From a virus: 64,000 nucleotides of DNA. Of the stretch, positions 1-64,000 are shown piece after piece. Numbering within the stretch: position 1 is the first letter of the stretch; the number at the start of each line of letters is the position of its first letter. Where the stretch lies: the IMG/VR virus record IMGVR_UViG_3300045988_033140, positions 41,447-105,446 of that record. One strand, 5' to 3'. The position numbers and the translations under genes are program-made. The notes under the pieces are model-generated. The model was not told the origin of the DNA. It made no database searches and worked only from the letters and a program-made list of their open reading frames with translations.

Positions 1-1653
1 TGGATAACCGTAACTACTCGTGGATGTATCACCTAAATACATGATACGCGTAGCATTACTAGTATAATAACTATACGCAAAATTCTTACCTTGGGTACAT
101 TCTGCTTTACTAATAGAGCTATTAGCAACAGATAATGGAGAATAAGAATCAAGACCAAATTCTCTTTCTGAAAGCAAGAATACTGTTTCATCATTATAAG
201 TTACATCGCCATTACGAGAACTATTAGTAGATGGACAAGTGCCTTTTTTAATAGTCTTAATAGAGGCTTTACCGGGAAAAGCGTTATAATAGTTTTGACA
301 TAGACTTCTAGCAGTAGAACCAATCCAAACTGCGTTACTACCGAAAGAGGTATACTGGGATAAGCAGTTCTTAGTCTGGAACGTAACTGTATTATTAGCA
401 TCTTGATCTACGCCGATAACTCTAATTAAGTGAGTAGTAGTACCTAAAACTGGGCTCGAAAGCGTTACAGATTTAGTTGTGCCAAGAATAGCACCGCCAT
501 TACTAGTTTTAATAGAGGTGCCAGTATGAGAAGCAAGATAGTTCTTTAAACCAGCAAACCATGCCGCATCAACAGTACCACCATCAGCGCCCCAAGACCA
601 ATATTCTGCGCTAACAGTAATAGTCTTACTAGAAGGCGCAGTATGGTTAGTGCCTGCAGCGACGCTAATGGTAATAGTTTTTGCGGAAACCGCAGTAGAA
701 CCATTACCTTTAATAGTAAGAGTATTGCCATTAAGAGATAAGGTCAAACCAGAAATACTAGTAGGACTATAGCTAATAGCACCATTGCCCGCGCGAGTAA
801 TAGTAACAGCTACGCCGGAGCTATAGTTATTACCATTAATGGCTACTATCGTTGGACTTACACTCAAACTACCTGCCGCCTTGTTGATTGTCCAATTAAC
901 ATTGATTGCGGTAGTGGTTCCGTCCGTCCAGCGATAGTTACTACCGGGCGTAAAACTAGCTGCATAAGTCCCCGCATTAGTAGCAGATGTAGTACCACCA
1001 ATAGTCATGTAACTAGTGTTATAGTTATTCCAATAACTGGTGCTATTGATGGATTGCGGATTCCCGTTATAGGTAAGATTATTCTTCCACGTAGGTTTAG
1101 CTATAGATTTACGATTGACTGTAACATTAAAAGTCGCAGTTTGAGTAACTCCATTTTCTGTGTAGCTAACTGTAACTACTTGATTTCCAATAGTTGAAAA
1201 AGTTTTTGGAGAGCAAGAATAACTAGTTACCGGTTTAGTCTGAGAATCGGAATAACTAGCAGTAACAACCATACCAGTAGTAACTAAAGTATCTCCATAC
1301 TCATAGGTTAACTTATTAGGTTTAGTAGTTATAGTAATCGCGGAGAGCCTATGCGTGACTGTGACTGCTAGAGTCGTAGTGCAAGTTTCTCCGCCTTCAG
1401 AGTAAGTGATGGTTACGGAAGTAGTACCATCAGTTAAGACGCTAGGGGATACAGAATATCCACTAACTTCTGCGGTTGCTAGAACCGCTTGCCCAGTACC
1501 GTAAGATGCGGTAACGACCATACCGGCGCTATTGAAGCTGTCGCCCGCAAGATAGCTGGTCTTAGTAGGCTTAGTGGTGACTTCGATCTTCATAAGAACG
1601 ATGCCGCTTCCTCCACCTTTTCCGCCTTGCTCAGCTAAAATACACTTAGGCAA
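1..1653 (-). CDS. Tail fiber / receptor-binding-like protein with repeated Ig-like (Big_2-type) domains; partial, runs off the window start
   Basis: Hand translation of the minus strand from 1653 gives an uninterrupted >540-aa frame with no stop of any kind. It has repeated ~80-aa modules (TKPTKTSYLAGDSFNSAGMVVTASYGTGQ..TVTVT). Start is TTG at 1653-1651, 8 nt after a GGAGG. The track ORF 1574..1801 lies antisense to this frame and is considered spurious. Confidence 0.55.
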   Translation of the reverse strand, partial: MPKCILAEQGGKGGGSGIVLMKIEVTTKPTKTSYLAGDSFNSAGMVVTASYGTGQAVLATAEVSGYSVSPSVLTDGTTSVTITYSEGGETCTTTLAVTVTHRLSAITITTKPNKLTYEYGDTLVTTGMVVTASYSDSQTKPVTSYSCSPKTFSTIGNQVVTVSYTENGVTQTATFNVTVNRKSIAKPTWKNNLTYNGNPQSINSTSYWNNYNTSYMTIGGTTSATNAGTYAASFTPGSNYRWTDGTTTAINVNWTINKAAGSLSVSPTIVAINGNNYSSGVAVTITRAGNGAISYSPTSISGLTLSLNGNTLTIKGNGSTAVSAKTITISVAAGTNHTAPSSKTITVSAEYWSWGADGGTVDAAWFAGLKNYLASHTGTSIKTSNGGAILGTTKSVTLSSPVLGTTTHLIRVIGVDQDANNTVTFQTKNCLSQYTSFGSNAVWIGSTARSLCQNYYNAFPGKASIKTIKKGTCPSTNSSRNGDVTYNDETVFLLSEREFGLDSYSPLSVANSSISKAECTQGKNFAYSYYTSNATRIMYLGDTSTSSYGYP

Positions 1654-1907
1654 GATTATAACCTCCTTCGTATCTAGCTCTTTTAAAAATGCCAAAAGAT
1701 TTTCCGAGAAAAAGTACACTTTTTTATGGGAAAAATACTTCCAGAAACTAGATAATAAAAAATTGGGAAAAAGGTATAGAAACCCTTTTCCCTTCAAGTA
1801 GGTATCTTACCTTTTCAGATATACATAAAAAACAAGCTAAGAAAATTATTTATGATTGACCAAAGCCCAGTTAAGTGTACTTTTTTGAAGATGAAAGGAG
1901 AATTAAA

Positions 1908-2201
1908 GTGAGCTTAAAATGTATTCTGCAAGATCAATAGATTAAACCAATAACATTTACTGTAACACTTTTTGCTAATAATTGGATTGATAATAAACAA
2001 ATTATTGAAAATAATAATTTTATTGTAAATAAATATGCATATATAATTAGTCCAACAGGAGATAGTTTTCTCGCTTGTAACAATGCAATTGTTTATATAG
2101 ACAATGTAGTTGAAACTGGTAAAATAACATTTCATTGTATTGAACCTCCTTCAACAGATTTAATAATGAATGTTTTAAAAACGGAGGTAATAACATTATG
2201 A
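1908..2201 (+). CDS. Hypothetical 97-aa protein; contains one in-frame TAG read as Gln
   Basis: GTG start 7 nt after GAAAGGAG. The frame stays open through a TAG at codon 11 to a TGA that overlaps the next ATG (ATGA), indicating translational coupling. Confidence 0.4.
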
Positions 2202-3478
2202 GTTTAGTTTTTTATATGAGCGGTGGAGGAAGTAATATTCGTCTATCAAAAATTGAAATTATTTCACCACCAGAAAAAATAAATTATAAACATGGAGAAC
2301 AATTTTCTTCTGCGGGAATGACTGTGCGGGCAACATACAGTAATGGCGCTACAAGGATGGTTACTGACTTTACGTGTTTACCCAGTAGAGCGCTGAAATT
2401 TACAGATGAAAAAATCACTGTAGTTTACGCAGAAAATGGTATTACCAGGAGTGCAGAGCAGTCGATCAGCGTGGGGTCTCCCGTTGTTATCACGGACGTA
2501 AGACAGCTACCATACACTTACAATCTAAAGGGCTGCGGCAAGTATAATAATCAATATCTGATGGTCGGCAACGACGCAAGCTGGAACATATATGGGACGA
2601 TTGCTCCTGTGAGCGGGCAGGTCAACAACTTTAAAATGAATGTATCAGGAACATATCCTGCTGCGGGTATGCTTGTAACTGACACACGCATTGATATCCC
2701 TATAACAAACAAGTATGGCGGTACGCTCTATAAAAATCGGTATAAGATTGCTCTTACAGTAGCTGACTTCTTAGCAAAAAAGCAAGGATTTCAGGTCACT
2801 ACTGGTGCCAATATTCGCATGAATTGCGTCACCGAGGGCGACAATGGCTATATTTATACGGGTGGTAAAGGCGCAAATGAGGAATCCTGCATCGCCTATG
2901 TGTCCAAATCAGCGGCGGTAACTACAAACCTGGCAGTACGGAACTTCGGATCGTATGGCGAAATCATTGACATTGCGTCCTGCAAGGATTCTACTGGTGC
3001 AAGTCACTTGGCGGCGTTAACAGAAAATAACAAAATTCTGTATAAAGATTTGGGTGCCAGCGGGGAACTAAACGGGTCTTTTATTACTCAGGCCCACACT
3101 ATGGTAAAAATTGGAATGTTACCAGATAACACGGAGATGTATCGCTGTGCCATCGTCCACAAAGAATCGAATAATAATTTTTATTTATATTCTCAGAACC
3201 CAAATAGTCCGGGCAAGAACAGTTACCCCGCAATTGCGTCAGGTGACAGCACCATCTTAGGTGTTGGGGCAATTGATAACTATGCAATTGTAGTCTTTGC
3301 TGATGCCGCAGGAAATGCGAAAATTTACGTTAATGAAGATTGGGAAAATGGTAAAACATATTCATTGGGTGCCATGGCTCCTCTTGCCATGTGTAAAATT
3401 GAAAATGGTATTGGTGTGATTTGTAAAACAAATACAGCCAATACATTAGTTATTAAAGAAATTACTTTAACAACATGA
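2198..3478 (+). CDS. Structural protein with N-terminal Ig-like (Big_2-type) domain; putative tail fiber / receptor-binding protein
   Basis: Intact 426-aa ORF with GGAGG 10 nt upstream. The N-terminus (IEIISPPEKINYKHGEQFSSAGMTVRATYSNGATRMVTDF) resembles the repeats of the divergent gene at 1..1653. Confidence 0.55.
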   Translation: MSLVFYMSGGGSNIRLSKIEIISPPEKINYKHGEQFSSAGMTVRATYSNGATRMVTDFTCLPSRALKFTDEKITVVYAENGITRSAEQSISVGSPVVITDVRQLPYTYNLKGCGKYNNQYLMVGNDASWNIYGTIAPVSGQVNNFKMNVSGTYPAAGMLVTDTRIDIPITNKYGGTLYKNRYKIALTVADFLAKKQGFQVTTGANIRMNCVTEGDNGYIYTGGKGANEESCIAYVSKSAAVTTNLAVRNFGSYGEIIDIASCKDSTGASHLAALTENNKILYKDLGASGELNGSFITQAHTMVKIGMLPDNTEMYRCAIVHKESNNNFYLYSQNPNSPGKNSYPAIASGDSTILGVGAIDNYAIVVFADAAGNAKIYVNEDWENGKTYSLGAMAPLAMCKIENGIGVICKTNTANTLVIKEITLTT

Positions 3479-3498
3479 TTACTGAATAATTTTACCAA

Positions 3499-3538
3499 AA
3501 AATTTGGCAAAGTTGTTAAATCAACTTTGCCAAATTTT
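3499..3538 (+). terminator. Perfect 17-bp inverted repeat (AAAATTTGGCAAAGTTG-ttaaat-CAACTTTGCCAAATTTT) followed by TTTTCATT; terminator or operator-like palindrome
   Basis: Seen directly, 20 nt after the stop of 2198..3478. A related TTGGCAAAA motif recurs twice at 4660-4690. Confidence 0.4.
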
Positions 3539-3561
3539 CATTATATAATGAGGTGATAAAG

Positions 3562-4167
<606 letters not shown>

Positions 4168-4216
4168 TCAATCTTCCTTTTGTTTGATATATTATATACA
4201 ATAAGGAGGAATTATT

Positions 4217-4600
4217 ATGCCAGAAATTGTGATTCAAATTATCCAGGTGTGTGTTATTCCTTTACTCGGTATCTTGACTAAATTCCTCGTGGATTATTTA
4301 TCCGCAAAACGAGATGAAATTAACTCTAAGACCGACAATGAGATTGCTCAGAAATATACCAATATGATTTATCAGACTGTCGTTGATTGCGTTATTGCAA
4401 CCAATCAGACCTATGTAGATAGCTTGAAGAAATCTGGAAGCTTCGATGAAGCAGCTCAGAAGGAAGCATTTAACCGCACAATGAACGCTATTATGACTAT
4501 TCTAAGTGACGATGCTAAGGAATATATTACCGAAGCTACAGGTGACTTAAATACTTATCTCACTCAGTTAATCGAGGCCGAGGTTAATAAGCGTAAATAA
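4217..4600 (+). CDS. Holin_LLH-family protein (phage holin superfamily 6-like), single N-terminal TM
   Basis: 127-aa ORF with AAGGAGG RBS and an N-terminal hydrophobic helix. The conserved LKKSGSFDEAAQKEAF block is typical of LL-H-type holins. Confidence 0.5.
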   Translation: MPEIVIQIIQVCVIPLLGILTKFLVDYLSAKRDEINSKTDNEIAQKYTNMIYQTVVDCVIATNQTYVDSLKKSGSFDEAAQKEAFNRTMNAIMTILSDDAKEYITEATGDLNTYLTQLIEAEVNKRK

Positions 4601-4608
4601 CAAGAAAA

Positions 4609-4640
4609 AGGGAGCCTAATAGGCTCCCTATATTTTTTTT
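4609..4640 (+). terminator. Rho-independent terminator (AGGGAGCCT-aat-AGGCTCCCT + T9)
   Basis: GC-rich hairpin followed by a T-run immediately after the 4600 stop. Confidence 0.75.
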
Positions 4641-4745
4641 TCAAAAAAATTGGCAAAATTTTTGGCAAAAATGTAAAATCGTCCATAGACGATTTTCATA
4701 TACTAATGAAAGGTCAAAGGAAATATTTTTAGGAGGTAAAAAATT

Positions 4746-5144
4746 TTGGCAACTAATTATCCATACTATCCACAGCAACCTATGTATCCAAGACCAGGTA
4801 TTCAATATGTGGATCAGACCTAGCCGCAAATGGGTATTAAAGGCCGGCCTGTATCTTCTATTGAAGAGGCCCGTGCCATTAGCATTGATTTCGATGGCTC
4901 TGTATTTTATTTTCCTGATTTAGCAAATAGACGTATTTATACTAAACAAATAAACATGGATGGCACAGCCAGTCTTAATGTTTATGAGCTAAAGAATGAG
5001 CCAGTCGTCAGCTCTCCTCAGTATGTTACTAGAGAAGAGTTTGAGACTACATTAGCGCAATTAAAACAAGCTATGTTAGGAAAGGAGCCAGAATCTCAGC
5101 CCGCATCGGTATAGCCGCAGTAGACTGAGAAATTTAAGTTTTAA
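4746..5144 (+). CDS. Hypothetical Pro/Tyr/Gln-rich protein, 132 aa, 3 in-frame TAG (Gln)
   Basis: TTG start 9 nt after AGGAGG. The frame is open through TAGs at codons 26, 126 and 129 and ends at TAA. The track shows only the 4830..5114 fragment. Confidence 0.45.
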
Positions 5145-5157
5145 GGAGACATGAATT

Positions 5158-5391
5158 ATGAACCCAATGCAACTTATCCAAATGCTTAGGAGTGGACAGA
5201 ATCCTTAGCAACTCGCTATGAATCTGCTAGAAAGCTAGATGGGTGAGACCCCAATGGGTCAAAACCTTTTAAATCTAGCCAAGAATGGTCGATCCGCAGA
5301 TATTGAGCAAATTGCTCGTAACTTAGCTAAACAATAGGGAATAGATTTCGACAAAGAATTTGCCGCCTTTAAAGAGATGCTTGGCCTTTAA
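5158..5391 (+). CDS. Hypothetical 77-aa protein with 3 in-frame TAG (Gln)
   Basis: ATG 9 nt after AAGGAG. The translation MNPMQLIQMLRSGQNP[Q]QLAMNLLES[Q]MGE...AKQ[Q]GIDF is a plausible small helical protein. It ends in TAA. Confidence 0.45.
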
Positions 5392-5418
5392 TCATCTTAT
5401 TAAAGGAGGAACATTTTT

Positions 5419-6270
5419 ATGTTCAATAATTCTAATGGCTATAGTCTAGCTGATATTGCGGCTGCTACTGGTGGTAACAACCGCAATGACGGTATGTGGG
5501 ACAACGGTGCGTGGTGGATTATTATCCTCTTCCTCTTCTGTTTCAACGGTGGTATGTGGGGTAATGGTTTCGGTCGCGGCATGGGCGCTGGATCTCCTGC
5601 ATATCAAGGAACTACCACTCGTGAAGAAATCGCTTATGGTTTTGATATGAATGGTTTACAAAATAGTATTCGTGGCGTACAGCAAGGCCTTTGCGATGGT
5701 TTCTATGCAATGAATACTGGAATGTTAAATAATTTTGCAGGTGTTAATAATGCAGTATGCTCTCTCGGTTATCAGACTGCTCAACTTGCTAACGGTTTAA
5801 CCTCTGATATTGTAGCTAATCGTTTTGCTGCACAACAGGGTGTATGCCAGGTTGAAAATGCTATCAATCAGGCTCGTTATGATAATACTATTGGTCAGAA
5901 TAGTATTGCTCGTGAGATTTCTGATTGTTGCTGCGAGAATGGTAGAGCTCTAGAGCGTGGTTTTGCTGATGTTAACTATAACATGGCTACTAATACTTGC
6001 GCTATCCAGACCTCTATGGCAAATCACACCCGTGACATTATCGACAGTCAGAATGCTGGCACTCGTGCTATCCTTGATTATCTCTGCCAGGAGAAAATCT
6101 CTGATCTCCAGAGTGAGAACCAGGCTCTCCGCCTTGCTGCATCTCAGCAAGCTCAGAACAACTATCTGGTCAGCCAGCTCGGCACTAAAGCACCTGTTCC
6201 CGCCTATGTGGTTGCAAACCCATACTGCAACTGCGGGACCGCAACTTATGGTTGCGGCTTAACTGCCTAA
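5419..6270 (+). CDS. Hypothetical 283-aa protein with one TM segment and a Gln/Cys-rich C-terminal region
   Basis: Intact ORF with AAAGGAGG RBS. No TAG despite 30 Gln codons. Confidence 0.5.
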   Translation: MFNNSNGYSLADIAAATGGNNRNDGMWDNGAWWIIILFLFCFNGGMWGNGFGRGMGAGSPAYQGTTTREEIAYGFDMNGLQNSIRGVQQGLCDGFYAMNTGMLNNFAGVNNAVCSLGYQTAQLANGLTSDIVANRFAAQQGVCQVENAINQARYDNTIGQNSIAREISDCCCENGRALERGFADVNYNMATNTCAIQTSMANHTRDIIDSQNAGTRAILDYLCQEKISDLQSENQALRLAASQQAQNNYLVSQLGTKAPVPAYVVANPYCNCGTATYGCGLTA

Positions 6271-6329
6271 ATTAACCTATAAGGGGAGAGTAATCTCCCC
6301 TTATATTAAAAACAAGGAGGATTTGTATT

Positions 6330-6752
6330 ATGGAAATTACCGCTAATGCTGTGCAAACAGTCGCGGCTAATCAAGATGTTTTATTCACAAATGTTGCTAT
6401 CGCAGGCAACTCTTCTACCGTTCATCGTAGCGGTAGTGGTCAAGTAACTTTAAGAGGTTTGACTAATTGCCAGTGTCGTGCGCGTTTTCGCGTGTCCTTT
6501 GGAGGTAATATTGCGGTTCCCGCGGATGGTACTGCTGGGCCAATTTCATTAGCTATTGCTATTGATGGTGAACCTATCAATACCACTACCATGATTTATA
6601 CGCCAACCGCAGTTAGCACTTATGGTAATATTTTTGGTGCTATCTTTATTGATATTCCACGTGGATGCTGTGGAAAAGTAAGCGTAAGAAATATCTCTAC
6701 TATTCCAGTAAGTGTTCAAAATGCTAATCTAATTGTTGAAAGGGTGGCTTAA
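6330..6752 (+). CDS. Hypothetical protein with possible C1q/TNF-like (BclA C-terminal-like) jelly-roll domain
   Basis: Intact 140-aa ORF with AAGGAGG RBS. Sequence style (VLFTNVAIAGNSS..GQVTL..ISLAIAIDGEPINTT..NANLIVERVA) resembles BclA-CTD/C1q trimeric tips. Weak call. Confidence 0.35.
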   Translation: MEITANAVQTVAANQDVLFTNVAIAGNSSTVHRSGSGQVTLRGLTNCQCRARFRVSFGGNIAVPADGTAGPISLAIAIDGEPINTTTMIYTPTAVSTYGNIFGAIFIDIPRGCCGKVSVRNISTIPVSVQNANLIVERVA

Positions 6753-6755
6753 TTT

Positions 6756-7325
6756 ATGGAACGACTAAAGCATATGGAAGAAGTCTTGATGGGCTGTGTT
6801 CAGGCACAGTTAAGTCATCTTGATACAGTAGATACTGAGGAATTAGGTCAGGCTATTAATATGATTAAAGACCTTGAGCAGGCTAAGTATTACTGCTCTA
6901 TTGTCAAGGCAATGGAAGAAGCCGAAGAGGACGAAACTAAAGAAAAGAGCCATCACCATAGAGATATGGATAGAGTATATGGAAGAATGTATTATGAGGG
7001 TCCAGACGGCCGTTATCCATGGAAAAAGCGCGATCGCGATGAAGATTGGGAGAGTTATCCTTATTATCCTGAACGTGGACGCGAGATTGATATTCGCGAT
7101 TCTCGCGAAGGCCGCAGTCCAATAACTCGTCGTATGTATATGGAATCTAAACAACTCCATAAAGATAAGACAGAAAAGGTTAAAGAATTAGAGAAGTATA
7201 TGCAGGAACTCTCTGAGGACATCGTAGAAATGATTGATGGAGCTTCTCCAGAAGAGCGTCAAGTTCTAGAGAAGAAAATGACTAGCTTGACCAATAAGAT
7301 CGCGCAGTTAAACCTCAATGCTTAA
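6756..7325 (+). CDS. Hypothetical acidic coiled-coil protein (189 aa)
   Basis: Intact ORF, highly charged (E/D/K/R-rich). Confidence 0.45.
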   Translation: MERLKHMEEVLMGCVQAQLSHLDTVDTEELGQAINMIKDLEQAKYYCSIVKAMEEAEEDETKEKSHHHRDMDRVYGRMYYEGPDGRYPWKKRDRDEDWESYPYYPERGREIDIRDSREGRSPITRRMYMESKQLHKDKTEKVKELEKYMQELSEDIVEMIDGASPEERQVLEKKMTSLTNKIAQLNLNA

Positions 7326-7650
7326 TATTAACGGGGTAAGTTGGAGGATATTGCTAGTACCTCCAACTTCCTCTACTCTTGCTAGGAGCGATGGGTCATT
7401 AGCTTCTGGTGCTTGTGATAATGATACTAAATGTATCTATATCAATGAGAATCTTAATTCTTCTTTAATGAAGAGAGTGTTATGTCACGAAATAACTCAT
7501 GCTGCTATGTTCAGCTATGAAACTGATTTAACCGTTGAACAAGAGGAGCTATTAGCAGATTTAATAGCTACTTATGGACAGGAAATAATTTCTAAAACCA
7601 ATGATATATTTCAACGATTAAAAGCAAATAAAGGGGACTTGTCAAGTTAA
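7318..7650 (+). CDS. Putative Zn metallopeptidase domain protein (HExxH; ImmA/IrrE, M78-like)
   Basis: KCIYINENLNSSLMKRVLCHEITHAAMF matches the I-x-I-N..R..L-x-H-E-x-x-H arrangement of ImmA/IrrE-type peptidases. Its start overlaps the upstream gene by 8 nt. Confidence 0.4.
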   Translation: MLNINGVSWRILLVPPTSSTLARSDGSLASGACDNDTKCIYINENLNSSLMKRVLCHEITHAAMFSYETDLTVEQEELLADLIATYGQEIISKTNDIFQRLKANKGDLSS

Positions 7651-7670
7651 AGACAAGTCCCCTTTATTTT
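7633..7670. terminator. Bidirectional terminator hairpin (GGGGACTTGTC-aagttaaa-GACAAGTCCCC + TTTATTTT)
   Basis: 11-bp GC-rich stem followed by a T-run. It sits between the convergent genes ending at 7650 (+) and 7672 (-). Confidence 0.7.
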
Positions 7671-7671
7671 G

Positions 7672-8103
7672 TTATTCGGGTTTAATTGGTAGTTCCAATG
7701 CTAATTCGTAATATTCTTTAGCTTGACCATTTCCGCCTAATCCAGAATATATTCGATAAAACTCGCTTAATTGGTCATATTGCTCTTGCGTCATATAACT
7801 CTATTTAATATAAGCTTTACAAAGCTAAACCAAACGGAATTTATAAGACGAAATAATTAGCTGCATATGACTTTTCTCAATATCTTTAGTTTCCATGATA
7901 TATTTTCGAAGTTCTTCGATTTCTTTCTGAATCGGTTCAATACGAGAATCTATAGTTTTTTCTAACTCAGTGTCTTTACTCTCTTCAAGTAATTTTTTGT
8001 AATTCTTTAACTAGCTATGTAAGTATTTACAAAAAGCTAAGGCTCCCGCTGATACTAAGCCGAAAAAAATTTCAACTAAATGTTCAGCAATAAAAGTAAA
8101 CAT
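7672..8103 (-). CDS. Hypothetical membrane/coiled-coil protein, 143 aa, 3 in-frame TAG (Gln)
   Basis: ATG follows GGAAGGAGG. N-terminal TM (FIAEHLVEIFFGLVSAGALAF). 144 codons in frame end at TAA (7672) and include three TAG codons (after YLHS, RLV and AYIK). Confidence 0.5.
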
Positions 8104-8178
8104 AAAATCCTCCTTCCTTAAACCTCTCAAGAAATTTAAGAGTTAAGAAAGGAGGATTATTTTATTTAGACCGCATCC

Positions 8179-8658
8179 TTACCAAGCGCATTTATTCTTC
8201 TTGATATGATGTGTCCCGATACATACAGCATCCGCGATATCCTAGATAACATGGATACCATAATTCTATTCTACATATAGTTGAGCATTCTTTTTCTATT
8301 CTGCTCTTGTTCGACCCTTAATGCCTAAAGTAGATTTCCAAGATGCGGCGAGAACTGTTGAATGAGGAATCTGGATTTCTTGTAGTAACTCTGATACAAC
8401 TCCATAAACCTCTGCCAAGACCTTAAAGGTCTAAACATTATTAGCCACATTGTTCTATTGCTAAATATCTTCAAAGATTACTTCGTCGATATTATAATCT
8501 GCAACTAAAGTCTAAATACCCTATCGCAACTAAACTAGTCTAATATCAGTATTTGGATCATCTAAAGAAATCTTGCCGTAGGACTTCAATTCACCATCTT
8601 CAAAGATAGCCCACCCAGTAACCTTTGAGGCTTGGTCGAGGGCTAACAAGCGACTCAT
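8179..8658 (-). CDS. RuvC-like Holliday junction resolvase, 159 aa, about 11 in-frame TAG (Gln)
   Basis: MSRLLALDQASKVTGWAIFEDGELKSYGKI is a RuvC N-terminus with the catalytic Asp. Further acidic residues (IFED, DIADAV) sit at expected positions. Start overlaps the dUTPase stop (TAATG). 160 codons are in frame only if TAG is sense. The track ORF 8625..8984 (+) is considered spurious. Confidence 0.75.
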
Positions 8659-9224
8659 TACTTACTTGTAGAACCGAATCCGCCTACGCGCTCGCCTGTC
8701 GCAGCATCATCATCGGTTACTCCATAAGTATGAATAATTCCTTGCCCGATCTTATCTCCACGTTTAAGCTGAATAGCAAAAGGAGAAAGATTGATAATCT
8801 GGAAGAAGATTTCACCCTCATTATCAGGGTTATCGCAATAATCGGCGTCAATGATACCGATACTATTACCAATAATCAACCAATGCTTAAGAGGGGTAGA
8901 ACTGCGGGCACTCAGTTCGAGGTACTGACCAGGCTCAAGATGACACTTCATACCGGTAGATACAAGAGGAATTTTTGCTTTTAGTTCCTTAGTAAGAGCC
9001 GCCATTTCATCAAGAGAAAGCGGGTCAATAAAGCCATAGAAGTCTTCGTGGCGTTCCTTCTCAAATAAATCATCCTGAATCTTGGTTCTTAGAAAATCAT
9101 AGGGAGGAATCACAATATCCTCCGCTACTACAAAATCATAACCTGCGGAATTGGCGGTTGCACGAGTCGGCAGGGGTAGATCAACATCCGCAAAACGGGA
9201 AACTTTTTCGAAATAACAGCTCAT
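8658..9224 (-). CDS. dut: dUTPase
   Basis: Intact 188-aa ORF with trimeric dUTPase motifs (AGYD, GIIDADY, RVGGFGSTSK). Confidence 0.85.
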   Translation of the reverse strand: MSCYFEKVSRFADVDLPLPTRATANSAGYDFVVAEDIVIPPYDFLRTKIQDDLFEKERHEDFYGFIDPLSLDEMAALTKELKAKIPLVSTGMKCHLEPGQYLELSARSSTPLKHWLIIGNSIGIIDADYCDNPDNEGEIFFQIINLSPFAIQLKRGDKIGQGIIHTYGVTDDDAATGERVGGFGSTSK

Positions 9225-9466
9225 TACTCTTCCTCCATACTGATAGGCATAACCCCTTCAGGGTCTTTCTCATTGTCGATAGTAATAGTAGCAGTCACAA
9301 GCTGATACTCTTCAATGATCTCGCCTTTTGCCTTAATATATTTAGTAGCGTACTTAAAGGAAGTTAACTCGCCAATACAATTCTTGTCAAGCCACTTCCG
9401 CAGACGAAGAGCATCTTCGACAGTAGGTACGCGATACACATTCGTTGTTTTCAAAGTATACATCAT
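9224..9466 (-). CDS. Hypothetical protein (80 aa)
   Basis: Intact ORF in a coupled string of small genes (TAATG overlap with the upstream gene). Confidence 0.4.
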   Translation of the reverse strand: MMYTLKTTNVYRVPTVEDALRLRKWLDKNCIGELTSFKYATKYIKAKGEIIEEYQLVTATITIDNEKDPEGVMPISMEEE

Positions 9467-9723
9467 TAAATACCTTCCACTTCAATTTTTTGCTTTGTGT
9501 AATTACTTGTAATTAACTGTTGTCTAATTTCTTCTACTACATGGGATGGAGCATCAATCTTTACAGAAAAGATATTAGTTGCATCCGCAAGTAAACCAAT
9601 ATTCTTTGCAAATTCAGAGATATTGGAGTCGATTACTGTCTGCTACTGAGAATCATCTCGGCAGATATAAACACGGGATTCCGCAGAAAATGGATCGTAA
9701 TGAACTACTAATACATCGTTCAT
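9466..9723 (-). CDS. Hypothetical protein (85 aa) with 1 in-frame TAG
   Basis: ATG overlaps the TGA of the upstream gene (ATGA). Translation MNDVLVVHYDPFSAESRVYICRDDSQ[Q]QTVIDS...EVEGI; TAA stop overlaps the next ATG. Confidence 0.4.
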
Positions 9724-10064
9724 ACTTCAATCACCCCTTGTGTATAGTCAAACATGGCATACATTGAGCAAGTTTTATCTTGCTGAATCCAGAATTCGAC
9801 CATGTCATTTTGCACTTCGATGCCTTTTAAAACGCCCAATGTTTTAGCAACATCAATCATTTCAAAAGCCATCTTCTTTACATCATGCTCTTGATTATAG
9901 GTATATACAGTGTAGTATCTACCATCTACATTTAACATCATGTAGTATTTAGAGTCATGCTCAGTTAGAAACTGTTCAAGCTTTTCAGTTGCCCTGCGGA
10001 TTTCAGCCTTCGGCATCTTAGGAAGCTTGTTATAAGCAATCTAGTTCATTTCATATAAGGTCAT
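9720..10064 (-). CDS. Hypothetical protein (114 aa; N-terminus extended through 1 TAG relative to the track ORF)
   Basis: ATG with AAAAGGAGA RBS at 10064. It reads MTLYEMN[Q]IAYNKLPKMPKAEIRR... in frame with the track ORF 9720..10016. Confidence 0.4.
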
Positions 10065-10093
10065 AGCAATTCTCCTTTTCTTTTATTATAATA

Positions 10094-10726
10094 TCATAAA
10101 ACTTTAGTTCTGTCAATTAGAATGGCTCCTAAAGAGTTGCCAATAAGTGCCACTATAAAGAAAGGAAACATTTCATAACAGAAAGAACCAGAAGCTATAA
10201 AATAACATAGGTCTGCAATACAGTGTTCACCGCCAAAGAGGATAAAACCCGCAACACATAATGGAACCATATATGGAGCAGAATTGCGGAAACAAGAGAC
10301 AGCCGTATACATAAACATACCACATACTATTGCTTTTATCATTACTAATCCAAGTGGAAGAGCTAGTTTGGTAGCGACCAAAGAAATGGCCGCAGAGTGC
10401 GGGAAGAACAAGAGTAAGCATACTCCAATTAGATTACCAACGAGAATTGTAGTAATGTTTTGCATATCTGCGGGATTCATATGTATAAACCCTATTACGC
10501 CAGTATATAACTTAAAGTTCATATTAAGAATGGTTAGAAGTCCTATAGAAAAGAGAAAGGCTCCTACTATTCCGCCGACTTGAAGATAAATATAACTAGC
10601 TATGGCAATCATCATGCCACCAAAAATGGAATTAATTAGCATCATGTAAGGTAATGATGCGCTGATTGCGGCTACCGCGCATAGGCAAGGTAATATCTCG
10701 CTCAGCTTGAATATAAGGGCCATCAA
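10094..10726 (-). CDS. Polytopic membrane protein (about 6 TM), possible small transporter; start uncertain (10726, 10723 or about 10648)
   Basis: Intact 210-aa ORF, almost entirely hydrophobic helices. Its 5' end overlaps the 3' end of nrdG in another frame. Confidence 0.45.
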   Translation of the reverse strand: MMALIFKLSEILPCLCAVAAISASLPYMMLINSIFGGMMIAIASYIYLQVGGIVGAFLFSIGLLTILNMNFKLYTGVIGFIHMNPADMQNITTILVGNLIGVCLLLFFPHSAAISLVATKLALPLGLVMIKAIVCGMFMYTAVSCFRNSAPYMVPLCVAGFILFGGEHCIADLCYFIASGSFCYEMFPFFIVALIGNSLGAILIDRTKVL

Positions 10727-11114
10727 TCAAGACATCCGCAGTCTTAAGGATTTCCCGCATATTGGTATCAGAAGAATGAAGAAGGTCTTCATATTTATTA
10801 CCTGTCCAAATGTAGATTTTAGTATCCGGTAGCTCTTTCTTTACTGTTGTTACAATCAAGCGAGTAAGGAATGAGTTATTCTGGCATAAAGGTTCTCCAC
10901 CCATGACACATAGATTTCTATGTATCCCATTAGCTTTCAATCCAGTAATGATTGATTGCAAAGTATCTTGTGTAAACTCTCTTCCACCATCAAAATCCCA
11001 AGTCTCAGGGTTGTGACACCCCTCACAATGGAAGGGGCATCCCTGAGTAAAGAATGATAGGCATACGCCCGGCGCTGAAGAAAAGTCATTATAAATAATT
11101 CCTGCGTAACGAAT
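10632..11114 (-). CDS. nrdG: Anaerobic ribonucleotide reductase activating protein (radical SAM), non-canonical start
   Basis: The track ORF lacks the N-terminus. Extending in frame gives IRYAGIIYNDFSSAPGVCLSFFTQGCPFHCEGCHNPETWDFDGG, the NrdG Cys cluster and NP..W motif. No ATG/GTG/TTG is available. ATT lies 8 nt after GGAGG and 3 nt after the nrdD stop. Confidence 0.65.
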   Translation of the reverse strand: MRYAGIIYNDFSSAPGVCLSFFTQGCPFHCEGCHNPETWDFDGGREFTQDTLQSIITGLKANGIHRNLCVMGGEPLCQNNSFLTRLIVTTVKKELPDTKIYIWTGNKYEDLLHSSDTNMREILKTADVLIDGPYIQAERDITLPMRGSRNQRIITLHDAN

Positions 11115-11117
11115 AGG

Positions 11118-13370
11118 TCATTCCTCCAATCGACCAGCGTGTTTTACTCTATCATTTGTTTCTGCAATTTTACCTGCGTTGAATGCGGTTGTATAGTTAC
11201 CAGTTAGATAGCCAGTTACTCGTCTAAGCTGTTGGATATGATGACTCCCGCAAACAGGACAATGGTCGTTAAACTCGTCCATGAAACCACAGTCAAGACA
11301 AGTATCATTAGGAACATTGATAGCAAAGTAGGGAATATCATGTTCCATGGCGTAATGTACTAGAGTTTCTAAAGCATCAATATTATTCTTGACGCCACTA
11401 TCAAGTTCGACATAAGTGATACACCCAGCGGAAGAATATCCAGTTAATTGACTCTCAATGTCAATCTTATCAAATGGAGACATTTCTTTCCATACGGGGA
11501 CATGAATAGAGTTAGTGAAATAATCTCTATCACTTACATTAGGAATTTCTCCGTACTTCTCTTTGAACTTTGTCATAGCTGTGTAGCAAAGATTCTCAGC
11601 AGGAGTATAATATACACCAAAGTTTAAGCTGTATTGCTCCTTAAACTCTGCGCATCTATCTTTAAAAAGCTGCTCAATCTGCTTTGCTAGCTTCATACCT
11701 TCTGGAGTAGTATGATCTTGACCAATAAGGATTTGCAGAGTTTCAGCTAGACCCAATTGACCAAGAGCAAGAGTACCATGCTTAAGAGCACTACGAGTAT
11801 TCTTACCGTCATAGCCTATCATTAAGCCGTTCTCATACATGAATTTGGCGGATGCCGCAGGTTGGGAGCAGATATAATCAAAACGTTCAATTAGCATATC
11901 TTTTGCTTCATGGATCTTCTGGTCAAGTTTATAGAGGAATCTGTCAATTAGAATTTGTCTATCATCAAAAGAATGATGGCCTTTTACATCTGCATCAAAG
12001 TTAATCTTACACTCCATAGCAAGAGTAGGCATGATAATAGTTACAGGACAAATATTGCCGCGTCCATCTTTTGTTTGACCGTTAACTCCATCATCATGAT
12101 TTATATCCCAACCATTCGCGGTTCTACAACCCATCGTACTAAAGTATGTGCGTGGATCGTTTCGATCATATCCTGCATTACCAGACCAATCAACATTAGC
12201 ATAATTAGGATAGAGTCTAGTTGCAGTAGATCTTAGGGCCAGTCTGAACAAATCATAGTTTGGATCGCCTGGCTTTTGATTGATACCTTTCATGCATTGG
12301 AAGATACCGCAAGGGAAGATAGAAGTTTTATGCAGTCTACCGAGTCCCTCGATAGAAACATCAAGCAATGCTTTTGTAACCATTCTACCTTCTGGTAGAG
12401 TGCAAGTACCATAGTTGATAGAAGTGAATGGTAATTGATTACCAGAACGAGATTGAAGAGTATTAAGATTATGATACATACCTTCTACAGCTTGATGCAC
12501 TTCTTTAACAGTCATATCAAGAGCATATTGATATGCTTTATCATAAATCATATATTCATTATCTTCAATTCCAGCAGTATCTGGGATATGGTCAAAAAGC
12601 TCTTTATCGGAGATATTCTCAATATACTTTAAACCTTCAATATAATGTTTTCTAAAACTTTTTCTTACATAAGGAACCATAGTCCAGTCAAGATGGGTAG
12701 CACTTACTCCACCAAATTGCTGTAAGGATTGAAGCTGGAAAATAACAGCAACCAACTGGAAAGCAGTATTCACAGAACCTGCGGGCCGCACGTCAGTCTG
12801 TCTAGTATTGAAACCTTTTGCGAGTAGATCATCAAAAGGAATAGAAAGACAGTTGTGCATACCAACTGCATAAGCAGATAGGTCATGGATATAAATTTCA
12901 TTGTTCTCGTGATTGCGGCGAGCCATATCAGAAACGCAGTAATCTAGAGCGTATCTCTTCATTTGCAAGTCAGACCCTGCGCCAACTCGACCGCCGAATG
13001 ACATTTCATCGACATTAGCGTTCTAATTCTCAATGGCTGTACCGTTAATCTTCTCAGAGAAAGCCTTAATAAAATCGTCTCTACCGGAGCGCGCAACTTC
13101 TCGCTTATAGCGATAACGAATATAGGTTTTAGCTACATCCTTGCGTTCAGACCGCATGAGGAAGTCTTCAACCATGTCTTGAATTTCCTCAACAGAGATA
13201 ATTTTATCTGTGGTCTTTACACTATACTTAATTTCATCAGCAATATCATTTGCTGTATCTTCTTCATATAAAGTGCCATCAACTTCGATAAAAGCCTTAT
13301 TGATGGCGTTAACGATTCTTTGCTTATCAAATGGTACAAGGATACCATTTCTCTTTTTCACTTGTAGCAA
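11118..13370 (-). CDS. nrdD: Anaerobic (class III) ribonucleoside-triphosphate reductase with N-terminal ATP-cone; single gene joined through 1 in-frame TAG
   Basis: The 628-aa ORF has the glycyl-radical motif RVTGYL and C-terminal Cys4. The upstream 115-aa ORF (VKKRNGILVPFDKQRIVNAINKAF, ATP-cone) ends in TAG exactly in frame (..AIEN[Q]NANVDEMSFGG..). TTG start 8 nt after GGGAG. Confidence 0.85.
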
Positions 13371-13435
13371 TCAAAACACTCCCTTGTATTATTTTTATGA
13401 ACGGATACTATATCTGGTGTTTTTGATAAGCAAAT

Positions 13436-13990
13436 TTAACAAAATTGCCCAGCTATAAGATCGACGGCATGAAGTAAATCGCCTGCATCTTGATTTTTAA
13501 TTACTTGATAATCAATATCCTCTAAATCTTCAAAATCTTGTTCGTCAGTTGAGAAGCGTCTGATAATTTCTTGGATATCAGGATTCTCTTCTCTGTTTAG
13601 CTGTCTGATTAGACGTTCTTTATCACTAGTCTGCACATAATACACAGTTAAATCTACGAAATTATCTTCCATTAGGCATCTAATACCTTGAGGATTAAAG
13701 ACGCCTATATTGATTTTATCTTTTGATAAACTAGATAAAGTAGTCCCATAATGCCAGTCATTAAATTCAGTTGCTTCTAGCATATCGCCATTAAGGACTT
13801 TCTCTGTGAATTGGTCAATTGTTAAGAAGTGATAATTTACTCCCTCTTGTTCTCCTTCGCGAGGAGGACGAGTAGTACAACTCACAATCTCATTAAATTT
13901 ATCAGGGTCTACTTTAACGAGAGCGCGAAGGATTGTATCCTTCCCGCTCCCGGCTTTGCCAAACAAAGCGATGACTTTGACTTTATTCAT
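13436..13990 (-). CDS. Guanylate kinase-family nucleoside monophosphate kinase
   Basis: P-loop GKAGSGKDT plus TTRPPREGEQEGVNYHF matches the GMP-kinase signature. Confidence 0.6.
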   Translation of the reverse strand: MNKVKVIALFGKAGSGKDTILRALVKVDPDKFNEIVSCTTRPPREGEQEGVNYHFLTIDQFTEKVLNGDMLEATEFNDWHYGTTLSSLSKDKINIGVFNPQGIRCLMEDNFVDLTVYYVQTSDKERLIRQLNREENPDIQEIIRRFSTDEQDFEDLEDIDYQVIKNQDAGDLLHAVDLIAGQFC

Positions 13991-16900
13991 CTTCTTCTTC
14001 CTCCCCAGTCGCTCTCTCGCTTCTTAAAACAAGAGAACCATCAGCAGTCACTTCATCAATATGATATAACTGGTGACCATTAGAACTTGCATACTTCTTA
14101 GTTACAAATTCATCGCCTCTACGGATACCTTGCACCATAATCATGTTTCCACGATTGAACCAAGACTTCTCAATGACGGTTTTAGTTCCATCACTATTCT
14201 TGCGGAAGGTCTGCCTATCAAACAAGGCGAAATACTCCTGTCTAAATTTAACAGATACTACACCTGTTGTTGTAAGTAGATACACAACACTCTTAGTCTT
14301 ATTTTTTGCAATGCAAGTTCCGCAGATTCTATTGAGTTTATAGATTGGAATAATAGATGCGCCTTTCTTAAAAGTTTTTTCAATAATTGGCTCTTCAGGC
14401 AGAGAGAAGAAATCTACTAAACCATACTTTTGAGTATTCACATTACTTAATTCGTGGTCATGGTAATAGAAGCACAGAACTTCCATTTCCCAAGAGGAAA
14501 TATTTCCTTTAGCATACTTTTCCCAATCTTGCATGAAGATTCGAGTATTCAGTTCATCAAGAATACTATCTTTATTTTCTTTAATCCAATCTCTGAATAT
14601 ATCCATTTCCTTTTGATAGAAGTTATCCCAATCTTTTACATTAAAGAGGAACATATCATTCTCATTCACGATATTCTCCTCGATGCCCCCGACTTGCGTA
14701 CTAAGCTCATAAATGAAGTCAACCGCTCGTTCATCCAACTTATAATAAGTCCCATCATACTTACATTCTGCTTTTAGATACCGATTGAACTCATAGATCC
14801 TGCGCGCAAGAACTTGCTCTTCTGTATTTTCAGGCAGAAGACCGTAGCGGATAAGGCCTGGCATATTTTGTAGAGTTAAACGCTTTTTTCTATCACAGGT
14901 CATCCATAAATATTGTACCATAGCTTCTTTACGATTACAGAATTGATCAAAAGCACCACCCTTAATAAGAGCAATCATAGCTTGCTTATTAGGTGTTACT
15001 CTATAATAAAAATCAACCATAGATACATATGGACGTTTTGCGATAATCTCTTTAATCAAATCATTGTTGACATTAGTTAAACCCTTTAGACCAAACAGGA
15101 TTTGATTGTTCTCTGCGTCGGGCTTAAATCCAAGAGCAGAATGGTTAATATCAACAAGAGATACCTTAATGCCTTTGTTACGAATTTCACCAATAGCCTT
15201 TGCTAACTTTGTATAGTCAGATTGCTCGCCCTCATCTTCATCAATAGCACCACTATTAACGATTAAGTACGCGGTATTCCAATACACAGGATTGAAATGT
15301 GTAGCGAGATAAAGAGTCTGCATACCAACGAAGCTATAAGCAAGAGCATGGATTACAGAGAATGAGTAGCCCATCTGCGGGCCGAGTCCAAATTTCCAAA
15401 CATACTTGCCTAACATTTCTGACTTTGCTGTATCCAGAACCTTCTGATGAAGTTCTGGAATCTTATCCATCAGTTTCTTACCAACAATCTTTCTTGCGGC
15501 GTTGGCTTCAGCCAGACTAAAGTTGCAGATATCTGGATCCCGCAACATCTTCATCAACTGTTCTTGAGAGGGAGGTACACCATAAGAAGATAAGAAGTAA
15601 GGCTCCAAAGTTTTCTGCTCTTGTTTTGTCAGACCATTATTATCCATCTCTTGATACCACAAAGAGATATTATTCTTATATCTGACATATTTTTCCATCG
15701 GAGTTTCTGCGCCCGGTTCAGAAGCCATAAGACGCATCAAACCATTAGCGTCCGCCATTTCGAGAGGATTATGCGGACGGATTTTCTTGGCTGCCTGTGC
15801 GCCAACCGCGCTATCAAACTGGAAACAACCGATTACATCACCATTTGCCAGAGCAGTCCACATTGCTTCATCATCCTGCGGAAGAACAGATGGGTGCAAA
15901 TACTTATCATAAGCCTCTCTAAGAGTTAAATCTTTTTCAATAACGTCATCGGCTTGAAGAAGTTCAATAGTCTGAATAATAATATCCTGCACACTTGTTA
16001 GCAGAAAGTCATATTTCACAGAGCCTGCGGCTTCCTGGTCATGCAGATCCCACTGAGTAATCAATGCGCCCTTTGGAGTACGCATAACTGCGGCGGAATC
16101 ATAGATATTTTCATCAAAGAGAATAACACCAGATGCGTGACTACTTCTCTTATTTACCATGCCCTGAATACGAACAATAATGTCTAATAGTCCGTCATAC
16201 TGCGAAACCGCAGTTACAAATGCTTTAACAGGTTTTCTGCCTTTCTCTTGATTACCATTGACGACATCTTCAATTGGCCACAAGAAACCACGCTCTTGAG
16301 GAATCAAAGAACTCAAATATTGTGCTTCATCAACATCAATACCATCGGGATATTCCTCAGAACGATAACCTCTACACGCAGTCAAGATTGCGGACTTCGT
16401 ACCTTCTGTACCGAAAGTACAAACCTGGACTAGACCAAGTTCTCCTCTTTCCTTGCGGATTTCGGCAAAAATCTTCTGAATTTTAGACGGCGCCAAGTCA
16501 AGATCGATATCGCCTAACTCAACGCGTTCATCGTTAATGTAACGCCAGAAAGGTAAGTCCCATTCGATGGGGTCAAGCTGAGTAATACCAAGGAGATAAT
16601 GGTTTAAAGCTGCACACGCAGAACCACGACCTGCACCGACTGTACTTCCGCAATTCCAGAACAAATCTACATAGTGCTTCAATGTATTAGGGTATGCGAA
16701 CATACAGGTCTGCAACTTCTCGCCAATAACTCTCTTTACTCTTGCTTCTTCTTCAAGTCTTTCCCAATACTCTTTCTTGTGGATAAGACCCTTCTCCTGC
16801 ATTGCAATGATGCATTCCTGAATCCAATATTTCTCTTGCTCATTATCAGATTCAATCAAGGAAGTTAGCACTTTATAATCGTCACGGAAAGTATCCATCA

Positions 16901-17879
16901 TATTTTCTGGAACTCGTGACCAATCATATTTATTATAATGAGTTACTTCTACTTCTGGAATAGACTGATGCTTCTCAAGAGAATAAAACTCAATCTTATC
17001 CTTGATTTCATTAGAATTGTCGTAGATCCAATAAATTGTATTTAAGTCGTAGCTAGACAAAAGTAAATCTGTTGCCTCTTGCTCAGACATAAGATAAGTA
17101 AACTCATAAAATGAATCAACTTCTCTTTCTCCACCTTTGGAATTAAGATAAGATTTATGCACATATCTGTCTTCTTTGGTGAGATAGTGAGCGTCAGTAC
17201 CAACGCATACTTTTACATCAAATGCTTTAGCGATACTAAGCATTCTCTTATTTGCAATGATCTGCTCCTCGTTATTCGCTGGCGCACACTCTATATAAAA
17301 ATCATCTTTACCAAAGACATCAATACCGAACTCCATAAAGTCGATAATCTGCTCGTGGTAACGACGTGCATTATTTTCATCGTTAGCTTTTTCGCAAGCA
17401 TCAAGGTTTAGAATAGACTGTCCCAATTCTCCACCGATACAAGCAGTTGTGCCAATAATATCTCCCTTAAATCTTTGCATGATCTCTTTGAGTTCAGATT
17501 TAAGGAGCGGCACTCTTTCCATTCGACGGTCATAATAACCGTTTGTCCATGCAATAGAGGACAACTCTTTTAGACCTCTATAGCCATGTTCATTCTTTGC
17601 GAGAAGAATAAAGTGATAATACTTCTGACCCATTTCTCGCGTATCGGTCAGATAGATTTCGTTACCCAATGCAATAGTAAACTCAGGATGAGTGTTCTGT
17701 AGTTTTTTAGCATATTTGTTGACTCTCATATGAGCACTCAACGATTCGTGGTCTGTAATTGCGATTCCTGTCAATCCAAGCTCGATAGCTTTATCAATCA
17801 ACTCTTCCGGGTGATTTATACAGTCGAGAAGACGGAGATTGCTATATTCTGTATGAGCATGATTGTTGAAATAACTCAT
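13983..17879 (-). CDS. DNA polymerase III alpha-type replicative polymerase with N-terminal PHP domain (1298 aa)
   Basis: Intact ORF with N-terminal PHP motif (HAHTEYSNL..ITDHESL). Size and architecture fit DnaE/PolC-like polymerases. No in-frame TAG. Confidence 0.9.
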   Translation of the reverse strand: MSYFNNHAHTEYSNLRLLDCINHPEELIDKAIELGLTGIAITDHESLSAHMRVNKYAKKLQNTHPEFTIALGNEIYLTDTREMGQKYYHFILLAKNEHGYRGLKELSSIAWTNGYYDRRMERVPLLKSELKEIMQRFKGDIIGTTACIGGELGQSILNLDACEKANDENNARRYHEQIIDFMEFGIDVFGKDDFYIECAPANNEEQIIANKRMLSIAKAFDVKVCVGTDAHYLTKEDRYVHKSYLNSKGGEREVDSFYEFTYLMSEQEATDLLLSSYDLNTIYWIYDNSNEIKDKIEFYSLEKHQSIPEVEVTHYNKYDWSRVPENMMDTFRDDYKVLTSLIESDNEQEKYWIQECIIAMQEKGLIHKKEYWERLEEEARVKRVIGEKLQTCMFAYPNTLKHYVDLFWNCGSTVGAGRGSACAALNHYLLGITQLDPIEWDLPFWRYINDERVELGDIDLDLAPSKIQKIFAEIRKERGELGLVQVCTFGTEGTKSAILTACRGYRSEEYPDGIDVDEAQYLSSLIPQERGFLWPIEDVVNGNQEKGRKPVKAFVTAVSQYDGLLDIIVRIQGMVNKRSSHASGVILFDENIYDSAAVMRTPKGALITQWDLHDQEAAGSVKYDFLLTSVQDIIIQTIELLQADDVIEKDLTLREAYDKYLHPSVLPQDDEAMWTALANGDVIGCFQFDSAVGAQAAKKIRPHNPLEMADANGLMRLMASEPGAETPMEKYVRYKNNISLWYQEMDNNGLTKQEQKTLEPYFLSSYGVPPSQEQLMKMLRDPDICNFSLAEANAARKIVGKKLMDKIPELHQKVLDTAKSEMLGKYVWKFGLGPQMGYSFSVIHALAYSFVGMQTLYLATHFNPVYWNTAYLIVNSGAIDEDEGEQSDYTKLAKAIGEIRNKGIKVSLVDINHSALGFKPDAENNQILFGLKGLTNVNNDLIKEIIAKRPYVSMVDFYYRVTPNKQAMIALIKGGAFDQFCNRKEAMVQYLWMTCDRKKRLTLQNMPGLIRYGLLPENTEEQVLARRIYEFNRYLKAECKYDGTYYKLDERAVDFIYELSTQVGGIEENIVNENDMFLFNVKDWDNFYQKEMDIFRDWIKENKDSILDELNTRIFMQDWEKYAKGNISSWEMEVLCFYYHDHELSNVNTQKYGLVDFFSLPEEPIIEKTFKKGASIIPIYKLNRICGTCIAKNKTKSVVYLLTTTGVVSVKFRQEYFALFDRQTFRKNSDGTKTVIEKSWFNRGNMIMVQGIRRGDEFVTKKYASSNGHQLYHIDEVTADGSLVLRSERATGEEEEDE

Positions 17880-17908
17880 AAACTATCTCCTTTACCTTTT
17901 ATATAAAT

Positions 17909-17937
17909 ATTATAGCATAATTAAATACAAAAAGCAA
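17909..17937 (-). promoter_or_regulatory. Sigma70-like promoter (TTGCTT-17-TATAAT) upstream of the polymerase gene
   Basis: The -10 is at 17909-14 and the -35 at 17932-37, minus strand. Member of the recurring promoter family. Confidence 0.4.
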
Positions 17938-17941
17938 GTTA

Positions 17942-19102
17942 TCAATCTTTTAATACCAAGGTTAATTTCTGCGAAGCCCTTGTTACAGCTGTGTATAGCC
18001 ATCTTGCATGATCTGCTCTTTTAAGGACTTCTTCAAGTACCAGAACTTTATCATACTCGCTACCCTGACTCTTATGCACTGTAATACAATAGCCATAATC
18101 AAATTGCTCTGGCCGTAACTGCTTAGGAAACATTCGGAAGTTTTCTTTATTGACAGTCGCTTCTTTTGTAGTAATAAGCTTATAGTCCATCAAGAGTTCA
18201 TGGAATACTTGATCACGAGGATCTGTTTCGTCAATAGTTTCTGGCGCAAAATCAATGATACACATGGGATTAAGCCATGGGTTAGGGTAAGTAGCAATCT
18301 CTTCGATTGTGCCGATGGTTCCATTAACAAGAGCATCACCTGTGGCAGTAATCTTATCCCAGTTATTCTTAAGACAAATAACTTTATCTCCAACAATAGG
18401 AGCAGGAATATCTTCGCCATATCGCATATTACGATAATAATTATTCATAGTATGACGAGTGATATTCTTACCACAAAGAATTTGATCAGCCCATGTGAAC
18501 ATACCATCGCAAAGGTCTCTCTGTCGAACGACGTTGATTTCTGAACCCTTGTAAGGTTTAATAATCTTACCAGCACGAATATCTGCGGACAGGCGGATAA
18601 TTTCGCTTTCTGCGGCCTGGCGCATAATTTCGTCAAGGAAGATATGCGGATGGTCGAGGATGCCATTCTCCTCGCCAATAGGAGGCAACTGGCCTGGGTC
18701 GCCGCAAGCAATTACATAAACATTATGCGATAGTAATAGCTCCCACATCTGTTTTGGTAGCATAGATACCTCATCTACGACGACAATGTCACAATCAGAG
18801 TTAAGCGATTCTCTCGGAATATGAATGAAAGTGCCATCAGCTCGCTGTAAGGATTTGTAGAGTAGTCGATGTGCAGTCATCGCAGTCGGACAACCTTTAT
18901 TTCTTAATACTTGTGCGGCTTTGCCAGTATAAGCAATATAGGCTACTCGTTCGGGGTTGACATCTAGAGCAGAAATAATGAACTTAATAAGAGTTGATTT
19001 ACCTGTTCCAGCGTAGCCTGAAATCACGGTATAAGGTTCATTCTGGTGATATCGCTCTACTGCGATTCTCAATCCTTCCTCTTGCTTACGTGTTAGTTCC
19101 AT
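17942..19102 (-). CDS. RecD/Dda-like SF1 DNA helicase
   Basis: Walker A (GYAGTGKST) and C-terminal SF1 motifs (ITVHKSQGSEYDKVLVL, AVTRASQKL). Confidence 0.7.
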   Translation of the reverse strand: MELTRKQEEGLRIAVERYHQNEPYTVISGYAGTGKSTLIKFIISALDVNPERVAYIAYTGKAAQVLRNKGCPTAMTAHRLLYKSLQRADGTFIHIPRESLNSDCDIVVVDEVSMLPKQMWELLLSHNVYVIACGDPGQLPPIGEENGILDHPHIFLDEIMRQAAESEIIRLSADIRAGKIIKPYKGSEINVVRQRDLCDGMFTWADQILCGKNITRHTMNNYYRNMRYGEDIPAPIVGDKVICLKNNWDKITATGDALVNGTIGTIEEIATYPNPWLNPMCIIDFAPETIDETDPRDQVFHELLMDYKLITTKEATVNKENFRMFPKQLRPEQFDYGYCITVHKSQGSEYDKVLVLEEVLKRADHARWLYTAVTRASQKLTLVLKD

Positions 19103-19295
19103 TTTCCTTCTCCTTAATTACTGCATCTACTTTAGCTTTCAAGTCATATAAATCTTCTAGCTTTACATCATAAAGTAGTCTAGTATTCATCGGTAGCATA
19201 ATTAAATCATCATCTAATTTATAGGAGAGTTGCTCATATAGCGAGACTGCTTCTGAAATATTCATGCTAGTTAAATCTACATATAAAATATTCAT
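19086..19295 (-). CDS. Hypothetical small protein (about 69 aa)
   Basis: ATG with AAAGGAAAAG RBS. It overlaps the RecD-like start. Confidence 0.35.
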   Translation of the reverse strand: MNILYVDLTSMNISEAVSLYEQLSYKLDDDLIMLPMNTRLLYDVKLEDLYDLKAKVDAVIKEKENGTNT

Positions 19296-19321
19296 ACCAC
19301 TTTTCCTTTCCAAAAATAGTA

Positions 19322-19366
19322 AACCCTGTTTTAGTTTTGACGAACGGCCGTCTAGGTTCCGGCCAG
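19322..19366. other. GC-rich imperfect hairpin (TTGACGAACGGCCG...CGGCCAGTTCGTCAA) in an AT-rich intergenic spacer
   Basis: Seen directly. Its stability is unusual for this genome. It lies between the lysozyme gene stop and the next gene start. Confidence 0.3.
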
Positions 19367-19383
19367 TTCGTCAATTCCTTATT

Positions 19384-20148
19384 TTAACTTATGAAGTAAT
19401 TATATGCAGCAATAGCATTTTGCTGTCGCGTATAATAGCTCCCAGAACCGCATCTCTCATAGCATTTAGCAAATGCCAGAGCGGCGCTTTTAATGTCGGT
19501 TAAATCTAAGAAACTATTGTAATCAAAGTTTCTCTTATAAACATAACCGAATGTATCGAACTCGTACTCAATAGTATCTCGCAGATAGTCGCATTGCTCT
19601 TCTAACGAGGCTCCCCATACATTTGAGTAGGCTTTATTCCATTGACATATACCATAATATCCGTTACCAGAAATCGTGGCTTGAATGTCTAATGTGTTAC
19701 CTCCAGTTTCAGCCATTATATTACCAAGAATGCCAGCACAAACTTGGTTACTGTAGCCCAGATCTTTGAAGTAGGTCCATATATAAGTAGCTGTTGGGTA
19801 CTCTTCTTCCTTTTGATGCCAATGTTCCATGAGTTGGTCATATACGCTTTGATATTTCATTCTCAAAGCATTTGCATCAGCGTGTTCTTGTTTTGCTAAT
19901 ACAATGACGTCATGGTCTTCACTATAGCCTAGCTATCTAGCAGCTTCAGCCATTTGATGTGCGGCGTTCATATTCGAGATTTGTTCCGCAATAAGCTCAA
20001 CCAATGTATCCATATCATCAAGAGTATAACTAACAGTTTCGTTATACGGTACGGAATAGGCTTGAGTAGTGACCACTAGGCCATAGCCACATCCGCATAA
20101 AGACAATATAATGATTAAACTTGTGATAACTTTAATAAAACGACTCAT
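19384..20148 (-). CDS. Lipoprotein-signal lysozyme (Phage_lysozyme2-like domain), joined through 1 in-frame TAG
   Basis: The 71-aa ORF has a lipobox (LSLCGCG) and ends in TAG in frame with the 160-aa lysozyme-like ORF (..AAR[Q]LGYSEDHDV..LRMKYQ..). The catalytic domain resembles the N-terminal domain of the endolysin at 37523..38930. Confidence 0.6.
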
Positions 20149-20215
20149 TTGATTGTTCCTCCTTTAGTAAGAGGTCGCGCAATCATTAAAAATAATATTC
20201 CTGACGATTTATAAT

Positions 20216-21934
20216 CTCATAATTCTAGATAATAAGTTGTGGTGTTACACTATTGAAGTATTTATTTACTTCGGCCTTACCCACAAGATTAATAGTCACG
20301 CAACCGTTTTCGCTGAACAAACTATCCAGCTCCTCTTCGCTTGATTTAAACTTGATGCAAGTAACTCCGTTGGGTAATTGGATCTTCAACGTGGGGTTCC
20401 TATCTCTTGCCATGAGTGTAATCATGTCTTTTGTTACTGCAACATTTTCCACCGCGATAAGTGGTTCATCAACATTTTGACCCCAAAGATTTTTCATGTT
20501 ACCTAGTTCAAGAATTTCTTTAGGATTAAAGTTGTTTACAGAATGAATAAAATCCACTTTATAGCTTGGTGAAAATTCTATATCCTTGAGTGCATTATCG
20601 GCATATTCGAGAAAGGCATCAAAATTCTCGTCTAAGATACCGAAACCAAATGCATTAGGATGACCTTCAGCGAGATAAACTAAACCGCTATCTCGACAAA
20701 AGCCTCTGAAATCATTTAGCTTAGATTTCTCATATCCACGCGCCGAACCGCTCCAAGCGATTTTCCCATCTTCTTCTACTTCCACTAACAATGCCACAGG
20801 CCGCTGATATTCTGCCATAAGTTTGTTAGCAATTAAACCAGTGATACCTCTATCAAAAGAGGGATGTTCTAATTTAATTAACAAAATCTTATGATCGAGA
20901 AGTTTATTATCCTCGATGATTGCTTTAACCTGTTCAACTGCGGCGTCCTGATTTCTTGTTTGCCGATTCTTGACATTAGTGCAAGTTCGCAAACTTTGTT
21001 CCAATCTTGTCTCTTGCTGACCAGAGCATCCTCTCTTAGTTGAAGGAACTAAATCAAAGGCTTTCCAGTTAAGCATAGACTCAAATAATAAAGTCTTTTC
21101 AGCCATTGTTCCAACTCTTGTAATTGAGTTAATAAGTGGTACAATGTAGAAAGCAACCCCGATAGGAGTAGGGTGATCGCCTAACTGGTAATGATTCTTT
21201 TCTGCCATACCTTTGATAAATGGATTTTGAATTTGATTTAATCCAGTCTGAACTAGATAGTGTGTTTCAAAATCTCTTAAATCCATCATATCTCCAACCA
21301 AGCCAATAGCTACTATATCCAAGAATTGATCCGCTTTCTGTTGATCTGCGGGAAGCAGAGAATCAATAAATTGACATAGCTTATAAACTACACCAACACC
21401 GGAAAGCGATTTAGTAGGATAATCACAAAGTTGATTATTCACGATACAAGCATATTCTGAAATTCTCTCAGCCTAGTGGTGATCCAATACAAGAACTTCA
21501 ATGCCCTTATCATGAAGAGCCTTGTGAATATCATAGTCATTAGAGCTTGAATCTGGAGCAATGACTAATGTTGTCTCTGGTGGAATCAACTCAGGGTTAA
21601 TACCATGAATCTTACCATCGTGAAAACTATATGAAATATGCGATATAGCAGATGGGAATACAGCATGGATATAATTCAATAACAAAGCTGCTGAAGTATA
21701 TCCATCGCAGTCGCTATCCACTTGCACATGAATATGAAAACTATCTTTACTAAGTTGATTAAAAATCATCTTAGCTGCACTCTCAATATTTTTGAGTAAA
21801 AGGGGTGATAAATTATCTGATTCTGATACATTAAGATAATGGTCAATATCTTCAAATTTAATTCCTCTATTTGTCAACACCTGTTCAATAGCGGAGTAAC
21901 CGTCATGAATAGGCTTAATCAGCTAATAATCCAT
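20216..21934 (-). CDS. RecJ-like DHH/DHHA1 ssDNA exonuclease, 572 aa, 3 in-frame TAG (Gln)
   Basis: ATG at 21934 lies 6 nt after GGAGG. It reads MDY[Q]LIKP..VLVLDHH[Q]AERISEYACIVNNQL..QLII[Q]NY and stops at TGA. The DHH motif sits at the first junction, and the two track ORFs are in frame across TAG. Confidence 0.75.
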
Positions 21935-21945
21935 GATTTACCTCC

Positions 21946-23049
21946 TTAACCTTTTGGAATAATTCGTTCGGCTAATAATTTCTCAAAAACTTGCGGCCCT
22001 TGATCAATAGGACTAGCTTTATAAGGGGAAATCATAGCTTTGTCGAATATAGCTGTTACTCTTATAGAGTTATTATATTTATTATAAAAATGAATAAGCT
22101 TAGCTTTTAATCGCTTAAACTCATCATCACTAATTTCTTGGAACTGTCTATCAAGAGCAATCACAATTTCTCTCGCGCCAACTTGTTTCAACAAATCAAC
22201 CTGATAGCTCGATAAGCTACTTCCGCAAATAGCGACAGAAATATCATTCTCATGTCCATAATATGATTGATACATCAAACAAGACTTTTCGCTCTCAAAA
22301 ATAATTGCCGCGTGGATTTTAGCGATATTATCTTTGCTATTGTTTAAGTTATACAGATTCATACTTAATGGATGATTGTATAATTGCTTACCAATCAATA
22401 GAGGTCTATATTTGCCATATCTCTCAGCTTCATCTGCCGCTAAAGAGCGACCTCTAATACCAATCAAACGATTATCAATATCAAAATGCGGAATTGTGAT
22501 TTGCTCGCCGCCTGGATAGTAGCCAATGAGATTCTTCTTACTCACTTCATCACTAATTCCTTCTTGCTCCCAACGGGAGATTCGTGGATAAGCAAAGCGA
22601 GTAAGAATAACTGGATCATATTCTTTTAGCTGAACCATAGGTTTCTTTTCTGGAAGCCGCAAATTGTGTTTCTTAAATATGTCCCAGTCTTTTAACTCCG
22701 ATTGTTCCTCTTGTTTTTCGATACCATCAAAACCAAAGTACGATGCTATATAATCCATAGCATCGTACATTTCCCATTTCAGTTGCTTTTGATTTTTCAT
22801 TACCTTGATACATAGGTCAAAGATATCAAAAGTAGGATCAATACAGCCAGTATAGCATCTAAACAATCGAGTATTAGTGTAATAATAAAGCTTGCGGGAA
22901 CCCTCGCCAGGTAGATTGTGACAAATGGTCTGGGAGATAAGTCCTCCATCTGTGTACTCAGGCTCACCTCCCCAAGCTTCTACCAAGTCATAAATCTGCT
23001 CTAGTTCTAGTTTCTCCTTTAGCTCGTCTTTATCATAATAACGAGACAT
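21946..23049 (-). CDS. DNA primase (DnaG-like, CHC2 zinc finger + TOPRIM)
   Basis: CHNLPGEGS..KLYYY..LFRCYTGC zinc-binding motif. Intact 367-aa ORF. Confidence 0.8.
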   Translation of the reverse strand: MSRYYDKDELKEKLELEQIYDLVEAWGGEPEYTDGGLISQTICHNLPGEGSRKLYYYTNTRLFRCYTGCIDPTFDIFDLCIKVMKNQKQLKWEMYDAMDYIASYFGFDGIEKQEEQSELKDWDIFKKHNLRLPEKKPMVQLKEYDPVILTRFAYPRISRWEQEGISDEVSKKNLIGYYPGGEQITIPHFDIDNRLIGIRGRSLAADEAERYGKYRPLLIGKQLYNHPLSMNLYNLNNSKDNIAKIHAAIIFESEKSCLMYQSYYGHENDISVAICGSSLSSYQVDLLKQVGAREIVIALDRQFQEISDDEFKRLKAKLIHFYNKYNNSIRVTAIFDKAMISPYKASPIDQGPQVFEKLLAERIIPKG

Positions 23050-23222
23050 TACTCAATAATAACGAGATGAGTTACTGTACCACGCAGACCATAACTCTCA
23101 TTGATGATACCCATTACATACTGATAAGGGTTCTTTTTTGCTTCATCATCCTTACGAGTAGAAAGGATACCATCAAACTGCTTCTTAGTAATCTGATAAT
23201 CAATAGCCTTAGAGTTCTTCAT
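23049..23222 (-). CDS. Hypothetical small protein (57 aa)
   Basis: ATG 8 nt after GGAG. Its stop overlaps the primase ATG (TAATG). Confidence 0.3.
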   Translation of the reverse strand: MKNSKAIDYQITKKQFDGILSTRKDDEAKKNPYQYVMGIINESYGLRGTVTHLVIIE

Positions 23223-23234
23223 ATTATCTTCTCC

Positions 23235-24776
23235 TTAATTATTATCCCAAGCACTGGGTTCATCATCTACAATAACCTTAATATCTTCAATACCAACCAT
23301 CTCATGGTGCCAAGTGGTACAAAACTGAGGGTGAATACGACAAGTACCTAAATCCGCGGTACACCATAAGAACACGCCCTTATAAGAGCCTCGTCTATTT
23401 TTATAGACAGAGAGTTTAATGTTCGGTCTTTGAAGATTGGGGTTTGCTTCAAGAATTGGTTCTAGCTTTGCTAAATCTTCTTCTGAAACGCCTAATAAAA
23501 TCATACCTACGTCAGCTCGGTCTGCAATACTTTTTGCACCGCGCAATAAGTTTTGGTCAGGCGTTTCGCTATCTTTATAATCACCATTTAACTGAGTAGC
23601 AGACATAATAAAGACGCCATATTTATTTGCCAAATCCTTTAGTCTCGCAGAAAGCATGAACAAAATATTATCTTCTCTCAAACGAATACCACCAGTTTTC
23701 TTGGTAATCTCTTCCAAGATTTTAAGAGAAGTCTGAATGTAATCAAACAAAACGTACTTAACATCATGCTCACGGATATTCTTCTTAATCTTATTCTCTA
23801 CATCCTGCAAAGAGAAATCTGGCAATTCTTCAATCCAAATTGGACTATCTTTAATTATCTTTGCAGCTTCAACAACTCGCTCTCTTTCTCCTTCGAGATA
23901 TTGACCATTAAGGATATGTTCCTCATTTACACAAGATAAAAAAGCCAACATCATTGTTTGAACTTCTCCTTTATCTTGCTCTGTAGCAATAAAGAGTGTC
24001 GGTTGAGACGCGCCATTTTTAATCCAACCAAACTGTTCATGGTAGATGCGGTTACACGCAAAATTGCAAGCATCAGCAATCATACTTCTCGTTTTACCGA
24101 TACCAGTAGCTGCGGACCGCAAGTAATATTTTCGCAATCTTGCTCCTCTTGTTACTGTATTGATGAGAGGCCCATAGAGAGGAATACCGACCTCTGGATG
24201 TTTCTCAAGGTCTTCGATCAACTCCATGATACCGTCACCGGCTTGATATCCAAGACCTAAATCATCATCAATATACTTACTCTTGATTTCATCAATCTTA
24301 GTATCAATTGTATTTGCAATATCAACCAGTGAAGTTGCATCCAACCAATCTTCCTGTTGTTGGCGCTTTTTGGTATCGAGTAGATTATCAGGATCATATA
24401 ATCCACTTACATCTACTCCATAGCTATCATAAGCTCTCAACAGAGTAAACTTTTTCAACCTACCATAATAATAATTAAAGGTGTCTTGACGAGCATTTTG
24501 AGAAGCTTCTAATAGATACTCAACACCCTTATTCTTCTTAAAGATTGCATCAAATTTAGGTCGGTTAGCCAAATAGTCGATAATAGCGTCAATATTAACC
24601 TGGCTGCCTGTCAGATGAATATTATACATACTACCGAATACAATCTTGTGAAAATCTTCTACAAAGTCTTCTTCGTGGATAATATATTTGTCTGTGTCAT
24701 CGAGAATTGCGGCATTATTGAAGACACAACCGATAATCTGTGTGATAGCAGCAGTATCAACATAACTACTATTCAT
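23235..24776 (-). CDS. Replicative DNA helicase (DnaB family)
   Basis: Intact 513-aa ORF with a DnaB N-terminal domain and RecA-like core (GIGKT Walker A). GGAGG RBS. Confidence 0.85.
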   Translation of the reverse strand: MNSSYVDTAAITQIIGCVFNNAAILDDTDKYIIHEEDFVEDFHKIVFGSMYNIHLTGSQVNIDAIIDYLANRPKFDAIFKKNKGVEYLLEASQNARQDTFNYYYGRLKKFTLLRAYDSYGVDVSGLYDPDNLLDTKKRQQQEDWLDATSLVDIANTIDTKIDEIKSKYIDDDLGLGYQAGDGIMELIEDLEKHPEVGIPLYGPLINTVTRGARLRKYYLRSAATGIGKTRSMIADACNFACNRIYHEQFGWIKNGASQPTLFIATEQDKGEVQTMMLAFLSCVNEEHILNGQYLEGERERVVEAAKIIKDSPIWIEELPDFSLQDVENKIKKNIREHDVKYVLFDYIQTSLKILEEITKKTGGIRLREDNILFMLSARLKDLANKYGVFIMSATQLNGDYKDSETPDQNLLRGAKSIADRADVGMILLGVSEEDLAKLEPILEANPNLQRPNIKLSVYKNRRGSYKGVFLWCTADLGTCRIHPQFCTTWHHEMVGIEDIKVIVDDEPSAWDNN

Positions 24777-25309
24777 GTATCTTCCTCTCCTTCATCTAAG
24801 AATGTAAATAATTGCCGCGTATGCTTCATTGGCTCTCTCTCAGGAGGAACAATGTGAATTTCTCGTACAGGCAAATTATACTTCTGAATTTCTACTCCCT
24901 TATTGCGCTCTTGAGCTTCCCATAAAGCTCTCCAATAATCAAATGCTTTATCATATACCCAAGGAATAATACCGATACCACCGTTAGCTTTTTCAATCGG
25001 GTTACCCTTAACTTCAAAGAAAAATTTTAGCGTTTTTCTCATTCCAGAATAGCTATAATTTTTTTCTTTTCTAAAGGTGTCCATCTGTTTCCTAATTTTA
25101 ACTGGGATAGTGCTAACTCCAAATAATTCCTTGATATATTCTTCTAATTCACGCTTGTCTTTTTCTTCTTGAGTTTGATTTTCTTCTTCTGTCCTCGCAC
25201 AAGCTACATGAGCATATCGTCTTGCGTTTGGTTTTACGAAAGGCTCGGTATTAGCATCAAACATCTGGCCGCAGTATAAGCACTTCACCATATGTTTTGC
25301 CATAATCAT
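24773..25309 (-). CDS. Hypothetical protein with N-terminal Cys-rich zinc-ribbon motif
   Basis: Intact 178-aa ORF with N-terminal CLYCG..HVAC. Confidence 0.45.
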   Translation of the reverse strand: MIMAKHMVKCLYCGQMFDANTEPFVKPNARRYAHVACARTEEENQTQEEKDKRELEEYIKELFGVSTIPVKIRKQMDTFRKEKNYSYSGMRKTLKFFFEVKGNPIEKANGGIGIIPWVYDKAFDYWRALWEAQERNKGVEIQKYNLPVREIHIVPPEREPMKHTRQLFTFLDEGEEDT

Positions 25310-25339
25310 TACGCTCCTTTCTTTACATTTTCTATAACT

Positions 25340-25368
25340 ATTATACCATAATTATGATAAAAAATCAA
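25340..25368 (-). promoter_or_regulatory. Sigma70-like promoter (TTGATT-17-TATAAT), preceded by a hairpin at about 25358-25392
   Basis: Perfect -35/-10 with 17-nt spacer on the minus strand. Confidence 0.5.
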
Positions 25369-25405
25369 AAGGAGAGTATTCATACAAGAATACCCTCCTT
25401 TAATC

Positions 25406-26380
25406 TTAGCCCTTAATTAGAAGCTCCAAGTCATGAACAATAAGGTCAATTTGTTCAGCTTGCTCAGGAGTACATTCTCCGACTTTCTTTCCCTTACCAA
25501 GATACTTGTCAACAATAGCAGTAATCTTACCGGCATTAGACTGATTAGCAGACATCAACTCACCAACCAGTTCTTGAAAACGAGCATTTAGTCGATCAAA
25601 ATCATAAATTACATCTTCTGTAACTACCTGAGTAGCTTCATCAGAAATAAACTTACCACCAGTTTCCTCTGCCTGCTTGTCGATAGCTTCCGCGATCGCA
25701 CTTACTAAGTTATCATAAGTAAATTCAATAGAATTGGGAATATACTTGAAACGAGAACCTGCTACGTAACGAGGAGTACCTCTCATAAAGAGACGAGTTT
25801 GAACACCTTCATCAGTATTTACAGAAGTAGAATAACCGATAATGTCGCAAGTTCTTTCGCAAATCAGACGGCCTCTCTTATCAAGAGTGGGAACGATTTG
25901 ATTATATTCGTTGCCCTCTTCATCCTTAAATACCTTGTCAGTAGAGTGGGAAATCAAAATCAGACCATAATTCAACTGAAGAATCTTGCGGATTGCCTCG
26001 TCAAATTCGGTGCCAACCATGGAGTAACCCTTACCATAAGCAAGGTCTGCGATGGTATCAACACCCTCACGATTACAAATATATTTTTCACAATAGCTGT
26101 AAGCAATATCCGCGGTGTCGATAACAATAGTCTGGAACTTTTCTTGTACTTCTGGAGTCTTTAACTCTGTAAAGAGCTTCTTAAATTCACCCCAGCTATT
26201 GATAGGCTGGGCATATACACCCGGCAATGCGTTATAACCTTTCTCGAAAGCGAGAAGAAGTGCGCCGGGAAATTTACTGGCAATTGTAGTCTTACCAGAT
26301 TTAGGAGTGCCATAGAATAAAACGGAATATCCTCTTAAATCTCTTGATACTTCATGTGGTTTAAGGTCAAGCAAACTCAT
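25406..26380 (-). CDS. RecA-fold ATPase (Sak4/AAA_24-like recombination/replication ATPase)
   Basis: N-terminal P-loop YGTPKSGKTT in a 324-aa protein, sited in the replication module. Confidence 0.45.
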   Translation of the reverse strand: MSLLDLKPHEVSRDLRGYSVLFYGTPKSGKTTIASKFPGALLLAFEKGYNALPGVYAQPINSWGEFKKLFTELKTPEVQEKFQTIVIDTADIAYSYCEKYICNREGVDTIADLAYGKGYSMVGTEFDEAIRKILQLNYGLILISHSTDKVFKDEEGNEYNQIVPTLDKRGRLICERTCDIIGYSTSVNTDEGVQTRLFMRGTPRYVAGSRFKYIPNSIEFTYDNLVSAIAEAIDKQAEETGGKFISDEATQVVTEDVIYDFDRLNARFQELVGELMSANQSNAGKITAIVDKYLGKGKKVGECTPEQAEQIDLIVHDLELLIKG

Positions 26381-26425
26381 AATTATTTTTCTCCTTTAAT
26401 TATTTTATTTATAATGAGGAAATGA

Positions 26426-26451
26426 AAGGGGTAGATAACTACCCCTTATTT
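26426..26451. terminator. Terminator hairpin (GGGGTAG-ataa-CTACCCC + TTATTT)
   Basis: Seen directly, just past the 26454 stop. Confidence 0.55.
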
Positions 26452-26453
26452 AA

Positions 26454-27410
26454 TTAAAAGTTGTAGTCGCCCTTCGCAGGAGCCGCAGTTGCCTTAGAAG
26501 CACCACCCGCAGCCGCGTTACCACGAGAAGCTTGATACTCGTCCTGGCGCTTCTTAATCTCAGCAAGATGAACCTCACGAGCGGTCATCATCTCACCCAA
26601 TTCAGAAGCCAACAGAGTATCCTCGCTGTCCCACTCATAAGTCTCAGGCTGTGCCCAGTTAATCACAAAATCACGCTGAGAAGTACGAGTTTCCTTTACA
26701 ACAGCTTCGCCAAATGCACTCTCTTCCTCAGTCTTACGCACAATAGTTTTGGATACCTGAATACCCTGAACTCTGGTAAAGACAGGAGAACTAGAGGAAG
26801 CGCCGAGATTTTCGAAATAATCGAGAGCTTTTGCGGGAGCGTATGGCTCATAAACGCTAAACTCAACAGGGAGTAGAGCATTACGGAAATCAAACACGCA
26901 ACCCTTAACAATTACCTTTTCGGGTGTTTCTTTCTCTTCATCAGCCTCAACACGACGAACATTAGTAATTACCATATCGGTATTGAAAGTTGCACGGCTC
27001 TTAGGCTCGCACAGCTCTTGTACCTGATGTACAAAGCCACCCTCGTTGCGGCGAACAGATACCAGATTACCATCCTTATCATACCACTCATTTAGACCAA
27101 TGGCAGTATCAATACGAACCTTACCTGCGTTCTCCTTACCATGCTCCATCACAGAACCAATCTTGTTGTCAATGATGGACTGGAGAACATTAAAGGTATT
27201 GTTAGGCTTACCCTTAGCGGTCACCGCAGTTACATAGGTGAAATGCACCTGTACCACATTGAGCATCTCGTCATCAGTTGCCACGCTAAGAGTACCACTA
27301 ATAAACTCAGTACCGGGATTCTTAGAGTTTGGACCGCTCTCCTTCATTTCCAGCTTGTGCTCGTAAACATAACCTTCAACATGGGATTCATTCTTCATTT
27401 TCTTACTCAT
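26454..27410 (-). CDS. Hypothetical protein, possibly ssDNA-binding; GC-richer than surroundings
   Basis: Intact 318-aa ORF. Position next to the Sak4-like gene and the Gly/Ala-rich acidic C-terminus suggest an SSB. Weak call. Confidence 0.3.
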   Translation of the reverse strand: MSKKMKNESHVEGYVYEHKLEMKESGPNSKNPGTEFISGTLSVATDDEMLNVVQVHFTYVTAVTAKGKPNNTFNVLQSIIDNKIGSVMEHGKENAGKVRIDTAIGLNEWYDKDGNLVSVRRNEGGFVHQVQELCEPKSRATFNTDMVITNVRRVEADEEKETPEKVIVKGCVFDFRNALLPVEFSVYEPYAPAKALDYFENLGASSSSPVFTRVQGIQVSKTIVRKTEEESAFGEAVVKETRTSQRDFVINWAQPETYEWDSEDTLLASELGEMMTAREVHLAEIKKRQDEYQASRGNAAAGGASKATAAPAKGDYNF

Positions 27411-27783
27411 TGTTCAAATTCTCCTTATAAGCGTTAATATCAAAATTTTTGCCCTTTTCCGTCAAGCTATAAATGACAGGATTCTGGCCATATTTATCTA
27501 CAAACCCATCAGATACGAGTTTACGAATAGCTCCAGATACTTTGCGAGATGAAATAACCATTCCGTCTGCGATATCTTTTGCTTTCAAACTCGTAGCATC
27601 ACAAGTCTGTAAATATTCAAGGATTGAAAGTCCACTTTCTGTGAACATGGGTTTCTCCATACCTTGCTGCGCAAGGAGGAGATTATAGACATCTTGTACT
27701 TCATCGGGAAGTACAACTGGCTCCTTGCAATTCTGCACTAGCCAGTCGAAGTAATCAGTAAATGCTTTGTACTTATTATTCAT
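27403..27783 (-). CDS. Winged-helix (MarR-like) transcriptional regulator
   Basis: wHTH region (GLSILEYLQ..AKDIADGMVISSRKVSGAIRKLVSDGFV). Confidence 0.5.
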   Translation of the reverse strand: MNNKYKAFTDYFDWLVQNCKEPVVLPDEVQDVYNLLLAQQGMEKPMFTESGLSILEYLQTCDATSLKAKDIADGMVISSRKVSGAIRKLVSDGFVDKYGQNPVIYSLTEKGKNFDINAYKENLNNE

Positions 27784-27813
27784 TTAATCCATTTCCTTAC
27801 CTTTTATACATAT

Positions 27814-27842
27814 ATAATAACATAAAATTAAAGAAAAATCAA
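27814..27842 (-). promoter_or_regulatory. Sigma70-like promoter (TTGATT-17-TATTAT)
   Basis: Seen on the minus strand, upstream of the MarR-like gene. Confidence 0.4.
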
Positions 27843-28357
27843 CTGACCCTATCATACCGCCAAAATTGATATTTGATGTCGTTATATGAGGCCATTGAGT
27901 CTTCCTCAATAGCATTCCATTCTTTTGATTCATCAAGATTAGGGAAAAAGGTATCAATATTATCATGACTTGCATAGATTTTTGTTACATAAACTCTATC
28001 GCAATAGGGGAGAAGAGCATTGTAAATCTGTCCTCCACCAATAACAAAAATATCCATATCACAAGCCTTAATGTAATCAAGAGTTCCCTCTAATGGCATT
28101 GCAACAGTTAGATCTCCAAGAATAGAAATCACCCCATTTGAAACCATTGAGTTAGAAACAATAATATTGATACGGTCTGGAAGCCTTGGTAGAGCATCCT
28201 TTTTAGGAAGACTCTCCCAAGTATTGCGTCCCATTACCACAACATTATATTTAGTCAACTCTTTGAAATGTTTTAGATCAGCAGGGATATGTTCTAATAG
28301 TTGACCTTGATAACCAATTCCCCAATTCTCGTCTACCGCAACAATAGCAGAAATCAT
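27839..28357 (-). CDS. Dihydrofolate reductase
   Basis: MISAIVAVDENWGIG..VVMGRNTWESLP is the DHFR signature. Confidence 0.85.
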   Translation of the reverse strand: MISAIVAVDENWGIGYQGQLLEHIPADLKHFKELTKYNVVVMGRNTWESLPKKDALPRLPDRINIIVSNSMVSNGVISILGDLTVAMPLEGTLDYIKACDMDIFVIGGGQIYNALLPYCDRVYVTKIYASHDNIDTFFPNLDESKEWNAIEEDSMASYNDIKYQFWRYDRVS

Positions 28358-29205
28358 ATACCCAACTCCAACTTTAACTGCGGCTTCATGGGAGAGTAAT
28401 TTTCCATCGTAAAATCATCAATGGTCATGTCATAGAAATTAGTTTTCTCAGAATTTAGATGCAATATAGGATTCTTGCAAGCATCATCGCCAAAGAACAT
28501 ACTATTGAAAAATCTTGAAATCATTTCATGTGCAGCATCCATATGACGGTCATAAATCTGTTCATTAGCCACTACATGACTAAATACTCCAGGTTTATAA
28601 CCAGTATGACGAGCAATCATCATCAAGAGCGCCGCATACTGGATTTCATTGATACCACCGGGACCAGAAGCAGTAAGCATATCGCCGCTACGCTGAACCA
28701 GCATCATATCAAGATATTCTCCACGAACATTCCAGATGGTTAGAAACGCGCAAGGTGCCAATCCCGCAGTTTCACGAAGATCAGCTTCCTGCCATAAAGA
28801 AACTACCTTGCGGCGACCATATGGGTCATTCTCAATATCCTTAATCAAGTTATTAATTAAATCATATCGACTTACTGTTGCTCCATAACGTTGACCAATC
28901 GTACCATCGCCGATATCCCAATCGCCCCACCAATTAACTCCCATTTCTTCCATCTTAGCGATCTCATTTGTGGGCTTTTGATAGATAGTAAAGATTTCTT
29001 TAATACCAGTTTTCCAAGCCATTGGCCGCAAGGTACAAATAGGAAACTCTCCTTTAGACAAATCATAGGTGCGAAAATTATGATTTACAGAGAGAGTATG
29101 CGCGGGAGTGCCATCGGCGTAATGTGGTCTTGGGTTAATGTCCTTATATCCATTGTCAAGAATAAGGTTGATTGTTTCAACCATATAATTGTCTGCTTTA
29201 TTCAT
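28354..29205 (-). CDS. thyA: Thymidylate synthase (ThyA-type)
   Basis: Intact 283-aa ORF with ThyA motifs (RPMAWK, LAPCAF). Its stop overlaps the DHFR start (ATGA). Confidence 0.9.
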   Translation of the reverse strand: MNKADNYMVETINLILDNGYKDINPRPHYADGTPAHTLSVNHNFRTYDLSKGEFPICTLRPMAWKTGIKEIFTIYQKPTNEIAKMEEMGVNWWGDWDIGDGTIGQRYGATVSRYDLINNLIKDIENDPYGRRKVVSLWQEADLRETAGLAPCAFLTIWNVRGEYLDMMLVQRSGDMLTASGPGGINEIQYAALLMMIARHTGYKPGVFSHVVANEQIYDRHMDAAHEMISRFFNSMFFGDDACKNPILHLNSEKTNFYDMTIDDFTMENYSPMKPQLKLELGI

Positions 29206-29517
29206 TCAGTTATCGTCTCCCACAGTATTTGTGTATCCTACAATGTTAAATTGATCGAGCCATCCATCTAGTTCATCAATAACAGCAATACATTTCATAC
29301 CTCTCGCTTTTGTTAGAAAATATCCATAGCTAATAAATCCTAAATTCTGCGGTAGATTACGCTCTTTTGTTAATTCTAAGAACTTTTTAACCATTAGTTG
29401 AGGATGTTGAGTAACAAAGAGCACCATCTTATCAGGATATTTATATGCTAAATCATTTGCATAGCGCATTAAGCTAGTTGTCTTGCCTGCACCACGACTC
29501 GCAATCACTTTAAACAT
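29206..29517 (-). CDS. Small P-loop NTPase (103 aa), function unknown
   Basis: P-loop SRGAGKTT. Confidence 0.4.
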   Translation of the reverse strand: MFKVIASRGAGKTTSLMRYANDLAYKYPDKMVLFVTQHPQLMVKKFLELTKERNLPQNLGFISYGYFLTKARGMKCIAVIDELDGWLDQFNIVGYTNTVGDDN

Positions 29518-30431
29518 TATGAACCTCCACGAGTGCTATTTAATCCATAGTCTTTTGTTTTATAGAAGTCAATCCAATAAGTTTCACGTTCATTTAATGA
29601 AGCTCTAGGGACTTCTTCTAATACTTCAAAGATAAAGTTATACTATCCAGATTTTTGCATTGTTTGATAAAGCTTATTAGTGGCAGGCCCATATGCTAAA
29701 GAAGACTTGATATGCTATCTAAATCGTTCTTTAATATCAACAGACTAACCGATATAAGCCTACCCAGTTGTTAAATCGGTAATTTTATAGATGCCGCAGA
29801 CCTTCGTTGCTTTAGAGAATAATCTTGTCATAAGCGTATCATACGAAGGTTTATAATAAGTTTCCCAAATTAGCTTATCTATTGCTTCTTTCTTAAAGAA
29901 ACGCTTCTATAATTCACGGAGCAATTCAATATCACTAATATCTATTTCATCAATAGCCAGACGATAATAATCCTAATCTGCGGCAATCGCTTCTTGGCGC
30001 TATTGAGCCTAGATATAAGATAACTATTTAGCCTCCAATTCATGGAGTTTATCTTGCTAATGTGAAATTTGATTAGTTATCTACTGAAGTTCTGCTAAAT
30101 GATATTTTTCTTTAGCTTGATATGTTTCATCAAGCTCTTTACTTTTCTTTTCAAATTGAGCCTTAGCGCTCTCTTCCGCTCGCTATTCAGCGCTTTCCCG
30201 CAACTTATTCGCAGTATCGTTTAAAGAATTGACAATTTCATTATGTGATATAATATCTTCTTTTACTTTTGCTAATTCTCTCTATTTCAATGCAATATCT
30301 TGTTCAATACGTTTATTTTCTTCTTGTCTTTCTTTATTTATCAATACTACCTAAAGCCGATTATTGCGGAGATATAAAACATATCCTATTAACGCAAGAA
30401 TAACCAAGCCTGATAATATATAATAAATCAT
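29517..30431 (-). CDS. GIY-YIG nuclease-domain protein (N-terminal TM + coiled coil + C-terminal GIY-YIG), 304 aa, about 14 in-frame TAG (Gln)
   Basis: The C-terminus reads GIYKITDLTTG[Q]AYIG[Q]SVDIKERFR[Q]H..ETYWIDFYKTKD, with the canonical YIGQS motif encoded by TAG. 305 codons are in frame to a TAA that overlaps the next ATG. No listed track ORF corresponds to this frame. Confidence 0.7.
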
Positions 30432-30435
30432 AAGT

Positions 30436-30478
30436 AAATTAGATCGGTAAGAGGTATACCCTCTTACCGATCTAATTT
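30436..30478. terminator. Perfect 19-bp stem hairpin (AAATTAGATCGGTAAGAGG-tatac-CCTCTTACCGATCTAATTT)
   Basis: Seen directly, between the 30480 stop and the 30431 start. Confidence 0.6.
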
Positions 30479-30479
30479 A

Positions 30480-30743
30480 TTACTCCTGGGCATCAGGATC
30501 GAAAGCCAAGCCCTTGTCAGTCAAGCGAAGATACTTAACTTTCTGATGGGAGCCATCGGCAAGCTCAACCTCAGCGGGCTCACGCACACCATAGTCCTTA
30601 CGCTGCAGAGCAGAGGTAAAAATACCATCAACCTGGCGCTTCTCAAGACCAAGAGCTTCAGCCACATCAGCGGCAGTTAAATCCTTGTCAGTATTGTCCT
30701 TTAGATAATCAAAAACCTTACGAGTATTTTCCTTCATAGCCAT
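30480..30743 (-). CDS. Small HTH DNA-binding protein (87 aa); GC-rich outlier (~48% GC)
   Basis: Intact ORF with a helix-turn-helix-like LTAADVAEALGLEKRQVD. Codon usage is GC-rich relative to its neighbours. Confidence 0.4.
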   Translation of the reverse strand: MAMKENTRKVFDYLKDNTDKDLTAADVAEALGLEKRQVDGIFTSALQRKDYGVREPAEVELADGSHQKVKYLRLTDKGLAFDPDAQE

Positions 30744-30767
30744 TGTAATAATCTCCTCTAAAATGTA

Positions 30768-30968
30768 TTATTTAATTTTCGATGCAATTAAAGCATCAAT
30801 TTCCAGTAAAGCATTTATCCCATCAGGAAGAGCCATAATCTAGTTAGTTAACTGCATAATTCGGTCTTCTGCATGGGCTTTTTCCTCTTTTGAGGAATTT
30901 TCATCTTGGTGAATAAGCTCACATTTGTAGATTTCATCTGCGAACCGCTTCATCTGTTTACGGGTCAT
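30768..30968 (-). CDS. Hypothetical small protein (66 aa) with 1 in-frame TAG
   Basis: ATG follows AAAGGA. It reads ..IMQLTN[Q]IMALPDG.. to TAA. Confidence 0.35.
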
Positions 30969-31010
30969 ACAATCTGTCCTTTTACTATTGCTTTTCTGAA
31001 TTACATATAT

Positions 31011-31039
31011 ATTATATCAGAAAATATTTTTTAAGTCAA
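31011..31039 (-). promoter_or_regulatory. Consensus sigma70 promoter (TTGACT-17-TATAAT) overlapping the ligase stop
   Basis: The -35 (31034-39) and -10 (31011-16) are both perfect hexamers on the minus strand. Confidence 0.55.
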
Positions 31040-32184
31040 CAAAAAATTTCTGATATTACGCAATCTTTTGCATCCTTATCGTCTCTTTTACACTTGAAGA
31101 CAGGATGCCGCAAAGTATGCTCTTTCTTATCAATTTGCATACAATCAAGAGCAATAACATGACCAAGCCACAAATCGGGATTCTCAGTCATCTCTCTCTT
31201 ATTATCGTCAGTTAATCCAGAACTAACTGTACCTAAGTCAACAAGTTCCCCATTATCATTGTACGCACCAATCCTAATTGCGGTTTTCCAGCCAAGAAAA
31301 TAAGGCTTAGTTACGGGTCTGTAAATATGAGGATTATGAAAATAATCTTCATAATATTGACCTTCACTTAATAGCCAAGTATATTCACCATCTTGACTTC
31401 GCTCACCGCGCTCTTCCCAATATTCCCAAGTGGCCAATTCCTTACCGGTATACTCCTTTGTAGCATCGCAAAAACCAGTACAAATTAAATCAATAGAATC
31501 CATCTGTTTAACTTTAATAGTAGACCAGGCGGGTCTTTTACCAGGGGTATATGGATAGTCTTTCTTCTTTAGAACTGCACCTTCGCCGCCAGATTTCAAG
31601 ATACGAGAGATTTCAGCTTCCATATCTTCGTCAACACGAGTAGCAAGTCTCAAGAAACTGTACTGGTTGAGATCATGTTTCTTCCAGATTGCTGCAAGAA
31701 TTTTATAGCGCAAATCCGCTGGTGAGTCAATAAGATTGACTGTATCATATGCAATAATATCATGCACATAATAATGGATTGGTTCTTTCTCTTGTCTCTT
31801 GATAGCAAGAGCAGGTAAACACCCCATAATACTTACAGTATCTTTCGATGTACCGCCGGGAACATAAATTTCTCCAATGAGAATTGTTCCTGCGGGAAGG
31901 CAGTTCAATGCCTCTTTTAAGTGGGGTACATTGTCACTTTTTTCTGTAAGGATACCAGATAGTTTACTTACTGTGCGACCAAAAAGATAAGAATGATTTT
32001 CAGTTTTTACAAACTGATAAAATGCTCCGTCAATCTTCTCTTCAAGAAAATATTCCCCATTAGAACATACTTCAGAGAGCATGGATTCCTTTCCCGCAGG
32101 CAACTTCCAAATAAGCATTGGCTCAATCATTAAGTTTTCTGCTTCAGGATATAATTCATGTATCTTATCTTTATCAAAACTCAT
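31036..32184 (-). CDS. ATP-dependent DNA ligase
   Basis: Adenylation motif KIDGAF and OB-fold C-terminus. 382 aa. Confidence 0.85.
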   Translation of the reverse strand: MSFDKDKIHELYPEAENLMIEPMLIWKLPAGKESMLSEVCSNGEYFLEEKIDGAFYQFVKTENHSYLFGRTVSKLSGILTEKSDNVPHLKEALNCLPAGTILIGEIYVPGGTSKDTVSIMGCLPALAIKRQEKEPIHYYVHDIIAYDTVNLIDSPADLRYKILAAIWKKHDLNQYSFLRLATRVDEDMEAEISRILKSGGEGAVLKKKDYPYTPGKRPAWSTIKVKQMDSIDLICTGFCDATKEYTGKELATWEYWEERGERSQDGEYTWLLSEGQYYEDYFHNPHIYRPVTKPYFLGWKTAIRIGAYNDNGELVDLGTVSSGLTDDNKREMTENPDLWLGHVIALDCMQIDKKEHTLRHPVFKCKRDDKDAKDCVISEIFC

Positions 32185-32209
32185 TTATTGTTATTCCCTT
32201 TCTTTATAT

Positions 32210-32241
32210 AAATATATTATAATAATTAAAAAGAAAAGTCA
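32210..32241 (-). promoter_or_regulatory. Sigma70-like promoter (TTGACT-17-TAATAT) upstream of the ligase gene
   Basis: Seen on the minus strand between the topoisomerase A stop and the ligase start. Coordinates approximate. Confidence 0.35.
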
Positions 32242-32276
32242 ACTAAGAGAAAGAATGGGTGTACCCATTCTTTCTC

Positions 32277-34640
32277 TTATACTTGCGTAATAGAAATCAC
32301 TTGTTCGTTGTTCTTCAGCATGATATTGCCCATGGAAATTCGCCCAAGAGTGGGAACGTCTTTACCGCTAATAACAATAGAAGACTTATCGCCATTGATA
32401 AGGAGATTATCACTTTCTTTGATAATCTCCGCTCCGGCGATTTCTCCCTTATAGCAGAGTAATCCCTTGCCTCCCCGGTTCTGCAAAGTAAGTCCATCAA
32501 TCTGCATTTTCTTACCTAAGCCATTCTTGGAAACAATAGCGAGATAATCTGCGGGATCCACGATCGGCAATGCCGCGATTACACTGTCGCCATCATTTAG
32601 TTTCATGCCCTTGACACCTTGCGCTGTGCGAGAAGAGATAGGCATTTCCGCGGTTCCAAATCGAATAGCCATACCATTCTTTGTTACCAATAACATTTGC
32701 TCTTGATTGATAAATGTAACATCTGCAAGTTCATCGCCATCTTTAAAACTGATAGCGATAATACCCGTACGTTTCATCTTATCATATTCATCAAGAGGAA
32801 CCTTCTTGATAGTACCATTCTTCGTGGCAAAGAAGATAAACTTCTTATCTGTATCTCTGGTCATTGTTGTAAATGCCATAGGTTTCTCGCCATTCTCAAA
32901 CTCAATTAGGGTGGAGATAGGCGTTCCGTTAGACGCATTTGTACCTTCTGGGATATTATCCACTAATACACGATACATCTTGCCCTTAGAGGAGAATACC
33001 ATCAAGGTATCTTGTGTATTAGTTTTTTGCGAGAAGAGAACAATATCACCGGTTTTAACACCAGTAGTATTACGTTTTTGAGCTTTGAAGTTCTTAGCAT
33101 CAATACGCTTAATAGTATTCTTTTTAGTCACTACAACTACGCAATCTTTCGGCTCAACAACGACTACTTCTTTCTCTTGCTTAGGAATGTCTGTATTAAG
33201 TAGCTTAGTTCTGCGAGCATCGCCATAAGTGTCTCTTAGCTGAGTAATCTTAGAGATTAAGACTTTATTTCTTACTTCTTTATCAGTTAGGATTTCAATA
33301 CACTTAGCAATAAACTCTTTCTTTTCTTTTAACTCATTGACCAATTCTTCTTTATCAATACGAGTTAATTTACCGAGTTTCATATCGAGAATTGCGTTTG
33401 CCTGCACTTCATCAACAGAGAGAAAATCCATTAGTTTAGCTCTCGCATCGGCTCGCCCCGCAGATTGTTTAATCAATGCAATTACTTCATCAATCTTATC
33501 AACCGCGGCAATCAGACCCTCAAGGATATGTGCTCTTGCTTCAGCTTTCTCTTTATCGAAAGTTGTGGCGTTAACAAGAACTTCCTCTTGATGGTTGACA
33601 TAAGCATGAAGTAAGTCAACCATAGAGCATAGCTTAGGAGTGCCATTGACGATATAATTCATGTTATAGGATAAAGTGGACTGTAAATCTGTCAGCAAGA
33701 ATAATTTATTCAATGCTTTAGATACAGATACTCCATCTTTTACATGGAATACCAGCTTGTTCTGGCCGATATTAGATTCATCGTCGAAGTCATCAATCAA
33801 CTCACTCAAAACATCAATATTCTTCTCAATCTGTTCCTTAATCTTATTGCGGTAGGTGCGATAAGGGATACTGGTAAAAATAATGTCTTGCCCATCAATC
33901 TCATAATCACCCTGGATTTTTAGAGAGATATTAGACTTACCGGACGCAAAAGCCGCCCGCACATCTTTAATATTAAGAACTGTACCGCCGAGAGGAAAGT
34001 CTGGACCAGGGATGTAAGATAGCACTTCATCAATAGTTAGGTCCCCCTTTTCAATCAAAGCAATAGCAGCATTACATACCTCTGTCAGATTGTGCGGAGC
34101 GGAGTTATGCGCCATAGAAATACCGATTGCCTGACGACCGTTACAGATTGCGTTAGGGAATAGTGAAGGAAGAATGATAGGTTCCTGGAACTCACCATTA
34201 TAAGTCTCTTTAGTAGGAACGACATTCTTACTAAAGTCATTCATCATCAAATCGGTAAACTTAGAAGGTTTAGCCTCAGTATAACGGGAAGACGAGAACA
34301 TATCGTTATTTTCCTGCGTGCCCAACTGTCCCTGTCCAGTTACAAGAGGATAGCGCATGAGGAACTCCTGCGCCATCTTCCGCAGAACACCATAGCAGGC
34401 AATATCACCATGGAAGTAAGAGGTTGCCAGAGTAGAACCAATAATGGCATTACACTTTTTAGTCTTGCTCTTGTTATCCATCTTTAGATAACTTTCCATA
34501 GTCCAAAGAATCTTTCGCTGAGCGCTAAGGAGACCATCTTCCGCGGCAGGAATCGCACGATCGGTTAGAACTTCTTCTGCATAAGTTAGAAAGTTATCTT
34601 TAGCTTCATCAAGAATATCAACTTCTGTAATCAAACTCAT
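32277..34640 (-). CDS. Type II topoisomerase, A (breakage-reunion, GyrA/ParC-like) subunit
   Basis: Intact 787-aa ORF with the TOP4c domain (AAEDGLLSAQRKILW, active-site region). Confidence 0.85.
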   Translation of the reverse strand: MSLITEVDILDEAKDNFLTYAEEVLTDRAIPAAEDGLLSAQRKILWTMESYLKMDNKSKTKKCNAIIGSTLATSYFHGDIACYGVLRKMAQEFLMRYPLVTGQGQLGTQENNDMFSSSRYTEAKPSKFTDLMMNDFSKNVVPTKETYNGEFQEPIILPSLFPNAICNGRQAIGISMAHNSAPHNLTEVCNAAIALIEKGDLTIDEVLSYIPGPDFPLGGTVLNIKDVRAAFASGKSNISLKIQGDYEIDGQDIIFTSIPYRTYRNKIKEQIEKNIDVLSELIDDFDDESNIGQNKLVFHVKDGVSVSKALNKLFLLTDLQSTLSYNMNYIVNGTPKLCSMVDLLHAYVNHQEEVLVNATTFDKEKAEARAHILEGLIAAVDKIDEVIALIKQSAGRADARAKLMDFLSVDEVQANAILDMKLGKLTRIDKEELVNELKEKKEFIAKCIEILTDKEVRNKVLISKITQLRDTYGDARRTKLLNTDIPKQEKEVVVVEPKDCVVVVTKKNTIKRIDAKNFKAQKRNTTGVKTGDIVLFSQKTNTQDTLMVFSSKGKMYRVLVDNIPEGTNASNGTPISTLIEFENGEKPMAFTTMTRDTDKKFIFFATKNGTIKKVPLDEYDKMKRTGIIAISFKDGDELADVTFINQEQMLLVTKNGMAIRFGTAEMPISSRTAQGVKGMKLNDGDSVIAALPIVDPADYLAIVSKNGLGKKMQIDGLTLQNRGGKGLLCYKGEIAGAEIIKESDNLLINGDKSSIVISGKDVPTLGRISMGNIMLKNNEQVISITQV

Positions 34641-34654
34641 AAAATCACTCCTTA

Positions 34655-36553
34655 TTACTCAAAATTGAAACCGAGTTCGTTAGCATTATCGTAGATATAC
34701 TGCTTGCGAGGTTCAACTGCGCTACCCATCAGAATATTAAGTAATTCTGTGGTTTTCTCGGCGTCAGAGATAGAAATACGCTTGTATCTCTCGTTCATAA
34801 AGCAGACCTTCTGCAAATCTTCAGGATTCAACTCGCCAAGGCCCTTAGCACGCAGTAAGTCATACGAACCACTATGGCTATTTTTCCACTCTGTTAATTC
34901 ATCTTCCGAATAGCAATAATATTCTTTTCCCTTTTGACGAATAATATACAATGGAGTTACAGCTCTATATAGTTTACCAGCTTCCACGAGAGGCCGCATA
35001 TAGGTATAGAAGAAAGTGATAAGCAAAAGCTCAATGTCTGCGCCATCACTATCTGCATCAGAAGTAATGACAATCTTATCAAAATTCATCTTATTAACAT
35101 CAAAAGAAGAATCAAATCCCGCGCCAATTACACGCACAATATCTGACATCTCTTGATTCGCAAGAATCTTGTCTACCGCAGTTTTCAGCGGAGAGACAAT
35201 CTTTCCTCGTAGCATATAGATGCAGTCAGTCTTGGGGTTGCGGGCCTCCACCGCAGATGCGCCTGCTGACAAGCCCTCTACGAGAAGAAGATTACGGTTT
35301 TTAGGATTCTTATTCGTGCAATCAATAAACTTGTTACTGATTTGCATTTTTGCCTTAAGGCCAGTTTCCTTTTTCGCTTTTACTCCACGAGCCGCGTCTC
35401 TTGCCTTACGAGCCGCTTCTCTAGCTTTACGAGCATTAAGTGCCTTATCCGCGATTCCCTTAATATCTTTCTCGTTTGCGGCAAACCAATACTGAAGCTC
35501 CTCAGCAATCGCCGCGGTAAAAGGTTTCATATCCAACTTAACAACTCTGCTCTTAGTCTGAGCGTCATATGCAACACCAGGAGCGGTTACATTAAAGGCA
35601 ATATACATACCTTCCTGACAATCTTCACCGGTGAGATTTTCGTCCTTATCTTTTAGCCACCCTTTTTCACGGAAGAACTTATTCATCTCTCTCGTGAGGA
35701 TGGTTTTAATTTGCGTAATATGCGGACCTGAATCTGTAAGACCGGTATTTACATAAGGAACAATGGTTGCAGAATAAGCATTTGTATAGGTCAGAACTAA
35801 ATCCAGCTTGTTCTTGCCATCAGAAAAATTGAAGTTTAAGCGGTTCTTCAAGATTTCCTTACCTTTAACTGCTTCATCTACTAAGTCCATCAGACCATTC
35901 TTAGAAGCGAAGACAACCTGCGGCTGCCCCTCTCTATTCAACTCGATAGTCAAACCGGGACACAGGCACGCAATTACCTTGAAAAGATTGATAATAACTG
36001 GCATATCTACTTCTGGATGCGTGAAGAACTCTTCATTAGGTTGCCACTGGACTAAAGTACCAGAAGGATGATCCTTATTAGCCCATGCACCGACGTCTCG
36101 CTTGTCAAAGACGCCTTCCTTGAACCAGATATGCTCATATCTACCATTTCGATGAGTAATTACCTCAAGCCAATGAGATAGATAAGTCGTCAGCTTACTA
36201 CCGATACCATTCAGACCGAGGGCAGTACCCTCATAAACGCCATCGTCAGAATACTTACCAGAAGTGTTCAATACGCTAAAGGATGCTTCGAGCACAGTTT
36301 TACCATCATCGCGTTTGGCATTAGGAATAAAACCCTGGCCATTATCTTCCACAATAATGGTATTATCATTCTTAATGGTAACAATAATCTTATTACCATG
36401 GCCTGCTTTAAATTCATCGACCGCGTTAGATACAATTTCAATCAATAGCTGAGTAGAATACTCAGTACTACCGACGTAAACGCCCGGCCGCAGTCTTGTA
36501 AACTCTAATGGAGAAAGTGACTCGATTGATTTCTCGTCATATAGTTTTCCCAT
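34655..36553 (-). CDS. Type II topoisomerase, B (GHKL ATPase + TOPRIM, GyrB/ParE-like) subunit
   Basis: GHKL Bergerat fold (EDNGQGFIP), TOPRIM (LLVEGLSAG) and C-terminal region. 632 aa. Confidence 0.85.
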   Translation of the reverse strand: MGKLYDEKSIESLSPLEFTRLRPGVYVGSTEYSTQLLIEIVSNAVDEFKAGHGNKIIVTIKNDNTIIVEDNGQGFIPNAKRDDGKTVLEASFSVLNTSGKYSDDGVYEGTALGLNGIGSKLTTYLSHWLEVITHRNGRYEHIWFKEGVFDKRDVGAWANKDHPSGTLVQWQPNEEFFTHPEVDMPVIINLFKVIACLCPGLTIELNREGQPQVVFASKNGLMDLVDEAVKGKEILKNRLNFNFSDGKNKLDLVLTYTNAYSATIVPYVNTGLTDSGPHITQIKTILTREMNKFFREKGWLKDKDENLTGEDCQEGMYIAFNVTAPGVAYDAQTKSRVVKLDMKPFTAAIAEELQYWFAANEKDIKGIADKALNARKAREAARKARDAARGVKAKKETGLKAKMQISNKFIDCTNKNPKNRNLLLVEGLSAGASAVEARNPKTDCIYMLRGKIVSPLKTAVDKILANQEMSDIVRVIGAGFDSSFDVNKMNFDKIVITSDADSDGADIELLLITFFYTYMRPLVEAGKLYRAVTPLYIIRQKGKEYYCYSEDELTEWKNSHSGSYDLLRAKGLGELNPEDLQKVCFMNERYKRISISDAEKTTELLNILMGSAVEPRKQYIYDNANELGFNFE

Positions 36554-36555
36554 AT

Positions 36556-37059
36556 TTAACCTCCATACATATCTAATACTTGCTGTTCTGTAATCTTGCC
36601 TGTTGCTAATTGGTCAGCAAGCTCATTAAACAGCGTTCCATTATGTCCTTTTACATATCTTAAATCAACCCGTAATCCTTCTTTAGTTGTTAATCTATCG
36701 TATTCGAGAATTAAGTCCTTATTCTCTAAAGGTTTATTGCCGGCACGGACCCAGCCATTCGCCTTCCAATTCTTAATCCAATTAGTGAAACTGTTGACAC
36801 AATACATAGAATCACTATAAACAATAGGAGTAAAGAAATCGCCGTCTTTCGCACCATAATGAGTTAATGCCCACAAAATTGCGGACATTTCCATTCTATT
36901 GTTTGTTGTTCCATCTGCGCGTTCAGAATATGCAGCGATAACTTTATAGGTTGACGGATCTTGATGCGGTTCCGCTTCGCAAACTATAACTCCAAAACCA
37001 CCTTTTGCGTCTTTCGTGCCATTCTTTAAGGTTGAGCCGTCTGTATATATCACTATCAT
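36556..37059 (-). CDS. rnhA: Ribonuclease H (RNase HI)
   Basis: MIVIYTDGS..GGFGVIV and catalytic DEDD-type residues. 167 aa. Confidence 0.85.
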   Translation of the reverse strand: MIVIYTDGSTLKNGTKDAKGGFGVIVCEAEPHQDPSTYKVIAAYSERADGTTNNRMEMSAILWALTHYGAKDGDFFTPIVYSDSMYCVNSFTNWIKNWKANGWVRAGNKPLENKDLILEYDRLTTKEGLRVDLRYVKGHNGTLFNELADQLATGKITEQQVLDMYGG

Positions 37060-37117
37060 TCGCTATACCTCAAATACTTCATTTATTTTTAAGTTCTCCT
37101 TTTTTATTTCTGAATAT

Positions 37118-37146
37118 ATAATACCATATATTTTATAAAAAATCAA
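37118..37146 (-). promoter_or_regulatory. Sigma70-like promoter (TTGATT-17-TATTAT) upstream of rnhA
   Basis: Seen on the minus strand. Confidence 0.4.
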
Positions 37147-37166
37147 GCTTAAAATAAGAAAAGGCT

Positions 37167-37196
37167 TAGTAGATTATTAAATCTACTAAGCCTTTA
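37167..37196. terminator. Terminator hairpin (GGCTTAGTAGATT-atta-AATCTACTAAGCC)
   Basis: Seen directly, 4 nt past the holin-like gene stop. Confidence 0.6.
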
Positions 37197-37199
37197 ATA

Positions 37200-37523
37200 T
37201 TAGATGGTTGCCTCATCCTCGATTATCTGCTGCTATTGTTGCTCACACATAGCTAAATCATAGGTAATTCCACCCTTGCGGTGATCAGATTTACTCATAT
37301 TTAAGTAAAAAGAACAAACAATACCATGCGCAGACCAGGGTAATCCTACTAATGCACTAATCCATGGAAGAGTGCCTAAATAGCCAAGATGTACGCAATA
37401 GAAAGCAAGAGCAATACCAGAGATAGTTACAATCCACAATAAAGAGCGAATATCGCAAATAAGTTGTTTAGAAAATTCTCTTTTCTAGTTGTGTCTTCTT
37501 TTTCCTCTTGTTTGACGAGTCAT
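37200..37523 (-). CDS. Holin-like small membrane protein (107 aa, 2 TM), 2 in-frame TAG
   Basis: ATG overlaps the endolysin stop (TAATG). TM segments WIVTISGIALAFYCVHLGYL and LPWISALVGLPWSAHGIVCSF, with a charged C-tail. The track shows only the 37233..37439 fragment. Confidence 0.5.
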
Positions 37524-38930
37524 TATTGACCACTCTTTTCAGCATAACGTTTTAGAACGGCTGCAAATTCGCCGCGAGTCATAAAACGCTTTGGCATTAA
37601 TTGACCCTTTTCATTGCCATTGATTAAGCCATTAGCTTGTGCCCAAGTCATCGCATCTTGTTCCCAAGTAACTGGTTGCGCAGCGAGCTGGCTTAAATAT
37701 ACATTCATCATTTCGTTGAATTTCTCTTGAGTCATATCTTCATCATCCTCCTCGATAACTTTAGACTGCATTAAAGCAGCAACATCTTTGCGAACAGTCG
37801 TCATATCTTTGCCATATTTCTTGAACCAGTGGTATACATCGGCATGATTACTGCCGAGACCCAACTGATAACTATCCTGATGACAGAGAATTGTTGGGAC
37901 TGTTACGCCATTTACATTTACAAAACCATTTGGATTGATATTATATGTTTTACATAAATAAGCTGTCAATTCGCAAGCTTCTTGGTAAACTTTAGCGAAG
38001 TAGTTGGGATCACTTAGATTGTCTTCGCAAATTTCAAATTGAATCCATCCAGTATTACAACTACCTTTAGACCCTGAGCCGCAACCCCAAGGTCTATAAT
38101 TCCAAGGTAACGTTTGTACTGCGGCTACACTTCCATCAGCAAGAGCACCAATCCAAGCGTTTACACCCGCTTGCTATGAGCTATGATTCCAATCGGTTCT
38201 ACTGGTATTTTTACCAATTTTAGCAATCAGAGATTGATAATTTTTATCATTCTCAGATGGTTGGACATAACGCTTAATAGTTTTATTATTAGCTCCTGTG
38301 CTATGCCAGAGTACACCTTTAATATCCATTTTACGGGTTTGTTTATAACAGGTACTATTAGTCATCATGCAAACCAATGGTTGATTGGCGTTTGAATATT
38401 TCATCTTAGCCATTTCCTCCTTTTGCGTTGAATATGTATTGAAATAACGTTGGCTGTATAAAGCCCGCTGTTTTAGCGCATCGGAACTTTGATCTGCCGG
38501 TCGTTCAAACTGAGTGACCACTAAATTAGATGCTTCTTCAACAGATGAGGTAGTCTTTAAGATTTTTAATAGCTAGGAATAACTTGTAGTTAGTTCCTGA
38601 TATAAAAAATCTAGTTGAGTGTTCAAGTCACCAATAGACTTTCCTCGACTTTTACACAGCTAAAACAGACCTTGTTTGCGGCTCTAATATGTCCATTGAG
38701 CTAAACCATATCCAGCAGAATCATGCGTGAAATTGGTATAGGAACCATTATCAACAGCCGCAGTATACGAGGCATCGTTCATTCCTAACTTGCTCTCATA
38801 TGAGTTCTATAAGTTAGTTGGAATAAGTCCACTTTCCGCGAATAGATTCCCCATTAGACCTGCGGCGCCGCAGTTATTTAATCCTTTTGATTTGAGATAA
38901 TCCCAAATAACTTGAGCATTATCTGCCAAT
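37523..38930 (-). CDS. Endolysin: Phage_lysozyme2-like domain + N-acetylmuramoyl-L-alanine amidase (Amidase_2) + C-terminal SLH domain; about 5 in-frame TAG
   Basis: TTG start 8 nt after GGAGGTGAGG. The N-terminal domain reads GNLFAESGLIPTNL[Q]NSYE..GYGLAQWTY[Q]SRKQGLF[Q]L..ELTTSYS[Q]LL..EASNLVVTQFERP. It continues in frame through TAG into the amidase_2 region and the SLH domain (WEQDAMTWAQANGLINGNEKGQLMPKRFMTRGEFAAVLKRY). The two track ORFs 38174..38521 and 37523..37969 are fragments. Confidence 0.75.
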
Positions 38931-38961
38931 AGCCTCACCTCCAATTAGGGTATAAAAATAG

Positions 38962-38986
38962 GTCGAGGGATTTCTCCCTCGACCTT
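38962..38986. terminator. Terminator hairpin (GGTCGAGGG-atttct-CCCTCGACC) with flanking T/A runs
   Basis: Seen directly, downstream of the phoH-like stop. Confidence 0.6.
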
Positions 38987-38990
38987 ATTA

Positions 38991-40265
38991 TTAAATTTTA
39001 TCAGCGATAGACGCAATCTCACTACGATAGATATTCTTAAGAGTTACCTCTCCATAAATATTCTTACCTCTGAATACTTTTGATACTCTCCGCATACCAT
39101 TATTTGCACCAGAGAAATGAATATCATCAACCTGAGTTTTTTCATCACCATCAATAATGCAAATACAATCTTCACCAACGCGCTGTAAAGCGAGTTTCAT
39201 TAGTGTGCGATCAAGGTTTTGAGCTTCAGAAATATAGATACCTGCGTTCATACCAGATGTATCATAACCACGAATATCAGAGAATGGTAGTAAAACTAGT
39301 TTACCTTCTGCGATTAGTCTCTCAACTTCCTCTCGACCGCCAAACTTACTACTTAGCAAGTTGCCAATCTGAGAGTCAAGTAGCTTTTCATCTTTTGTTC
39401 CAGGATAGTATCCGAGACGAGCAGAATTAGCAGTAGCAACAGTGTTGCAGAAGATAATAATCTTATCTAGTTCATGGGCTTCCAGTTTTGCCATTAAGTA
39501 AGCAAGAGAAACGAAAGTCTTGCCGCTACCAGCTGGACCTTTAACAAGAGTTAGCTTGTTATTACGCAAACTATCGAATAGCATCTTCTGATAAATATCT
39601 CCAGAGTATGGAGAAATTTTACCAAACCATTTAGAGTTAATAGTCTTAGAAGAAAGATATCTAAACTCTTCGCCTGTCCAAACCCGCAAATCAACAATCT
39701 CTCCATTACTATTTTTTAGGATAAGATACTGCCCTGGTAATAGATTAAAGGAATTATCGTTCGGGTTCTGGTAGAAATCTGCTAGAGCCTCGTCGCTATA
39801 AGTAACTTCAAGATAGCCAGTATAATCGTCTACTTCTTCTGAAACGCTTTCAATCATTCCATTACCAAAGAAGCAATTAGCGATATGCTTTAGACTTAAA
39901 TCGTTAGTTACAAAGACAATATCTTTTTCTTTGTCGCACGCGATAGCGTCAGACAAAATACGGGTATCATCAGTAATATCGAAATCAGCTTCTTTAATTA
40001 CAAGCTCGTTATATACTTTATGTGGAATTACTTCATATTTATCTGGATATTCTTCAAATAAATGGAGTAATAGACGCGCCGAATACTTGATGTCAGCATC
40101 CTTATTTGAAGCTGTCTTAATTCTCTCTAATTCTTTTAGGGTAATTGAGGAAACTAAGAAAGGATCCCTATCTTGCTCAAATAGACTTTCTCCGGCTAAC
40201 AAAAGGGAGCAAGTATCGTAGAAGTATCTATCTGTTGGAAACCGTACATCATTATTCATGGTCAT
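38991..40265 (-). CDS. PhoH-like ATPase with N-terminal PIN-like domain (PhoH2/YlaK-type)
   Basis: Walker A GPAGSGKT. The N-terminal PIN-like region begins MTMNNDVRF. Start chosen at an internal Met to avoid overlapping the upstream gene. Confidence 0.65.
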   Translation of the reverse strand: MTMNNDVRFPTDRYFYDTCSLLLAGESLFEQDRDPFLVSSITLKELERIKTASNKDADIKYSARLLLHLFEEYPDKYEVIPHKVYNELVIKEADFDITDDTRILSDAIACDKEKDIVFVTNDLSLKHIANCFFGNGMIESVSEEVDDYTGYLEVTYSDEALADFYQNPNDNSFNLLPGQYLILKNSNGEIVDLRVWTGEEFRYLSSKTINSKWFGKISPYSGDIYQKMLFDSLRNNKLTLVKGPAGSGKTFVSLAYLMAKLEAHELDKIIIFCNTVATANSARLGYYPGTKDEKLLDSQIGNLLSSKFGGREEVERLIAEGKLVLLPFSDIRGYDTSGMNAGIYISEAQNLDRTLMKLALQRVGEDCICIIDGDEKTQVDDIHFSGANNGMRRVSKVFRGKNIYGEVTLKNIYRSEIASIADKI

Positions 40266-40479
40266 CTTCCTCTTCGAATATAGTGGCAAATCCGATTGCC
40301 CCGGAATGAGTTTCTCCTTCACTAAGTTTATTAATCGCAACATTATGACGAACAATCCTTTCATTTATATTAGCTTTAATAAGTTCAATAGCACTTATAA
40401 TTTCGCTAATACTATTGAGTAAGGTGGCACCTACTGTGATAAGGAGAACTCCAATTAAAATATTTACCAATAAAACCAC
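40252..40479 (-). CDS. Small membrane protein (N-terminal TM, acidic C-terminus)
   Basis: 75-aa ORF. Start ambiguous (GTG/TTG near GAGGTG). Confidence 0.35.
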   Translation of the reverse strand: MVLLVNILIGVLLITVGATLLNSISEIISAIELIKANINERIVRHNVAINKLSEGETHSGAIGFATIFEEEDDHE

Positions 40480-40513
40480 CTCTTATATTATTATAATAAA
40501 TAAGAGAAGTTTG

Positions 40514-40978
40514 TTAATTATTCTCGGCCTTCTGTCTAAAGCGTTTGACAGACTCAATAGCTTTATCTTGACCAAGAATATATTTATGTAACATATTTTT
40601 CTCTTTATCAAGAGCCTCTTTAAGAGCGTCGGCTCTATATTTGCAGCGCATCATATTTCGATTAAAAGCGCCCAATGGGTCCACTTCCGCAGGAGTTTTA
40701 ACTCCAAGACCTAATACCTCTTGATAAAACTGATTACGAACATTAAACTTATCTTTCTCTTGTTTATAAAAATGTGTAAGAGCTTGGATTCTCGCTCTAG
40801 ATAGAGCAATGTTATATCCAACTTTTTTAGAGTAGAAGCCCTCATCCCTCTTGCTTAAATTAGCTGTACCACAAAAACTTTTGCCATTGTAACGAATTAT
40901 TACAACAGTAGCACCTTTTTCTTCCCAATATTCTTTCATAGTCACAGGAGCCTTATATATAGCTTTAACCAAATTCAT
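40514..40978 (-). CDS. Hypothetical protein (154 aa)
   Basis: Intact ORF. ATG 8 nt after GGAG. Confidence 0.45.
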   Translation of the reverse strand: MNLVKAIYKAPVTMKEYWEEKGATVVIIRYNGKSFCGTANLSKRDEGFYSKKVGYNIALSRARIQALTHFYKQEKDKFNVRNQFYQEVLGLGVKTPAEVDPLGAFNRNMMRCKYRADALKEALDKEKNMLHKYILGQDKAIESVKRFRQKAENN

Positions 40979-41119
40979 ATAGTTTTATTCTCCTTATTTA
41001 AATCTTTATCTATATGATAGCAAAATTTTATAGATAAATCAAATTTGCCCTATTTCTCCGAAAAATTTGCTGGGCCTATGCGTGCGGAAACTCGGAGATC
41101 GACGATACTAGCGACAAAA

Positions 41120-41152
41120 AAAAGAACCGCGCTCTTACGAACGCGGTTCTTT
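41120..41152. terminator. Terminator hairpin (GAACCGCG-loop-CGCGGTTC) flanked by A8 and TTTAAAA
   Basis: Seen directly, downstream of the SPFH gene stop. Confidence 0.65.
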
Positions 41153-41156
41153 AAAA

Positions 41157-42653
41157 TTACTCCTTATTAGAGGAGTCTGCCAACTTGCCACCGAGAAAAC
41201 CGGTGAGCAAGGTTTTCACATCAATACCGAGGGATTCACTCAGTCCCTCAGAAACCTGAGCGACATTCTTGATAATGTTGCCAGACAGTTTGCTGGTGTC
41301 ATCACCAAACATTACAATCTTGTCAACATTGGTGTACGCCTGACCGGTAGCCTGAGCAATAGCAGGCAACTGCTGGAAGTACAGCTTGAGGGCTTCCATC
41401 TGCATATCCATCTTGGCAGCTTCGCCATACTGCTTCATGGCTTCTGCCTTCTTCATAAGGCCTTCAGCTTCTGCCTCAGCCTTAGCCTGAATCGCGGCAG
41501 CCTCAGCTTCACCACGAGCCTTAGTAGCCGCAGCTTCTGCTTCGCCCTGAACACGAACAGCCTCAGCTGTAGCACGCTGGGCTTCAGCTCTCTGCTCTGC
41601 TTCAAAACGCTCGGCTTCAGCGGTTTTCTGACGCTCATATAGGTCTGCTTCAGACTGCTTCTGAGTAGCGTATAGCTTAGCATCAGCTTCCTGCTGAGCC
41701 GCATACTTCTTGGCTTCCGCAGTCTTCTTAACCTCGGCCTCCAAAGCACGCTCTTTAATGGCGACTTCGCGCTCCTTCAGGTCAATCTCCTTTTCCTGAC
41801 GAGCAATGTCAGCATCTGCCGCGGCCACATCGCGCAGTTTACGCTGGTTCTCAGATTCGATTTCCATAGCAGCGTTAGCCTGAGCCTGCTTGGTATCCGC
41901 CTCCTGCTTCAACTGAGCCTTCTGAATAGCCAGACTGTTATTACGCTTGGCAATCTCTTCCTCAGCCTTCACGCGGGCATCATTAGAAGCCTTAGCGTTT
42001 TCAGCCTCGGCCACTGCGATCTCGCGCTGGGCGTTAGACTTAGCAATTGCGGCGTCCTTGCGGATCTGCTCGACGTTATCAATACCGAGATTGGTGATAA
42101 CATCATTGTCATCAGAGAAGTTCTGGACATTGAAAGAAACCAGCTCCAGACCAAAACGAGCCAGGTCAGGTACAGCATTTTCCTGTACCTTTTCGGAGAA
42201 GGCCTTGCGGTCGCCGACCATTTCAGTTAGCTTCATCTGGCCCACAATCTCACGAATATTGCCTTCCAAAAGATCGTTAATCTTCTGTGCGATCTGATCG
42301 CGAGAGACATTTAGGAAGTTCTGAGCAGCAAGAGCAATCATCTCTTCACTCTGACCCACGCGTACAGAAACGGTAGAATCGACTCGCACATTGATGTATT
42401 CAGCCGTCGGCACGGCAGAGCCAGTCTTAACATCAATCTGAATGGCTCCTAGTGCCAGCTTATCCAGTCGCTCCAAGAAGGGAATCTTGATGCCAGCCTT
42501 ACCGACCAAAATACGAGGTTTCTTGTGCAGACCAGAAATGATATAGGCAACATCAGGTGGAGCCTTTACATAACCAGAAGCCAAGAGGGCGATAAGAGCA
42601 ATAGCAATAATCACCACAGGAACAAAAGGAAGAATAGTCATCAAAATTTCCAT
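41157..42653 (-). CDS. SPFH/band-7 (flotillin/YqiK-like) membrane protein; GC-richer than average
   Basis: N-terminal TM, SPFH core, and a long Ala/Glu/Lys/Gln-rich coiled-coil C-terminal half. 498 aa. Confidence 0.7.
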   Translation of the reverse strand: MEILMTILPFVPVVIIAIALIALLASGYVKAPPDVAYIISGLHKKPRILVGKAGIKIPFLERLDKLALGAIQIDVKTGSAVPTAEYINVRVDSTVSVRVGQSEEMIALAAQNFLNVSRDQIAQKINDLLEGNIREIVGQMKLTEMVGDRKAFSEKVQENAVPDLARFGLELVSFNVQNFSDDNDVITNLGIDNVEQIRKDAAIAKSNAQREIAVAEAENAKASNDARVKAEEEIAKRNNSLAIQKAQLKQEADTKQAQANAAMEIESENQRKLRDVAAADADIARQEKEIDLKEREVAIKERALEAEVKKTAEAKKYAAQQEADAKLYATQKQSEADLYERQKTAEAERFEAEQRAEAQRATAEAVRVQGEAEAAATKARGEAEAAAIQAKAEAEAEGLMKKAEAMKQYGEAAKMDMQMEALKLYFQQLPAIAQATGQAYTNVDKIVMFGDDTSKLSGNIIKNVAQVSEGLSESLGIDVKTLLTGFLGGKLADSSNKE

Positions 42654-42711
42654 GTGTTACTCCTTAATATATATTAAATTGTTTATTCATAAATCAATGC
42701 GTTAGCATTGT

Positions 42712-43398
42712 TTATCCATAGTAGCCTCCATCGGGAGGATCTCGCTTATAAGATTTACAAAACTCAGGGACACCGCCACAATTAGGATAGGTATACATAC
42801 ACTTATCGCATCTTATGATAGGGCTTGACTCTTCAATCTATAGCTGCGCCTTACACTCCTCAACCTTTTCATTCATTTCCTTGATAACATCATCAAGAAG
42901 AACAGGATAACATTCATGAGAGTCAACTCCCACATGGTACATAAATGGAATTTCATTGTAGAAGTTGGAGGTCTGATGGGTATGACCAAAAAGATTACAA
43001 GTCACCTGCTTGAGAGACTCTTTCTCAAGGTTGCCGGTCAAAGTAGGATAATGAGAAGCATAGAAATGATACTTGCGGTAGGTAAAAGCGTAAGCATCAA
43101 ATACAGGAATACCAGCCTTAAGATAGGCTTCTCTACGATTAGGGGTATCATGGTTACCACCAACCACGAGCTTAAGACCATTCATGCGATTGAGCAAAGC
43201 AAGTCCTTCTTCGAGCTTATCAGCCCCACCAAGCATGAGGTCGCCGCAGATAATAAGTGTATCTTCCGGTGCCACACACTCATTATTCTTCTTTACGATA
43301 GTTTCATTCATCTCTTCAACGCTTTCAAAACCACGGGCTTTCCAGATGAACTCCTTATCGTGATTGAAGTGATAGTCGCTAGAAATCCAAATATTCAT
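42712..43398 (-). CDS. Calcineurin-like metallophosphoesterase with a C-terminal Cys-rich tail reached through 1 in-frame TAG
   Basis: Metallophosphoesterase motifs (DYHF, GDLMLGG, GNHD, FGHTH). The track ORF ends in TAG. The frame continues ..ECKAQL[Q]IEESSPIIRCDKCMYTYPNCGGVPEFCKSY.. to TAA. Confidence 0.6.
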
Positions 43399-43412
43399 TT
43401 TATCACCCTCTC

Positions 43413-43916
43413 TTAATGGTGCACACGCACCTCGATATTAGAAAATCCCCAATTGGTTTTAGGAAACTCTTTTTCAGTAGGAATAGAAAATCCCTTCTTC
43501 ATCTTCTTAATTGCGGAATCGGTGATTCTGGCAACGCCAGTCCGCTGAGCATTACGCTCAAGAGCGGTTTCGACAGGGACATCAATGACTTCAAAGGTCA
43601 ATTTGGTATGCGGATCTGCGATCAACCGACCAAGGAGCTTTGCACGAGAAGCGGGGCTAATATGAGTCGCATCCGCAAACACAACATCAATACCAAGTTC
43701 CATAGCTTCGTTAATCTGTCGGACAAATTCGTCGAATACTTCAACTTCTTTGTCAAAGTAGCTATCACGATCGGTCAAAATGGACTGCCGCACGAAATCT
43801 CTAGAGACTACGCAAGTGGTGCGATGTTCTTCTTCGATTCGTTCTACCTCTTGCTTCACCCAAGTAGATTTTCCGCTACCGGGTACTCCAACCATGACTT
43901 TTAGTTCAGTTGTCAT
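43413..43916 (-). CDS. P-loop polynucleotide kinase-like protein (T4 Pnk / PnkP kinase-domain-like)
   Basis: GVPGSGKST Walker A in a 167-aa kinase-fold protein. It is adjacent to the calcineurin-type phosphoesterase, a split Pnkp-like arrangement. Confidence 0.5.
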   Translation of the reverse strand: MTTELKVMVGVPGSGKSTWVKQEVERIEEEHRTTCVVSRDFVRQSILTDRDSYFDKEVEVFDEFVRQINEAMELGIDVVFADATHISPASRAKLLGRLIADPHTKLTFEVIDVPVETALERNAQRTGVARITDSAIKKMKKGFSIPTEKEFPKTNWGFSNIEVRVHH

Positions 43917-44179
43917 TATCTTAACCTCCGTTCGACTTCAGCCATCACCCAAGCAATATCTTCATCAGATACCTCGGTTTCAAACTGAATAGAGCAATTT
44001 TCACCTTTTACTCTTGCTTCAATGAGCAAATTAACAGCATCTTCAAGGTCCTGCTGATGCTCTATAAAAGGAGAAAAAGCTCGATTCTCTTGAGCACAAG
44101 AACATGGGACAGGAGACCAAAGGTCGGACTTGCATCTTGGACTATCGTGATAACCTAACATACCATGCGAATGAGTCAT
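43916..44179 (-). CDS. Hypothetical Cys/His-containing protein (87 aa)
   Basis: Intact ORF. Stop overlaps the kinase start. Confidence 0.4.
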   Translation of the reverse strand: MTHSHGMLGYHDSPRCKSDLWSPVPCSCAQENRAFSPFIEHQQDLEDAVNLLIEARVKGENCSIQFETEVSDEDIAWVMAEVERRLR

Positions 44180-44334
44180 TACTTTTCCTCCTGTTCAATA
44201 AACTGCTGAATGATAGCCATTGATTTTTCAATGTCATTTAGCTCGTCATCAATGAATACGCCGCTCCAATCCAGACTATCAATAATACCATCAAGGGTTT
44301 CCAACGCTTTAACAGCGTCATTTTTAGTGACCAT
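44179..44334 (-). CDS. Hypothetical small acidic protein (51 aa)
   Basis: ATG after AAGGAAG. TAA overlaps the next ATG (TAATG). Confidence 0.3.
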   Translation of the reverse strand: MVTKNDAVKALETLDGIIDSLDWSGVFIDDELNDIEKSMAIIQQFIEQEEK

Positions 44335-44368
44335 ACTTCATAACTTCCTTTCTTAACTTTCTATATAT

Positions 44369-44397
44369 ATTATAATATATATTTATAAAAAAATCAA
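44369..44397 (-). promoter_or_regulatory. Sigma70-like promoter (TTGATT-17-TATAAT)
   Basis: The -10 is at 44369-74 and the -35 at 44392-97, minus strand. It sits immediately after the terminator hairpin at 44395..44430. Confidence 0.5.
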
Positions 44398-44430
44398 AAG
44401 GTTCTAAGAATTAGAACCTTTTGATTTTTA
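44395..44430. terminator. Terminator hairpin (CAAAAGGTTCTAA-gaa-TTAGAACCTTTTG + ATTTTT)
   Basis: Seen directly. Confidence 0.65.
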
Positions 44431-44431
44431 T

Positions 44432-44911
44432 TTAATTAGTTTGATCAGTAAAATAGACTTGTGAAAGTTCACCAATGTCCTCAATCTCGCAATCGTTTAT
44501 TTCAAATGGCCAATCTACCCATAAATCAATATGATTTTCTAAAAAATTTAATGGATCTTTCTTAAAAGTTTTATAATCTTCCTCAGATAGTTCAAGTTCT
44601 CCATGGTAATATCCGCCTCGTAAATAACCAGTAACCCAATCTACTTCTGCATCTATAGTAACTTTATGAGTTACCTCAATTGGATTGTCAAGAGAGATAT
44701 AATATTTTTTGCCATTGATTTTTTTCCAAAATGAATAATTACTCTTTGGATAGCCGACTTTTCTTTCTAGAATATCTTCCTTGGTATTAGACTGCAACAC
44801 AATGGCTGGGTTTTTACGCGGATCTTGACCAATTGGGTGGAAATCTACTCCATCCGCGCCGGTAATTTCAAACCATTCTTTCCATCCTGTTCCTTTTTGC
44901 CATTCAGCCAT
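44432..44911 (-). CDS. Hypothetical protein (about 159 aa)
   Basis: Start set at the ATG 8 nt after AGGAGG, which overlaps the Thg1-like stop. Confidence 0.4.
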   Translation of the reverse strand: MAEWQKGTGWKEWFEITGADGVDFHPIGQDPRKNPAIVLQSNTKEDILERKVGYPKSNYSFWKKINGKKYYISLDNPIEVTHKVTIDAEVDWVTGYLRGGYYHGELELSEEDYKTFKKDPLNFLENHIDLWVDWPFEINDCEIEDIGELSQVYFTDQTN

Positions 44912-44913
44912 TG

Positions 44914-45744
44914 TTATTCCTCCTGACATTGGATTAGAGATTCGATATACTCACGTCCCTCTCCGACAAATAGCGGAATATTTTTATCAATTTCCCAGCT
45001 AGAGCGAGTTACACCATCGGTCTCAGTTGTAACCTTGATGCAACAAGAACCATGCTTATACATAGGATGAAAGTCTTCCCAAGAAATCCCTTTCTCCGTG
45101 ATTAACATCTCTTTGATTTTCTCACAAGATTTACCTTGGAGTTCTTTGTGAGAGAAATTAGCCTGACCTACCATCTGAATAGAATTGCGGGTTGCATCTA
45201 GCTGACGCCAATAGACAAGGTTGGTGACCTCTTCCTTGGGGATATTGAAACAACGAGCATCAAACATGGCGCCCATTTGTGCTTTTACTGCATAAGTCTG
45301 GCCCAAATCATCTTGTGGGTAAGGGTTATCCATAGTCGCATGAGCGGCATAATAATCTAGATTCCTATGCCGAACTCCTTCATTAAATGCTTTGTTGAAA
45401 GCCATCGTTGCCATAGAAGCAGCGATAGAGCACATTTTCTGTACCTCGTAATCAAACCAAGCAGAGCTGTTGAGCCGCTTGTAATCAACAAGGATAAGAG
45501 TGATTTCATCACTTTGGGTATACCCTAATACGCACCCTTGAATGTTTTCACAGAGATATTTCATGGTATCCTGCATCGCACTAATCAGCACATCGTCAAA
45601 AGGCTTACTGAAACCACGGGTAAAGGTGTGGAAAGCTTTACCGTCAATGCGAATTGCAACTGGGGTACGGCGCATTAACTTAGTCTTAGGAACGCTTTCA
45701 TAGAACTCTTTCATCCGAGTTCCAAGTTCATCATAAATAGGCAT
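44914..45744 (-). CDS. Thg1-like protein (tRNA-His guanylyltransferase family, 3'-5' nucleotidyl transferase)
   Basis: VAIRIDGKAFHTFTRGF and GYTQSDEITLIL match Thg1 catalytic motifs. ATG 10 nt after AAGGAG. Confidence 0.75.
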   Translation of the reverse strand: MPIYDELGTRMKEFYESVPKTKLMRRTPVAIRIDGKAFHTFTRGFSKPFDDVLISAMQDTMKYLCENIQGCVLGYTQSDEITLILVDYKRLNSSAWFDYEVQKMCSIAASMATMAFNKAFNEGVRHRNLDYYAAHATMDNPYPQDDLGQTYAVKAQMGAMFDARCFNIPKEEVTNLVYWRQLDATRNSIQMVGQANFSHKELQGKSCEKIKEMLITEKGISWEDFHPMYKHGSCCIKVTTETDGVTRSSWEIDKNIPLFVGEGREYIESLIQCQEE

Positions 45745-45772
45745 TTTCAATCTTCTCCTTTCTTATACATAT

Positions 45773-45801
45773 ATTATATAATAAAATAATAAAAAAATCA
45801 A
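45773..45801 (-). promoter_or_regulatory. Sigma70-like promoter (TTGATT-17-TATAAT) fused to the terminator hairpin at 45799..45822
   Basis: Same unit as at 44369..44430. Confidence 0.5.
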
Positions 45802-45830
45802 GGGAGCTTTTTACTCCCTTGATTCTTCTT

Positions 45831-46094
45831 TTAATCCTTGCTCTTTCCGAGATTACTGGTCCTAAAATAGCTACCAATCCAACCGAGCGTACCGGCGCAA
45901 AGTGGAATCATATCCTTGGTAAACCAAGTTGTCTGGAACAAAGTATTTAGACCATCAGTGAGAATATTACCAATGGTAATAGAAGCCACTCATCCTCCGA
46001 AATAGCACAGCCAAAAAGAGATAAAGGGAAGAACGAGTACTGTTGCAATTATCAAAGCAATAGCTCCCAGAATAGCCAGAAAATCATCCATCAT
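45831..46094 (-). CDS. Small membrane protein with an internal in-frame TGA (codon 35), or two tiny ORFs
   Basis: ATGATG 9 nt after GGAG. It reads MMDDFLAILGAIALIIATVLVLPFISFWLCYFGG[TGA]VASITIGNILTDGLNTLFQTTWF.. to TAA. Continuous hydrophobic helices lie on both sides of the TGA. Confidence 0.25.
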
Positions 46095-46112
46095 AATAAT
46101 AAACTCCTTATA

Positions 46113-46394
46113 TTAAAATAAAACATCGCACTCAAACTGAACGCTATAGGCAGAACGAGGATGACTTTTACATCTATCAACCCACTCATAATGCCCCAAT
46201 ACAGCTTCTTCTCTAGTGGCATAACGTGCCACAATAACCATATTATGGTTTCCTCGCCAAACCGCGGTTTCATAACCTTGGTCTGCGGTCAGACAAGTGT
46301 CAATAGTATAATCATCAACCTGATCGCGCCCAATGAGATCGGAATCGTGATTGTTGTAAACAATACCAAATATTAAATCCATAAGATTATCCAT
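46113..46394 (-). CDS. Hypothetical protein (93 aa)
   Basis: Intact ORF. Confidence 0.4.
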   Translation of the reverse strand: MDNLMDLIFGIVYNNHDSDLIGRDQVDDYTIDTCLTADQGYETAVWRGNHNMVIVARYATREEAVLGHYEWVDRCKSHPRSAYSVQFECDVLF

Positions 46395-47118
46395 TGCGTT
46401 TCCTCTTTTCCTTCTTTTTCGTAGCTACATCAATAGTCTGTCGATGTACAGAGTAGATTTTTGAGGTAAGCCCATTCTTCATCAACTTATTTAGATTGAC
46501 TGGGCTGTAGTTAATTGCGTCAGAGCAAACATTTAGATGTCTGTCATCATTTTTGTGACGACGATCATGGACATGACCATGAATATTAAACACCCAAGGC
46601 ATCATAGGAAGAGGCTCATGGGAGAGAATGAGTTTTTCCCCAATCATGAGAGGTCCCTCATAGATCTCGTCAAATAGATTATTGTCCGCAAAGACTTCCC
46701 AATACTCAAAAGGGGAATGGAAGTCATACCCCTCGGTAATAGAATACTGACAACCGGGGTAGACGCGTTTCATTTCATCAAGAGCCTCAGATTTTTGAAA
46801 GACTTCTTTGGGGAACTTGCGAGAAATCTTTTTGCGCTCATAATTACTGCGGCCGGCGTCATGGTTCCCCATAATAAGTACCTTATAACCACGAAGTTTA
46901 GCGCACATAGCCGGGTCGCCGCAGTCTCCCAAGATAATCAGAACATCTTTCTTACCAACTTTGCTATTGATAAGTTTAACCTGCTCTTCATCGGAAGGAC
47001 GACCTGGAGTTCCAGCGGCGAGTTCTTTATCACCAAAATGAGGATCTGAATATACCCAAGTTGTCTGTCCATTCCATCTTTCGTTAAAGACTTTATACAG
47101 TCCGGGAATCATCACCAT
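46387..47118 (-). CDS. Calcineurin-like metallophosphoesterase
   Basis: DPHFGD, GDCGD and GNHD motifs. Confidence 0.65.
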   Translation of the reverse strand: MVMIPGLYKVFNERWNGQTTWVYSDPHFGDKELAAGTPGRPSDEEQVKLINSKVGKKDVLIILGDCGDPAMCAKLRGYKVLIMGNHDAGRSNYERKKISRKFPKEVFQKSEALDEMKRVYPGCQYSITEGYDFHSPFEYWEVFADNNLFDEIYEGPLMIGEKLILSHEPLPMMPWVFNIHGHVHDRRHKNDDRHLNVCSDAINYSPVNLNKLMKNGLTSKIYSVHRQTIDVATKKKEKRKRNG

Positions 47119-47855
47119 TCCTCCTTCTTAGAAAGGTCAATTGCGTCGGCAGCATTAAAGATATGTTCATCAAAGCTGTCTAAGTCTAACAATACAGTAT
47201 AACCAGTATACCAACTTGCACAATCCAAATCAACTTTGTGGTCTTGTGCATACCACCAAGCTCCACCATCCCAATCTGGAATTTCATCGCTCCAGTTATT
47301 TCGTTTTAACAGATATGGAATAGGAGTATGGCCGTGCACGCAAATTTCTTTATCACCAAAAATAGGCTCCTTAGAGTGCCAATGGCATCTATCCCAAAGT
47401 AAATCGTCGTCATTAGGGATAGCATCATCCTGCATTGGATTAAAGCCAGCATGACAGAGATGAATAGTGATTCCCTGTTCATTTACATATTTCTTATAGG
47501 TTGGTAGTTTCTTGAGATAATTCCACCAGCCAGTTTTCATTGGTTCTAAAAGCCAGTCAAGGAAAGTTTCTCCACCCCCATTTTGAGAAAGTAAAGCAAA
47601 GTTTTTCCCAAGTACTCCGCATCCTTCTCTCCGCACTTCATCTTCCATGGCTTTTACCAGCATATCTTCATGGTTGCCTTTAAGATAGATAAAACGCTTA
47701 TCTTGAGCAACTGCCTTGATAGTCTCCCAAGGATTTGGACCTCTATCTCCGGCATCGCCGAGAAAATAAACCGTATCATCGGGTTGTAAGAAATCCTGAA
47801 TCTGCTTCAGTAGATCCAATCTACCGTGCAAATCAGAGCACGCATATGTAGCCAT
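47112..47855 (-). CDS. Ser/Thr-protein-phosphatase-like metallophosphoesterase (lambda PPase / ApaH-like)
   Basis: DLHG, GDAGDRG and GNHE motifs. Confidence 0.7.
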   Translation of the reverse strand: MATYACSDLHGRLDLLKQIQDFLQPDDTVYFLGDAGDRGPNPWETIKAVAQDKRFIYLKGNHEDMLVKAMEDEVRREGCGVLGKNFALLSQNGGGETFLDWLLEPMKTGWWNYLKKLPTYKKYVNEQGITIHLCHAGFNPMQDDAIPNDDDLLWDRCHWHSKEPIFGDKEICVHGHTPIPYLLKRNNWSDEIPDWDGGAWWYAQDHKVDLDCASWYTGYTVLLDLDSFDEHIFNAADAIDLSKKEEW

Positions 47856-47992
47856 TATTCTTCCATCTCCTTTTCAATGATTTCAATAGCTTCTCGCAAA
47901 TCGTCAGCAAGACAAATTGGAGCTTCCCACTCATTAGCTTCTGCCCATTCAAGATCAAGCTTGAGATTCTCAAGTAGTGAAAATAAATCCAT
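47855..47992 (-). CDS. Hypothetical small acidic protein (45 aa)
   Basis: In-frame ATG to a TAA that overlaps the next ATG. Weak RBS. Confidence 0.25.
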   Translation of the reverse strand: MDLFSLLENLKLDLEWAEANEWEAPICLADDLREAIEIIEKEMEE

Positions 47993-48004
47993 TATATCCG
48001 TCCT

Positions 48005-48250
48005 TTAGTGTAACTTCATCAGATCAGAAAGATAGCACCAATCTTTGATATACTGAGGGAAAAACTCCATGTACTGCTCGCCAGAGTCTTCGATAAAATG
48101 GATATGTCCATCACGCCAAGTCTGCACAGAAACAATGGAGGCTTCAGGATAAGCATACCCACGAGTAGCCTCTTCATTGAGACGGATAAACACCTTACTG
48201 CCAGGCACAGGCAATTCACCATTCTTAATAGTATGGAACATTTCTTTCAT
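48005..48250 (-). CDS. Hypothetical protein (81 aa)
   Basis: Intact ORF immediately downstream of a promoter/terminator unit. Confidence 0.4.
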   Translation of the reverse strand: MKEMFHTIKNGELPVPGSKVFIRLNEEATRGYAYPEASIVSVQTWRDGHIHFIEDSGEQYMEFFPQYIKDWCYLSDLMKLH

Positions 48251-48277
48251 ACTCTTTCTCCCCTCTCTTATACATAT

Positions 48278-48306
48278 ATTATATAATATATTTTATAAAA
48301 AATAAA
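48278..48306 (-). promoter_or_regulatory. Sigma70-like promoter (TTTATT-17-TATAAT) fused to the terminator hairpin at 48304..48327
   Basis: Seen on the minus strand. Confidence 0.45.
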
Positions 48307-48325
48307 GAGAGCCGTAAGGCTCTCT

Positions 48326-49087
48326 TTATACCTCCCAATCGCGCGTTGAGTAATATCTAGGGCAAGAAGGCATCGGTTTTACCTTGTGGAGATTGCGCTT
48401 ATGTCGCTCTTCAATGTTTTTATAAACATCATAAGATGGATAATGTCCTTGCAGTAGGAAGTTATCGAGTTCATCATAGGTAAATCCAAGATTATCTTCA
48501 TCTGTCTTGCCACTAAGACCATCTTCTGGCGCTTTAAAGATAAACTCGTTAGGGATACCAAGTGCTTTGCCAATCTGCCGCACTTCTGAAACTGTATATT
48601 CAGATAGTACGGAGAAATCGCCAGCTGCGTCTCCGAACTTAGTGGAATAGCCAATAAAATCCTCGCTCTTATTACAAGTGTTTGCTACCCTGCCATGTTC
48701 ACGTGCGGCAATCGCGTAAAGGACGGCCATGCGGATGCGGGCTGGAGAATTAGAGGTAATCTGTGGAATGCTTTCGACCGAGCCTTCAAAATTATAGCCG
48801 ACGTCGATAGCATTATATAGAGATTTGCAAACTTCGTCGATATTAACCTCATAACTATCAATACCGAGATAGTCAATTACTTTATTGGCAACATCAATGT
48901 CATGCTGATTGCCCTGTGGCATTTTTACACCAATAACCCTATTCTTTCCGAGCGCTTTAACAAGCAGGGCCGCAGTTACGGTGCTATCTTTGCCACCAGA
49001 AATACCAATGATAGCTTTGCAATCTGGACCATTATTTACGAAGTAATCCTTAATCCAATTAGTGATATTGGTAATTACGTTCTCCAT
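48326..49087 (-). CDS. nadE: NH3-dependent NAD+ synthetase (NadE, PP-loop ATPase)
   Basis: PP-loop SGGKDS and typical length (253 aa). Confidence 0.7.
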   Translation of the reverse strand: MENVITNITNWIKDYFVNNGPDCKAIIGISGGKDSTVTAALLVKALGKNRVIGVKMPQGNQHDIDVANKVIDYLGIDSYEVNIDEVCKSLYNAIDVGYNFEGSVESIPQITSNSPARIRMAVLYAIAAREHGRVANTCNKSEDFIGYSTKFGDAAGDFSVLSEYTVSEVRQIGKALGIPNEFIFKAPEDGLSGKTDEDNLGFTYDELDNFLLQGHYPSYDVYKNIEERHKRNLHKVKPMPSCPRYYSTRDWEV

Positions 49088-49500
49088 GTTTTCAGTTCTC
49101 CTTCTGCTTCTAGTTTACTGTATAGCATATCTAATGCCGTGTAAGCGCTACCAAGTCCTGCTCTATCATCAAGCAAAATATTATAATACAGTTTTCTTGT
49201 TGGCTTACGCTTCTCAATCAGAACATCCTCATTGATTGCATCAAAAGGAATGTTATTCTGATTGAGATAATCTGCAATATATGGATATCGCTCTTCCTGA
49301 GAAGCACTAAATACCACGAGCTTAGCATAGGGCTGCCATTTCCGCAACATTTCACTTACACGCTCGTAAGTATAATCTTCGTCACGGAAATTATGAACCG
49401 TGTAATCAAAGTCGAAGGCGATAATAATATCACCATACCGCTTATATTCATCATAAAGTCTATCAACTACTCTATTGATGTCGAGGAATGGATCGTTCAT
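49075..49500 (-). CDS. Small HAD-like phosphatase/nucleotidase candidate
   Basis: HAD motif I FDFDYTV in a 141-aa protein. Confidence 0.35.
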   Translation of the reverse strand: MNDPFLDINRVVDRLYDEYKRYGDIIIAFDFDYTVHNFRDEDYTYERVSEMLRKWQPYAKLVVFSASQEERYPYIADYLNQNNIPFDAINEDVLIEKRKPTRKLYYNILLDDRAGLGSAYTALDMLYSKLEAEGELKTWRT

Positions 49501-51221
49501 TAGAAACCCTCCTTATACAACCGTGCACGGATATCGTGCAAAGTGTCCTCTTTAATCATGTTGCCATCACGGAATACAGGTTGAAGCAGATTATCTTCAC
49601 CAAGATGTTCTGCCCAAGTTAGTTCATCTTCATAACTCTGACCATCAAGAGCTACTCGACAGCAGCCTTTTTGAGATTTCTTCCAGCTAAGAGCCTTGGG
49701 TTGCTTGTAAATCATAATAGGCTTACCATTTGCATCTTCCGCGTAAGTTGCCTTAACAGCAATACCAAAGGTATCACGAGTGTAAGGATTGAAGCTGCCA
49801 TCTTCCTCAAGACACATAAAGGAGAAAGAGCCAACACCAAGAGAAACATTGTTAATAGCAAATCCATTATTCTCAAGGCGTTGATAAATACGAGCGCAAC
49901 GCTGAGGAGTAATACTGTCACCATAGATAGCTTTAATGTGAGGATCAAGGACCCTATAACCCTTGCTATTGATGGTTCCACCGAAAATATCCCACAGACA
50001 CCAGACAGTTCCCTTATCCTCAGAAGTAAGCTCATAGTTTTCAGTCAGCTTAACATCATAGCCTTCAATGTACCAATATTTGCAATCAGTCCAAGCGCCG
50101 CGCTCATTAGTCCATTCGACTGTAATGTCAGCGAGAGCATATTCTCCATTGTAAGAGAAAATCTGCTGAGTATCCTTATCCAAGTCCCGCTCAAAGAACT
50201 CAGCAATGAACTCACTTGGATCATCTTTTAGGTTCTCCCACTCCTGCTCGTCGAGATAGATGATTTCCTTACCTGCGATAATCTCAACAGGGTCGCCGCT
50301 ATCACCACGGATAGAAAGACAACCATCATGTGCCATGATTTCATCTTTCAAGTGCGGGAGAATTTTCTCTACGAGATTCCAATAGTCGTAACTATCAGAC
50401 ACCATAGAAAAATTGTGGTGAGGATAAATCTCTGTCAGAAGTCTGCGGATGTGAGTAATCTCGTCTCCATCAACCGCGTAGTTAGAGCACATGACACTAT
50501 GCTCGGTAGAGATTGCGCCATAAGCAACAGATTCCTTAGTGCAGTCGCAGTTATAGTTCTTCTCAAGCCACATAATTGCGGGAACAGTCGCGGTGTTCAG
50601 GAAAGATAGACACCAACCCGCAGAACTCTTAATTGCGGATTCCGCGGATTGCTGACCGCGCATAGAGAAATCACCAAGCAGTCGAGCTACAGGAACATTG
50701 TCGTCGCAACTCATGTCACGGTATTTCTGCACAATCTGGCGATACCGATAGCCAACTTCCGCGGATACCTGCGTATGCCACATGGTGGCAGACAGAAGGG
50801 TCTCAATAGTATTCACCAACCAAACGAAGTTGGGGTGAGTGTTGGTAATCTCGATCTGCGGGACGCCGATCGCGGTTCTGGTGCCTTCAGGGACAGCAGA
50901 GATTTCCAGAGGAAGATAGCCCAGTCGATGCAAATCTCTAATTTTCTCAGACTGAAATGCACCTGGACCGAGAGTAGCGTTGAGAACTCGCTCGTACTCT
51001 GCGACAACTTCCTCTTCTGGACGATTAAAGAAGTTATCGTTAAAACCCTCAATGAGATACTCCTTAATAAATGCCTGTAGACCGAACAAAGTTACCTTGT
51101 CTACATCCTTAAGGCGGCTCATACGAGGAGTGTAGTAGCTAACCATCTTAGTTAGTCCAACGGGATACTGTTCATGATGGGTACTCTTATAAAAGTCAAT
51201 CATCAAAAGAGGATTAAACAT
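49500..51221 (-). CDS. nadV: Nicotinamide phosphoribosyltransferase (NadV/NAMPT)
   Basis: N-terminal MIDFYKSTHHEQYP signature. 573 aa. Confidence 0.85.
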   Translation of the reverse strand: MFNPLLMIDFYKSTHHEQYPVGLTKMVSYYTPRMSRLKDVDKVTLFGLQAFIKEYLIEGFNDNFFNRPEEEVVAEYERVLNATLGPGAFQSEKIRDLHRLGYLPLEISAVPEGTRTAIGVPQIEITNTHPNFVWLVNTIETLLSATMWHTQVSAEVGYRYRQIVQKYRDMSCDDNVPVARLLGDFSMRGQQSAESAIKSSAGWCLSFLNTATVPAIMWLEKNYNCDCTKESVAYGAISTEHSVMCSNYAVDGDEITHIRRLLTEIYPHHNFSMVSDSYDYWNLVEKILPHLKDEIMAHDGCLSIRGDSGDPVEIIAGKEIIYLDEQEWENLKDDPSEFIAEFFERDLDKDTQQIFSYNGEYALADITVEWTNERGAWTDCKYWYIEGYDVKLTENYELTSEDKGTVWCLWDIFGGTINSKGYRVLDPHIKAIYGDSITPQRCARIYQRLENNGFAINNVSLGVGSFSFMCLEEDGSFNPYTRDTFGIAVKATYAEDANGKPIMIYKQPKALSWKKSQKGCCRVALDGQSYEDELTWAEHLGEDNLLQPVFRDGNMIKEDTLHDIRARLYKEGF

Positions 51222-51238
51222 TGTATCAATTCCTTTCC

Positions 51239-52084
51239 TTAAATGATTTCTTGTAGTTTGTAGACAGTAATGTCATCACTAAAGAGGATATCATGTCCTA
51301 GCGAATCAGTTGTATAAACGTGTTTAATCAAACCACTTTCGAGTAACTCACCCTTGAAAATAGAATCTTCGCAGTGAGTGATGAAGAGGTAAATATCTGC
51401 GGCGCCCGCATCTTTCAGAGCCTGCGCTGAATGGTAGAATGTACCGCCCTTAGAACAAATATCATCAACAATGAGGATATTCTTGTCTTTTACAATCTCT
51501 CTATTGATAATATCCACACCGAGAATTTTGCCAGTTTCCCAATTTCTGCGCTTCATGCCGAAACTATAAGGGCGCTGACAATTCTCAGAATATCTCTTCA
51601 TAGCCCCTTCGTCGGGATAATACATGACAAGATTATCGTTTCCGATATCGAGTAAAGTGCGTTCAACGAACATAGTATTCGGACGATTTTCCACTCTATC
51701 AATTAGCGCAGGTGTTACATTACTATGAGCATCATAGATAACTACCTTGGTGAAATCAAGAGAGTTGATAATATCTGCAAAACTCTTGAGAGTGAATACA
51801 TCGGTTGCGTCCTTAACTCTATCCATGCGGGCGTGCGGACAGTAGGGCATATAAAGTGTGACATTTTTACAATCAGCATAGTGCTTCCGCAGGCAAATTA
51901 GCGAGAACAATTCTGCATCGTTGTTATACTTCCAGTAGATATCGACATTATAGGTCTTAAATAAGGAATCTTTAGGAGCAGTCATGTGCAGCGTTCCATC
52001 TGGAAAATGATCTTGACTAACTGGTATCCAAGTTTTATCCTCAAAACTCCAAGCTTTGTCTATTCTAGAGCGAACAAATAGCAT
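51239..52084 (-). CDS. prs: Ribose-phosphate pyrophosphokinase (PRPP synthetase)-like
   Basis: PRPP-binding loop VDDICSKGGT and PYCPHARMDR. Confidence 0.7.
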   Translation of the reverse strand: MLFVRSRIDKAWSFEDKTWIPVSQDHFPDGTLHMTAPKDSLFKTYNVDIYWKYNNDAELFSLICLRKHYADCKNVTLYMPYCPHARMDRVKDATDVFTLKSFADIINSLDFTKVVIYDAHSNVTPALIDRVENRPNTMFVERTLLDIGNDNLVMYYPDEGAMKRYSENCQRPYSFGMKRRNWETGKILGVDIINREIVKDKNILIVDDICSKGGTFYHSAQALKDAGAADIYLFITHCEDSIFKGELLESGLIKHVYTTDSLGHDILFSDDITVYKLQEII

Positions 52085-52095
52085 ATTAAGCCTCC

Positions 52096-52644
52096 TTAAA
52101 CAATTTCAATCTGGCAAGATTCCATAACTTTAAGAGCTGCTTCATGTGCTGCAACACTCGTACCAGCGCACCAGTCTTTGTGACACTTGATCTTCTGATT
52201 AGGACGAAAAGCCCGCATGATAAGAGCATTGGACACCACACAAATGTCGGTGCATACGCCGCAAATTTCAATGGTAGTATCTTCATCTACTGACATATTT
52301 ACAGACATACTTCCCCAAATGAAAGTGCCAAAGGTATCCTTATCGACGATGTAGAGATTCTTCACCTTGGAAACTCCATTAACGAGTTCAGGAATAATCT
52401 CCCATCCTTCAGTATCCTTGATACAATGCGGGACCGGTAGGAACTTTCCTTCCAATGTATCCAGATAATCTGGGCCATGGGTATCACGGGTGAAAATTAC
52501 CGTGTCATATTCATTGATGTGCGCAGCAATATTCTTCGCAGCCACTTGCGCGGCTTCAGAGCCAAGAGACCCTGTTACGAAATCGTTCTGCATATCAATT
52601 ACAATTAGAATTTTCTGCATAATATAGAAAACTCCTTTCCTCAT
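52096..52644 (-). CDS. Isochorismatase-family hydrolase, probable nicotinamidase (PncA-like)
   Basis: ILIVIDMQNDF and a catalytic Cys (CGVCTDIC). Confidence 0.6.
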   Translation of the reverse strand: MRKGVFYIMQKILIVIDMQNDFVTGSLGSEAAQVAAKNIAAHINEYDTVIFTRDTHGPDYLDTLEGKFLPVPHCIKDTEGWEIIPELVNGVSKVKNLYIVDKDTFGTFIWGSMSVNMSVDEDTTIEICGVCTDICVVSNALIMRAFRPNQKIKCHKDWCAGTSVAAHEAALKVMESCQIEIV

Positions 52645-52655
52645 TCTTTATATAT

Positions 52656-52684
52656 ATTATAAAATATATTATTATAAAAATAAA
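52656..52684 (-). promoter_or_regulatory. Sigma70-like promoter (TTTATT-17-TATAAT) fused to the terminator hairpin at 52683..52715
   Basis: Seen on the minus strand. Confidence 0.45.
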
Positions 52685-52719
52685 GAGACTCTTATCAGCT
52701 AGATAAGAGTCTCTTGTAT

Positions 52720-53106
52720 TTAGTTTTCTAGTCCAATAGGAACGACATCCATAACACTATCGGGATACAAACTCCATCCGCCCCAAGCTTTCTTACTACC
52801 TTGAATTTCAGCTAGCTTTTGATTAGCGTCGATCATATCTGCTACATAGATAAGCGTATCGTCGTTAAACTGGTGTGACTGTGACATTTGCGTAATAATT
52901 GTTCGTTGAGTTTCAAAGGAAGCCAAAAAGCTTCTATACTCGCAGGTAGTTAAAAGCATTGCCAATGCAATAATAACTGCTACTATTCCAGTAAGCAGTG
53001 TACTTACAAGATAGAGTGTGCTATCCCAACAACTCTTATTGAGTGCCTTCAATGAAACACCAAAGACGATGATACAAATAAAAAGAATAATACCCCAGTA
53101 AAGCAT
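52720..53106 (-). CDS. Small membrane protein (128 aa, 2 TM)
   Basis: ATG 8 nt after AAGGAG. Confidence 0.4.
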   Translation of the reverse strand: MLYWGIILFICIIVFGVSLKALNKSCWDSTLYLVSTLLTGIVAVIIALAMLLTTCEYRSFLASFETQRTIITQMSQSHQFNDDTLIYVADMIDANQKLAEIQGSKKAWGGWSLYPDSVMDVVPIGLEN

Positions 53107-53118
53107 AATCTATACTCC

Positions 53119-53274
53119 TTAATCTTCAAAATGATTGGCAAGGTGTAAAAACATAAAAGAAAAATTTCCTGCAATAAAACCAGTAATATAAATAGCAGAA
53201 GGAGGGACTATTGTTGCTAGCATAGAGCCAACAACAATAGTAATCAGCCACAGACCGTAGAAGATAATTCTCAT
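53119..53274 (-). CDS. Tiny membrane protein (51 aa)
   Basis: Its ATG overlaps the RNA ligase TGA (ATGA). One long hydrophobic stretch. The track ORF 53126..53509 in this region is considered spurious. Confidence 0.3.
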   Translation of the reverse strand: MRIIFYGLWLITIVVGSMLATIVPPSAIYITGFIAGNFSFMFLHLANHFED

Positions 53275-54539
53275 ACTTCGTCCTGTGCCTCCTCCATATC
53301 GGGAGTAGTCTCAGTCTCTTTGATAATACCCTCAAGTACCTTGAACTCGTAAGTCTTAGACTTGAAAGCAGTGAAGGTGCGGCGGTTAACGATACGAACC
53401 ACAACGCCCTCTTTAACATGAGTTTTGCCGATAGGATCGGCCAAGTCCTCGAAATACTTGTTAATGCGGTCCTGCAAGTCCTCGGCAGTAGTGAACTTGA
53501 AGTTCTCAATCACCGGGACACGATTAAAGCCATGCTTCTCACACCAAGCAGTAATCTCGTCAGGAGTCCACTCGCGCTGACCATTCTCGGAAGTAATGCG
53601 ATAAATCCACATATGAGACTCACCGGGCTTGCAGCCGTAGGAGAAGATAGACTTCTTACCGAACAACTTTTGGAAAGCCTTATCTTTTAGCTTGGAGTTA
53701 TCGCCGATAGGCATGATGGTATCGTTCTCAGAGGGACCGTAGTACCCCACTACCTCGTAAAAGACCTCCATACCAGGATCAAGATGGGGTTTCAATGCCT
53801 CATGGTGAGACATACGAAATAGATCATTGCCGTAGTAGCCCTGAGAGTTCTCAGTTACAACGCAACGGCGCGTACCGAGAACATAAGCCTGCTTCAGACG
53901 CTTCTTCATATGGAATAGACGACGGAAGAAGCCATTAGGTAGCTCAGCAAAGGTGTTCATGGATCGCTGAGAAGTGCCATGCATCTTAAGAGTCATATTC
54001 AGCTCATCGCCGGGACGGAACTTATCCAGATTGTATGCAAGCTGCTCGGTGTCAGTGTGCATTGCAAACTCAGGATAGGTAATACCCTCTGCCTTACGAC
54101 CCTTGTAGGAAGTCTTAGGAGTGGTGCTCGGAGTCTTACGCTTAGGGATATACTTACGGCAGAACTCCTTGCCATTGATAGTATTTACCTTATTTCCGTT
54201 CTTCCAATGCTGATTGCCAAAAACCTCATAGACACGCTCAAGAGAGATGACGATGCCAGAACTCTCGTTGCCACGAAGCTTGATAGCCCGCACGTGAGAG
54301 CTATTTTCCAAGTATCCGCCTTGAGGAGTGCCATCAAGATTCTTCCGATATAGGGTGAAAGCGTCACCGAACCATCTCTCGATCTCTCCGTCCGTAGGAA
54401 GATAAAGCACTAACTCATTCTCCTTCATATTGGGTCCAACAATAACACCTTCATTAAAACAATCTGCCAACCACAGATTATCAGAATTAGGATCTTTATG
54501 GAGATTATTCAGTTTTGTCACTAGAGCGTAATAAGCCAT
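53271..54539 (-). CDS. ATP-dependent RNA ligase (Rnl2/Rnl5-like nucleotidyltransferase with KxHG motif)
   Basis: Motif I LKMHGTS matches T4 Rnl2 (KIHGTN). N-terminal OB-like domain. 422 aa. GC-richer than surroundings. Its 5' end overlaps the upstream homing-endonuclease gene by ~38 nt, so the true start may be internal. Confidence 0.55.
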   Translation of the reverse strand: MAYYALVTKLNNLHKDPNSDNLWLADCFNEGVIVGPNMKENELVLYLPTDGEIERWFGDAFTLYRKNLDGTPQGGYLENSSHVRAIKLRGNESSGIVISLERVYEVFGNQHWKNGNKVNTINGKEFCRKYIPKRKTPSTTPKTSYKGRKAEGITYPEFAMHTDTEQLAYNLDKFRPGDELNMTLKMHGTSQRSMNTFAELPNGFFRRLFHMKKRLKQAYVLGTRRCVVTENSQGYYGNDLFRMSHHEALKPHLDPGMEVFYEVVGYYGPSENDTIMPIGDNSKLKDKAFQKLFGKKSIFSYGCKPGESHMWIYRITSENGQREWTPDEITAWCEKHGFNRVPVIENFKFTTAEDLQDRINKYFEDLADPIGKTHVKEGVVVRIVNRRTFTAFKSKTYEFKVLEGIIKETETTPDMEEAQDEV

Positions 54540-55254
54540 TTAATTCCTGTTCCTCCTCTTTACTAATTCGTTTATAGATAAAACCTTTATATGTATTTCT
54601 CTATCCATTTAATACTCGATAAATTGCTTTATCGGTCTTTGCTTCTGGGCAAAATTCTCGATACGCCGAAATTGCAGTAGGAAAAATAGCTAATAATTGA
54701 CCATCTTTATCATACTTGGCAATCGGCTATCTTCTTGCTTCCAGTGCCTTTTTCTTTGCATCTTCTCGATGACCATCTTGATAAGCTTGCTTTAATTTTT
54801 CACTTCGCTCTTCTTTTAAGGAAGGATTGTCGATAAACTTCTATTTTAGAGAGTTGCTAATCTTTTCATTTCTTTCGTGACTATAAGTCCGATTTTTAGC
54901 AGCTAAAGTCATATGTCGTCGATATTCTGGATCCTCCCATAGCAACTTAACAGATTCGCCTATCTATTTTCTAACTTCTTCCGTTTGATAATTTCCGCCC
55001 GGAGAGACATTGTAACCAAAATCTGTATCTAAAAGATTTAATTCTTTGATTGTGTCTATCTCTTTTTGTTGAATTAAATCTTCATTATCAGACTCTAATA
55101 TCACTTCTTTAGTTACATTTTCCCAGCCATATTTTTCTATAGCATATCCGACGCGCTATCCTTTATATCTTCCTGATGCTCGCTGTTCGATAGAATTTTT
55201 AGTAATTCCGCAGTATTTTTTCCCATTTGGGAAAGTGTATAAATAACAGATCAT
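54502..55254 (-). CDS. Free-standing GIY-YIG homing endonuclease (I-TevI-like with NUMOD-like region), 250 aa, about 7 in-frame TAG
   Basis: ATG 8 nt after AGGAGG. The N-terminus reads MICYLYTFPNGKKYCGITKNSIEQRASGRYKG[Q]RVGYAIEKYGWENV. It is followed by NUMOD-like KNRTYSHERNEKISNSLK[Q]K. The frame is open only if TAG is sense. No listed track ORF corresponds to this frame. Confidence 0.65.
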
Positions 55255-55312
55255 CTAAATAACCTCCTAAATCTTTCTACTTATATTAAAAGTCATTAGG
55301 AGGTTATTTAGA
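55255..55312 (-). promoter_or_regulatory. RBS-sequestering stem-loop (16-bp perfect inverted repeat CTAAATAACCTCCTAA/TTAGGAGGTTATTTAG) immediately 5' of the homing-endonuclease ATG
   Basis: The 3' arm contains the AGGAGG of the endonuclease gene. The hairpin also sits 20 nt past the upstream gene stop, so it may double as a terminator. Confidence 0.45.
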
Positions 55313-55337
55313 AGTTTTGTCCAATTGCTACTTCATT

Positions 55338-55628
55338 TTATTCCTCTTCATTCACATCGTAGCCTTGACTAATCATGACTGCTACAGCCTTATAAACCAT
55401 GCGTCCAAGGCTCTTAGACTTGCCCTTCCGCGCAAGTCCCATTTCAATCAGATTGCCGATAAGTCTTGCCATTTTCTGAGAAGTCAACGGCTGAAGAATC
55501 ATATCTTGGCTTTTGATTTCATCAATCGTCATGGCTTCCTCGGACTCATTCAAGATGCTAAGAATACGCATCTTGTATTCTCCCTCTTTTTCGGGAGAAG
55601 GGCGATGAACTCTTACTCTTCCAGGCAT
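55338..55628 (-). CDS. Hypothetical protein (96 aa)
   Basis: Intact ORF. Confidence 0.4.
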   Translation of the reverse strand: MPGRVRVHRPSPEKEGEYKMRILSILNESEEAMTIDEIKSQDMILQPLTSQKMARLIGNLIEMGLARKGKSKSLGRMVYKAVAVMISQGYDVNEEE

Positions 55629-55847
55629 TTACTTAACCCCCTTGTAGGAAATGACCTCAAGATTTTCAATCTTTGTGGAAATAGATGTCTTACCAGTATA
55701 GACTACTGCAATCTTGGTGTTTCTATCAACGCAGATGACTTTACCAGTGCGACCGTCTCTCACTCTTACGATAGTTCCATCACAAACATAGGGCATCATA
55801 TAGCTATCTCCTCTCTTGTTACATCGTAATGTCGATACCTTTTTCAT
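55629..55847 (-). CDS. Hypothetical protein (72 aa)
   Basis: Intact ORF. Confidence 0.4.
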   Translation of the reverse strand: MKKVSTLRCNKRGDSYMMPYVCDGTIVRVRDGRTGKVICVDRNTKIAVVYTGKTSISTKIENLEVISYKGVK

Positions 55848-56223
55848 GCAGGATATTGATACACTCCTGCAAATAAGCGTCGTCGTGTTCAGGGTAAATC
55901 ATATTACCCTGCTTAGCAGATTCATAAATCTCTTCATACTTAGAATCAGAAATCCATGTATCCTCACCTAATGTACTTCCTCGCCAGTTAGGATTCTTCC
56001 AAATCTTATCTGGATGATAGCCACGCTTCTCCATCTCGTCCATAATCAGATAATGATAAGCGACAAGTAGAGCAGGGTCATGTGTAAAAGCGTAGTCTAC
56101 AGTTGCGTGTTTCTTGCCCCAGCCTTTTCCTCTCAAAGCCGCACATTCTCGATGCTGACCCAAGAGGCGCTGACGGTCAAGATAGGGAATAAGTTTTTGA
56201 TGCCAGATACGAATGGTTATCAC
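55819..56223 (-). CDS. Hypothetical protein, possibly pyrimidine-dimer DNA glycosylase (T4 endonuclease V-like)
   Basis: Loose similarity of WHQKLIPYLDRQRLLGQHRECAALRGKGWGKKH to the DenV N-terminal helix. Weak call. Confidence 0.3.
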   Translation of the reverse strand: MITIRIWHQKLIPYLDRQRLLGQHRECAALRGKGWGKKHATVDYAFTHDPALLVAYHYLIMDEMEKRGYHPDKIWKNPNWRGSTLGEDTWISDSKYEEIYESAKQGNMIYPEHDDAYLQECINILHEKGIDITM

Positions 56224-56250
56224 TTCTTTCTTCCTTAACTTTCTATATAT

Positions 56251-56280
56251 ATTATAATATATTTTATGATATTTTTCAAA
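56251..56280 (-). promoter_or_regulatory. Sigma70-like promoter (TTGAAA-18-TATAAT)
   Basis: Seen on the minus strand upstream of 56223. Confidence 0.4.
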
Positions 56281-56369
56281 TAGATATTTATTTTGGCCAA
56301 AAGTTGATATACACTCATTATCATTTTTTAGATAACAATAGAGAAAATAATGAAAGGGGCAGATTGTCT

Positions 56370-56633
56370 ATGTATTCTCAGATGATGAGCGGAGAAAAAG
56401 TAACTCCCTATTTAGTGCGTCTAGTAGCTGATACTGAAGACGAGATTGCCACCCTTCCTACCCACTATGCCCCTGGCAGCACTTGCGAGGTTGTCGCAAC
56501 TTCTACAGTTTATAGATTGAACAACCAGGGTCAATGGATTAAACAAAAGTCAAGTGGTGGCGGAGGCGGTGGGACAGTTGTCGTTGAAGGCAGCTTAGCC
56601 GATATTGCAGACATTGATAAATTATTTGGTTAA
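56370..56633 (+). CDS. Hypothetical protein (87 aa) with Gly6 linker
   Basis: ATG 9 nt after GAAAGGGG. It lies inside the larger alternative-start ORF in the track. Confidence 0.4.
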   Translation: MYSQMMSGEKVTPYLVRLVADTEDEIATLPTHYAPGSTCEVVATSTVYRLNNQGQWIKQKSSGGGGGGTVVVEGSLADIADIDKLFG

Positions 56634-56646
56634 GGAGTGAGTCCTA

Positions 56647-56904
56647 ATGGCAGTCGCATTAGAAAACCTTATTGACCTTAACCTTTTATCTCACTATGAT
56701 ACAAAACTCAAAGAATGGGTTAAGGAACAGATTAAAAAAGGTGGAAGCATTGAAGTAACACAGCGTTCTGAGCTTCCTGAGGTAGGCGAAGAAGGCAAAA
56801 TCTACTTTGTAGAAGATGCCATCTTGCAATATACCGCAGCAAATGGCTATCAAAAGATCGGTGGAACTGGAAGTCCGCAGAAAATTGAGTGGCATGACTT
56901 TTAA
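56647..56904 (+). CDS. Hypothetical protein (85 aa)
   Basis: AAGGAG RBS. Plus-strand islet inside a minus-strand block. Confidence 0.45.
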   Translation: MAVALENLIDLNLLSHYDTKLKEWVKEQIKKGGSIEVTQRSELPEVGEEGKIYFVEDAILQYTAANGYQKIGGTGSPQKIEWHDF

Positions 56905-56908
56905 TTAA

Positions 56909-56947
56909 AAAGGGTCGAAGTATTTAATACTTCGACCCTTTATTTTT
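56909..56947. terminator. Strong bidirectional terminator (AAAGGGTCGAAGTATT-taa-TACTTCGACCCTTT + T8)
   Basis: 14-bp stem between the convergent genes ending at 56904 (+) and 56948 (-). Confidence 0.75.
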
Positions 56948-57742
56948 TTATCTACCCATATAATAGTTTGGATCCTTCTTCAACCACCAGTCGATGTTCT
57001 CAGGGTCTTGCCAACGCTCCCAAATTGTATCAAGAGATTCAATGTCATGGAAATACATTTCTGCGCCAGGTCGGATTAACCGATCGTCATGGTAGTGGCC
57101 GCAGAGCCATACTTCCCAATCAACTTTACTTTTGATATCTTCAAGCCAAAGTTCCATACTCTTATCTACTTTTGATTGGTCAAGACCAGAGAGAAACAAA
57201 TCTCTTGGCTCCCAAGAAATGGGACAAGTATGGGTTAGGACAAAATCGTAACGCTTGCCCTCAACCCATGCGCCAATTTCATCCATTTCTTTTTTGGTTA
57301 GCTGTTCGTCCTTGAACCAACCAGTCCAGCTATCTGTATCTTCTGGACGGCCTCCAAGTCGATACCACTTATCTACGGAATATGCCCCGCCGATAACAAG
57401 GACAGAGTAGTCATGAATGTTGTAGCTCTCTCCATCAAAAAGGTATCTGATATTCGGAAATTCTGGCTCATAATAGACGCCGCCATCGACGTCTTCGTCA
57501 TACATTTGCTCCATGGAAAGGTTTTCTGGACGCTCTTCATGGTTTCCGCGAACCGCGTAAATGCGGAAGCCTGTATTATTAACATTCCTTTTATTCTTGC
57601 GGTCTGTCTTATTCAGATAGAAATTAAGCCCCATATCGCCAAGAATAATCAATGCAGTTTCATCAGGAGGATATCCAATATGACTAAGTCTTTCAAGGAC
57701 TTGACCATGAGTATCTCCTGTAACAAGCCAGTTTTTAATCAC
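56948..57742 (-). CDS. Calcineurin-like metallophosphoesterase
   Basis: GDTHG, GDMGLN and GNHEE motifs. Confidence 0.65.
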   Translation of the reverse strand: MIKNWLVTGDTHGQVLERLSHIGYPPDETALIILGDMGLNFYLNKTDRKNKRNVNNTGFRIYAVRGNHEERPENLSMEQMYDEDVDGGVYYEPEFPNIRYLFDGESYNIHDYSVLVIGGAYSVDKWYRLGGRPEDTDSWTGWFKDEQLTKKEMDEIGAWVEGKRYDFVLTHTCPISWEPRDLFLSGLDQSKVDKSMELWLEDIKSKVDWEVWLCGHYHDDRLIRPGAEMYFHDIESLDTIWERWQDPENIDWWLKKDPNYYMGR

Positions 57743-58532
57743 TTAGGATTTCTCCTTTCAATGCACTTTTTACGATATTGTACTGTACGTCATCTAGCAG
57801 TTCATCAACTGCGGTATCAAAAGTTTTACCAACCTTTTCGCAGAAAGCGTCTGCAGTTTTAATTACATCAGCAATCGCTGCATCTGCGGAAGTGCGAGCC
57901 TGTTCAAGGTTAAAGTATCCCTGCTTAACAGCTACGAGAAACTCTGGATGCTTAGGATGCAAGCACGCTTCATAAGATTCACCACTAATGTATCTATGGA
58001 TGTACTCCTGAACTCGCAGGAGATGATGAAGCTGTTTTGGGTCGTATCCATATTCAGCCAATACTTCCAACTTACTAGGATACTCGTGTTCCATGGCATG
58101 ATACTTCTCCATAGCAATACCCTTCATAGTTTTAACTGCGCTATATGGAGAATAATGGGCAATCTGTTCGCGCGCCATAGTCAGGCGGCCCCATTCACTT
58201 TCAAAGAGAGGGTTTAAACAAGCATAAGGGGTAAACAGAATTTCAATGAAGTTAAGGTTTTGCTTGCGAAAGGTGGCGAGCATTAAGCGAATATCCTTTA
58301 AGTCAGTATGCTCGTTATTTGCTCTTACATGAGTGGTGCTAATAGGTTTCTTGTTGAGAACTATTTCATCAAAAGTGGGAGTAACAATCAGCTTTGTATC
58401 AACATCACTCTTAGGAGTTTCAAGACCATAGTTCTGAGAACCTTGCAGGAAAATACCGACGATTCTGGATTCGTCGAATCTCTGCAAACTTTCATCGAGA
58501 TGGTCATAGACTCTACTCATAACATCAGTCAT
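57735..58532 (-). CDS. Polymerase-beta-superfamily nucleotidyltransferase (minimal NTase fold), substrate unknown
   Basis: GS..DxD signature FLQGSQNYGLETPKSDVDTKLIV followed by a helical domain. ATG 9 nt after GGAGG. Confidence 0.5.
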   Translation of the reverse strand: MTDVMSRVYDHLDESLQRFDESRIVGIFLQGSQNYGLETPKSDVDTKLIVTPTFDEIVLNKKPISTTHVRANNEHTDLKDIRLMLATFRKQNLNFIEILFTPYACLNPLFESEWGRLTMAREQIAHYSPYSAVKTMKGIAMEKYHAMEHEYPSKLEVLAEYGYDPKQLHHLLRVQEYIHRYISGESYEACLHPKHPEFLVAVKQGYFNLEQARTSADAAIADVIKTADAFCEKVGKTFDTAVDELLDDVQYNIVKSALKGEILSD

Positions 58533-58827
58533 CACCAATAGCCTCCATTTCTTTAATATATCTTTCGGGAATAGGGTGTACGGTAATTAGTGTATCTTTG
58601 CCACGCCAGATATAAATGTTACCTCGATACACTCTAATAGAGCAGGTATTAGTCTGATCTCTCTTGTTCTGAAGATACGAGAAGAACTTAGGGAACTTCT
58701 GGAACTGATTGATAGTCGCACCAGATCGCTTAGCTTGTTTAGCCAACTTCTTAGCTTCTGCGAAACTCTCACATCCCTCAGTTCTCTGAACAATGCGCTC
58801 TTTGCTATGACGAGTAATTTTTCCCAT
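58525..58827 (-). CDS. Hypothetical protein (100 aa)
   Basis: Intact ORF. Confidence 0.4.
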   Translation of the reverse strand: MGKITRHSKERIVQRTEGCESFAEAKKLAKQAKRSGATINQFQKFPKFFSYLQNKRDQTNTCSIRVYRGNIYIWRGKDTLITVHPIPERYIKEMEAIGDD

Positions 58828-58829
58828 TA

Positions 58830-59075
58830 TTACAACACTTCCTCTCTTTCTGTCGCCTCTAGATAGGTTCGAATAACATCAGCCTTACTCTCAAGGCTAT
58901 TTGCTTCCTCGATTAAATTCTGCGCTTTCCAGTATAGCTGAGTAGCGAATTTGTCTAGCTCTTCTCTTGATTTGTCAAAAAGACCAGGATATTCTGCTTC
59001 GAGATCTTCTAAATCTTCTTCCTCATACCACTTTAGATTGAGTTCTGAAAACTTACCCATTAAATCTTCCTCCAA
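58830..59075 (-). CDS. Hypothetical acidic protein (81 aa)
   Basis: Intact ORF. Confidence 0.4.
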   Translation of the reverse strand: MEEDLMGKFSELNLKWYEEEDLEDLEAEYPGLFDKSREELDKFATQLYWKAQNLIEEANSLESKADVIRTYLEATEREEVL

Positions 59076-59242
59076 GTAAAAGGATTATAATAAACTATTT
59101 CGTTGCAAGCAGGACAAACTGTCAAAAGTCGACCGGTGCCAAGCCCACGGGTAACTTCATTAAACCTACAATGAAAAACGCACTTGCATTTTTTGCATTT
59201 AACTCGATAGCCAATATGTCTCTGCTTTCCAATAATAATCAT
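59060..59242 (-). CDS. Small zinc-ribbon protein (60 aa)
   Basis: CKKCKC..CPAC pairs. Confidence 0.4.
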   Translation of the reverse strand: MIIIGKQRHIGYRVKCKKCKCVFHCRFNEVTRGLGTGRLLTVCPACNEIVYYNPFTWRKI

Positions 59243-59547
59243 TATCTAATCTCCCTCCATCCATTCTTCTCAATGATTGCTCTCATATTTTGAACGCCGA
59301 CAGGATTCATGCTATGAATATGAACAGGATAATTGCGACCAGTTTTTTCCAACCAATTGAGCAAGTTAATGTAATCGCCACCATTTTTAGCATATTCACC
59401 AGCATCGTGGTCAATATCAATAAGTTCAAAAGGGTCTTCCATGAATTCAGCCTTTGTAATAAGAAGCATGGCTTCATGTGTACTTCTGGCCCAAGCCCAT
59501 TCAGCACCAAATGGAGCAATGCGTACATCATCAATCCACAGTTTCAT
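59242..59547 (-). CDS. Hypothetical protein (101 aa)
   Basis: Intact ORF. Confidence 0.4.
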   Translation of the reverse strand: MKLWIDDVRIAPFGAEWAWARSTHEAMLLITKAEFMEDPFELIDIDHDAGEYAKNGGDYINLLNWLEKTGRNYPVHIHSMNPVGVQNMRAIIEKNGWREIR

Positions 59548-59562
59548 TATATACCTTCTTTC

Positions 59563-60141
59563 TTAATTAAATAATTCTGGAGCAACTCGTGGGCTATAGT
59601 TACGAGTTTCAATCAGGTGATTATGATTGTTATGTGCGTTAAGAATATCCTTTCCCTTGGCATTGCCAATAGCAATCATATAACCGAGATGATCTTTAGC
59701 TTCTCTTCTCTTAATTCGACAAGTTTTAAGCATACGGCCTAGTTTGACGAAAATGATGTTTCCAGGAGAGGTAAACTCAAACTTGTGGAGCAAATCTTCT
59801 TGCAATTTATCTTGCTCAGACTGTACAGTTGCATAATATTTCGTGATAGCCGGAATCTTTTCAGCAGCTTTGCCAAAGATTTCTACAGCCTGCCGCAGTT
59901 CCTCATAAGCAGCCTCTGCTTCTTCTTTTGTTAAAGTAGGAATGGGGTCTTCGCTGGCTCCCTTACCATCAAGAGTAAGATACTGCAATTCCTGCAGTTT
60001 ATCTTTTAAACTATTCTTTGCATACTTCTGAGCTGCCTCTAAGGTATTGAACCTACCAGCCGCATAAATATTATCAGTCCAATGATTTTCCTTGGCATAA
60101 GCATAATATTTATTTTCTTTAATCCACAGAATAACAAACAT
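59563..60141 (-). CDS. Hypothetical protein (192 aa)
   Basis: Intact ORF. Confidence 0.4.
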   Translation of the reverse strand: MFVILWIKENKYYAYAKENHWTDNIYAAGRFNTLEAAQKYAKNSLKDKLQELQYLTLDGKGASEDPIPTLTKEEAEAAYEELRQAVEIFGKAAEKIPAITKYYATVQSEQDKLQEDLLHKFEFTSPGNIIFVKLGRMLKTCRIKRREAKDHLGYMIAIGNAKGKDILNAHNNHNHLIETRNYSPRVAPELFN

Positions 60142-60176
60142 TTATCGCAAACCCTCTTTCTTAACTTTCTATATAT

Positions 60177-60205
60177 ATTATATTATAATTTTTCAAAAAA
60201 ATAAA
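60177..60205 (-). promoter_or_regulatory. Sigma70-like promoter (TTTATT-17-TATAAT) fused to the terminator hairpin at 60204..60231
   Basis: Seen on the minus strand. Confidence 0.4.
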
Positions 60206-60235
60206 GGGGAGCTATATAGATAGCTCCCCTTATTC

Positions 60236-60442
60236 TTATACCGAGGGTACAGCTTTCGTAGAATCGCTGTTCACATCAGCGTTAGTGGCTGTAGTAACAG
60301 ACCAGTTATCTCTCGGATACGCTCCTGTAGTACATGGATTACAAGTAATCTTGTCACGCCAAAAATCTTCACAGGAACATTGTGACACCCAAGGCGCATT
60401 TACTTTATGACACCGAGGGCAAAGCCAACCTTCCATCATCAT
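60236..60442 (-). CDS. Small Cys-rich protein (68 aa)
   Basis: CPRC..CSC..CNPC. Confidence 0.4.
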   Translation of the reverse strand: MMMEGWLCPRCHKVNAPWVSQCSCEDFWRDKITCNPCTTGAYPRDNWSVTTATNADVNSDSTKAVPSV

Positions 60443-60454
60443 TGGTTTACCTCC

Positions 60455-61414
60455 TTAAAAATCCCAGCTATTACCATTGATAATAGCTTTCGCATACTTG
60501 TTATTTGCCATATCCTTAGCTTCAGACAGCTCGTTCTTAAGAATAGACAAAGTATCTTCGTCCATGCCCTTAAGTAGTGAGATAGACAGAACCTCGGACA
60601 GATTGTTGATTACCGTTTCGAGTTTTGCAATTCTATCAATAGTACGATAAGAAAACAAGCACTCAATGCCAGCCTTATCGGTAATCTCTCTGAAACGATG
60701 GCAGAAAGATACTAGACTCTTGTTGTTATCTGCCATAGCCATCTCAATCTTTTCAGAGTAGTCGATGTTCACCATAGCAAAACGATCAAGACTTGCTCTA
60801 TCCAAGCAATAGCGACCAGTGTAGTTATTATCTGCACCAGTACCAACCGTATTACCAGCAGCGATGACTCTAAAGTTAGGGTTTGCACTAACTTTGCCGT
60901 TGGGGAAGTCGAAGTATCTATTCGCGATGGCCGCGTTCAAAATAATCAGGGTCTCAGGGATAGACGCGTCCATCTCGTCCAAGAAGAACAGACCACCCTT
61001 CGTAAAAGCTTTATAAAACTGGGTTTCCTGATAATTGCCGTTGGCATCAATGAAGCCAGTTAGCTTGTACTCCTGCGTAACGGCATTGGTGAAATAAAAA
61101 TCCAGACCCAGAGATTCCGCGACCTGCTGACAAATGACATTCTTGCCAGTGCCCGCTTTGCCGGTCAGATAAACGGGGATATCCAGATTGACGATATTGA
61201 GTACTTCGTCAAACTTCTCATGCGTAGTGCCGCAAATCTTATGTGTCGCAGTCGGCATCCGCACTTCATGGATCTCCGGCAGGAAACCATAAGTCTCGTG
61301 AATTTTCTCATCAATCTGAGGATACACTTTCGCCAGGATTTCCTCCACATTCACGTCGACGACCGCATCAGTCACCGCCTTCATCATCGCTTCGAGCATC
61401 TTATCTCTATTCAT
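60455..61414 (-). CDS. MoxR-like AAA+ ATPase (AAA_5 / CbbQ-type)
   Basis: Walker A GKAGTGKN, Walker B FFLDEMD and sensor region. Start set at the ATG 9 nt after GGAGG. Confidence 0.7.
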   Translation of the reverse strand: MNRDKMLEAMMKAVTDAVVDVNVEEILAKVYPQIDEKIHETYGFLPEIHEVRMPTATHKICGTTHEKFDEVLNIVNLDIPVYLTGKAGTGKNVICQQVAESLGLDFYFTNAVTQEYKLTGFIDANGNYQETQFYKAFTKGGLFFLDEMDASIPETLIILNAAIANRYFDFPNGKVSANPNFRVIAAGNTVGTGADNNYTGRYCLDRASLDRFAMVNIDYSEKIEMAMADNNKSLVSFCHRFREITDKAGIECLFSYRTIDRIAKLETVINNLSEVLSISLLKGMDEDTLSILKNELSEAKDMANNKYAKAIINGNSWDF

Positions 61415-61415
61415 A

Positions 61416-62303
61416 TCAGCAGACCTCCATATATTTAAGAATTTCTTCAATATCATTTTCATGTTCAGTAATCCACGCACGGTTAATCACATAGGTATTT
61501 TTATCCTTGATAAGAGTCTTCAAAACTTCAAGCTCAGGCGGACGGCCATAATCATGAGAAAAATTTTCTACCATACCAGGACAAGTTTCAAGGTACTTAA
61601 AGCCAATTCGTCTAAACATTGCAGGGTGAATCATCGGGAAGCAGATTTTCTGCAAATTAAAGCGTTCGCCATAGCCTTTAATCTTCACAGTCGGGAAAAT
61701 AATCTGCTTAGTTCCTTTCGTAGGCATAAAACCAACCGACAATTCAGTTTGCACACCGGATAACTCAATGAGATTGATGGCGGATACAAGCGCCGAGCCC
61801 GCAGATGCCAGAACATCACTTTCTACGCCACAGCTACCGCCCGTAGCATAGATAATAGAGATAGTCTTTCTCTTCTTATGGAGTTTTTCCAGTGTAATCA
61901 TAGATTCCGGCAGTCCTTTAAGAGCATTGGGTACATTTGGAACAAATCCTACCACTCTATTTTGGACTATGGGCTTAGGAATTGAATTGTAGATTTTACT
62001 TGTCAGTTTCTTATTTTTAGCTAAGCTGCTCTTGATATTTTTAACCGGATCTTCATAGCCATGAATCAAGAGAGATTGAGCTTCTTCATAAGAAGAAGTG
62101 CCACTCCACTCTTCATTTCCACGTTCTTGAGACGAATCTTCGTTACGCATGAAGCTATTGTTTTCACGATTATTGATAGTATTCAGTAAACTGTAAATAC
62201 TACCAAAGTCTTCTCGATATAGAGAATAATCAGAAGCAGATTGTACTGGTGGTTCAAATGAAGATGTAAACAAACTTGGGAATGGCATTTCAAATGGATT
62301 CAT
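61416..62303 (-). CDS. Hypothetical protein (295 aa) encoded between the MoxR-like ATPase and the TROVE/vWA protein
   Basis: Intact ORF. No confident domain. Position suggests a partner of the AAA/vWA pair. Confidence 0.4.
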   Translation of the reverse strand: MNPFEMPFPSLFTSSFEPPVQSASDYSLYREDFGSIYSLLNTINNRENNSFMRNEDSSQERGNEEWSGTSSYEEAQSLLIHGYEDPVKNIKSSLAKNKKLTSKIYNSIPKPIVQNRVVGFVPNVPNALKGLPESMITLEKLHKKRKTISIIYATGGSCGVESDVLASAGSALVSAINLIELSGVQTELSVGFMPTKGTKQIIFPTVKIKGYGERFNLQKICFPMIHPAMFRRIGFKYLETCPGMVENFSHDYGRPPELEVLKTLIKDKNTYVINRAWITEHENDIEEILKYMEVC

Positions 62304-62336
62304 CTATGTAACTTCCTTTCCTTACCTTATATATTT

Positions 62337-62365
62337 ATTATATCATATATTAAATTATTTTTCAA
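62337..62365 (-). promoter_or_regulatory. Sigma70-like promoter (TTGAAA-17-TATAAT) followed by the terminator hairpin at 62368..62406
   Basis: The -10 is at 62337-42 and the -35 at 62360-65, minus strand. Confidence 0.5.
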
Positions 62366-62422
62366 TAAATAGAAAAGACGGGGAAATAGCAATTTTCTGG
62401 CCATTTCCCCGTTTGAAAGGGT

Positions 62423-63913
62423 TTAGTGGATCTGAGCGTAACGCTCGCTATCCAGCTTCTCAAGAATCAGATCGAGTTCGTCCTTGCCGCTGAGAATCTG
62501 CTGAATCATAACAGGGCTAAAGCCACTTACATAGCTAAAGCCGTCACCGATTGCGGGAATGTTGTTATTGCGGGCGTTCAAGTTCCAGAAGATGCAGCTA
62601 GGCATCTTGTAACCATAGCGTGCCCACTTAGCCTTCATACTCTCAAAGAGAGTCTGGATGGCATCGCTGTGCATGCCATATCCCCAGCTACCCCGATCAG
62701 TAGAGTTACTGATAACACACTTGTCAAACTCCATATCAGAGAAGATATAGATGCGAGTAGGCATATCCTCAGGCTTTACACTTTGCTTCATTGCGGTGCT
62801 GAGCAGCATATCGAAGACAGCTTCGATATTAGTGTTCATACCCCAATCTGCACCAATGCAACGGCACAACTTATCGGTAATGTCTGCCCCCTCGAACTTC
62901 ACCAACTCAGGATTACCAGAGAAGGTAATGAAGTGGTTGGCAAAAGGACCGTGCGCCTTATCTGCGATGTACGCACCCATAGAAACCGCAGCCTCCATAG
63001 GAACACCGGTCATAGAGCCAGAAACATCGACAACAGCAATGCCATTCTCGATATTATCACCGTAGTAGTTAGGAAGGTTCTCCCAATACTTCTGAAGCAT
63101 CAGACGATCAGGATCGCCCAATCCCTTACGATTGGCTTCAAAGGCACGATGTGCAATGTCATGAGGATAGAGAGCACTGGCGTTAACCTTAGTCTCAGTG
63201 TCCTTAGCAAAAGCCTCGTACTTAGCCTTAATCATATCGCGGCGAGCAAACGCATTGCGATAAATTACGCCGGCGCGAGAAGGAATCTTATCGAACTCAA
63301 TCTCGTCCCAACGATTCTCAGACATGAGGCGCTCGACAATGCGAATGCGCTCACGCAGAGTAGAGAGAGTCTTACGGTACTGCTTAGCAGTCATGCCGAA
63401 ATGATTGCGGGTAATCACCGCCAAATGGCGAGATTCCTTAGAGCTGGTATTCTCAGACTTCAGCCACTTAGCAAGCAGAGAAGGAGTCTTGCAAGAAACA
63501 TCCAAAGCCAGCTGATGGCGCATCAAATTGAAAGCGTCCTTCTCCAGAGGAGTGCCAACGAAGATATACAGGTCATCCCAGCGACCGTACTCAGGCACAA
63601 ACTGGAGATTACGACGCATAGCCTCAGTTTCGTAAGAAGCGAGCCAATTGGTTACGACGCGGAAGAAACGACGCTCGCCCTGGCCGCCGCGCACATCACG
63701 CAAATAGAACAGGCACTTCAAAGCATGAGCTTCATCCTCGTCAAAAGCAGCCTTGAACAAAGTGATGCAATCTGCGTCAGAGCGAGTGCGATATGCTCCA
63801 CCAAGCGCGAACAAATCCATAAGACCATTCAAAGTAGACTTATGGGTAATGGCACCATTCTCAGTCAAGGTAAAGTTGGTATCTTGCTTCATAGCGTTCA
63901 TAAAAGTATTCAT
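62423..63913 (-). CDS. TROVE-like + vWA (MIDAS) protein, Ro60/Rsr-like (DUF2828-type); GC-richer than average
   Basis: Intact 496-aa ORF. N-terminal block LFALGGAYRTRSDADCI..LFYLRDVRGGQGERRFF. C-terminal vWA MIDAS VVDVSGSMTG. Confidence 0.5.
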   Translation of the reverse strand: MNTFMNAMKQDTNFTLTENGAITHKSTLNGLMDLFALGGAYRTRSDADCITLFKAAFDEDEAHALKCLFYLRDVRGGQGERRFFRVVTNWLASYETEAMRRNLQFVPEYGRWDDLYIFVGTPLEKDAFNLMRHQLALDVSCKTPSLLAKWLKSENTSSKESRHLAVITRNHFGMTAKQYRKTLSTLRERIRIVERLMSENRWDEIEFDKIPSRAGVIYRNAFARRDMIKAKYEAFAKDTETKVNASALYPHDIAHRAFEANRKGLGDPDRLMLQKYWENLPNYYGDNIENGIAVVDVSGSMTGVPMEAAVSMGAYIADKAHGPFANHFITFSGNPELVKFEGADITDKLCRCIGADWGMNTNIEAVFDMLLSTAMKQSVKPEDMPTRIYIFSDMEFDKCVISNSTDRGSWGYGMHSDAIQTLFESMKAKWARYGYKMPSCIFWNLNARNNNIPAIGDGFSYVSGFSPVMIQQILSGKDELDLILEKLDSERYAQIH

Positions 63914-64000
63914 CGTATCAATCTCCTTTTGATTTTTAGTTACTCACTTGGACAAGGGAGATTAGATTCTAGACCTTATCTTTTCGGTTCCGTTGGGTTT

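What the first reader, a model, noticed from the sequence alone, without database searches (positions are those of the whole stretch)
1..64000. Genome-wide reassignment of the amber codon: TAG read as a sense codon, most consistent with glutamine
In at least 20 genes the frame stays open only if TAG is translated, and the TAGs fall on positions that are Gln in the corresponding protein families. Examples: serine recombinase 3562..4167 (LDR-TAG-I, AY-TAG-D, KQR-TAG-AEGI); GIY-YIG motif YIG-TAG-S at 29517..30431; RuvC 8179..8658; endolysin Lyz2 domain 37523..38930; RecJ-like DHH motif junction 20216..21934; nrdD ATP-cone to catalytic-domain junction at 13023. Adjacent track fragments are always in frame across the TAG, and genes end with TAA or TGA. 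This fits the code-15-like recoding known from some gut and crAss-like phages, here in a phage with Gram-positive hallmarks. It also means any standard-code annotation of this genome is badly fragmented.
Basis: partly seen in the sequence, partly recalled or inferred. Interest (0 to 1): 0.9.

Follow-up and report, generated by a model that had tools for sequence, protein, structure and literature searches.

The report
Gut phage reads TAG as glutamine

Summary
With TAG read as sense, my gene caller gives 86 genes and 94.2% coding density, against 86.7% under the standard code. About 60 in-frame TAGs lie in 16-17 genes, fewer than the claimed 20. All 85 complete genes end in TAA or TGA. Pfam domains run at full length across the TAGs. 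Sequence downstream of the first TAG is under purifying selection (dN/dS 0.05-0.13).

Glutamine is supported by DNA, not by database translations. In homologs at least 90% identical, TAG sites hold TAG (492), CAA/CAG (30) or TGG (15, all one site). In more distant homologs Gln is the commonest residue.

Genomes 97-98% identical carry a tRNA(CUA) in a tRNA array about 14 kb beyond the window's right end.

TAG use is uneven. 69 window genes, mostly replication and nucleotide metabolism, have none. Nucleases, a recombinase, lysis genes and the adjacent tail module are TAG-rich.

This matches published code-15 phages: Borges et al. and the phAss-1 group of Babkin et al. 2023. The phage is a new member of a known kind.

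Two points stay unexplained: the suppressor tRNA has a long extra arm, and the endolysin has a TAG at an otherwise invariant Trp.

The parts
3562..4167 (+). Small serine recombinase (resolvase/invertase type), 201 aa, with 7 in-frame TAG (3613, 3703, 3910, 3925, 3961, 4000, 4135) against 7 CAA/CAG.
   Evidence: Pfam Resolvase 2.5e-25 spans 5 of the TAGs. Sin resolvase has Q at 4 of 6 aligned sites. A syntenic relative has CAA/CAG at 6 of 7 sites, and strain variants have CAG at codons 134 and 192.
4782..5144 (+). Unknown 120-aa protein with 3 TAG (4821, 5112, 5121).
   Evidence: Also called as a 120-aa product in the public collection. Codon 111 swaps with CAG/CAA in close relatives.
5158..5391 (+). 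Unknown 77-aa protein with 3 TAG (5206, 5236, 5335).
   Evidence: Relatives mostly carry CAA/CAG at the aligned sites.
7672..8103 (-). Unknown 143-aa protein (phrog_4105/4257) with 3 TAG (8011, 7825, 7801).
   Evidence: All three sites swap between TAG and CAA/CAG in relatives. dN/dS downstream of the first TAG is 0.05.
8179..8658 (-). RuvC-like Holliday-junction resolvase, 159 aa, with 9 TAG against 5 CAA/CAG.
   Evidence: The Pfam RuvC match (17.8 bits, below the 22.2 cutoff) covers profile positions 2-147/148 across all 9 TAGs. Codon 68 is TAG in 11 and CAG in 8 close relatives. dN/dS downstream is 0.11.
9466..9723 (-). Unknown 85-aa protein with 1 TAG (9643).
   Evidence: The TAG is conserved in 16 close relatives, and the gene is called as an 85-aa product in the public collection.
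9720..10064 (-). Unknown 114-aa protein with 1 TAG (10041).
   Evidence: Close relatives carry TAG (15), CAG (3) or CAA (1); distant relatives carry CAA (8).
11118..13370 (-). Anaerobic ribonucleotide reductase NrdD, 750 aa, with 1 TAG (13023) between the ATP-cone and the catalytic domain.
   Evidence: Pfam ATP-cone covers residues 3-91 and NRDD covers 117-744. The site is CAA/CAG in 25 of 25 homologs at 60-90% identity. Relatives are called as single 748-762-aa proteins.
19384..20148 (-). Secreted or lipoprotein-like Phage_lysozyme2 protein, 254 aa, with 1 TAG (19933).
   Evidence: Pfam match 3.2e-18. Relatives swap TAG with CAG/CAA at this site.
20186..21934 (-). RecJ-like DHH/DHHA1 exonuclease, 582 aa, with 3 TAG (21923, 21473 directly after DHH, 20225 near the C-terminus).
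   Evidence: Pfam DHH, DHHA1 and RecJ_OB matches. All three sites are sense codons in relatives, so the last TAG is not the terminator.
29517..30431 (-). GIY-YIG nuclease with an N-terminal TM/coiled-coil region, 304 aa, with 14 TAG against 11 CAA/CAG.
   Evidence: The Pfam GIY-YIG match spans 4 TAGs. The YIG-TAG-S site (codon 229) is CAA/CAG or TAG in all 51 distinct homologs. dN/dS is 0.13.
30768..30968 (-). Unknown 66-aa protein with 1 TAG (30840).
   Evidence: Six relatives carry CAA at the aligned site.
37200..37523 (-). Holin-like membrane protein next to the endolysin, 107 aa, with 2 TAG (37485, 37233; the second sits inside a QQ-TAG-QQ run). The holin assignment is my inference from its position and hydrophobic segments.
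   Evidence: Translation. Relatives carry sense codons at both sites.
37523..38938 (-). Endolysin (Phage_lysozyme2 + Amidase_2 + SLH), 471 aa, with 5 TAG (38807, 38684, 38660, 38573, 38174).
   Evidence: Pfam matches. TAG swaps with CAA/CAG at codons 44 and 122. Codon 85 (38684-38686) is TGG in all 23 distinct relatives but TAG here and in an independent assembly. dN/dS is 0.09.
42712..43398 (-). Metallophosphoesterase with a Cys-rich tail, 228 aa, with 1 TAG (42838).
   Evidence: Pfam Metallophos match. The TAG is conserved in 7 close relatives, and 42 codons including a CxxC...C motif follow it.
54505..55254 (-). Second GIY-YIG-type nuclease, 249 aa, with 5 TAG.
   Evidence: The Pfam GIY-YIG match scores 22.3 bits, just under the 22.6 cutoff. 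Codons 97 and 218 are CAG in a close relative.
13983..17879 (-). Example of the TAG-free class: DNA polymerase III alpha, 1298 aa, with 51 CAA/CAG and 0 TAG. Primase, DnaB, topoisomerase subunits, ThyA, DHFR, ligase and the NAD-salvage genes are also TAG-free.
   Evidence: Gene table. If TAGs were spread at random over Gln codons they would hit 37 +/- 2.8 genes; 17 are hit.

Best explanation
The window is the replication, nucleotide-metabolism and lysis part of a ~145 kb siphovirus-like gut phage of Clostridia-type Firmicutes that uses genetic code 15. During infection a phage-encoded amber suppressor tRNA (anticodon CUA) is charged with glutamine by host enzymes. It reads UAG in competition with host release factor 1, so TAG-containing genes are made at full length. 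Termination uses only TAA and TGA. TAG is avoided in genes that must work before the suppressor accumulates, such as polymerase, primase, helicase, topoisomerase and nucleotide and NAD metabolism. It is frequent in tail genes, lysis genes and DNA-cutting enzymes (RuvC, two GIY-YIG nucleases, a serine recombinase), which are thereby held back until the code switch. Shown here: TAG is sense, Gln is the best-fitting residue, near-identical genomes carry the tRNA(CUA), and TAG use differs sharply between genes. Inferred: charging with Gln, competition with RF1, and the timing function.
For: Coding density is 94.2% with TAG as sense against 86.7% under code 11, while the TGA-sense and TAA-sense controls fall below code 11.

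No gene needs TAG as its terminator. Pfam domains run across the TAGs at full length. dN/dS downstream of the first TAG is 0.05-0.13 in six genes.

Codons at TAG-aligned sites, counted on relatives' DNA:
- Homologs at least 90% identical: TAG 492, Gln codons 30, Trp 15 (all at one site), nothing else.
- Homologs 60-90% identical: TAG 193, Gln 145, Lys 22 next.
- Homologs under 60% identical: Gln is the commonest residue (158).

Sin resolvase has Q at 4 of 6 aligned sites.

A 91-nt tRNA(CUA) is present in ten loci at least 90% related to the window: identical in nine, six substitutions in L174. Two ENA contigs also carry a 91-nt one. It scores 54.5 bits against Rfam tRNA. With the anticodon masked and the insert removed, its nearest non-CUA tRNA in the family is a tRNA-Gln(UUG).

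Across the family, loci with at most one internal TAG never carry a CUA tRNA (0 of 13), against 31 of 48 for the rest (Fisher p = 1.8e-5).

The tail region of a ~98%-identical genome has 82 TAG against 171 CAA/CAG, with density 92% against 57%. The window's own contig shows the same pattern in its left flank.

Published parallels are Borges et al. (bioRxiv 10.1101/2021.08.26.457843), Babkin et al. 2023 (PMC10607447) and the proteomic proof of TAG read as Gln in crAss-like phages (PMC9523058).
Against: The suppressor tRNA was not seen on the window's own contig, because that part could not be fetched; the window itself holds no tRNA.

The tRNA has a 17-nt extra arm and a U1.U72 mismatch, which is not a textbook tRNA-Gln. 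Its similarity margin over other isotypes is small: 81% against 79% for Cys.

One TAG sits at an otherwise invariant Trp, endolysin codon 85.

Some TAG sites align with Lys, Glu, Ser or Leu in distant homologs, as expected at variable positions but not decisive.

There is no protein-level evidence. No release-factor gene was found that would help the switch (only part of the genome was searched). Gene timing is inferred from gene function, not measured.
Confidence: 0.9

Rival explanations
1. The genome uses the standard code and the TAG-interrupted genes are pseudogenes or are expressed as separate fragments.
For: Under code 11 the fragments are callable ORFs; 12 calls end in TAG. The NrdD TAG falls exactly at a domain boundary.
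Against: Only TAG ever interrupts these genes, never TAA, TGA or a frameshift. Interruptions fall inside catalytic domains that match Pfam profiles end to end. dN/dS downstream of the TAGs is 0.05-0.13. The TAGs are conserved across many strains and swap only with Gln codons. No TAG-free gene uses TAG as its stop. The tail region would be only 57% coding.
Confidence: 0.01
2. TAG is a sense codon but is read as another residue, or ambiguously: for example Trp as well as Gln, as with E. coli Su7, or Ser or Leu because of the tRNA's long variable arm.
For: The suppressor has a class-II-like extra arm, and SerRS and LeuRS are known not to read the anticodon (established knowledge). Within its own array the most similar tRNA is tRNA-Trp(CCA), with a near-identical anticodon arm. 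Endolysin codon 85 is TAG where all 23 relatives have TGG, and this recurs in an independent assembly. RuvC codon 49 is TGG in 3 relatives.
Against: Among homologs at least 90% identical, every swap except that one site is with CAG/CAA. None is with TCG, TTG, TAT, TAC, AAG or GAG, which are also one step from TAG. Strictly conserved Gln positions carry TAG: Sin Q sites, YIG-Q-S and NrdD 116. Across all 641 family tRNAs the closest core is a tRNA-Gln. The extra arm has only a 3-4 bp stem, shorter than typical tRNA-Ser arms (established knowledge).
Confidence: 0.06
3. TAG is read through without a dedicated phage tRNA, either by near-cognate host or phage tRNA-Gln(CUG) or by a host-encoded suppressor.
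For: No tRNA lies in the window. The phage encodes both tRNA-Gln(UUG) and tRNA-Gln(CUG) next to the window. Published recoded phages sometimes lack a detectable suppressor (PMC10607447 introduction).
Against: A tRNA(CUA) is present in all ten IMG/VR loci at least 90% related to the window that cover that part of the tRNA array, and in two related ENA contigs. Genes with 9-14 TAGs could not be made at useful yield by near-cognate readthrough (inference). In the family, TAG use tracks the presence of a CUA tRNA.
Confidence: 0.03

Closest known systems
TAG-to-Gln (code 15) recoded gut phages described by Borges et al. 2021/2022, in particular the large Firmicutes-associated clades such as 'Agate' (~154 kb)
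   Same: In-frame TAG decoded as Gln, a phage suppressor tRNA(CUA), hosts with the standard code, TAG concentrated in structural and lysis genes and scarce in replication genes, and close relatives in the same clade that use the standard code. The genome size of ~145 kb is in the Agate range.
   Different: Clade membership was not tested, because no Agate reference sequences were available here. In this phage the TAG-rich set also includes nucleases and a small serine recombinase embedded in the replication region. Borges et al. reported that integrases avoid recoded stops. No RF2 gene was found in the parts searched.
Phage phAss-1 (OQ749652) and the proposed Phassvirus group (Babkin et al. 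2023, PMC10607447); NCBI taxonomy 'Caudoviricetes code 15 clade'
   Same: A ~136 kb human-gut phage with PolIII-alpha, NrdD/NrdG, RecJ, RuvC, topoisomerase, NAD-salvage genes, about 36 tRNAs, TAG read as Gln in about 28% of ORFs, and a predicted Clostridia host. One of its three tRNA-Sup-CTA genes is a 91-nt tRNA whose anticodon arm and extra arm closely resemble the one in the window's lineage.
   Different: It is only a distant relative: 24 of 86 window genes find a match, at 24-59% amino-acid identity, and PolIII-alpha is 36% identical. It is therefore neither the same genus nor the same species group. phAss-1 has three suppressor genes, while one was found in this lineage.
Enterococcus phages EF1/VRE9 and Bacillus phage SPbeta (large siphoviruses with YorL-type PolIII-alpha)
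   Same: They are the closest cultured relatives by PolIII-alpha (~39-40% identity over the full length), with similar genome size and Firmicutes hosts.
   Different: EF1 is reported as not recoded (PMC10607447); the code of SPbeta was not checked here.
crAss-like and Lak phages using code 15 (Ivanova 2014; Yutin 2021; Peters 2022, PMC9523058)
   Same: The same codon reassignment and the same late-gene bias. TAG read as Gln has been proven by metaproteomics in crAss-like phages.
   Different: These are unrelated phage lineages with Bacteroidota hosts; crAss-like phages are podovirus-like and Lak phages are megaphages.

Membership tests
Code-15 (TAG to Gln) recoded phage | Conserved genes carry in-frame TAG and become intact only when TAG is read as sense; TAA and TGA never interrupt them. 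| tested here: met
   About 60 TAGs lie in 16-17 genes. Pfam domains cross the TAGs at full length. Coding density is 94.2% against 86.7%.
Code-15 (TAG to Gln) recoded phage | TAG positions correspond to Gln in homologs that use standard codons. | tested here: met
   Codon-level comparison with relatives' DNA and with PDB Sin resolvase. One exception was found, at an invariant Trp in the endolysin.
Code-15 (TAG to Gln) recoded phage | TAG is not used as a terminator. | tested here: met
   All 85 complete genes end in TAA (70) or TGA (15). TAGs near C-termini align with sense codons in relatives.
Code-15 (TAG to Gln) recoded phage | The phage encodes a suppressor tRNA with anticodon CUA (common but not universal in the family). 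| tested here: inconclusive
   The window has none. A 91-nt tRNA(CUA) is present about 14 kb beyond the right end in genomes 97-98% identical to the window. The corresponding part of the window's own contig could not be fetched.
Code-15 (TAG to Gln) recoded phage | Recoded codons are enriched in late (structural, lysis) genes and depleted in early genes. | tested here: met
   The window has 69 TAG-free genes, mostly replication and metabolism. The tail region has 82 TAG against 171 CAA/CAG. A permutation test shows clustering. Early and late labels are inferred from gene function.
Code-15 (TAG to Gln) recoded phage | Gln is actually inserted at UAG in the proteins. | not testable with these tools
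   This needs proteomics or aminoacylation assays.
Proposed genus Phassvirus (phAss-1 group) | High genome-wide nucleotide identity (members share ~80-86%) and conserved synteny with phAss-1. | tested here: not met
   Only 24 of 86 window genes hit phAss-1, at 24-59% amino-acid identity. Megablast of 10 kb of the window against GenBank phages found nothing.
Pyrrolysine decoding of UAG | A tRNA-Pyl architecture (3-nt variable loop, shortened D-loop) together with pylS and pylBCD genes. | tested here: not met
   ARAGORN's 'Pyl' label only reflects the CUA anticodon. The tRNA has a variable region of about 22 nt and a normal D-arm. No Pyl-related Pfam families appear in the gene tables of the fetched flanks. 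The whole genome was not searched.

The most novel reading that the evidence does not exclude
The amber suppressor of this phage group is not an ordinary tRNA-Gln derivative. It is a conserved 91-nt tRNA(CUA) with a class-II-like extra arm and an unpaired 1-72 position, shared between lineages as distant as this phage and phAss-1. It may have relaxed or dual identity, for example Gln plus Trp. That would explain a circulating strain with TAG at an invariant Trp of the endolysin. The extra arm might also serve to escape host control or to time charging.
Probability: 0.1. Interest if true: 0.6.

Novelty: new member of a known kind. Interest (0 to 1): 0.3.

Why it matters
There are three practical consequences:
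- A standard-code annotation of this phage breaks up 16-17 window genes and most of the tail module, where coding density drops to 57%. Such contigs need table 15.
- The family holds recoded and standard-code lineages with the same gene order, and strains that differ by single TAG/CAG swaps. It is therefore good material for studying how a codon reassignment spreads through a genome.
- Holding back nucleases, a recombinase and lysis genes inside an otherwise TAG-free region fits the published idea that recoding times toxic or late functions.

None of this changes current understanding; it adds a well-documented case from Gram-positive hosts.

Tried and rejected
**Searches that found nothing**
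- tRNA and Rfam scans of the window found nothing.
- Megablast of 10 kb of the window against GenBank phages found nothing. tblastn with the GyrB-like protein gave only ~35% identity hits.
- Blastn with relatives' class-I CUA tRNAs against the window's lineage matched only a T-arm. The syntenic Ser-[CUA]-Leu-Cys slot used by other lineages is empty here. The suppressor was found only after walking further along the tRNA array.
- tblastn with E. coli RF1 (sequence written from memory) against 4.9 Mb of fetched loci gave no credible hit.
- PHROGs gave no function for most of the small TAG-containing genes.

**Attempts that failed or were set aside**
- I tried to reach the window's own contig through the NAGPA/SPOR protein, but this returned other, related contigs.
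- A tRNA-like element with a ~50-nt insert (L001 1618-1742) was considered as a hidden suppressor. No register gives a proper CUA anticodon loop, so I rejected it.
- Database protein translations were rejected as evidence for Gln, because they already carry Q at TAG. All counts were made on DNA instead.

**Weak evidence**
- The scan of bacterial genomes found only whole-phage contigs binned into MAGs and no integrated prophage, so the host evidence is weak.

Full report
**1. Where the window comes from**

The window is 39.6% G+C and has no tRNA and no Rfam match. Exact-protein look-ups place it on a 144,539-bp metagenomic contig, ENA ERZ28622034 scaffold_44. Loci L005 and L001 overlap the window at 100% and 99.98% identity.

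The gene content is that of a large phage. It includes PolIII-alpha, primase, DnaB, two topoisomerase subunits, NrdD/NrdG, ThyA, DHFR, ligase, an NAD-salvage set, RNA ligase and an endolysin with an SLH domain.

The closest cultured relatives by PolIII-alpha are Enterococcus phages EF1/VRE9 and Bacillus SPbeta, at 39-40% identity. IMG/VR holds many relatives of 130-165 kb. One of them, IMGVR_UViG_3300045988_054378, is 97-98% identical to the window at the nucleotide level.

**2. Checking the observation**

I wrote a simple codon-usage gene caller, trained on long standard-code ORFs, and ran it under four stop-codon sets:

| Stop-codon set | Genes | Coding density |
|---|---|---|
| TAG as sense | 86 | 94.2% |
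| Standard code 11 | 85 | 86.7% |
| TGA as sense (control) | 79 | 84.7% |
| TAA as sense (control) | 67 | 84.9% |

- About 60 in-frame TAGs fall in 16 solid genes plus one doubtful gene (1908-2201); 69 genes have none.
- Stop codons are TAA in 70 genes and TGA in 15.
- All 12 standard-code calls that end in TAG are fragments of longer TAG-sense genes.
- Where a TAG lies near a C-terminus (the RecJ-like gene, the holin-like gene, 4782-5144, 30768-30968 and the metallophosphoesterase), relatives carry sense codons there.
- Pfam profiles match across the TAGs at near-full length: Resolvase 2-144/145, RuvC 2-147/148, Phage_lysozyme2 1-139/140, and GIY-YIG, DHH and Amidase_2. NRDD starts directly after the ATP-cone.
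- The chance of no TAA or TGA over such lengths is 1e-5 to 1e-16 per gene.
- dN/dS against relatives 73-88% identical, counted only downstream of the first TAG, is 0.05-0.13 in six genes. The other genes were saturated at synonymous sites.

The only correction is the gene count: 16-17 rather than at least 20.

**3. Which amino acid**

The public protein collection already translates TAG as Q in proteins of this phage group. Protein alignments such as one search are therefore circular, and I counted codons on DNA instead.

I took the best homolog in each of 260 fetched loci and kept only distinct sequences. The window's TAG sites then align as follows:

| Homolog identity | TAG | Gln codons | Other |
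|---|---|---|---|
| ≥90% | 492 | 30 | Trp 15, all at one site |
| 60-90% | 193 | 145 | Lys 22, Ser 17, Trp 10, Glu 7 |
| <60% | 39 | 158 | Glu 81, Lys 79, Leu 67 |

- The other one-step neighbours of TAG (TCG, TTG, TAT, TAC, AAG, GAG) never replace it among close strains.
- A syntenic phage whose recombinase is 69% identical has CAA/CAG at 6 of the 7 recombinase sites and no TAG at all in that gene.
- NrdD site 116 is CAA/CAG in 25 of 25 homologs at 60-90% identity.
- The YIG-TAG-S site is Gln or TAG in all 51 distinct homologs.
- S. aureus Sin resolvase, from a standard-code organism, has Q at 4 of 6 aligned sites.
- The small genes behave the same way.

The exception is endolysin codon 85 (window 38684-38686). 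It is TGG in all 23 distinct relatives, but TAG here and in an independent assembly from another sample. I cannot explain this.

**4. The suppressor tRNA**

A tRNA array starts just beyond the window's right end. Many relatives carry a class-I tRNA(CUA) there, between tRNA-Ser(UGA) and tRNA-Leu(CAA). That slot is empty in the window's lineage.

Walking further along the array through the NAGPA/SPOR gene revealed a 91-nt tRNA(CUA). It is present in all ten IMG/VR loci at least 90% related to the window that cover this part of the array: identical in nine, while L174, the most diverged, carries a copy with six substitutions. Two related ENA contigs also carry a 91-nt tRNA(CUA) in the same slot. 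It lies about 14 kb beyond the window's end.

- It matches the Rfam tRNA model end to end at 54.5 bits.
- It has a 17-nt insertion in the variable region.
- Positions 1 and 72 are a U.U mismatch, the discriminator is G73, and the CCA end is encoded.
- With the anticodon masked and the insert removed, its nearest non-CUA tRNA among 641 distinct family tRNAs is a tRNA-Gln(UUG) at 81%. The margins are small: Cys 79%, Asp 75%, Trp 72%.
- phAss-1 carries a very similar 91-nt tRNA.

I could not fetch this part of the window's own contig, so presence of the tRNA in this exact genome is an inference. No release-factor homolog was found in 4.9 Mb of fetched family loci, which do not cover whole genomes.

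**5. Distribution of TAG and likely function**

Within the window TAG makes up 8% of Gln-type codons, but it is strongly clustered. Random placement would hit 37 +/- 2.8 genes (minimum 25 in 20,000 trials); 17 are hit.

- PolIII-alpha has 51 CAA/CAG and no TAG.
- RuvC has 9 TAG among 14 Gln-type codons, the first GIY-YIG nuclease 14 of 25, and the recombinase 7 of 14.
- The holin-like gene and the endolysin also carry TAGs.

To the left of the window, TAG is frequent in the tail genes and in the reverse transcriptase of the diversity-generating retroelement (DGR). This holds on the window's own contig. In a ~98%-identical genome the same region has 82 TAG against 171 CAA/CAG in 14 genes, and is 92% coding against 57% under code 11.

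Across the family, loci with at most one internal TAG never hold a CUA tRNA (0 of 13), against 31 of 48 for the others (Fisher p = 1.8e-5).

This matches the model of Borges et al. In that model, standard-code-compatible early genes, including the tRNA, are expressed first. TAG-containing late, lytic or otherwise dangerous genes are translated only after the suppressor accumulates. The timing itself was not measured here.

**6. Comparison with what is known**

- TAG-to-Gln recoding in gut phages is established: Ivanova 2014; Borges et al., bioRxiv 10.1101/2021.08.26.457843; and the proteomic proof in PMC9523058.
- Babkin et al. 2023 (PMC10607447) described phAss-1. It is 136 kb with PolIII-alpha, NrdD/G, about 36 tRNAs, three tRNA-Sup-CTA genes, TAG in 28% of ORFs and a probable Clostridia host. 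It sits in a wider group that includes non-recoded Enterococcus phage EF1. NCBI files it under 'Caudoviricetes code 15 clade'.
- The window's phage shares 24 of 86 genes with phAss-1, at 24-59% identity. It belongs to the same broad assemblage but not to the same genus.
- Its size and mixed-code relatives also resemble the 'Agate' clade of Borges et al., which I could not test.
- One difference from Borges et al.: they found that integrases avoid recoded stops, whereas the small serine recombinase here is TAG-rich. It may be a late-acting invertase or resolvase rather than a lysogeny integrase (speculation; I did not test this).

**7. Verdict**

Both the observation and the interpretation are correct. 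The phenomenon is already known, and public gene-calling pipelines already handle it. This is a new member of a known kind, of moderate-to-low interest. Two details deserve a follow-up: the unusual architecture of the suppressor tRNA, and the TAG at an invariant Trp in the endolysin.

Noticed in passing
L264 9336-9681 (related ENA contig; tRNA array to the right of the window): A phage-encoded tmRNA (Rfam RF00023, 100.1 bits; tag peptide DNNYFDSHMAA*) sits inside an array of about 36 tRNA genes.
   Followed up: partly
L005 5451-7797 and window 1-1653 (- strand): A diversity-generating retroelement lies just left of the window. Its reverse transcriptase carries 11 in-frame TAG. The template repeat is at L005 6967-7069, and a 77%-identical variable repeat is at 7695-7797, at the 3' end of the Big_3/DUF6273 gene whose 5' part is window 1-1653.
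   Followed up: partly
L001 2196-3072: tRNA-Leu(UAA) is interrupted in its anticodon loop by a 789-nt intron. The intron carries an ORF (L001 2426-2953) that I read by eye as HNH-type and that itself contains one in-frame TAG. Relatives have the same tRNA without the intron.
   Followed up: no
L001 4113-4186 (conserved in at least 9 loci): A tRNA with an 8-nt anticodon loop (GUUAAAAG); ARAGORN cannot assign an anticodon.
   Followed up: no
L001 1618-1742; L092 2488-2611: A conserved tRNA-like gene with a ~50-nt insertion in the anticodon arm. No register gives a normal anticodon loop.
   Followed up: partly
L001 9720-9806: An 87-nt tRNA with anticodon GCA and discriminator U73 (Cys-like) but a long variable arm. 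tRNA-like fragments follow it at 9830-9920.
   Followed up: no
window 38684-38686 (- strand): Endolysin codon 85 is TAG where all 23 distinct relatives have TGG (Trp). The same TAG is present in an independent assembly (L267).
   Followed up: yes
window 41157-52620: Auxiliary genes unusual for a phage: an SPFH/flotillin-like protein (41157-42653), a Thg1-like tRNA-His guanylyltransferase (44914-45744, assigned by eye from the translation) and a full NAD-salvage set of NadE, Nampt, PRPP synthetase and nicotinamidase (48326-52620). phAss-1 has the same NAD set.
   Followed up: no
L009-L011 and L108-L111, L130, L147, L149, L152: Lineages of the same phage family with the same gene order have no in-frame TAG and no tRNA(CUA) in the fetched regions. 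The family therefore contains both standard-code and code-15 members.
   Followed up: partly
L293-L300: Whole-phage-sized contigs (139-158 kb) of this family are binned into MAGs labelled Oscillospiraceae, Eubacterium, Clostridiales, Bacilli and even Endomicrobiaceae. This is probably binning carry-over rather than integrated prophages.
   Followed up: no

What the first reader, a model, noticed from the sequence alone, without database searches (positions are those of the whole stretch)
1..7650. Recoded serine recombinase embedded among tail-fiber-like genes, with TTTGGCAAA palindromes, an LLH-type holin and an ImmA-like peptidase on the same strand
A 201-aa resolvase/invertase-class serine recombinase (3562..4167) lies between two divergent Ig-like-repeat fibre genes (1..1653 minus, 2198..3478 plus). 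On the other side are a Holin_LLH gene, several recoded hypotheticals and an HExxH ImmA/IrrE-like protein (7318..7650). A perfect 17-bp palindrome containing TTTGGCAAAG (3499..3538) lies just upstream of the recombinase, and a pair of direct TTGGCAAAA repeats (about 4660..4690) lies downstream of the LLH gene. These could be recombinase or regulator binding sites. Candidate roles: DNA-inversion control of fibre or host-range genes, multimer resolution, or a remnant lysogeny module. I found no convincing hix/gix-like crossover sites.
Basis: partly seen in the sequence, partly recalled or inferred. Interest (0 to 1): 0.55.

Follow-up and report, generated by a model that had tools for sequence, protein, structure and literature searches.

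The report
Phage DNA switch between two tail fibres
A gut phage that reads the TAG stop codon as glutamine carries a roughly 160-bp flippable DNA segment between two back-to-back tail-fibre genes, next to its own recombinase, and related phages hold this segment in both orientations, so the phage probably switches which fibre it makes.

Summary
The recombinase (3562..4167) is intact if TAG is read as Gln. The crossover sites are a 13-bp inverted repeat, AAAAAGTACACTT, at 1709-1721 and 1873-1885. It flanks a ~160-bp segment between the divergent start codons of fibre 1 (1653, minus strand) and the fibre-2 cassette (1908, plus strand). Three related contigs carry this segment flipped, with breakpoints in the repeat, and one matches the predicted flipped window sequence almost base for base. 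Five more contigs end exactly at the repeat. The segment holds a conserved -35-like box 16 nt from a -10-like TACTTT inside the repeat, plus a terminator hairpin, so it is probably a flip-flop promoter. Fibre 1 is the target of a diversity-generating retroelement (DGR) just off the window's left edge. Fibre 2 (1938-3476) is a swappable cassette with 10 types among 23 relatives. The TTTGGCAAA palindrome is best read as a terminator hairpin plus promoter box, not a crossover site. The recombinase is closest to Sin resolvase and under strong purifying selection. No lysogeny module is evident. That this recombinase performs the inversion, and that the segment carries a promoter, are both inferred.

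The parts
1..1653 (-). Fibre 1: the 5' part of a ~590-aa tail-fibre gene. TTG start at 1653, RBS AAGGAGG, N-terminus MPKCILAEQGGKGGGS, two Big_3 domains and DUF6273. It is the target gene of a DGR whose variable repeat lies just left of window position 1.
   Evidence: In relatives an RVT_1 reverse transcriptase lies downstream of this gene. In L002 the template and variable repeats differ at 23 positions, all at template adenines.
1709..1725 (.). Left crossover site (IRL): AAAAAGT-AC-ACTTTTT(T). It is a 7-bp dyad around an asymmetric central AC at 1716-1717.
   Evidence: It is the breakpoint of the inversions seen in L170, L173 and L174.
1709..1886 (.). Invertible segment including both repeats, about 161 bp between the crossover centres. 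In the window its promoter-like end faces fibre 2.
   Evidence: The same segment is the exact reverse complement in L170 compared with L171 and L172. It is 95% identical, inverted, in L173, with collinear flanks. Census.
1765..1792 (-). Hairpin GGGAAAAGGG..CCTTTTTCCC followed on the minus strand by UUUUUU. It is terminator-like, sits inside the invertible segment and is conserved in all lineages.
   Evidence: dG = -16.9 kcal/mol, z = -3.4. Conserved in alignment A1 and in L175, L194 and L202.
1801..1817 (.). Conserved block GGTATCTTACCTTTTCA inside the segment. Its role is unknown; an accessory-protein site or a promoter element are possibilities.
1856..1883 (+). Putative hybrid promoter: a -35-like TTGACC (1856-1861) inside the segment, a 16-nt spacer, and a -10-like TACTTT (1878-1883) inside IRR. 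After inversion the same box would lie 16 nt from the TACTTT of IRL, facing fibre 1.
   Evidence: The box T[TG][GA]NCC-AA sits at a fixed 16 nt from TACTTT in six lineages. The assignment is inferred. The sigma-70 scan did not flag it, because the -10 matches only 3 of 6 positions.
1873..1886 (.). Right crossover site (IRR): AAGT-GT-ACTTTTTT, the inverse of IRL.
   Evidence: Five independent contigs end exactly here.
1908..2201 (+). First cassette gene, 97 aa, 1 TAG. Only its first 10 codons (MSLKCILQDQ) are shared with relatives, and they resemble the N-terminus of fibre 1.
2198..3478 (+). Second cassette gene, 426 aa. It has a GGGS linker and a Big_3-like Ig domain, then an unassigned C-terminal part. 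It is the putative receptor-binding protein of this phage's fibre-2 cassette.
   Evidence: No Pfam or PHROG hit and no relative in IMG/VR.
1938..3476 (+). Hypervariable fibre-2 cassette. It is replaced by unrelated sequence in every relative, while the flanks stay 90-97% identical.
   Evidence: Cassette proteins of relatives hit tail-fibre PHROGs and DUF4376.
3499..3538 (.). It is a terminator-like hairpin after the cassette, and its arms carry TTGGCA / TGCCAA boxes. It overlaps the likely promoter region of the recombinase gene.
   Evidence: RNA dG = -22.8 kcal/mol, z = -7.3. It is conserved in the window family and in L175. L170 has a compensatory variant and L166 a different hairpin at the same place.
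3562..4167 (+). Small serine recombinase, 201 aa, 7 TAG = Gln. Catalytic motifs YARVSS and SIDRLGR and the GRPR arm are intact. It is the presumed invertase.
4217..4600 (+). Holin-like protein, 127 aa.
   Evidence: PHROG_13712 E = 9.5e-33. Pfam hit below cutoff.
4609..4670 (+). Intrinsic terminator (4609-4629 plus a T-run), then tandem TTGGCAAAA boxes (4650-4670). The first box forms a promoter-like TTGGCA-18-TAAAAT for the 4746.. operon.
4746..7669 (+). Accessory operon: 4746..5144, 5158..5391, 5419..6270, 6330..6752, 6756..7325 and the M78-like 7318..7650. It ends at a bidirectional terminator (7626-7669). It is dispensable: L018 lacks it and L019 lacks 5074-6960.

Best explanation
The locus is a phage-encoded invertible switch (inverton) that sits between two alternative tail-fibre genes.

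Two inverted copies of a short dyad site flank about 160 bp of non-coding DNA. The site is AAAAAGT-AC-ACTTTTT, at 1709-1725 and 1873-1886. This DNA lies between the start of fibre 1 (leftward, 1653) and the start of the fibre-2 cassette (rightward, 1908).

- **Shown:** in related phages this segment exists in both orientations, with breakpoints inside the repeat.
- **Inferred, step 1:** the neighbouring Sin-like small serine recombinase (3562..4167) cuts at the central AC/GT dinucleotides and inverts the segment. In this lineage it can be translated only when TAG is read as Gln.
- **Inferred, step 2:** the segment carries a -35-like box at one end and a terminator at the other. The -10-like TACTTT lies in the repeat itself. 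Each orientation therefore assembles one outward promoter, aimed at fibre 2 (the window's state) or at fibre 1.
- **Inferred, step 3:** the two fibres share an N-terminal K-C-I-L..Q peptide and probably compete for the same attachment point on the virion.

Fibre 1 is diversified by a DGR. Fibre 2 is exchanged as a cassette between phages. The switch would let a single genotype release progeny with different receptor specificities.

The TTTGGCAAA palindrome is the terminator or insulator between the fibre-2 cassette and the recombinase's own promoter.
For: **Inversion observed.**
- L170 compared with L171 and L172: the flanks are 99.7-100% identical, and 175 bp are the exact reverse complement, with 12-bp overlaps at the repeat.
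- The flipped junction predicted from the window was found verbatim in two metagenome contigs, L173 and L174.
- L173 matches the in-silico flipped window sequence almost base for base.
- Five contigs from five samples begin or end exactly at IRR. This is the expected signature of mixed orientations in one sample.

**Sites.**
- There is exactly one repeat pair per locus and per 64-kb window.
- The pair is conserved in six lineages. Both arms changed together in the 73% lineage, which has AAAGTACACCTT / AAGGTGTACTTT.

**Recombinase.**
- It is always syntenic with the switch.
- Catalytic motifs are intact and dN/dS is 0.01-0.06.
- The GRPR minor-groove arm fits the A-tract next to the site's centre. 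This last point rests on established knowledge of Hin-hix binding and is a resemblance only.

**Promoter and terminator.** Both elements are conserved at fixed positions in the segment.

**Fibres.**
- The N-terminal motif is shared by both fibres.
- DGR adenine-specific template/variable-repeat mismatches: 23 of 23.
- Cassette diversity: 10 types among 23 relatives.
Against: - No experiment or read-level data link this particular recombinase to the inversion.
- Its closest characterised relatives are resolvases: Sin E = 3e-33 and gamma-delta E = 9e-22, against Gin E = 4e-16. It meets no NCBIfam equivalog.
- No accessory or enhancer site was identified.
- The promoter call is weak. The -10 TACTTT matches 3 of 6 positions and the scan did not flag it.
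- The terminator points away from the promoter, and its role is only guessed.
- Orientation is strongly biased: about 39 contigs match the window against 3 flipped, and none of the IMG/VR contigs is flipped. Under a strict toggle the DGR-equipped fibre 1 would usually be off, so fibre 1 may have another promoter.
- The window itself shows only one state.
Confidence: 0.68

Rival explanations
1. The inversion is real, but a host enzyme or another phage enzyme carries it out. The adjacent recombinase is a Sin-type resolvase that acts at the palindrome just upstream of its gene, for example to resolve or circularise replicating genomes and to repress its own promoter.
For: The best structural relative is Sin resolvase. 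Sin-type res sites lie directly upstream of the recombinase gene and combine inverted and head-to-tail motifs (PMC2428073). The palindrome plus tandem TTGGCAAA boxes superficially resemble this arrangement.
Against: - The window holds one palindrome, and the exact 20-mer spanning its left arm and loop occurs once per related contig.
- The tandem boxes are 1.1 kb away, not within ~86 bp.
- The palindrome is missing in the 73% lineage, although the recombinase and the switch are kept.
- The stem interior changes in a compensatory way, as an RNA hairpin would.
- The recombinase and the repeat pair co-occur in every lineage.
Confidence: 0.12
2. The segment flips a terminator or insulator rather than a promoter. 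Fixed promoters lie outside the segment, and orientation decides which fibre transcript is stopped.
For: The hairpin with its U-run is the strongest recognisable signal in the segment and is conserved everywhere. In L175 it has T-runs on both sides.
Against: No conserved outward promoter was found between the repeats and either start codon. Only 22 nt separate IRR from the fibre-2 start. The -35-like box keeps a fixed 16-nt distance to the repeat in six lineages.
Confidence: 0.13
3. The TTTGGCAAA palindrome and repeats are the recombinase's crossover sites. They would invert, excise or exchange the 1.6-4.7 kb region or the fibre cassette.
For: The motif is enriched and sits at the right-hand cassette boundary and after the holin gene.
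Against: - No relative shows inversion or excision between these sites.
- The two sites are in direct orientation.
- The left cassette boundary (1938-1944) has no such motif.
- The sites share nothing with the repeats that demonstrably recombine.
Confidence: 0.04
4. The flipped contigs are assembly artefacts and the locus is static.
For: Only 3 flipped assemblies were found, and none in IMG/VR.
Against: A 13-bp repeat is far shorter than the assembly k-mers. Three different samples and assemblers give breakpoints at the same repeat. Five further contigs stop exactly at the repeat.
Confidence: 0.03

Closest known systems
Salmonella Hin / hix H-segment (flagellar phase variation)
   Same: A small serine recombinase inverts a promoter-bearing segment between two short dyad sites with an asymmetric central dinucleotide. 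The sites have an A-tract next to the centre, and the enzyme has a GRPR arm.
   Different: The segment here is ~160 bp against ~1 kb. The recombinase gene lies outside it, 1.7 kb away. The -10 element appears to lie in the repeat itself. The switch chooses between two divergent genes rather than turning one operon on or off. The enzyme is closer to Sin than to Hin/Gin. Dependence on Fis or an enhancer is unknown, and the strong Shine-Dalgarno sites and an SLH-domain lysin suggest a Firmicutes-like host.
Phage Mu Gin / G segment, P1 Cin, e14 Pin, p15B Min
   Same: A phage-encoded serine invertase sits next to tail-fibre genes and alternates host range.
   Different: Those systems swap the C-terminal coding parts of a fibre gene inside a 3-4 kb segment. 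Here no coding sequence is inverted: two complete fibre genes are selected by a non-coding flip. No inverted alternative fibre parts exist in any cassette.
Sin / Bin3 / beta resolvase group of Firmicutes plasmids and transposons
   Same: This is the closest sequence relative: PDB 2r0q, E = 3e-33, aligned over residues 1-179, with the same catalytic and E-helix motifs.
   Different: Sin resolves directly repeated 86-bp res sites made of site I, an HU/IHF site and a head-to-tail site II (PMC2428073). Here the recombining sites are short, inverted, and no res-like architecture was found.
Invertible promoters of gut bacteria (Bacteroides Mpi-controlled capsule promoters and similar invertons)
   Same: A short inverted-repeat-flanked promoter segment is found in both orientations in metagenomes.
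   Different: This one is encoded by a phage that shows no lysogeny genes, and it controls virion proteins. The match to the Mpi family model is far below its cutoff (48 bits against 272).
Bordetella phage BPP-1 DGR (mtd, avd, template repeat, brt)
   Same: Fibre 1 has a C-terminal variable repeat, a downstream template repeat with adenine-specific differences, and a reverse transcriptase.
   Different: Here the DGR target shares its upstream region with an invertible switch and a second, cassette-type fibre.

Membership tests
Small serine recombinase (resolvase/invertase family, Pfam PF00239) | N-terminal catalytic domain with the nucleophilic Ser and conserved Arg/Asp residues | tested here: met
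   PF00239 at 100 bits against a cutoff of 23.3. YARVSS and SIDRLGRN motifs are present.
Small serine recombinase (resolvase/invertase family, Pfam PF00239) | About 180-210 aa with a C-terminal helix-turn-helix DNA-binding domain after the E-helix and a GRPR-type arm | tested here: inconclusive
   The protein is 201 aa, has GRPRK at residues 149-153 and aligns to Sin through residue 179. No Pfam HTH model was reported. No structure was predicted.
Fis-dependent DNA invertases (Hin/Gin/Cin/Pin) | Sequence closer to Hin/Gin than to resolvases | tested here: not met
   Gin E = 4e-16 against Sin E = 3e-33 and gamma-delta E = 9e-22. The PHROG label 'DNA invertase' is an annotation only.
Fis-dependent DNA invertases (Hin/Gin/Cin/Pin) | Recombinational enhancer bound by Fis | not testable with these tools
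   No way to detect such an enhancer here, and the host is unknown.
Sin-type resolvase system | res site of ~86 bp, with site I (inverted motifs), an HU/IHF site and site II (head-to-tail motifs), present as direct repeats on one replicon | tested here: not met
   The sites that recombine are 16-17 bp dyads in inverted orientation. The palindrome at 3499-3538 and the tandem boxes at 4650-4670 are 1.1 kb apart, and the exact 20-mer spanning the palindrome's left arm and loop occurs once per related contig.
Inverton (programmed invertible DNA segment) | Segment flanked by inverted repeats and observed in both orientations in natural sequences, with breakpoints in the repeats | tested here: met
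   L170 against L171 and L172; L173 and L174 against the window. Contigs end at the repeat.
Inverton (programmed invertible DNA segment) | Both orientations coexist within one population, and a dedicated recombinase catalyses the flip | not testable with these tools
   No reads are available. Contig breaks at the repeat in five samples are indirect support.
Invertible promoter | A promoter inside the segment whose direction changes with orientation | tested here: inconclusive
   A -35-like box is conserved 16 nt from TACTTT in six lineages, but the consensus match is weak and there are no transcript data.
Code-15 (TAG = Gln) recoded phage | In-frame TAG in conserved genes at positions where homologues have Gln | tested here: met
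   The suppressor tRNA is not in the window.
Diversity-generating retroelement (for fibre 1) | Template/variable-repeat pair differing only at template adenines, next to a reverse transcriptase | tested here: met
   Tested in relatives. L002 and L009 show 23 of 23 and 22 of 22 mismatches at template A. RVT_1 genes are present. The elements themselves lie left of the window.
Lysogeny module (ImmA/ImmR plus integrase) | M78 peptidase paired with an Xre-type repressor and an integrase; the prophage state seen in genomes | tested here: not met
   The M78-like gene is present, but no repressor or integrase was seen beside it. There are no relatives in 185,579 species genomes. The block is absent from L018.

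The most novel reading that the evidence does not exclude
A large (~140-150 kb) gut phage with no lysogeny genes stacks three host-range diversification devices at one locus. They are a DGR on fibre 1, horizontally swapped cassettes for fibre 2, and a self-encoded inverton that chooses between the two fibres. In this lineage the invertase is translatable only after the phage has switched the cell to TAG = Gln decoding. Flipping would then occur late, on replicating genomes, and each burst would release a mixture of fibre types. This would be the first described promoter-type inverton controlling virion proteins of a non-temperate phage.
Probability: 0.3. Interest if true: 0.78.

Novelty: new variant of a known kind. 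Interest (0 to 1): 0.66.

Why it matters
Classical phage inversion systems (Mu, P1) swap fibre coding ends, and promoter invertons are known from bacteria. In the literature I searched, putative viral invertons appear only as a recent suggestion (PMC13501310). I found no description of this switch. This phage group has no close relative among 50,697 deposited phage records.

If the model holds, abundant gut phages can hedge between a mutagenised fibre and an exchangeable fibre by flipping about 160 bp. That bears on host-range prediction, on reading metagenomic 'strain' variation, and on phage engineering. The locus would also offer a compact, portable serine-recombinase switch with 16-bp sites. 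The hypothesis can be tested directly with public reads and with a two-plasmid inversion assay.

Tried and rejected
- **Inverted-repeat search, 1-9000.** It did not rank the true sites among its top 25 pairs. They were found only by comparing relatives.
- **Flipped-junction scans of IMG/VR for three lineages.** No hits. The metagenome scan did find them.
- **Mu-type coding inversion.** Rejected: no cassette holds inverted fibre parts, and no inter-cassette minus-strand matches exist other than the palindrome.
- **N-terminal similarity of the two fibre genes (AARTGTATTTT...) as crossover sites.** Rejected: the breakpoints lie elsewhere, and the similarity is explained at the protein level.
- **The L025 deletion (1874-3906) as a recombinase product.** Rejected: the junction is 5 bp off the site's centre and has TTA microhomology.
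- **Sigma-54 reading of TTGGCA.** Rejected by eye: the GG-to-GC spacing does not fit.
- **More distant recombinase homologues (55-58% identity; MT835780, MT836284).** They sit in unrelated contexts without the switch.
- **Other searches.** No tRNA and no Rfam family in the window. Nothing in GTDB genomes. No homologue of the window's 426-aa protein in IMG/VR.
- **Not attempted.** Structure prediction was skipped because the conclusion does not depend on it.

Full report

Yes. Read with TAG as a sense codon, 3562..4167 is a 201-codon ORF with seven TAG codons and no other stop.
- It scores 100 bits on Pfam Resolvase and E = 5e-51 on PHROG_125.
- Orthologues at 73% and 80% identity (L166, L170) have no TAG. 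They carry Gln at five to six of the seven positions.
- Close relatives have 0, 3, 6 or 7 TAG codons at varying Gln positions.
- Pairwise dN/dS is 0.01-0.06.

The gene is therefore functional and TAG means Gln.

The other items also check out.
- Fibre 1 (1..1653, minus strand) has two Big_3 domains and DUF6273.
- The 426-aa product of 2198..3478 has an Ig-like domain homologous to those repeats (E = 2e-15).
- The 17-bp palindrome is perfect.
- TTTGGCAAA occurs six times against one expected.
- The tandem TTGGCAAA boxes are at 4650 and 4662.
- The holin call rests on a PHROG family.
- The HExxH protein passes Pfam M78.

**2. What relatives show**

Twenty-five IMG/VR loci carry a 92-96% identical recombinase. 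All are collinear with window 1-1944 and with 3477 onward. Window 1945-3476 is replaced in every one of them, with ten cassette types among 23 sequences.

Each cassette gene starts with the same ten codons, MSLKCILQGQ. It then becomes a different fibre-like protein, followed by a DUF4376 / PHROG_1348 gene. The window's own cassette is unique.

More distant relatives (recombinase 73-88% identical, contigs of 120-155 kb) keep the same order:
- reverse transcriptase, a small gene and fibre 1, all leftward;
- then the variable fibre 2, the recombinase, the holin-like gene and the accessory genes, all rightward.

**3. The switch**

L170 was compared with L171 and L172, which are the same phage from other samples with flanks 99.7-100% identical. 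This comparison exposed a 175-bp stretch between the two fibre genes that is the exact reverse complement. The overlaps at the ends are 12 bp.

The window has the same repeat:
- AAAAAGTACACTT at 1709-1721 and its inverse at 1873-1885;
- these are the only two exact copies in 64 kb;
- each copy is a dyad, AAAAAGT-AC-ACTTTTT, around an asymmetric centre, as expected for a serine-recombinase crossover site.

I built the junction expected if the window's segment flipped. It occurs verbatim in two metagenome contigs.
- In L173, window 1709-1885 aligns inverted at 95% identity while both flanks stay collinear. The sequence matches the in-silico flipped window almost base for base.
- L174 belongs to a 147-kb contig and shows the same junction.

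Five further contigs, from five sequencing runs, begin or end exactly at the right-hand repeat. Assemblers stop there when both orientations are present in a sample.

Counting distinct contigs, about 39 share the window's orientation, 3 are flipped and 5 break at the repeat. The 73% lineage has the co-varied pair AAAGTACACCTT / AAGGTGTACTTT.

**4. What the segment carries**

Four blocks are conserved across lineages:
- the two repeats;
- a hairpin at 1765-1792 with a U-run on the minus strand (dG = -16.9 kcal/mol);
- the block GGTATCTTACCTTTTCA;
- a box T[TG][GA]NCC-AA (TTGACC in the window, 1856-1861), always 16 nt upstream of TACTTT, which lies inside the repeat.

Both repeats read TACTTT in the outward direction. 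Inversion would therefore rebuild the same -35/-10 pair facing fibre 1.

I read this as a hybrid flip-flop promoter backed by a terminator. This is an inference. The -10 element is weak, the consensus scan did not list it, and the reason for the terminator's polarity is unclear.

**5. The two fibres**

Their N-termini are alike in every lineage (MPKCILAEQGG... and MSLKCILQGQ...). This fits two proteins that dock at one site on the virion.

Fibre 1 is a DGR target. In L002 and L009 the template and variable repeats differ only at template adenines (23 of 23 and 22 of 22 mismatches). The variable repeat ends 7 nt left of window position 1.

**6. The TTTGGCAAA elements**

The palindrome folds into a -22.8 kcal/mol hairpin (z = -7.3) followed by UUUUCAUU.
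- L170 has a hairpin with the same outer GGCA/TGCC bases and the same 18-nt spacing, but a different interior.
- L166 has a different hairpin at the same place.
- The two substitutions seen within the window family both keep G-U pairing.

The TTGGCA, TTACCA and TTGACC boxes resemble -35 elements. The scan lists TTGGCA-18-TAAAAT at 4650. The motif shares nothing with the repeats that demonstrably recombine.

I conclude that these are transcription signals: a terminator after the cassette, and promoters for the recombinase gene and for the 4746 operon. An operator role cannot be excluded.

**7. Which enzyme?**

The recombinase is the only recombinase noticed at the locus and is syntenic with the switch in all lineages.

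Its nearest solved relative is Sin resolvase (E = 3e-33). Gamma-delta and Tn3 resolvases come next, and Gin is further away. It meets no NCBIfam equivalog. No Sin-type res site exists here (PMC2428073).

By sequence it is therefore a Sin-like small serine recombinase. By context it works like Hin. The enzyme-site link remains inferred.

**8. Other readings**

A lysogeny remnant is unlikely.
- No integrase or repressor was seen.
- There are no relatives in species genomes.
- The M78-like gene sits in a block that L018 lacks.

Multimer resolution lacks a second site. Assembly artefact is implausible, because the repeat is only 13 bp and three different assemblies share the same breakpoints.

**9. 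Novelty**

No deposited phage record is closer than 57% to the recombinase. The literature I searched describes fibre-swapping inversions in Mu-type phages and promoter invertons in bacteria. Viral invertons appear only as a recent suggestion (PMC13501310).

This is a new variant of a known kind: a non-coding promoter-type inverton in a recoded phage with no lysogeny genes. It selects between a DGR-diversified fibre and a cassette fibre.

Noticed in passing
window 1-1653 (-) and the DNA just left of the window; L002:5206-5308 and 5934-6036; L166:3197-4312: Fibre 1 is the target of a diversity-generating retroelement. Relatives have an RVT_1 reverse transcriptase and a template/variable-repeat pair whose 23 mismatches all fall at template adenines. 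The variable repeat ends 7 nt before window position 1.
   Followed up: yes
window 8179-8658 (-), 29517-30431 (-), 54505-55296 (-), 3562-4167 (+), 37523-38944 (-): TAG codons are concentrated in a few genes, mostly DNA-cutting or DNA-joining enzymes. Counts are: RuvC-like 9, two GIY-YIG proteins 14 and 7, the serine recombinase 7, and an endolysin 5. Most replication genes and both fibre genes have none. This may be timing control, protection against toxicity, or a sign of horizontal origin.
   Followed up: partly
L188, L189, L190, L204, L207 (contig ends): Five contigs from five sequencing runs end exactly at the right-hand inverted repeat of the switch. This is what an assembly graph does when both orientations are present in the reads.
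   Followed up: partly
L025:9950-10040 (window 1874-3906 missing): One relative has lost the right repeat, the whole fibre-2 cassette and the catalytic half of the recombinase in a single deletion with TTA microhomology. It is a naturally locked variant.
   Followed up: yes
window 4717-7641; L018, L019: The operon after the holin-like gene, which includes the M78-like peptidase, is absent from L018. L019 lacks 5074-6960. The operon has its own promoter-like region and terminator, so it looks like a dispensable accessory block.
   Followed up: partly
window 1626-1653 (-) and 1908-1937 (+): Both fibre genes start with a similar peptide (MPKCILAEQ and MSLKCILQDQ), conserved in all lineages. In the window the motif sits on a separate 97-aa ORF whose stop overlaps the start of the 426-aa gene (ATGA).
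   Followed up: partly
L002:7947-9317 (commonest fibre-2 cassette type): The commonest cassette protein starts with a sequence that looks to me like a dockerin/EF-hand repeat (DIDGDGKITENDRNRISEHLGG). Separately, two database proteins that contain the recombinase (P0006, P0007; 249-299 aa) carry a precomputed Pfam Dockerin_1 tag alongside Resolvase; I did not examine how their extra residues arise.
   Followed up: no
window 37523-38944 (-): The endolysin combines Phage_lysozyme2, Amidase_2 and an SLH domain. Together with the strong Shine-Dalgarno sites, this points to a Firmicutes-type host with an S-layer.
   Followed up: no
L192-L196 (recombinase 75% identical): In this lineage a minus-strand NAGPA-like (PF09992) gene lies between the fibre-2 region and the recombinase, so the cassette slot can also hold an oppositely oriented gene.
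   Followed up: no

Follow-up and report, generated by a model that had tools for sequence, protein, structure and literature searches.

An amber-interrupted phage lysis cassette with a single-SLH endolysin and a putative internal start

The window analyzed here, 64,000 nucleotides from a tailed phage of roughly 145 kb, holds an endolysin gene that raises two questions. How is the protein made from a frame with five in-frame TAG codons? And how would it grip the cell wall through a single SLH motif? The canonical S-layer arrangement is three tandem SLH copies that form a pseudo-trimer. Our answer, to which we give a probability of about 0.75, is a joint one: a code-15 phage with an amber-gated lysis cassette, an internal start ahead of the SLH module, an Oscillospiraceae-type host, and an auxiliary lipoprotein hydrolase. 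Within this reading we infer the timing, the formation of heteromers, the SLH ligand, and the role of the lipoprotein.

A lysis cassette interrupted by TAG

The endolysin gene, its neighbor, and the boundaries of the proposed cassette are as follows:

38960..38985, minus strand: intrinsic terminator after a PhoH-like gene, upstream cassette boundary; 11-bp stem, 7 GC pairs, T-run
37523..38929, minus strand: endolysin gene; TTG start 38929, TAA 37525..37523, 468 codons plus stop
38435..38923, minus strand: Phage_lysozyme2 (PF18013) lysozyme-like domain, residues 3-165; Pfam 107.7 bits
37877..38332, minus strand: Amidase_2 (PF01510) domain, residues 200-351; Pfam 46.8 bits
37562..37675, minus strand: SLH motif (PF00395), residues 419-456; Pfam 30.0 bits, one copy
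38807..38809, minus strand: amber codon 41, at an invariant Gln position (CAG 30, TAG 24, CAA 24 in relatives)
38684..38686, minus strand: amber codon 82, private to this window, at a near-invariant Trp position
38660..38662, minus strand: amber codon 90
38573..38575, minus strand: amber codon 119
38174..38176, minus strand: amber codon 252
37200..37523, minus strand: holin-like gene; ATG 37523, TAA 37202..37200, 107 aa, 12.3 kDa
37160..37195, minus strand: intrinsic terminator after the holin-like gene, downstream cassette boundary; 16-bp stem, T-run

The TTG start is preceded by GGAGG at 38942..38938, with a spacing of 8 nt, and the choice is backed by relatives that open with 'MADNAQ'. No signal sequence is found in the endolysin N-terminus (maximum 19-residue hydropathy 0.88). 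An earlier note on this DNA had proposed a three-domain endolysin, and domain HMMs bear it out: all three scores listed above exceed the Pfam gathering cutoffs (28.2 bits for PF18013, 26 for Amidase_2, and 20.8 for SLH), with E-values of 7e-31, 4.8e-12, and 5e-07, far beyond chance. PHROG endolysin families match at 213 and 124 bits. In the PF18013 domain, Glu32 is invariant within an 'AESG' motif, and a PDB sequence search finds the phi29 gp13 N-terminal domain (3CSR); for the Amidase_2 region it finds PlyL (1YB0) and PlyG (2L47). Residues H209, H350, H362, and D364 are invariant and are candidate Zn ligands; which of the four bind the metal is a putative assignment. With TAG read as Gln, the full-length protein is 52.5 kDa.

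The same note placed the cassette at 37200..38930. These coordinates hold, but they silently presuppose read-through of TAG codons that went unmentioned. Five of them interrupt the endolysin: codons 41, 82, 90, and 119 in the PF18013 domain, and codon 252 in the Amidase_2 domain. Under table 11 the gene breaks into four ORFs, and a standard-code ribosome would halt after 40 residues, making codon 41 the first gate. Two more lie in the holin-like gene, at codons 13 (37487..37485) and 97 (37235..37233), and a third cell-wall gene, the lipoprotein gene described below, has one. None of the three is open under the standard code; they are genes only because the phage uses code 15.

The window as a whole points the same way. 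In-frame TAG occurs in 18 gene calls (a few of these have it solely in the stretch before the probable true start), and frames are interrupted by TAG exclusively, never by TAA or TGA. Genes terminate with TAA (64) or TGA (12), and TAG ends none (n=76). Several genes are recovered once TAG is read through: RuvC, two GIY-YIG proteins, a resolvase, RecJ, and NrdD. Over 101 related loci, TAGs of the window are aligned with TAG 491 times and with CAA or CAG 154 times; conversely, of about 205 TAGs in the relatives, 127 stand opposite a Gln of the window. Endolysin codon 351, for example, is CAG in the window and TAG in relatives. Moreover, 41 of the 49 codon differences from a 96.8%-identical relative are synonymous, and the sequence therefore is under purifying selection. 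Judged from these alignments and counts, the genome is one that uses code 15, TAG being read as Gln, a code verified by metaproteomics in crAss-like phages (PMC9523058).

That the frames are pseudogenes or assembly errors, leaving a dead cassette in which the TAGs are real stops, is barely credible and effectively refuted: the four table-11 pieces, a window without a tRNA, and codon 82, at which TGG for a conserved Trp has become TAG in this window only, speak for it, but the interruptions are TAG alone, recur at the same positions in dozens of relatives amid mostly synonymous flanking changes, exchange with CAA and CAG, never coincide with the end of a gene (0/76), and are accompanied by a tRNA(CUA) linked to the endolysin on 5 contigs.

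A tRNA search of the 64,000-nt window found none; a tRNA array starts just past its right edge. In relatives, tRNA(CUA) sits within this large array, about 15 kb past the window's right end. The five relatives that bear it were retrieved through an anchor protein, in which they are 90-99% identical, and in all five the tRNA shares an IMG/VR contig with the endolysin. The tRNA scores 54.5 bits against the Rfam tRNA model and is 91 nt long, with a 20-nt variable arm and an anticodon arm that differs very little from the one in the phage tRNA-Trp. Charging with Gln is not obvious from such a sequence, given the variable arm and the Trp-like anticodon arm, and the tRNA may insert some Trp besides Gln. 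(The long variable arm prompted consideration of TAG as Ser, Leu, or Tyr; the codon census clearly gives Gln, and the discriminator G73 speaks against Leu or Tyr.)

Codon 82 is where this matters. The position reads TGG in 76 relatives, TAC in 4, GAT in 1, and AGT in 1; TAG is found in none. Replacement of Trp by amber or Gln may impair the lysozyme domain. If Trp insertion by tRNA(CUA) does occur, it would soften this private change.

TAG is unevenly spread. Among the three cell-wall genes, 8 of 55 Gln-type codons are TAG; of the 152 such codons in the replication core, none is (p = 1.7e-5). This distribution fits a published model in which recoding gates lysis (bioRxiv 10.1101/2021.08.26.457843). 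The TAG share is also very high in nucleases (RuvC, 64%; GIY-YIG, 56%; recombinase, 50%), and any gating thus extends beyond lysis.

The SLH module and its putative internal start

The C-terminal domain of the endolysin had been assigned to SLH, and it does match that profile, at 30.0 bits against a cutoff of 20.8. The last 70 residues taken alone score 33.4 bits, and 8 of 16 related modules also pass. The SLH signatures are present: the Trp; 'GLING'; and 'TRGE', in place of TRAE. The stretch 'TWAQANGLING...MTRGEF' aligns with 'W..GAVKG...LTRAE' of Sap, and related modules show little or no variation at W, G, T, and R. Searched against PDB sequences, a profile of the module finds Sap (3PYW, E 3.4e-5), followed by OmpM1, SbsB, and SlpA. 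An AF2 monomer model has a pLDDT of 69.9 and helices at 24-34 and 54-68; its top Foldseek match, the OmpM1 SLH domain 8BZ2, is not significant (E 1.9, TM 0.33).

Three tandem SLH copies are absent from the endolysin, in which Pfam finds one. This arrangement resembles the 'atypical single SLH' of LysBT1 and of OmpM-type proteins. The ligand would be a pyruvylated secondary cell-wall polymer or modified peptidoglycan. With one SLH motif rather than three, the protein must oligomerize or obtain a supplement; for the second option, a conserved putative start inside the gene suggests a way:

37733..37751, minus strand: putative internal translation start; GGAGG 37751..37747, 11-nt spacer, ATG (Met399) 37735..37733
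37526..37735, minus strand: predicted SLH-only product, Met399 to Gln468; 70 aa, 8.0 kDa, without TAG

The N-terminus of the predicted product reads 'MTQEKFNEMMNVYLSQLAAQPVTWEQDAMTWAQANGLINGNEK'.

Several observations concern the putative internal ribosome-binding motif. GGAGG placed 8 or 11 nt before an ATG or GTG is kept in 63 of 68 phage relatives and in 22 of 23 standard-code bacterial copies; counted by distinct sequence context, it is retained in 28 of 31. The residue pairs that encode it differ: EE, ME, KE, TE, and even TAG-GAG. GGAGG is rare within genes (0.74 per kb), and GAGGAG is the rarest Glu-Glu codon pair of the genome (9/120). Within poly-Glu runs, GAG is used for the first two Glu codons only. 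In the SLH-bearing set, Met399 is replaced only by GTG or TTG, themselves start codons. Most likely, to go by these patterns, the internal SD and ATG yield a free 8-kDa SLH module. (A silent recoding of GAGGAGGA, the internal SD motif, is GAAGAAGA.)

The acidic linker could instead be under selection at the protein level. There would then be no internal start; the full-length single-SLH endolysin would homotrimerize, and GAGGAGGA...ATG would reflect an acidic linker followed by a structural Met. LysBT1 is proposed to trimerize as the full-length protein, and no internal start was reported for it (PMC12285257); moreover, the protein itself conserves the acidic run (E/D x5), and the 11-nt spacing in this genome is longer than optimal. 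Against an acidic linker as the whole explanation stand a GGAGG preserved through different amino acid pairs and even through a TAG codon, GAG confined to the first two Glu codons of each run, a Met exchanged only for other start codons, the scarcity of GGAGG inside genes, and the depletion of TAG beyond codon 399. We regard translation of the full-length chain alone as possible but unlikely.

That depletion is marked. Among Gln-type columns of the relatives, TAG is found in 27 of 49 upstream of codon 399 and in 1 of 16 downstream (p = 4.7e-4). It might record a recent domain swap from standard-code prophages rather than a need for suppression-free translation. Domains that bind the cell wall are often exchanged; some relatives have a different C-terminus, and the Lachnospiraceae and Ruminococcus copies lack the module; and related modules are carried by standard-code Oscillospiraceae prophages. 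Against a recent arrival, the module can be aligned throughout the recoded clade, at identities as low as about 44%. The time available to it for gaining TAG was therefore the same as for the remainder of the gene, yet only the one Gln column in 16 has ever done so. A swap thus seems a rather improbable source of the depletion.

(The endolysin gene also contains a perfect TTGACA-18-TATAAT, at 37969..37940 on the minus strand. It was rejected as an internal promoter and attributed to coding coincidence, because in relatives both hexamers vary without constraint at synonymous positions.)

Holin candidates, a second lysozyme-like protein, and the host

The earlier note also described a two-helix membrane protein gene overlapping the endolysin. 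Indeed, the endolysin stop and the holin-like ATG share one base (TAATG), and two transmembrane helices are apparent: a strong one at about 28-46 (19-residue Kyte-Doolittle mean 2.04), and a weaker one at about 52-70 (1.28). The N-terminus has a charge of +7 and the C-terminus is acidic. Homologues occur at 61 endolysin loci, 49 of them in phages and 12 in bacteria; at every locus whose coordinates were inspected, the gene immediately follows the endolysin. Pfam and PHROG searches with the 37200..37523 product matched no family, including any described holin family; the protein has the generic traits of a holin (small size, transmembrane helices, charged termini, and an adjoining endolysin) and is the predicted holin of the cassette.

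Two further genes, at a distance from the cassette, bear on lysis:

4217..4600, plus strand: second holin candidate; 127 aa, one N-terminal transmembrane helix, no TAG
19384..20148, minus strand: exported, probably lipid-anchored PF18013 protein; 254 aa, PF18013 66.5 bits

The first had been called a Holin_LLH gene. The family name falls: Pfam Holin_LLH (PF09682) scores 17.1 bits, below its cutoff of 24.9, and covers residues 3-60 only. Its standing as a holin candidate survives, since over its whole length the protein matches phrog_13712, a family annotated 'holin', at 114.6 bits. The lack of TAG in this gene counts against the gating of lysis by recoding.

The second is a lysozyme-like protein with an export or lipoprotein signal, encoded among replication genes as had been noted: a Dda/RecD-like helicase (phrog_325, 336 bits) lies on one side, and RecJ, whose DHH, DHHA1, and RecJ_OB domains all exceed their cutoffs, on the other. 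Residues 1-20 of the product form a signal helix with a candidate lipobox (LSLCGC), residues 43-113 a helical-hairpin stalk, and residues 119-253 a lysozyme-like domain whose Glu147 is invariant. A basic n-region and a hydrophobic helix (2-18) precede 'LSLCGCG'. Judged by the pattern [LVI][ASTVI][GAS]C, the lipobox is plausible; 13 of 16 relatives have [G/S/A]-Cys at this position, and at least two have no Cys there. The gene's one TAG, codon 72 (19935..19933), is CAA in one relative (L182). An AF2 model (pLDDT 84.8) finds the phi29 gp13 N-terminal domain 3CSR as its top fold match, with probability 1.00 and a TM of 0.53 on the target. The two PF18013 domains of the window align by BLASTP over a 30-residue stretch around the catalytic Glu (E 8e-07). 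With so short an alignment they are distant paralogues, and a recent duplication was rejected.

This protein had been suggested to act in ejection. Such a role is unlikely, because export through the Sec/lipoprotein route is hard to reconcile with packaging into virions that assemble in the cytoplasm. Probably it is an auxiliary hydrolase that acts on the infected cell's own wall, tethered to the membrane through its helical stalk. Might it be the main lysin instead, exported by Sec, tethered to the membrane, and released or activated on depolarization, with the three-domain enzyme accessory or virion-associated? Exported endolysins of the signal-peptide and SAR types exist in other phages and would be precedents. 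PF18013 and several of the PHROG matches are tail-associated, and members of the clade keep the lipoprotein both full-length and in the same gene order. The endolysin PHROGs, however, match the three-domain protein (213 and 124 bits), whereas the lipoprotein matches a single PHROG, of unknown function. Moreover, the three-domain gene is coupled to the conserved two-helix gene between two terminators, and the same pair is present in small prophages. The exchange of roles is improbable, and the three-domain protein is retained as the endolysin.

Which bacterium does the phage infect? Endolysin copies that keep the SLH module are carried by Flintibacter muris, Colidextribacter, Acutalibacter, Pseudoflavonifractor, and Oscillospiraceae isolates, and by Evtepia and Oscillospiraceae phages; copies from Lachnospiraceae and Ruminococcus lack it. 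The host most likely is, on this distribution, an Oscillospiraceae-type gut Clostridium with the standard genetic code. An earlier guess of a Firmicute (Bacillota) stands, but its examples of Bacillus, Clostridium, and Paenibacillus give way to the Oscillospiraceae-type Clostridia in which SLH-keeping copies occur. Against 50,697 deposited phage genomes, megablast returned no nucleotide-level match; tblastn with the endolysin found partial relatives, at no more than 48% identity, and no record spanning 80% of the protein.

A proposed mechanism and its known counterparts

These results suggest how the cassette might work. The endolysin and holin-like genes would form a translationally coupled (TAATG) two-gene unit between intrinsic terminators. 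In both, amber codons precede the functional parts, at endolysin codon 41 and holin codon 13, and translation under the standard code would yield nothing beyond short, inert peptides. Full-length endolysin and holin would require the phage tRNA(CUA), so that recoding would be a translational safety catch on lysis. The free 8-kDa SLH module would join the full-length chain to make the three-SLH assembly usual for SLH wall binding.

A bolder version, offered tentatively and as somewhat doubtful, has two code-separated programs in one gene. The SLH-only module, which starts at Met399 and has no TAG, could be translated under the host's standard code as soon as mRNA exists. The 52.5-kDa catalytic chain (amber 41) and the holin (amber 13) would appear after tRNA(CUA) accumulates. 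Each new full-length chain would then be captured by modules made beforehand as a 1:2 heterotrimer, restoring a three-prong SLH anchor. If so, stop-codon recoding would set the stoichiometry and timing of a heteromeric endolysin, beyond acting as an on/off switch.

Close counterparts of the enzyme are LysBT1, a prophage endolysin of Brevibacillus thermoruber with a single SLH that trimerizes (PMC12285257), and LysPt1/7/9/10 of Paenibacillus thiaminolyticus (bioRxiv 10.64898/2026.09.23.753664). All share an amidase domain, a flexible linker, one C-terminal SLH, and an adjoining holin gene; their SLH modules share Trp, GIIxG-like, and TRAE-like signatures, and are thought to act as three-prong trimers. 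The endolysin described here differs in its extra N-terminal PF18013 glycosidase-type domain; in its predicted host, an Oscillospiraceae-type gut anaerobe rather than a member of the Bacillales; in its in-frame amber codons; and in the conserved internal SD and ATG before the SLH, neither paper having reported an internal start. Single-SLH endolysins were first reported in 2025, in Bacillales, and their range now reaches abundant, hard-to-culture Oscillospiraceae-type gut anaerobes. Such bacteria could be probed or targeted specifically with this SLH module.

Endolysins made as two polypeptides through an in-frame internal start include Lys170, LysIME-EF1, CTP1L, CD27L, and LysP7951 (PMC9430671, PMC7098653, PMC4777826). 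Their short products assemble with the full-length chain, at reported ratios of 1:3 and 1:5 (same sources). Here too the internal SD and start lie in the linker, and the short product would be the wall-binding module alone. In contrast to the Lys170 type, that module is SLH, a motif absent from the two-polypeptide endolysin survey; the expected assembly is a three-SLH unit; and the full-length chain would need amber suppression while the short product would not, the two polypeptides being predicted here from sequence. An internally initiated free SLH module thus offers a testable answer to how one SLH gives a three-fold anchor. None of the parts is new in itself; what looks new is their union in one gene, with one SLH motif, an internal start, and a C-terminal product free of amber codons. 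The split between amber-free and amber-containing parts of one gene is a new trait to seek in other recoded phages.

Code-15 recoded gut phages include crAss-like phages, Lak, the gemstone clades, and phAss-1 (bioRxiv 10.1101/2021.08.26.457843; PMC9523058; PMC10607447). With these the present phage has much in common: sense TAG mainly in late or lytic genes, with a TAG-free replication core; a phage-borne suppressor tRNA (here in relatives) and a predicted standard-code host; and a genome of about 145 kb with, as for phAss-1, a Clostridia host. Unlike them, it has its lysis cassette among replication and nucleotide-metabolism genes, its top TAG share in nucleases (RuvC, GIY-YIG, recombinase), and a long variable arm on the suppressor tRNA. 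It provides a concrete case of recoding on lysis, with ambers ahead of the catalytic and membrane parts and none in the replication core. It also bears on annotation: the standard code fragments every cell-wall gene of this very common gut phage lineage.

Finally, both PF18013 domains of the window match the archetype of that family, phi29 gp13 (PDB 3CSR/3CSQ), the endolysin by sequence and the lipoprotein by fold, and both conserve the catalytic Glu. In phi29 gp13, a tail-tip virion enzyme, the domain is fused to a LytM peptidase, whereas the endolysin domain is fused to Amidase_2 and SLH, and the second is joined to a lipoprotein signal and a helical stalk.

Amber codons in the lysis cassette and their decoding

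The minus strand from 38929 to 37200 contains two adjacent frames, open only if TAG is read through. They are listed here with their borders and with a related gene elsewhere in the window.

37523..38929, minus strand: endolysin gene, 468 aa
37200..37523, minus strand: holin-like gene, 107 aa
38985..38960, minus strand: intrinsic terminator, upstream border of the pair
37195..37160, minus strand: intrinsic terminator, downstream border of the pair
20148..19384, minus strand: second gene for a PF18013 protein, a probable lipoprotein, 254 aa

Straight translation of the endolysin frame meets five in-frame stops, all TAG (codons 41, 82, 90, 119, and 252), before the frame closes at TAA 37525..37523; under the standard code (table 11) it yields separate ORFs of 45, 115, and 148 aa and one further, unlisted piece. 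The holin-like frame begins with ATG at 37523 and closes at TAA 37202..37200, with TAG at codons 13 and 97. The lipoprotein ORF contains a single TAG, at codon 72. In the cassette, the first amber codon lies upstream of everything functional. A standard-code ribosome would release the endolysin after 40 residues, the holin-like protein after 12, and the lipoprotein after 71. The end at 37200 in the earlier note implies that read-through already was assumed, which the note left unstated. The observation is real but incompletely described, and its interpretation is right in part.

Gene calling with TAA and TGA as sole stops yields 76 genes in the window, terminated by TAA (64) or TGA (12) and never by TAG. 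In-frame TAG occurs in 18 of the 76, and reading through it recovers RuvC, two GIY-YIG proteins, a serine recombinase, RecJ, and NrdD. In relatives with 96.8% nucleotide identity, endolysin codons 41, 90, 119, and 252 are likewise TAG, as are codons 13 and 97 of the holin-like gene; 41 of the 49 endolysin codon differences to these relatives are synonymous, indicating purifying selection. Across 101 related loci, TAG codons of the window align with TAG 491 times, with CAA or CAG 154 times, and with TGG 76 times (all tracing to one position), and TAG in relatives lies opposite Gln of the window in 127 of about 205 cases. At codon 41 of the endolysin, Gln is invariant (CAG 30, CAA 24, TAG 24); codon 351 is CAG in the window and TAG in close relatives; and the lineage-specific amber codon of the lipoprotein is CAA in a 70%-identical relative and CAA or CAT in others. 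These observations indicate that TAG is a sense codon for Gln here (genetic code 15); in crAss-like phages, code 15 has been validated by metaproteomics (PMC9523058).

Codon 82 of the endolysin (38684..38686, minus strand) is TAG in this genome alone; relatives have TGG (76/82), TAC (4), GAT (1), or AGT (1). Read under code 15, it would be a Trp82Gln change in the lysozyme-like domain, where an aromatic residue is nearly invariant. This TAG may be a real variant, possibly deleterious, or an assembly error.

A tRNA search of the window found none, and a tRNA array starts just past its right edge. In five IMG/VR relatives whose contigs also bear the endolysin, it comprises 30-36 tRNAs, a tmRNA (Rfam, 100 bits), and a 91-nt tRNA with anticodon CTA (Rfam, 54.5 bits). 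On the window's own 144.5-kb contig (ENA ERZ28622034 scaffold_44), this tRNA would be expected beyond the window.

L011:4173-4263 (equivalents in L012, L013, L015, and L019), relatives' sequence to the right of the window: tRNA(CUA)

This tRNA is unusual: U1 and U72 are mismatched (U1·U72), the discriminator is G73, and the variable arm measures 20 nt. The anticodon arm nearly matches that of the phage tRNA-Trp(CCA), the anticodon being essentially the sole difference. This recalls su7, an E. coli amber suppressor that derives from tRNA-Trp and is charged with Gln.

The very large array (30-36 tRNA genes), directly beyond position 64000 of the window, is seen in L011:1..18000 and L006:454..9806. 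Its tmRNA specifies the tag DNNYFDSHMAA*, and ARAGORN makes some odd calls: the four-base anticodons 'taaa' and 'tgtt', tRNA-Cys(aca), and tRNA-Ile(aat). Near the array are a Thg1-like tRNA-His guanylyltransferase, an RNA ligase, and an AAA_33/KTI12-like kinase (window 44914..45750 and 53271..54539, minus strand; L002 and L006), which suggests a toolkit for tRNA repair or maturation.

A putative internal start before the SLH module

A Pfam search, with TAG translated as Gln, matches all three domains proposed for the endolysin in the earlier note:

residues 3-165: Phage_lysozyme2 (PF18013), 107.7 bits
residues 200-351: Amidase_2, 46.8 bits
residues 419-456: SLH, 30.0 bits (cutoff 20.8), one copy

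The protein also falls in PHROGs endolysin families (213 and 124 bits). Its N-terminus is not hydrophobic (maximum 19-residue hydropathy 0.88), so a holin should be needed. For the SLH module, C-terminal modules from phage and bacterial relatives were combined into a profile, with which PDB sequences were searched; SLH proteins alone occupy the top of the list (Sap 3PYW, E 3.4e-5; OmpM1 8BZ2; SbsB; and SlpA), and 'TRGE' of the window SLH aligns with 'TRAE' of Sap. The 70-aa C-terminal piece on its own matches Pfam SLH at 33.4 bits. Its AF2 monomer model is of moderate confidence (pLDDT 69.9), and the best Foldseek match, the OmpM1 SLH domain, is not significant (E 1.9).

This 70-aa piece begins at Met399, which is invariant in the alignment of relatives and lies after an acidic linker. 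The window DNA at this point reads GAGGAGGATGATGAAGATATG. Among phage relatives, 63 of 68 have GGAGG 8 or 11 nt upstream of ATG (61) or GTG (2), and 22 of 23 prophage copies from standard-code bacteria share this arrangement. GGAGG is kept in 28 of 31 distinct contexts through differing residue pairs: EE, ME, KE, TE-G, and TAG-GAG. Poly-Glu runs at the linker use GAG for the first two Glu codons only; GAGGAG is the rarest Glu-Glu codon pair of the genome (9/120), and GGAGG is scarce within genes (0.74 per kb). Initiation at codon 399 is predicted to give a product of 70 aa and 8.0 kDa in which the SLH motif comes after a single helix.

Upstream of codon 399, 27 of 49 Gln-type alignment columns contain TAG in 32 recoded relatives, versus 1 of 16 downstream (p = 4.7e-4; raw counts, 163/695 versus 1/171).

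For other Gram-positive endolysins, in-frame internal starts are known to give free wall-binding modules (PMC9430671, PMC7098653, PMC4777826); SLH is never mentioned in that survey. Single-SLH endolysins, first described in 2025-2026, are thought to trimerise, and neither paper mentions an internal start (PMC12285257; bioRxiv 10.64898/2026.09.23.753664). Free SLH modules, if made, would complete a three-SLH anchor together with the full-length chain. Recoded lysis genes, single-SLH endolysins, and internal-start endolysins are each known singly. Their combination appears to be new, chiefly the pairing of an amber-containing full-length frame with a predicted amber-free, internally initiated SLH product.

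Within the endolysin coding region, at 37969..37940 (minus strand), all 12 positions match the σ70 consensus (TTGACA-18-TATAAT). It was rejected as an internal promoter, since its synonymous sites are not conserved in relatives, and probably is a coding coincidence.

Holin candidates and a putative membrane-tethered lysozyme

The 2-TM holin-like gene was said to overlap the endolysin stop, and the two share one base (TAATG). The N-terminus of the 107-aa protein carries a charge of +7, and of its two TM helices the first is strong (hydropathy 2.04) and the second weaker (1.28). It has no match in Pfam or PHROG families; homologues accompany the endolysin at 49 phage and 12 bacterial loci, cultured standard-code isolates among them, directly downstream wherever coordinates were inspected. 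Elsewhere, the Holin_LLH assignment at 4217..4600 falls below threshold in Pfam (17.1 against 24.9), and the ORF matches a PHROG family annotated holin over its full length (114.6 bits). Next to RuvC, a 143-aa protein (7672..8103, minus strand) with a hydrophobic N-terminal helix, a coiled-coil-like middle, and three TAG codons matches PHROGs 4105 and 4257, of unknown function. It could be another membrane or lysis-related late protein.

The probable lipoprotein matches PF18013 (66.5 bits) and, as first described, sits between a Dda/RecD-like helicase and RecJ (DHH, DHHA1, and RecJ_OB all above cutoff). It is kept full length across the clade at 49-99% identity, and relatives at 63-70% identity retain the order DnaB … RecJ – lipoprotein – small ORF – helicase – PolIIIα. 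All relatives share the signal-like helix, 13 of 16 have the lipobox ([G/S/A]-Cys), and Glu147 and a 'YYGxCQW' motif are invariant. Its AF2 model (pLDDT 84.8) has three parts:

residues 2-18: membrane helix
residues 43-113: long helical hairpin
residues 120-253: lysozyme-like domain

The last best matches the phi29 gp13 N-terminal domain (prob 1.00, E 0.019, TM 0.53 on target). The export signal argues against a virion role or the suggested ejection role. We infer a membrane-tethered hydrolase that works on the infected cell's own wall.

TAG usage among genes and the likely host

The replication core (PolIIIα, helicases, gyrase-like pair, ligase, RNase H, ThyA, and PhoH) has TAG at none of 152 Gln-type codons, versus 8 of 55 in the three cell-wall genes (Fisher p = 1.7e-5). 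The peak shares belong to nucleases and a recombinase, not to the lysis genes:

8179..8658: RuvC, 64%
29517..30431, minus strand: GIY-YIG protein, 14 TAG codons, 56% of Gln-type codons (43% in the other GIY-YIG protein)
3553..4167: serine recombinase, 50%

This agrees with the published recoding pattern and with the hypothesis that recoding blocks translation of late or dangerous genes until the code switch (bioRxiv 10.1101/2021.08.26.457843). Another study describes a comparable group associated with Clostridia (PMC10607447). The GIY-YIG protein at 29517..30431 also has a hydrophobic N-terminal segment and a long coiled-coil-like region. In a Band_7/flotillin-like gene (41157..42653, minus strand), all 33 Gln codons are CAG and none CAA, versus about equal use in the rest of the genome; this skew could be a sign of foreign origin or of high expression.

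Bacterial genomes whose endolysin relatives reach through the SLH module are overwhelmingly Oscillospiraceae-type Clostridia, including Flintibacter muris, Colidextribacter (three loci), Acutalibacter, Pseudoflavonifractor, and Oscillospiraceae isolates and MAGs; relatives lacking the module are mostly from Lachnospiraceae and Ruminococcus. The nearest partial matches among deposited phages are to phages of Evtepia, Oscillospiraceae, Faecalibacterium, and Acutalibacter. Homology, rather than a CRISPR or experimental link, points to an Oscillospiraceae-type host.

Past the tRNA array, to the right of the window (L006:1..256), the same phage carries another cell-wall-directed gene, whose product combines NAGPA (phosphodiester glycosidase) and SPOR (peptidoglycan-binding) domains. 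At the left edge, the ORF at 1..1593 (minus strand) encodes a DUF6273/Big_3 protein; about 1 kb beyond it to the left, relatives (L008-L010:5451..9396) encode an RVT_1 reverse transcriptase, which suggests a diversity-generating retroelement with a target gene truncated at the window edge.
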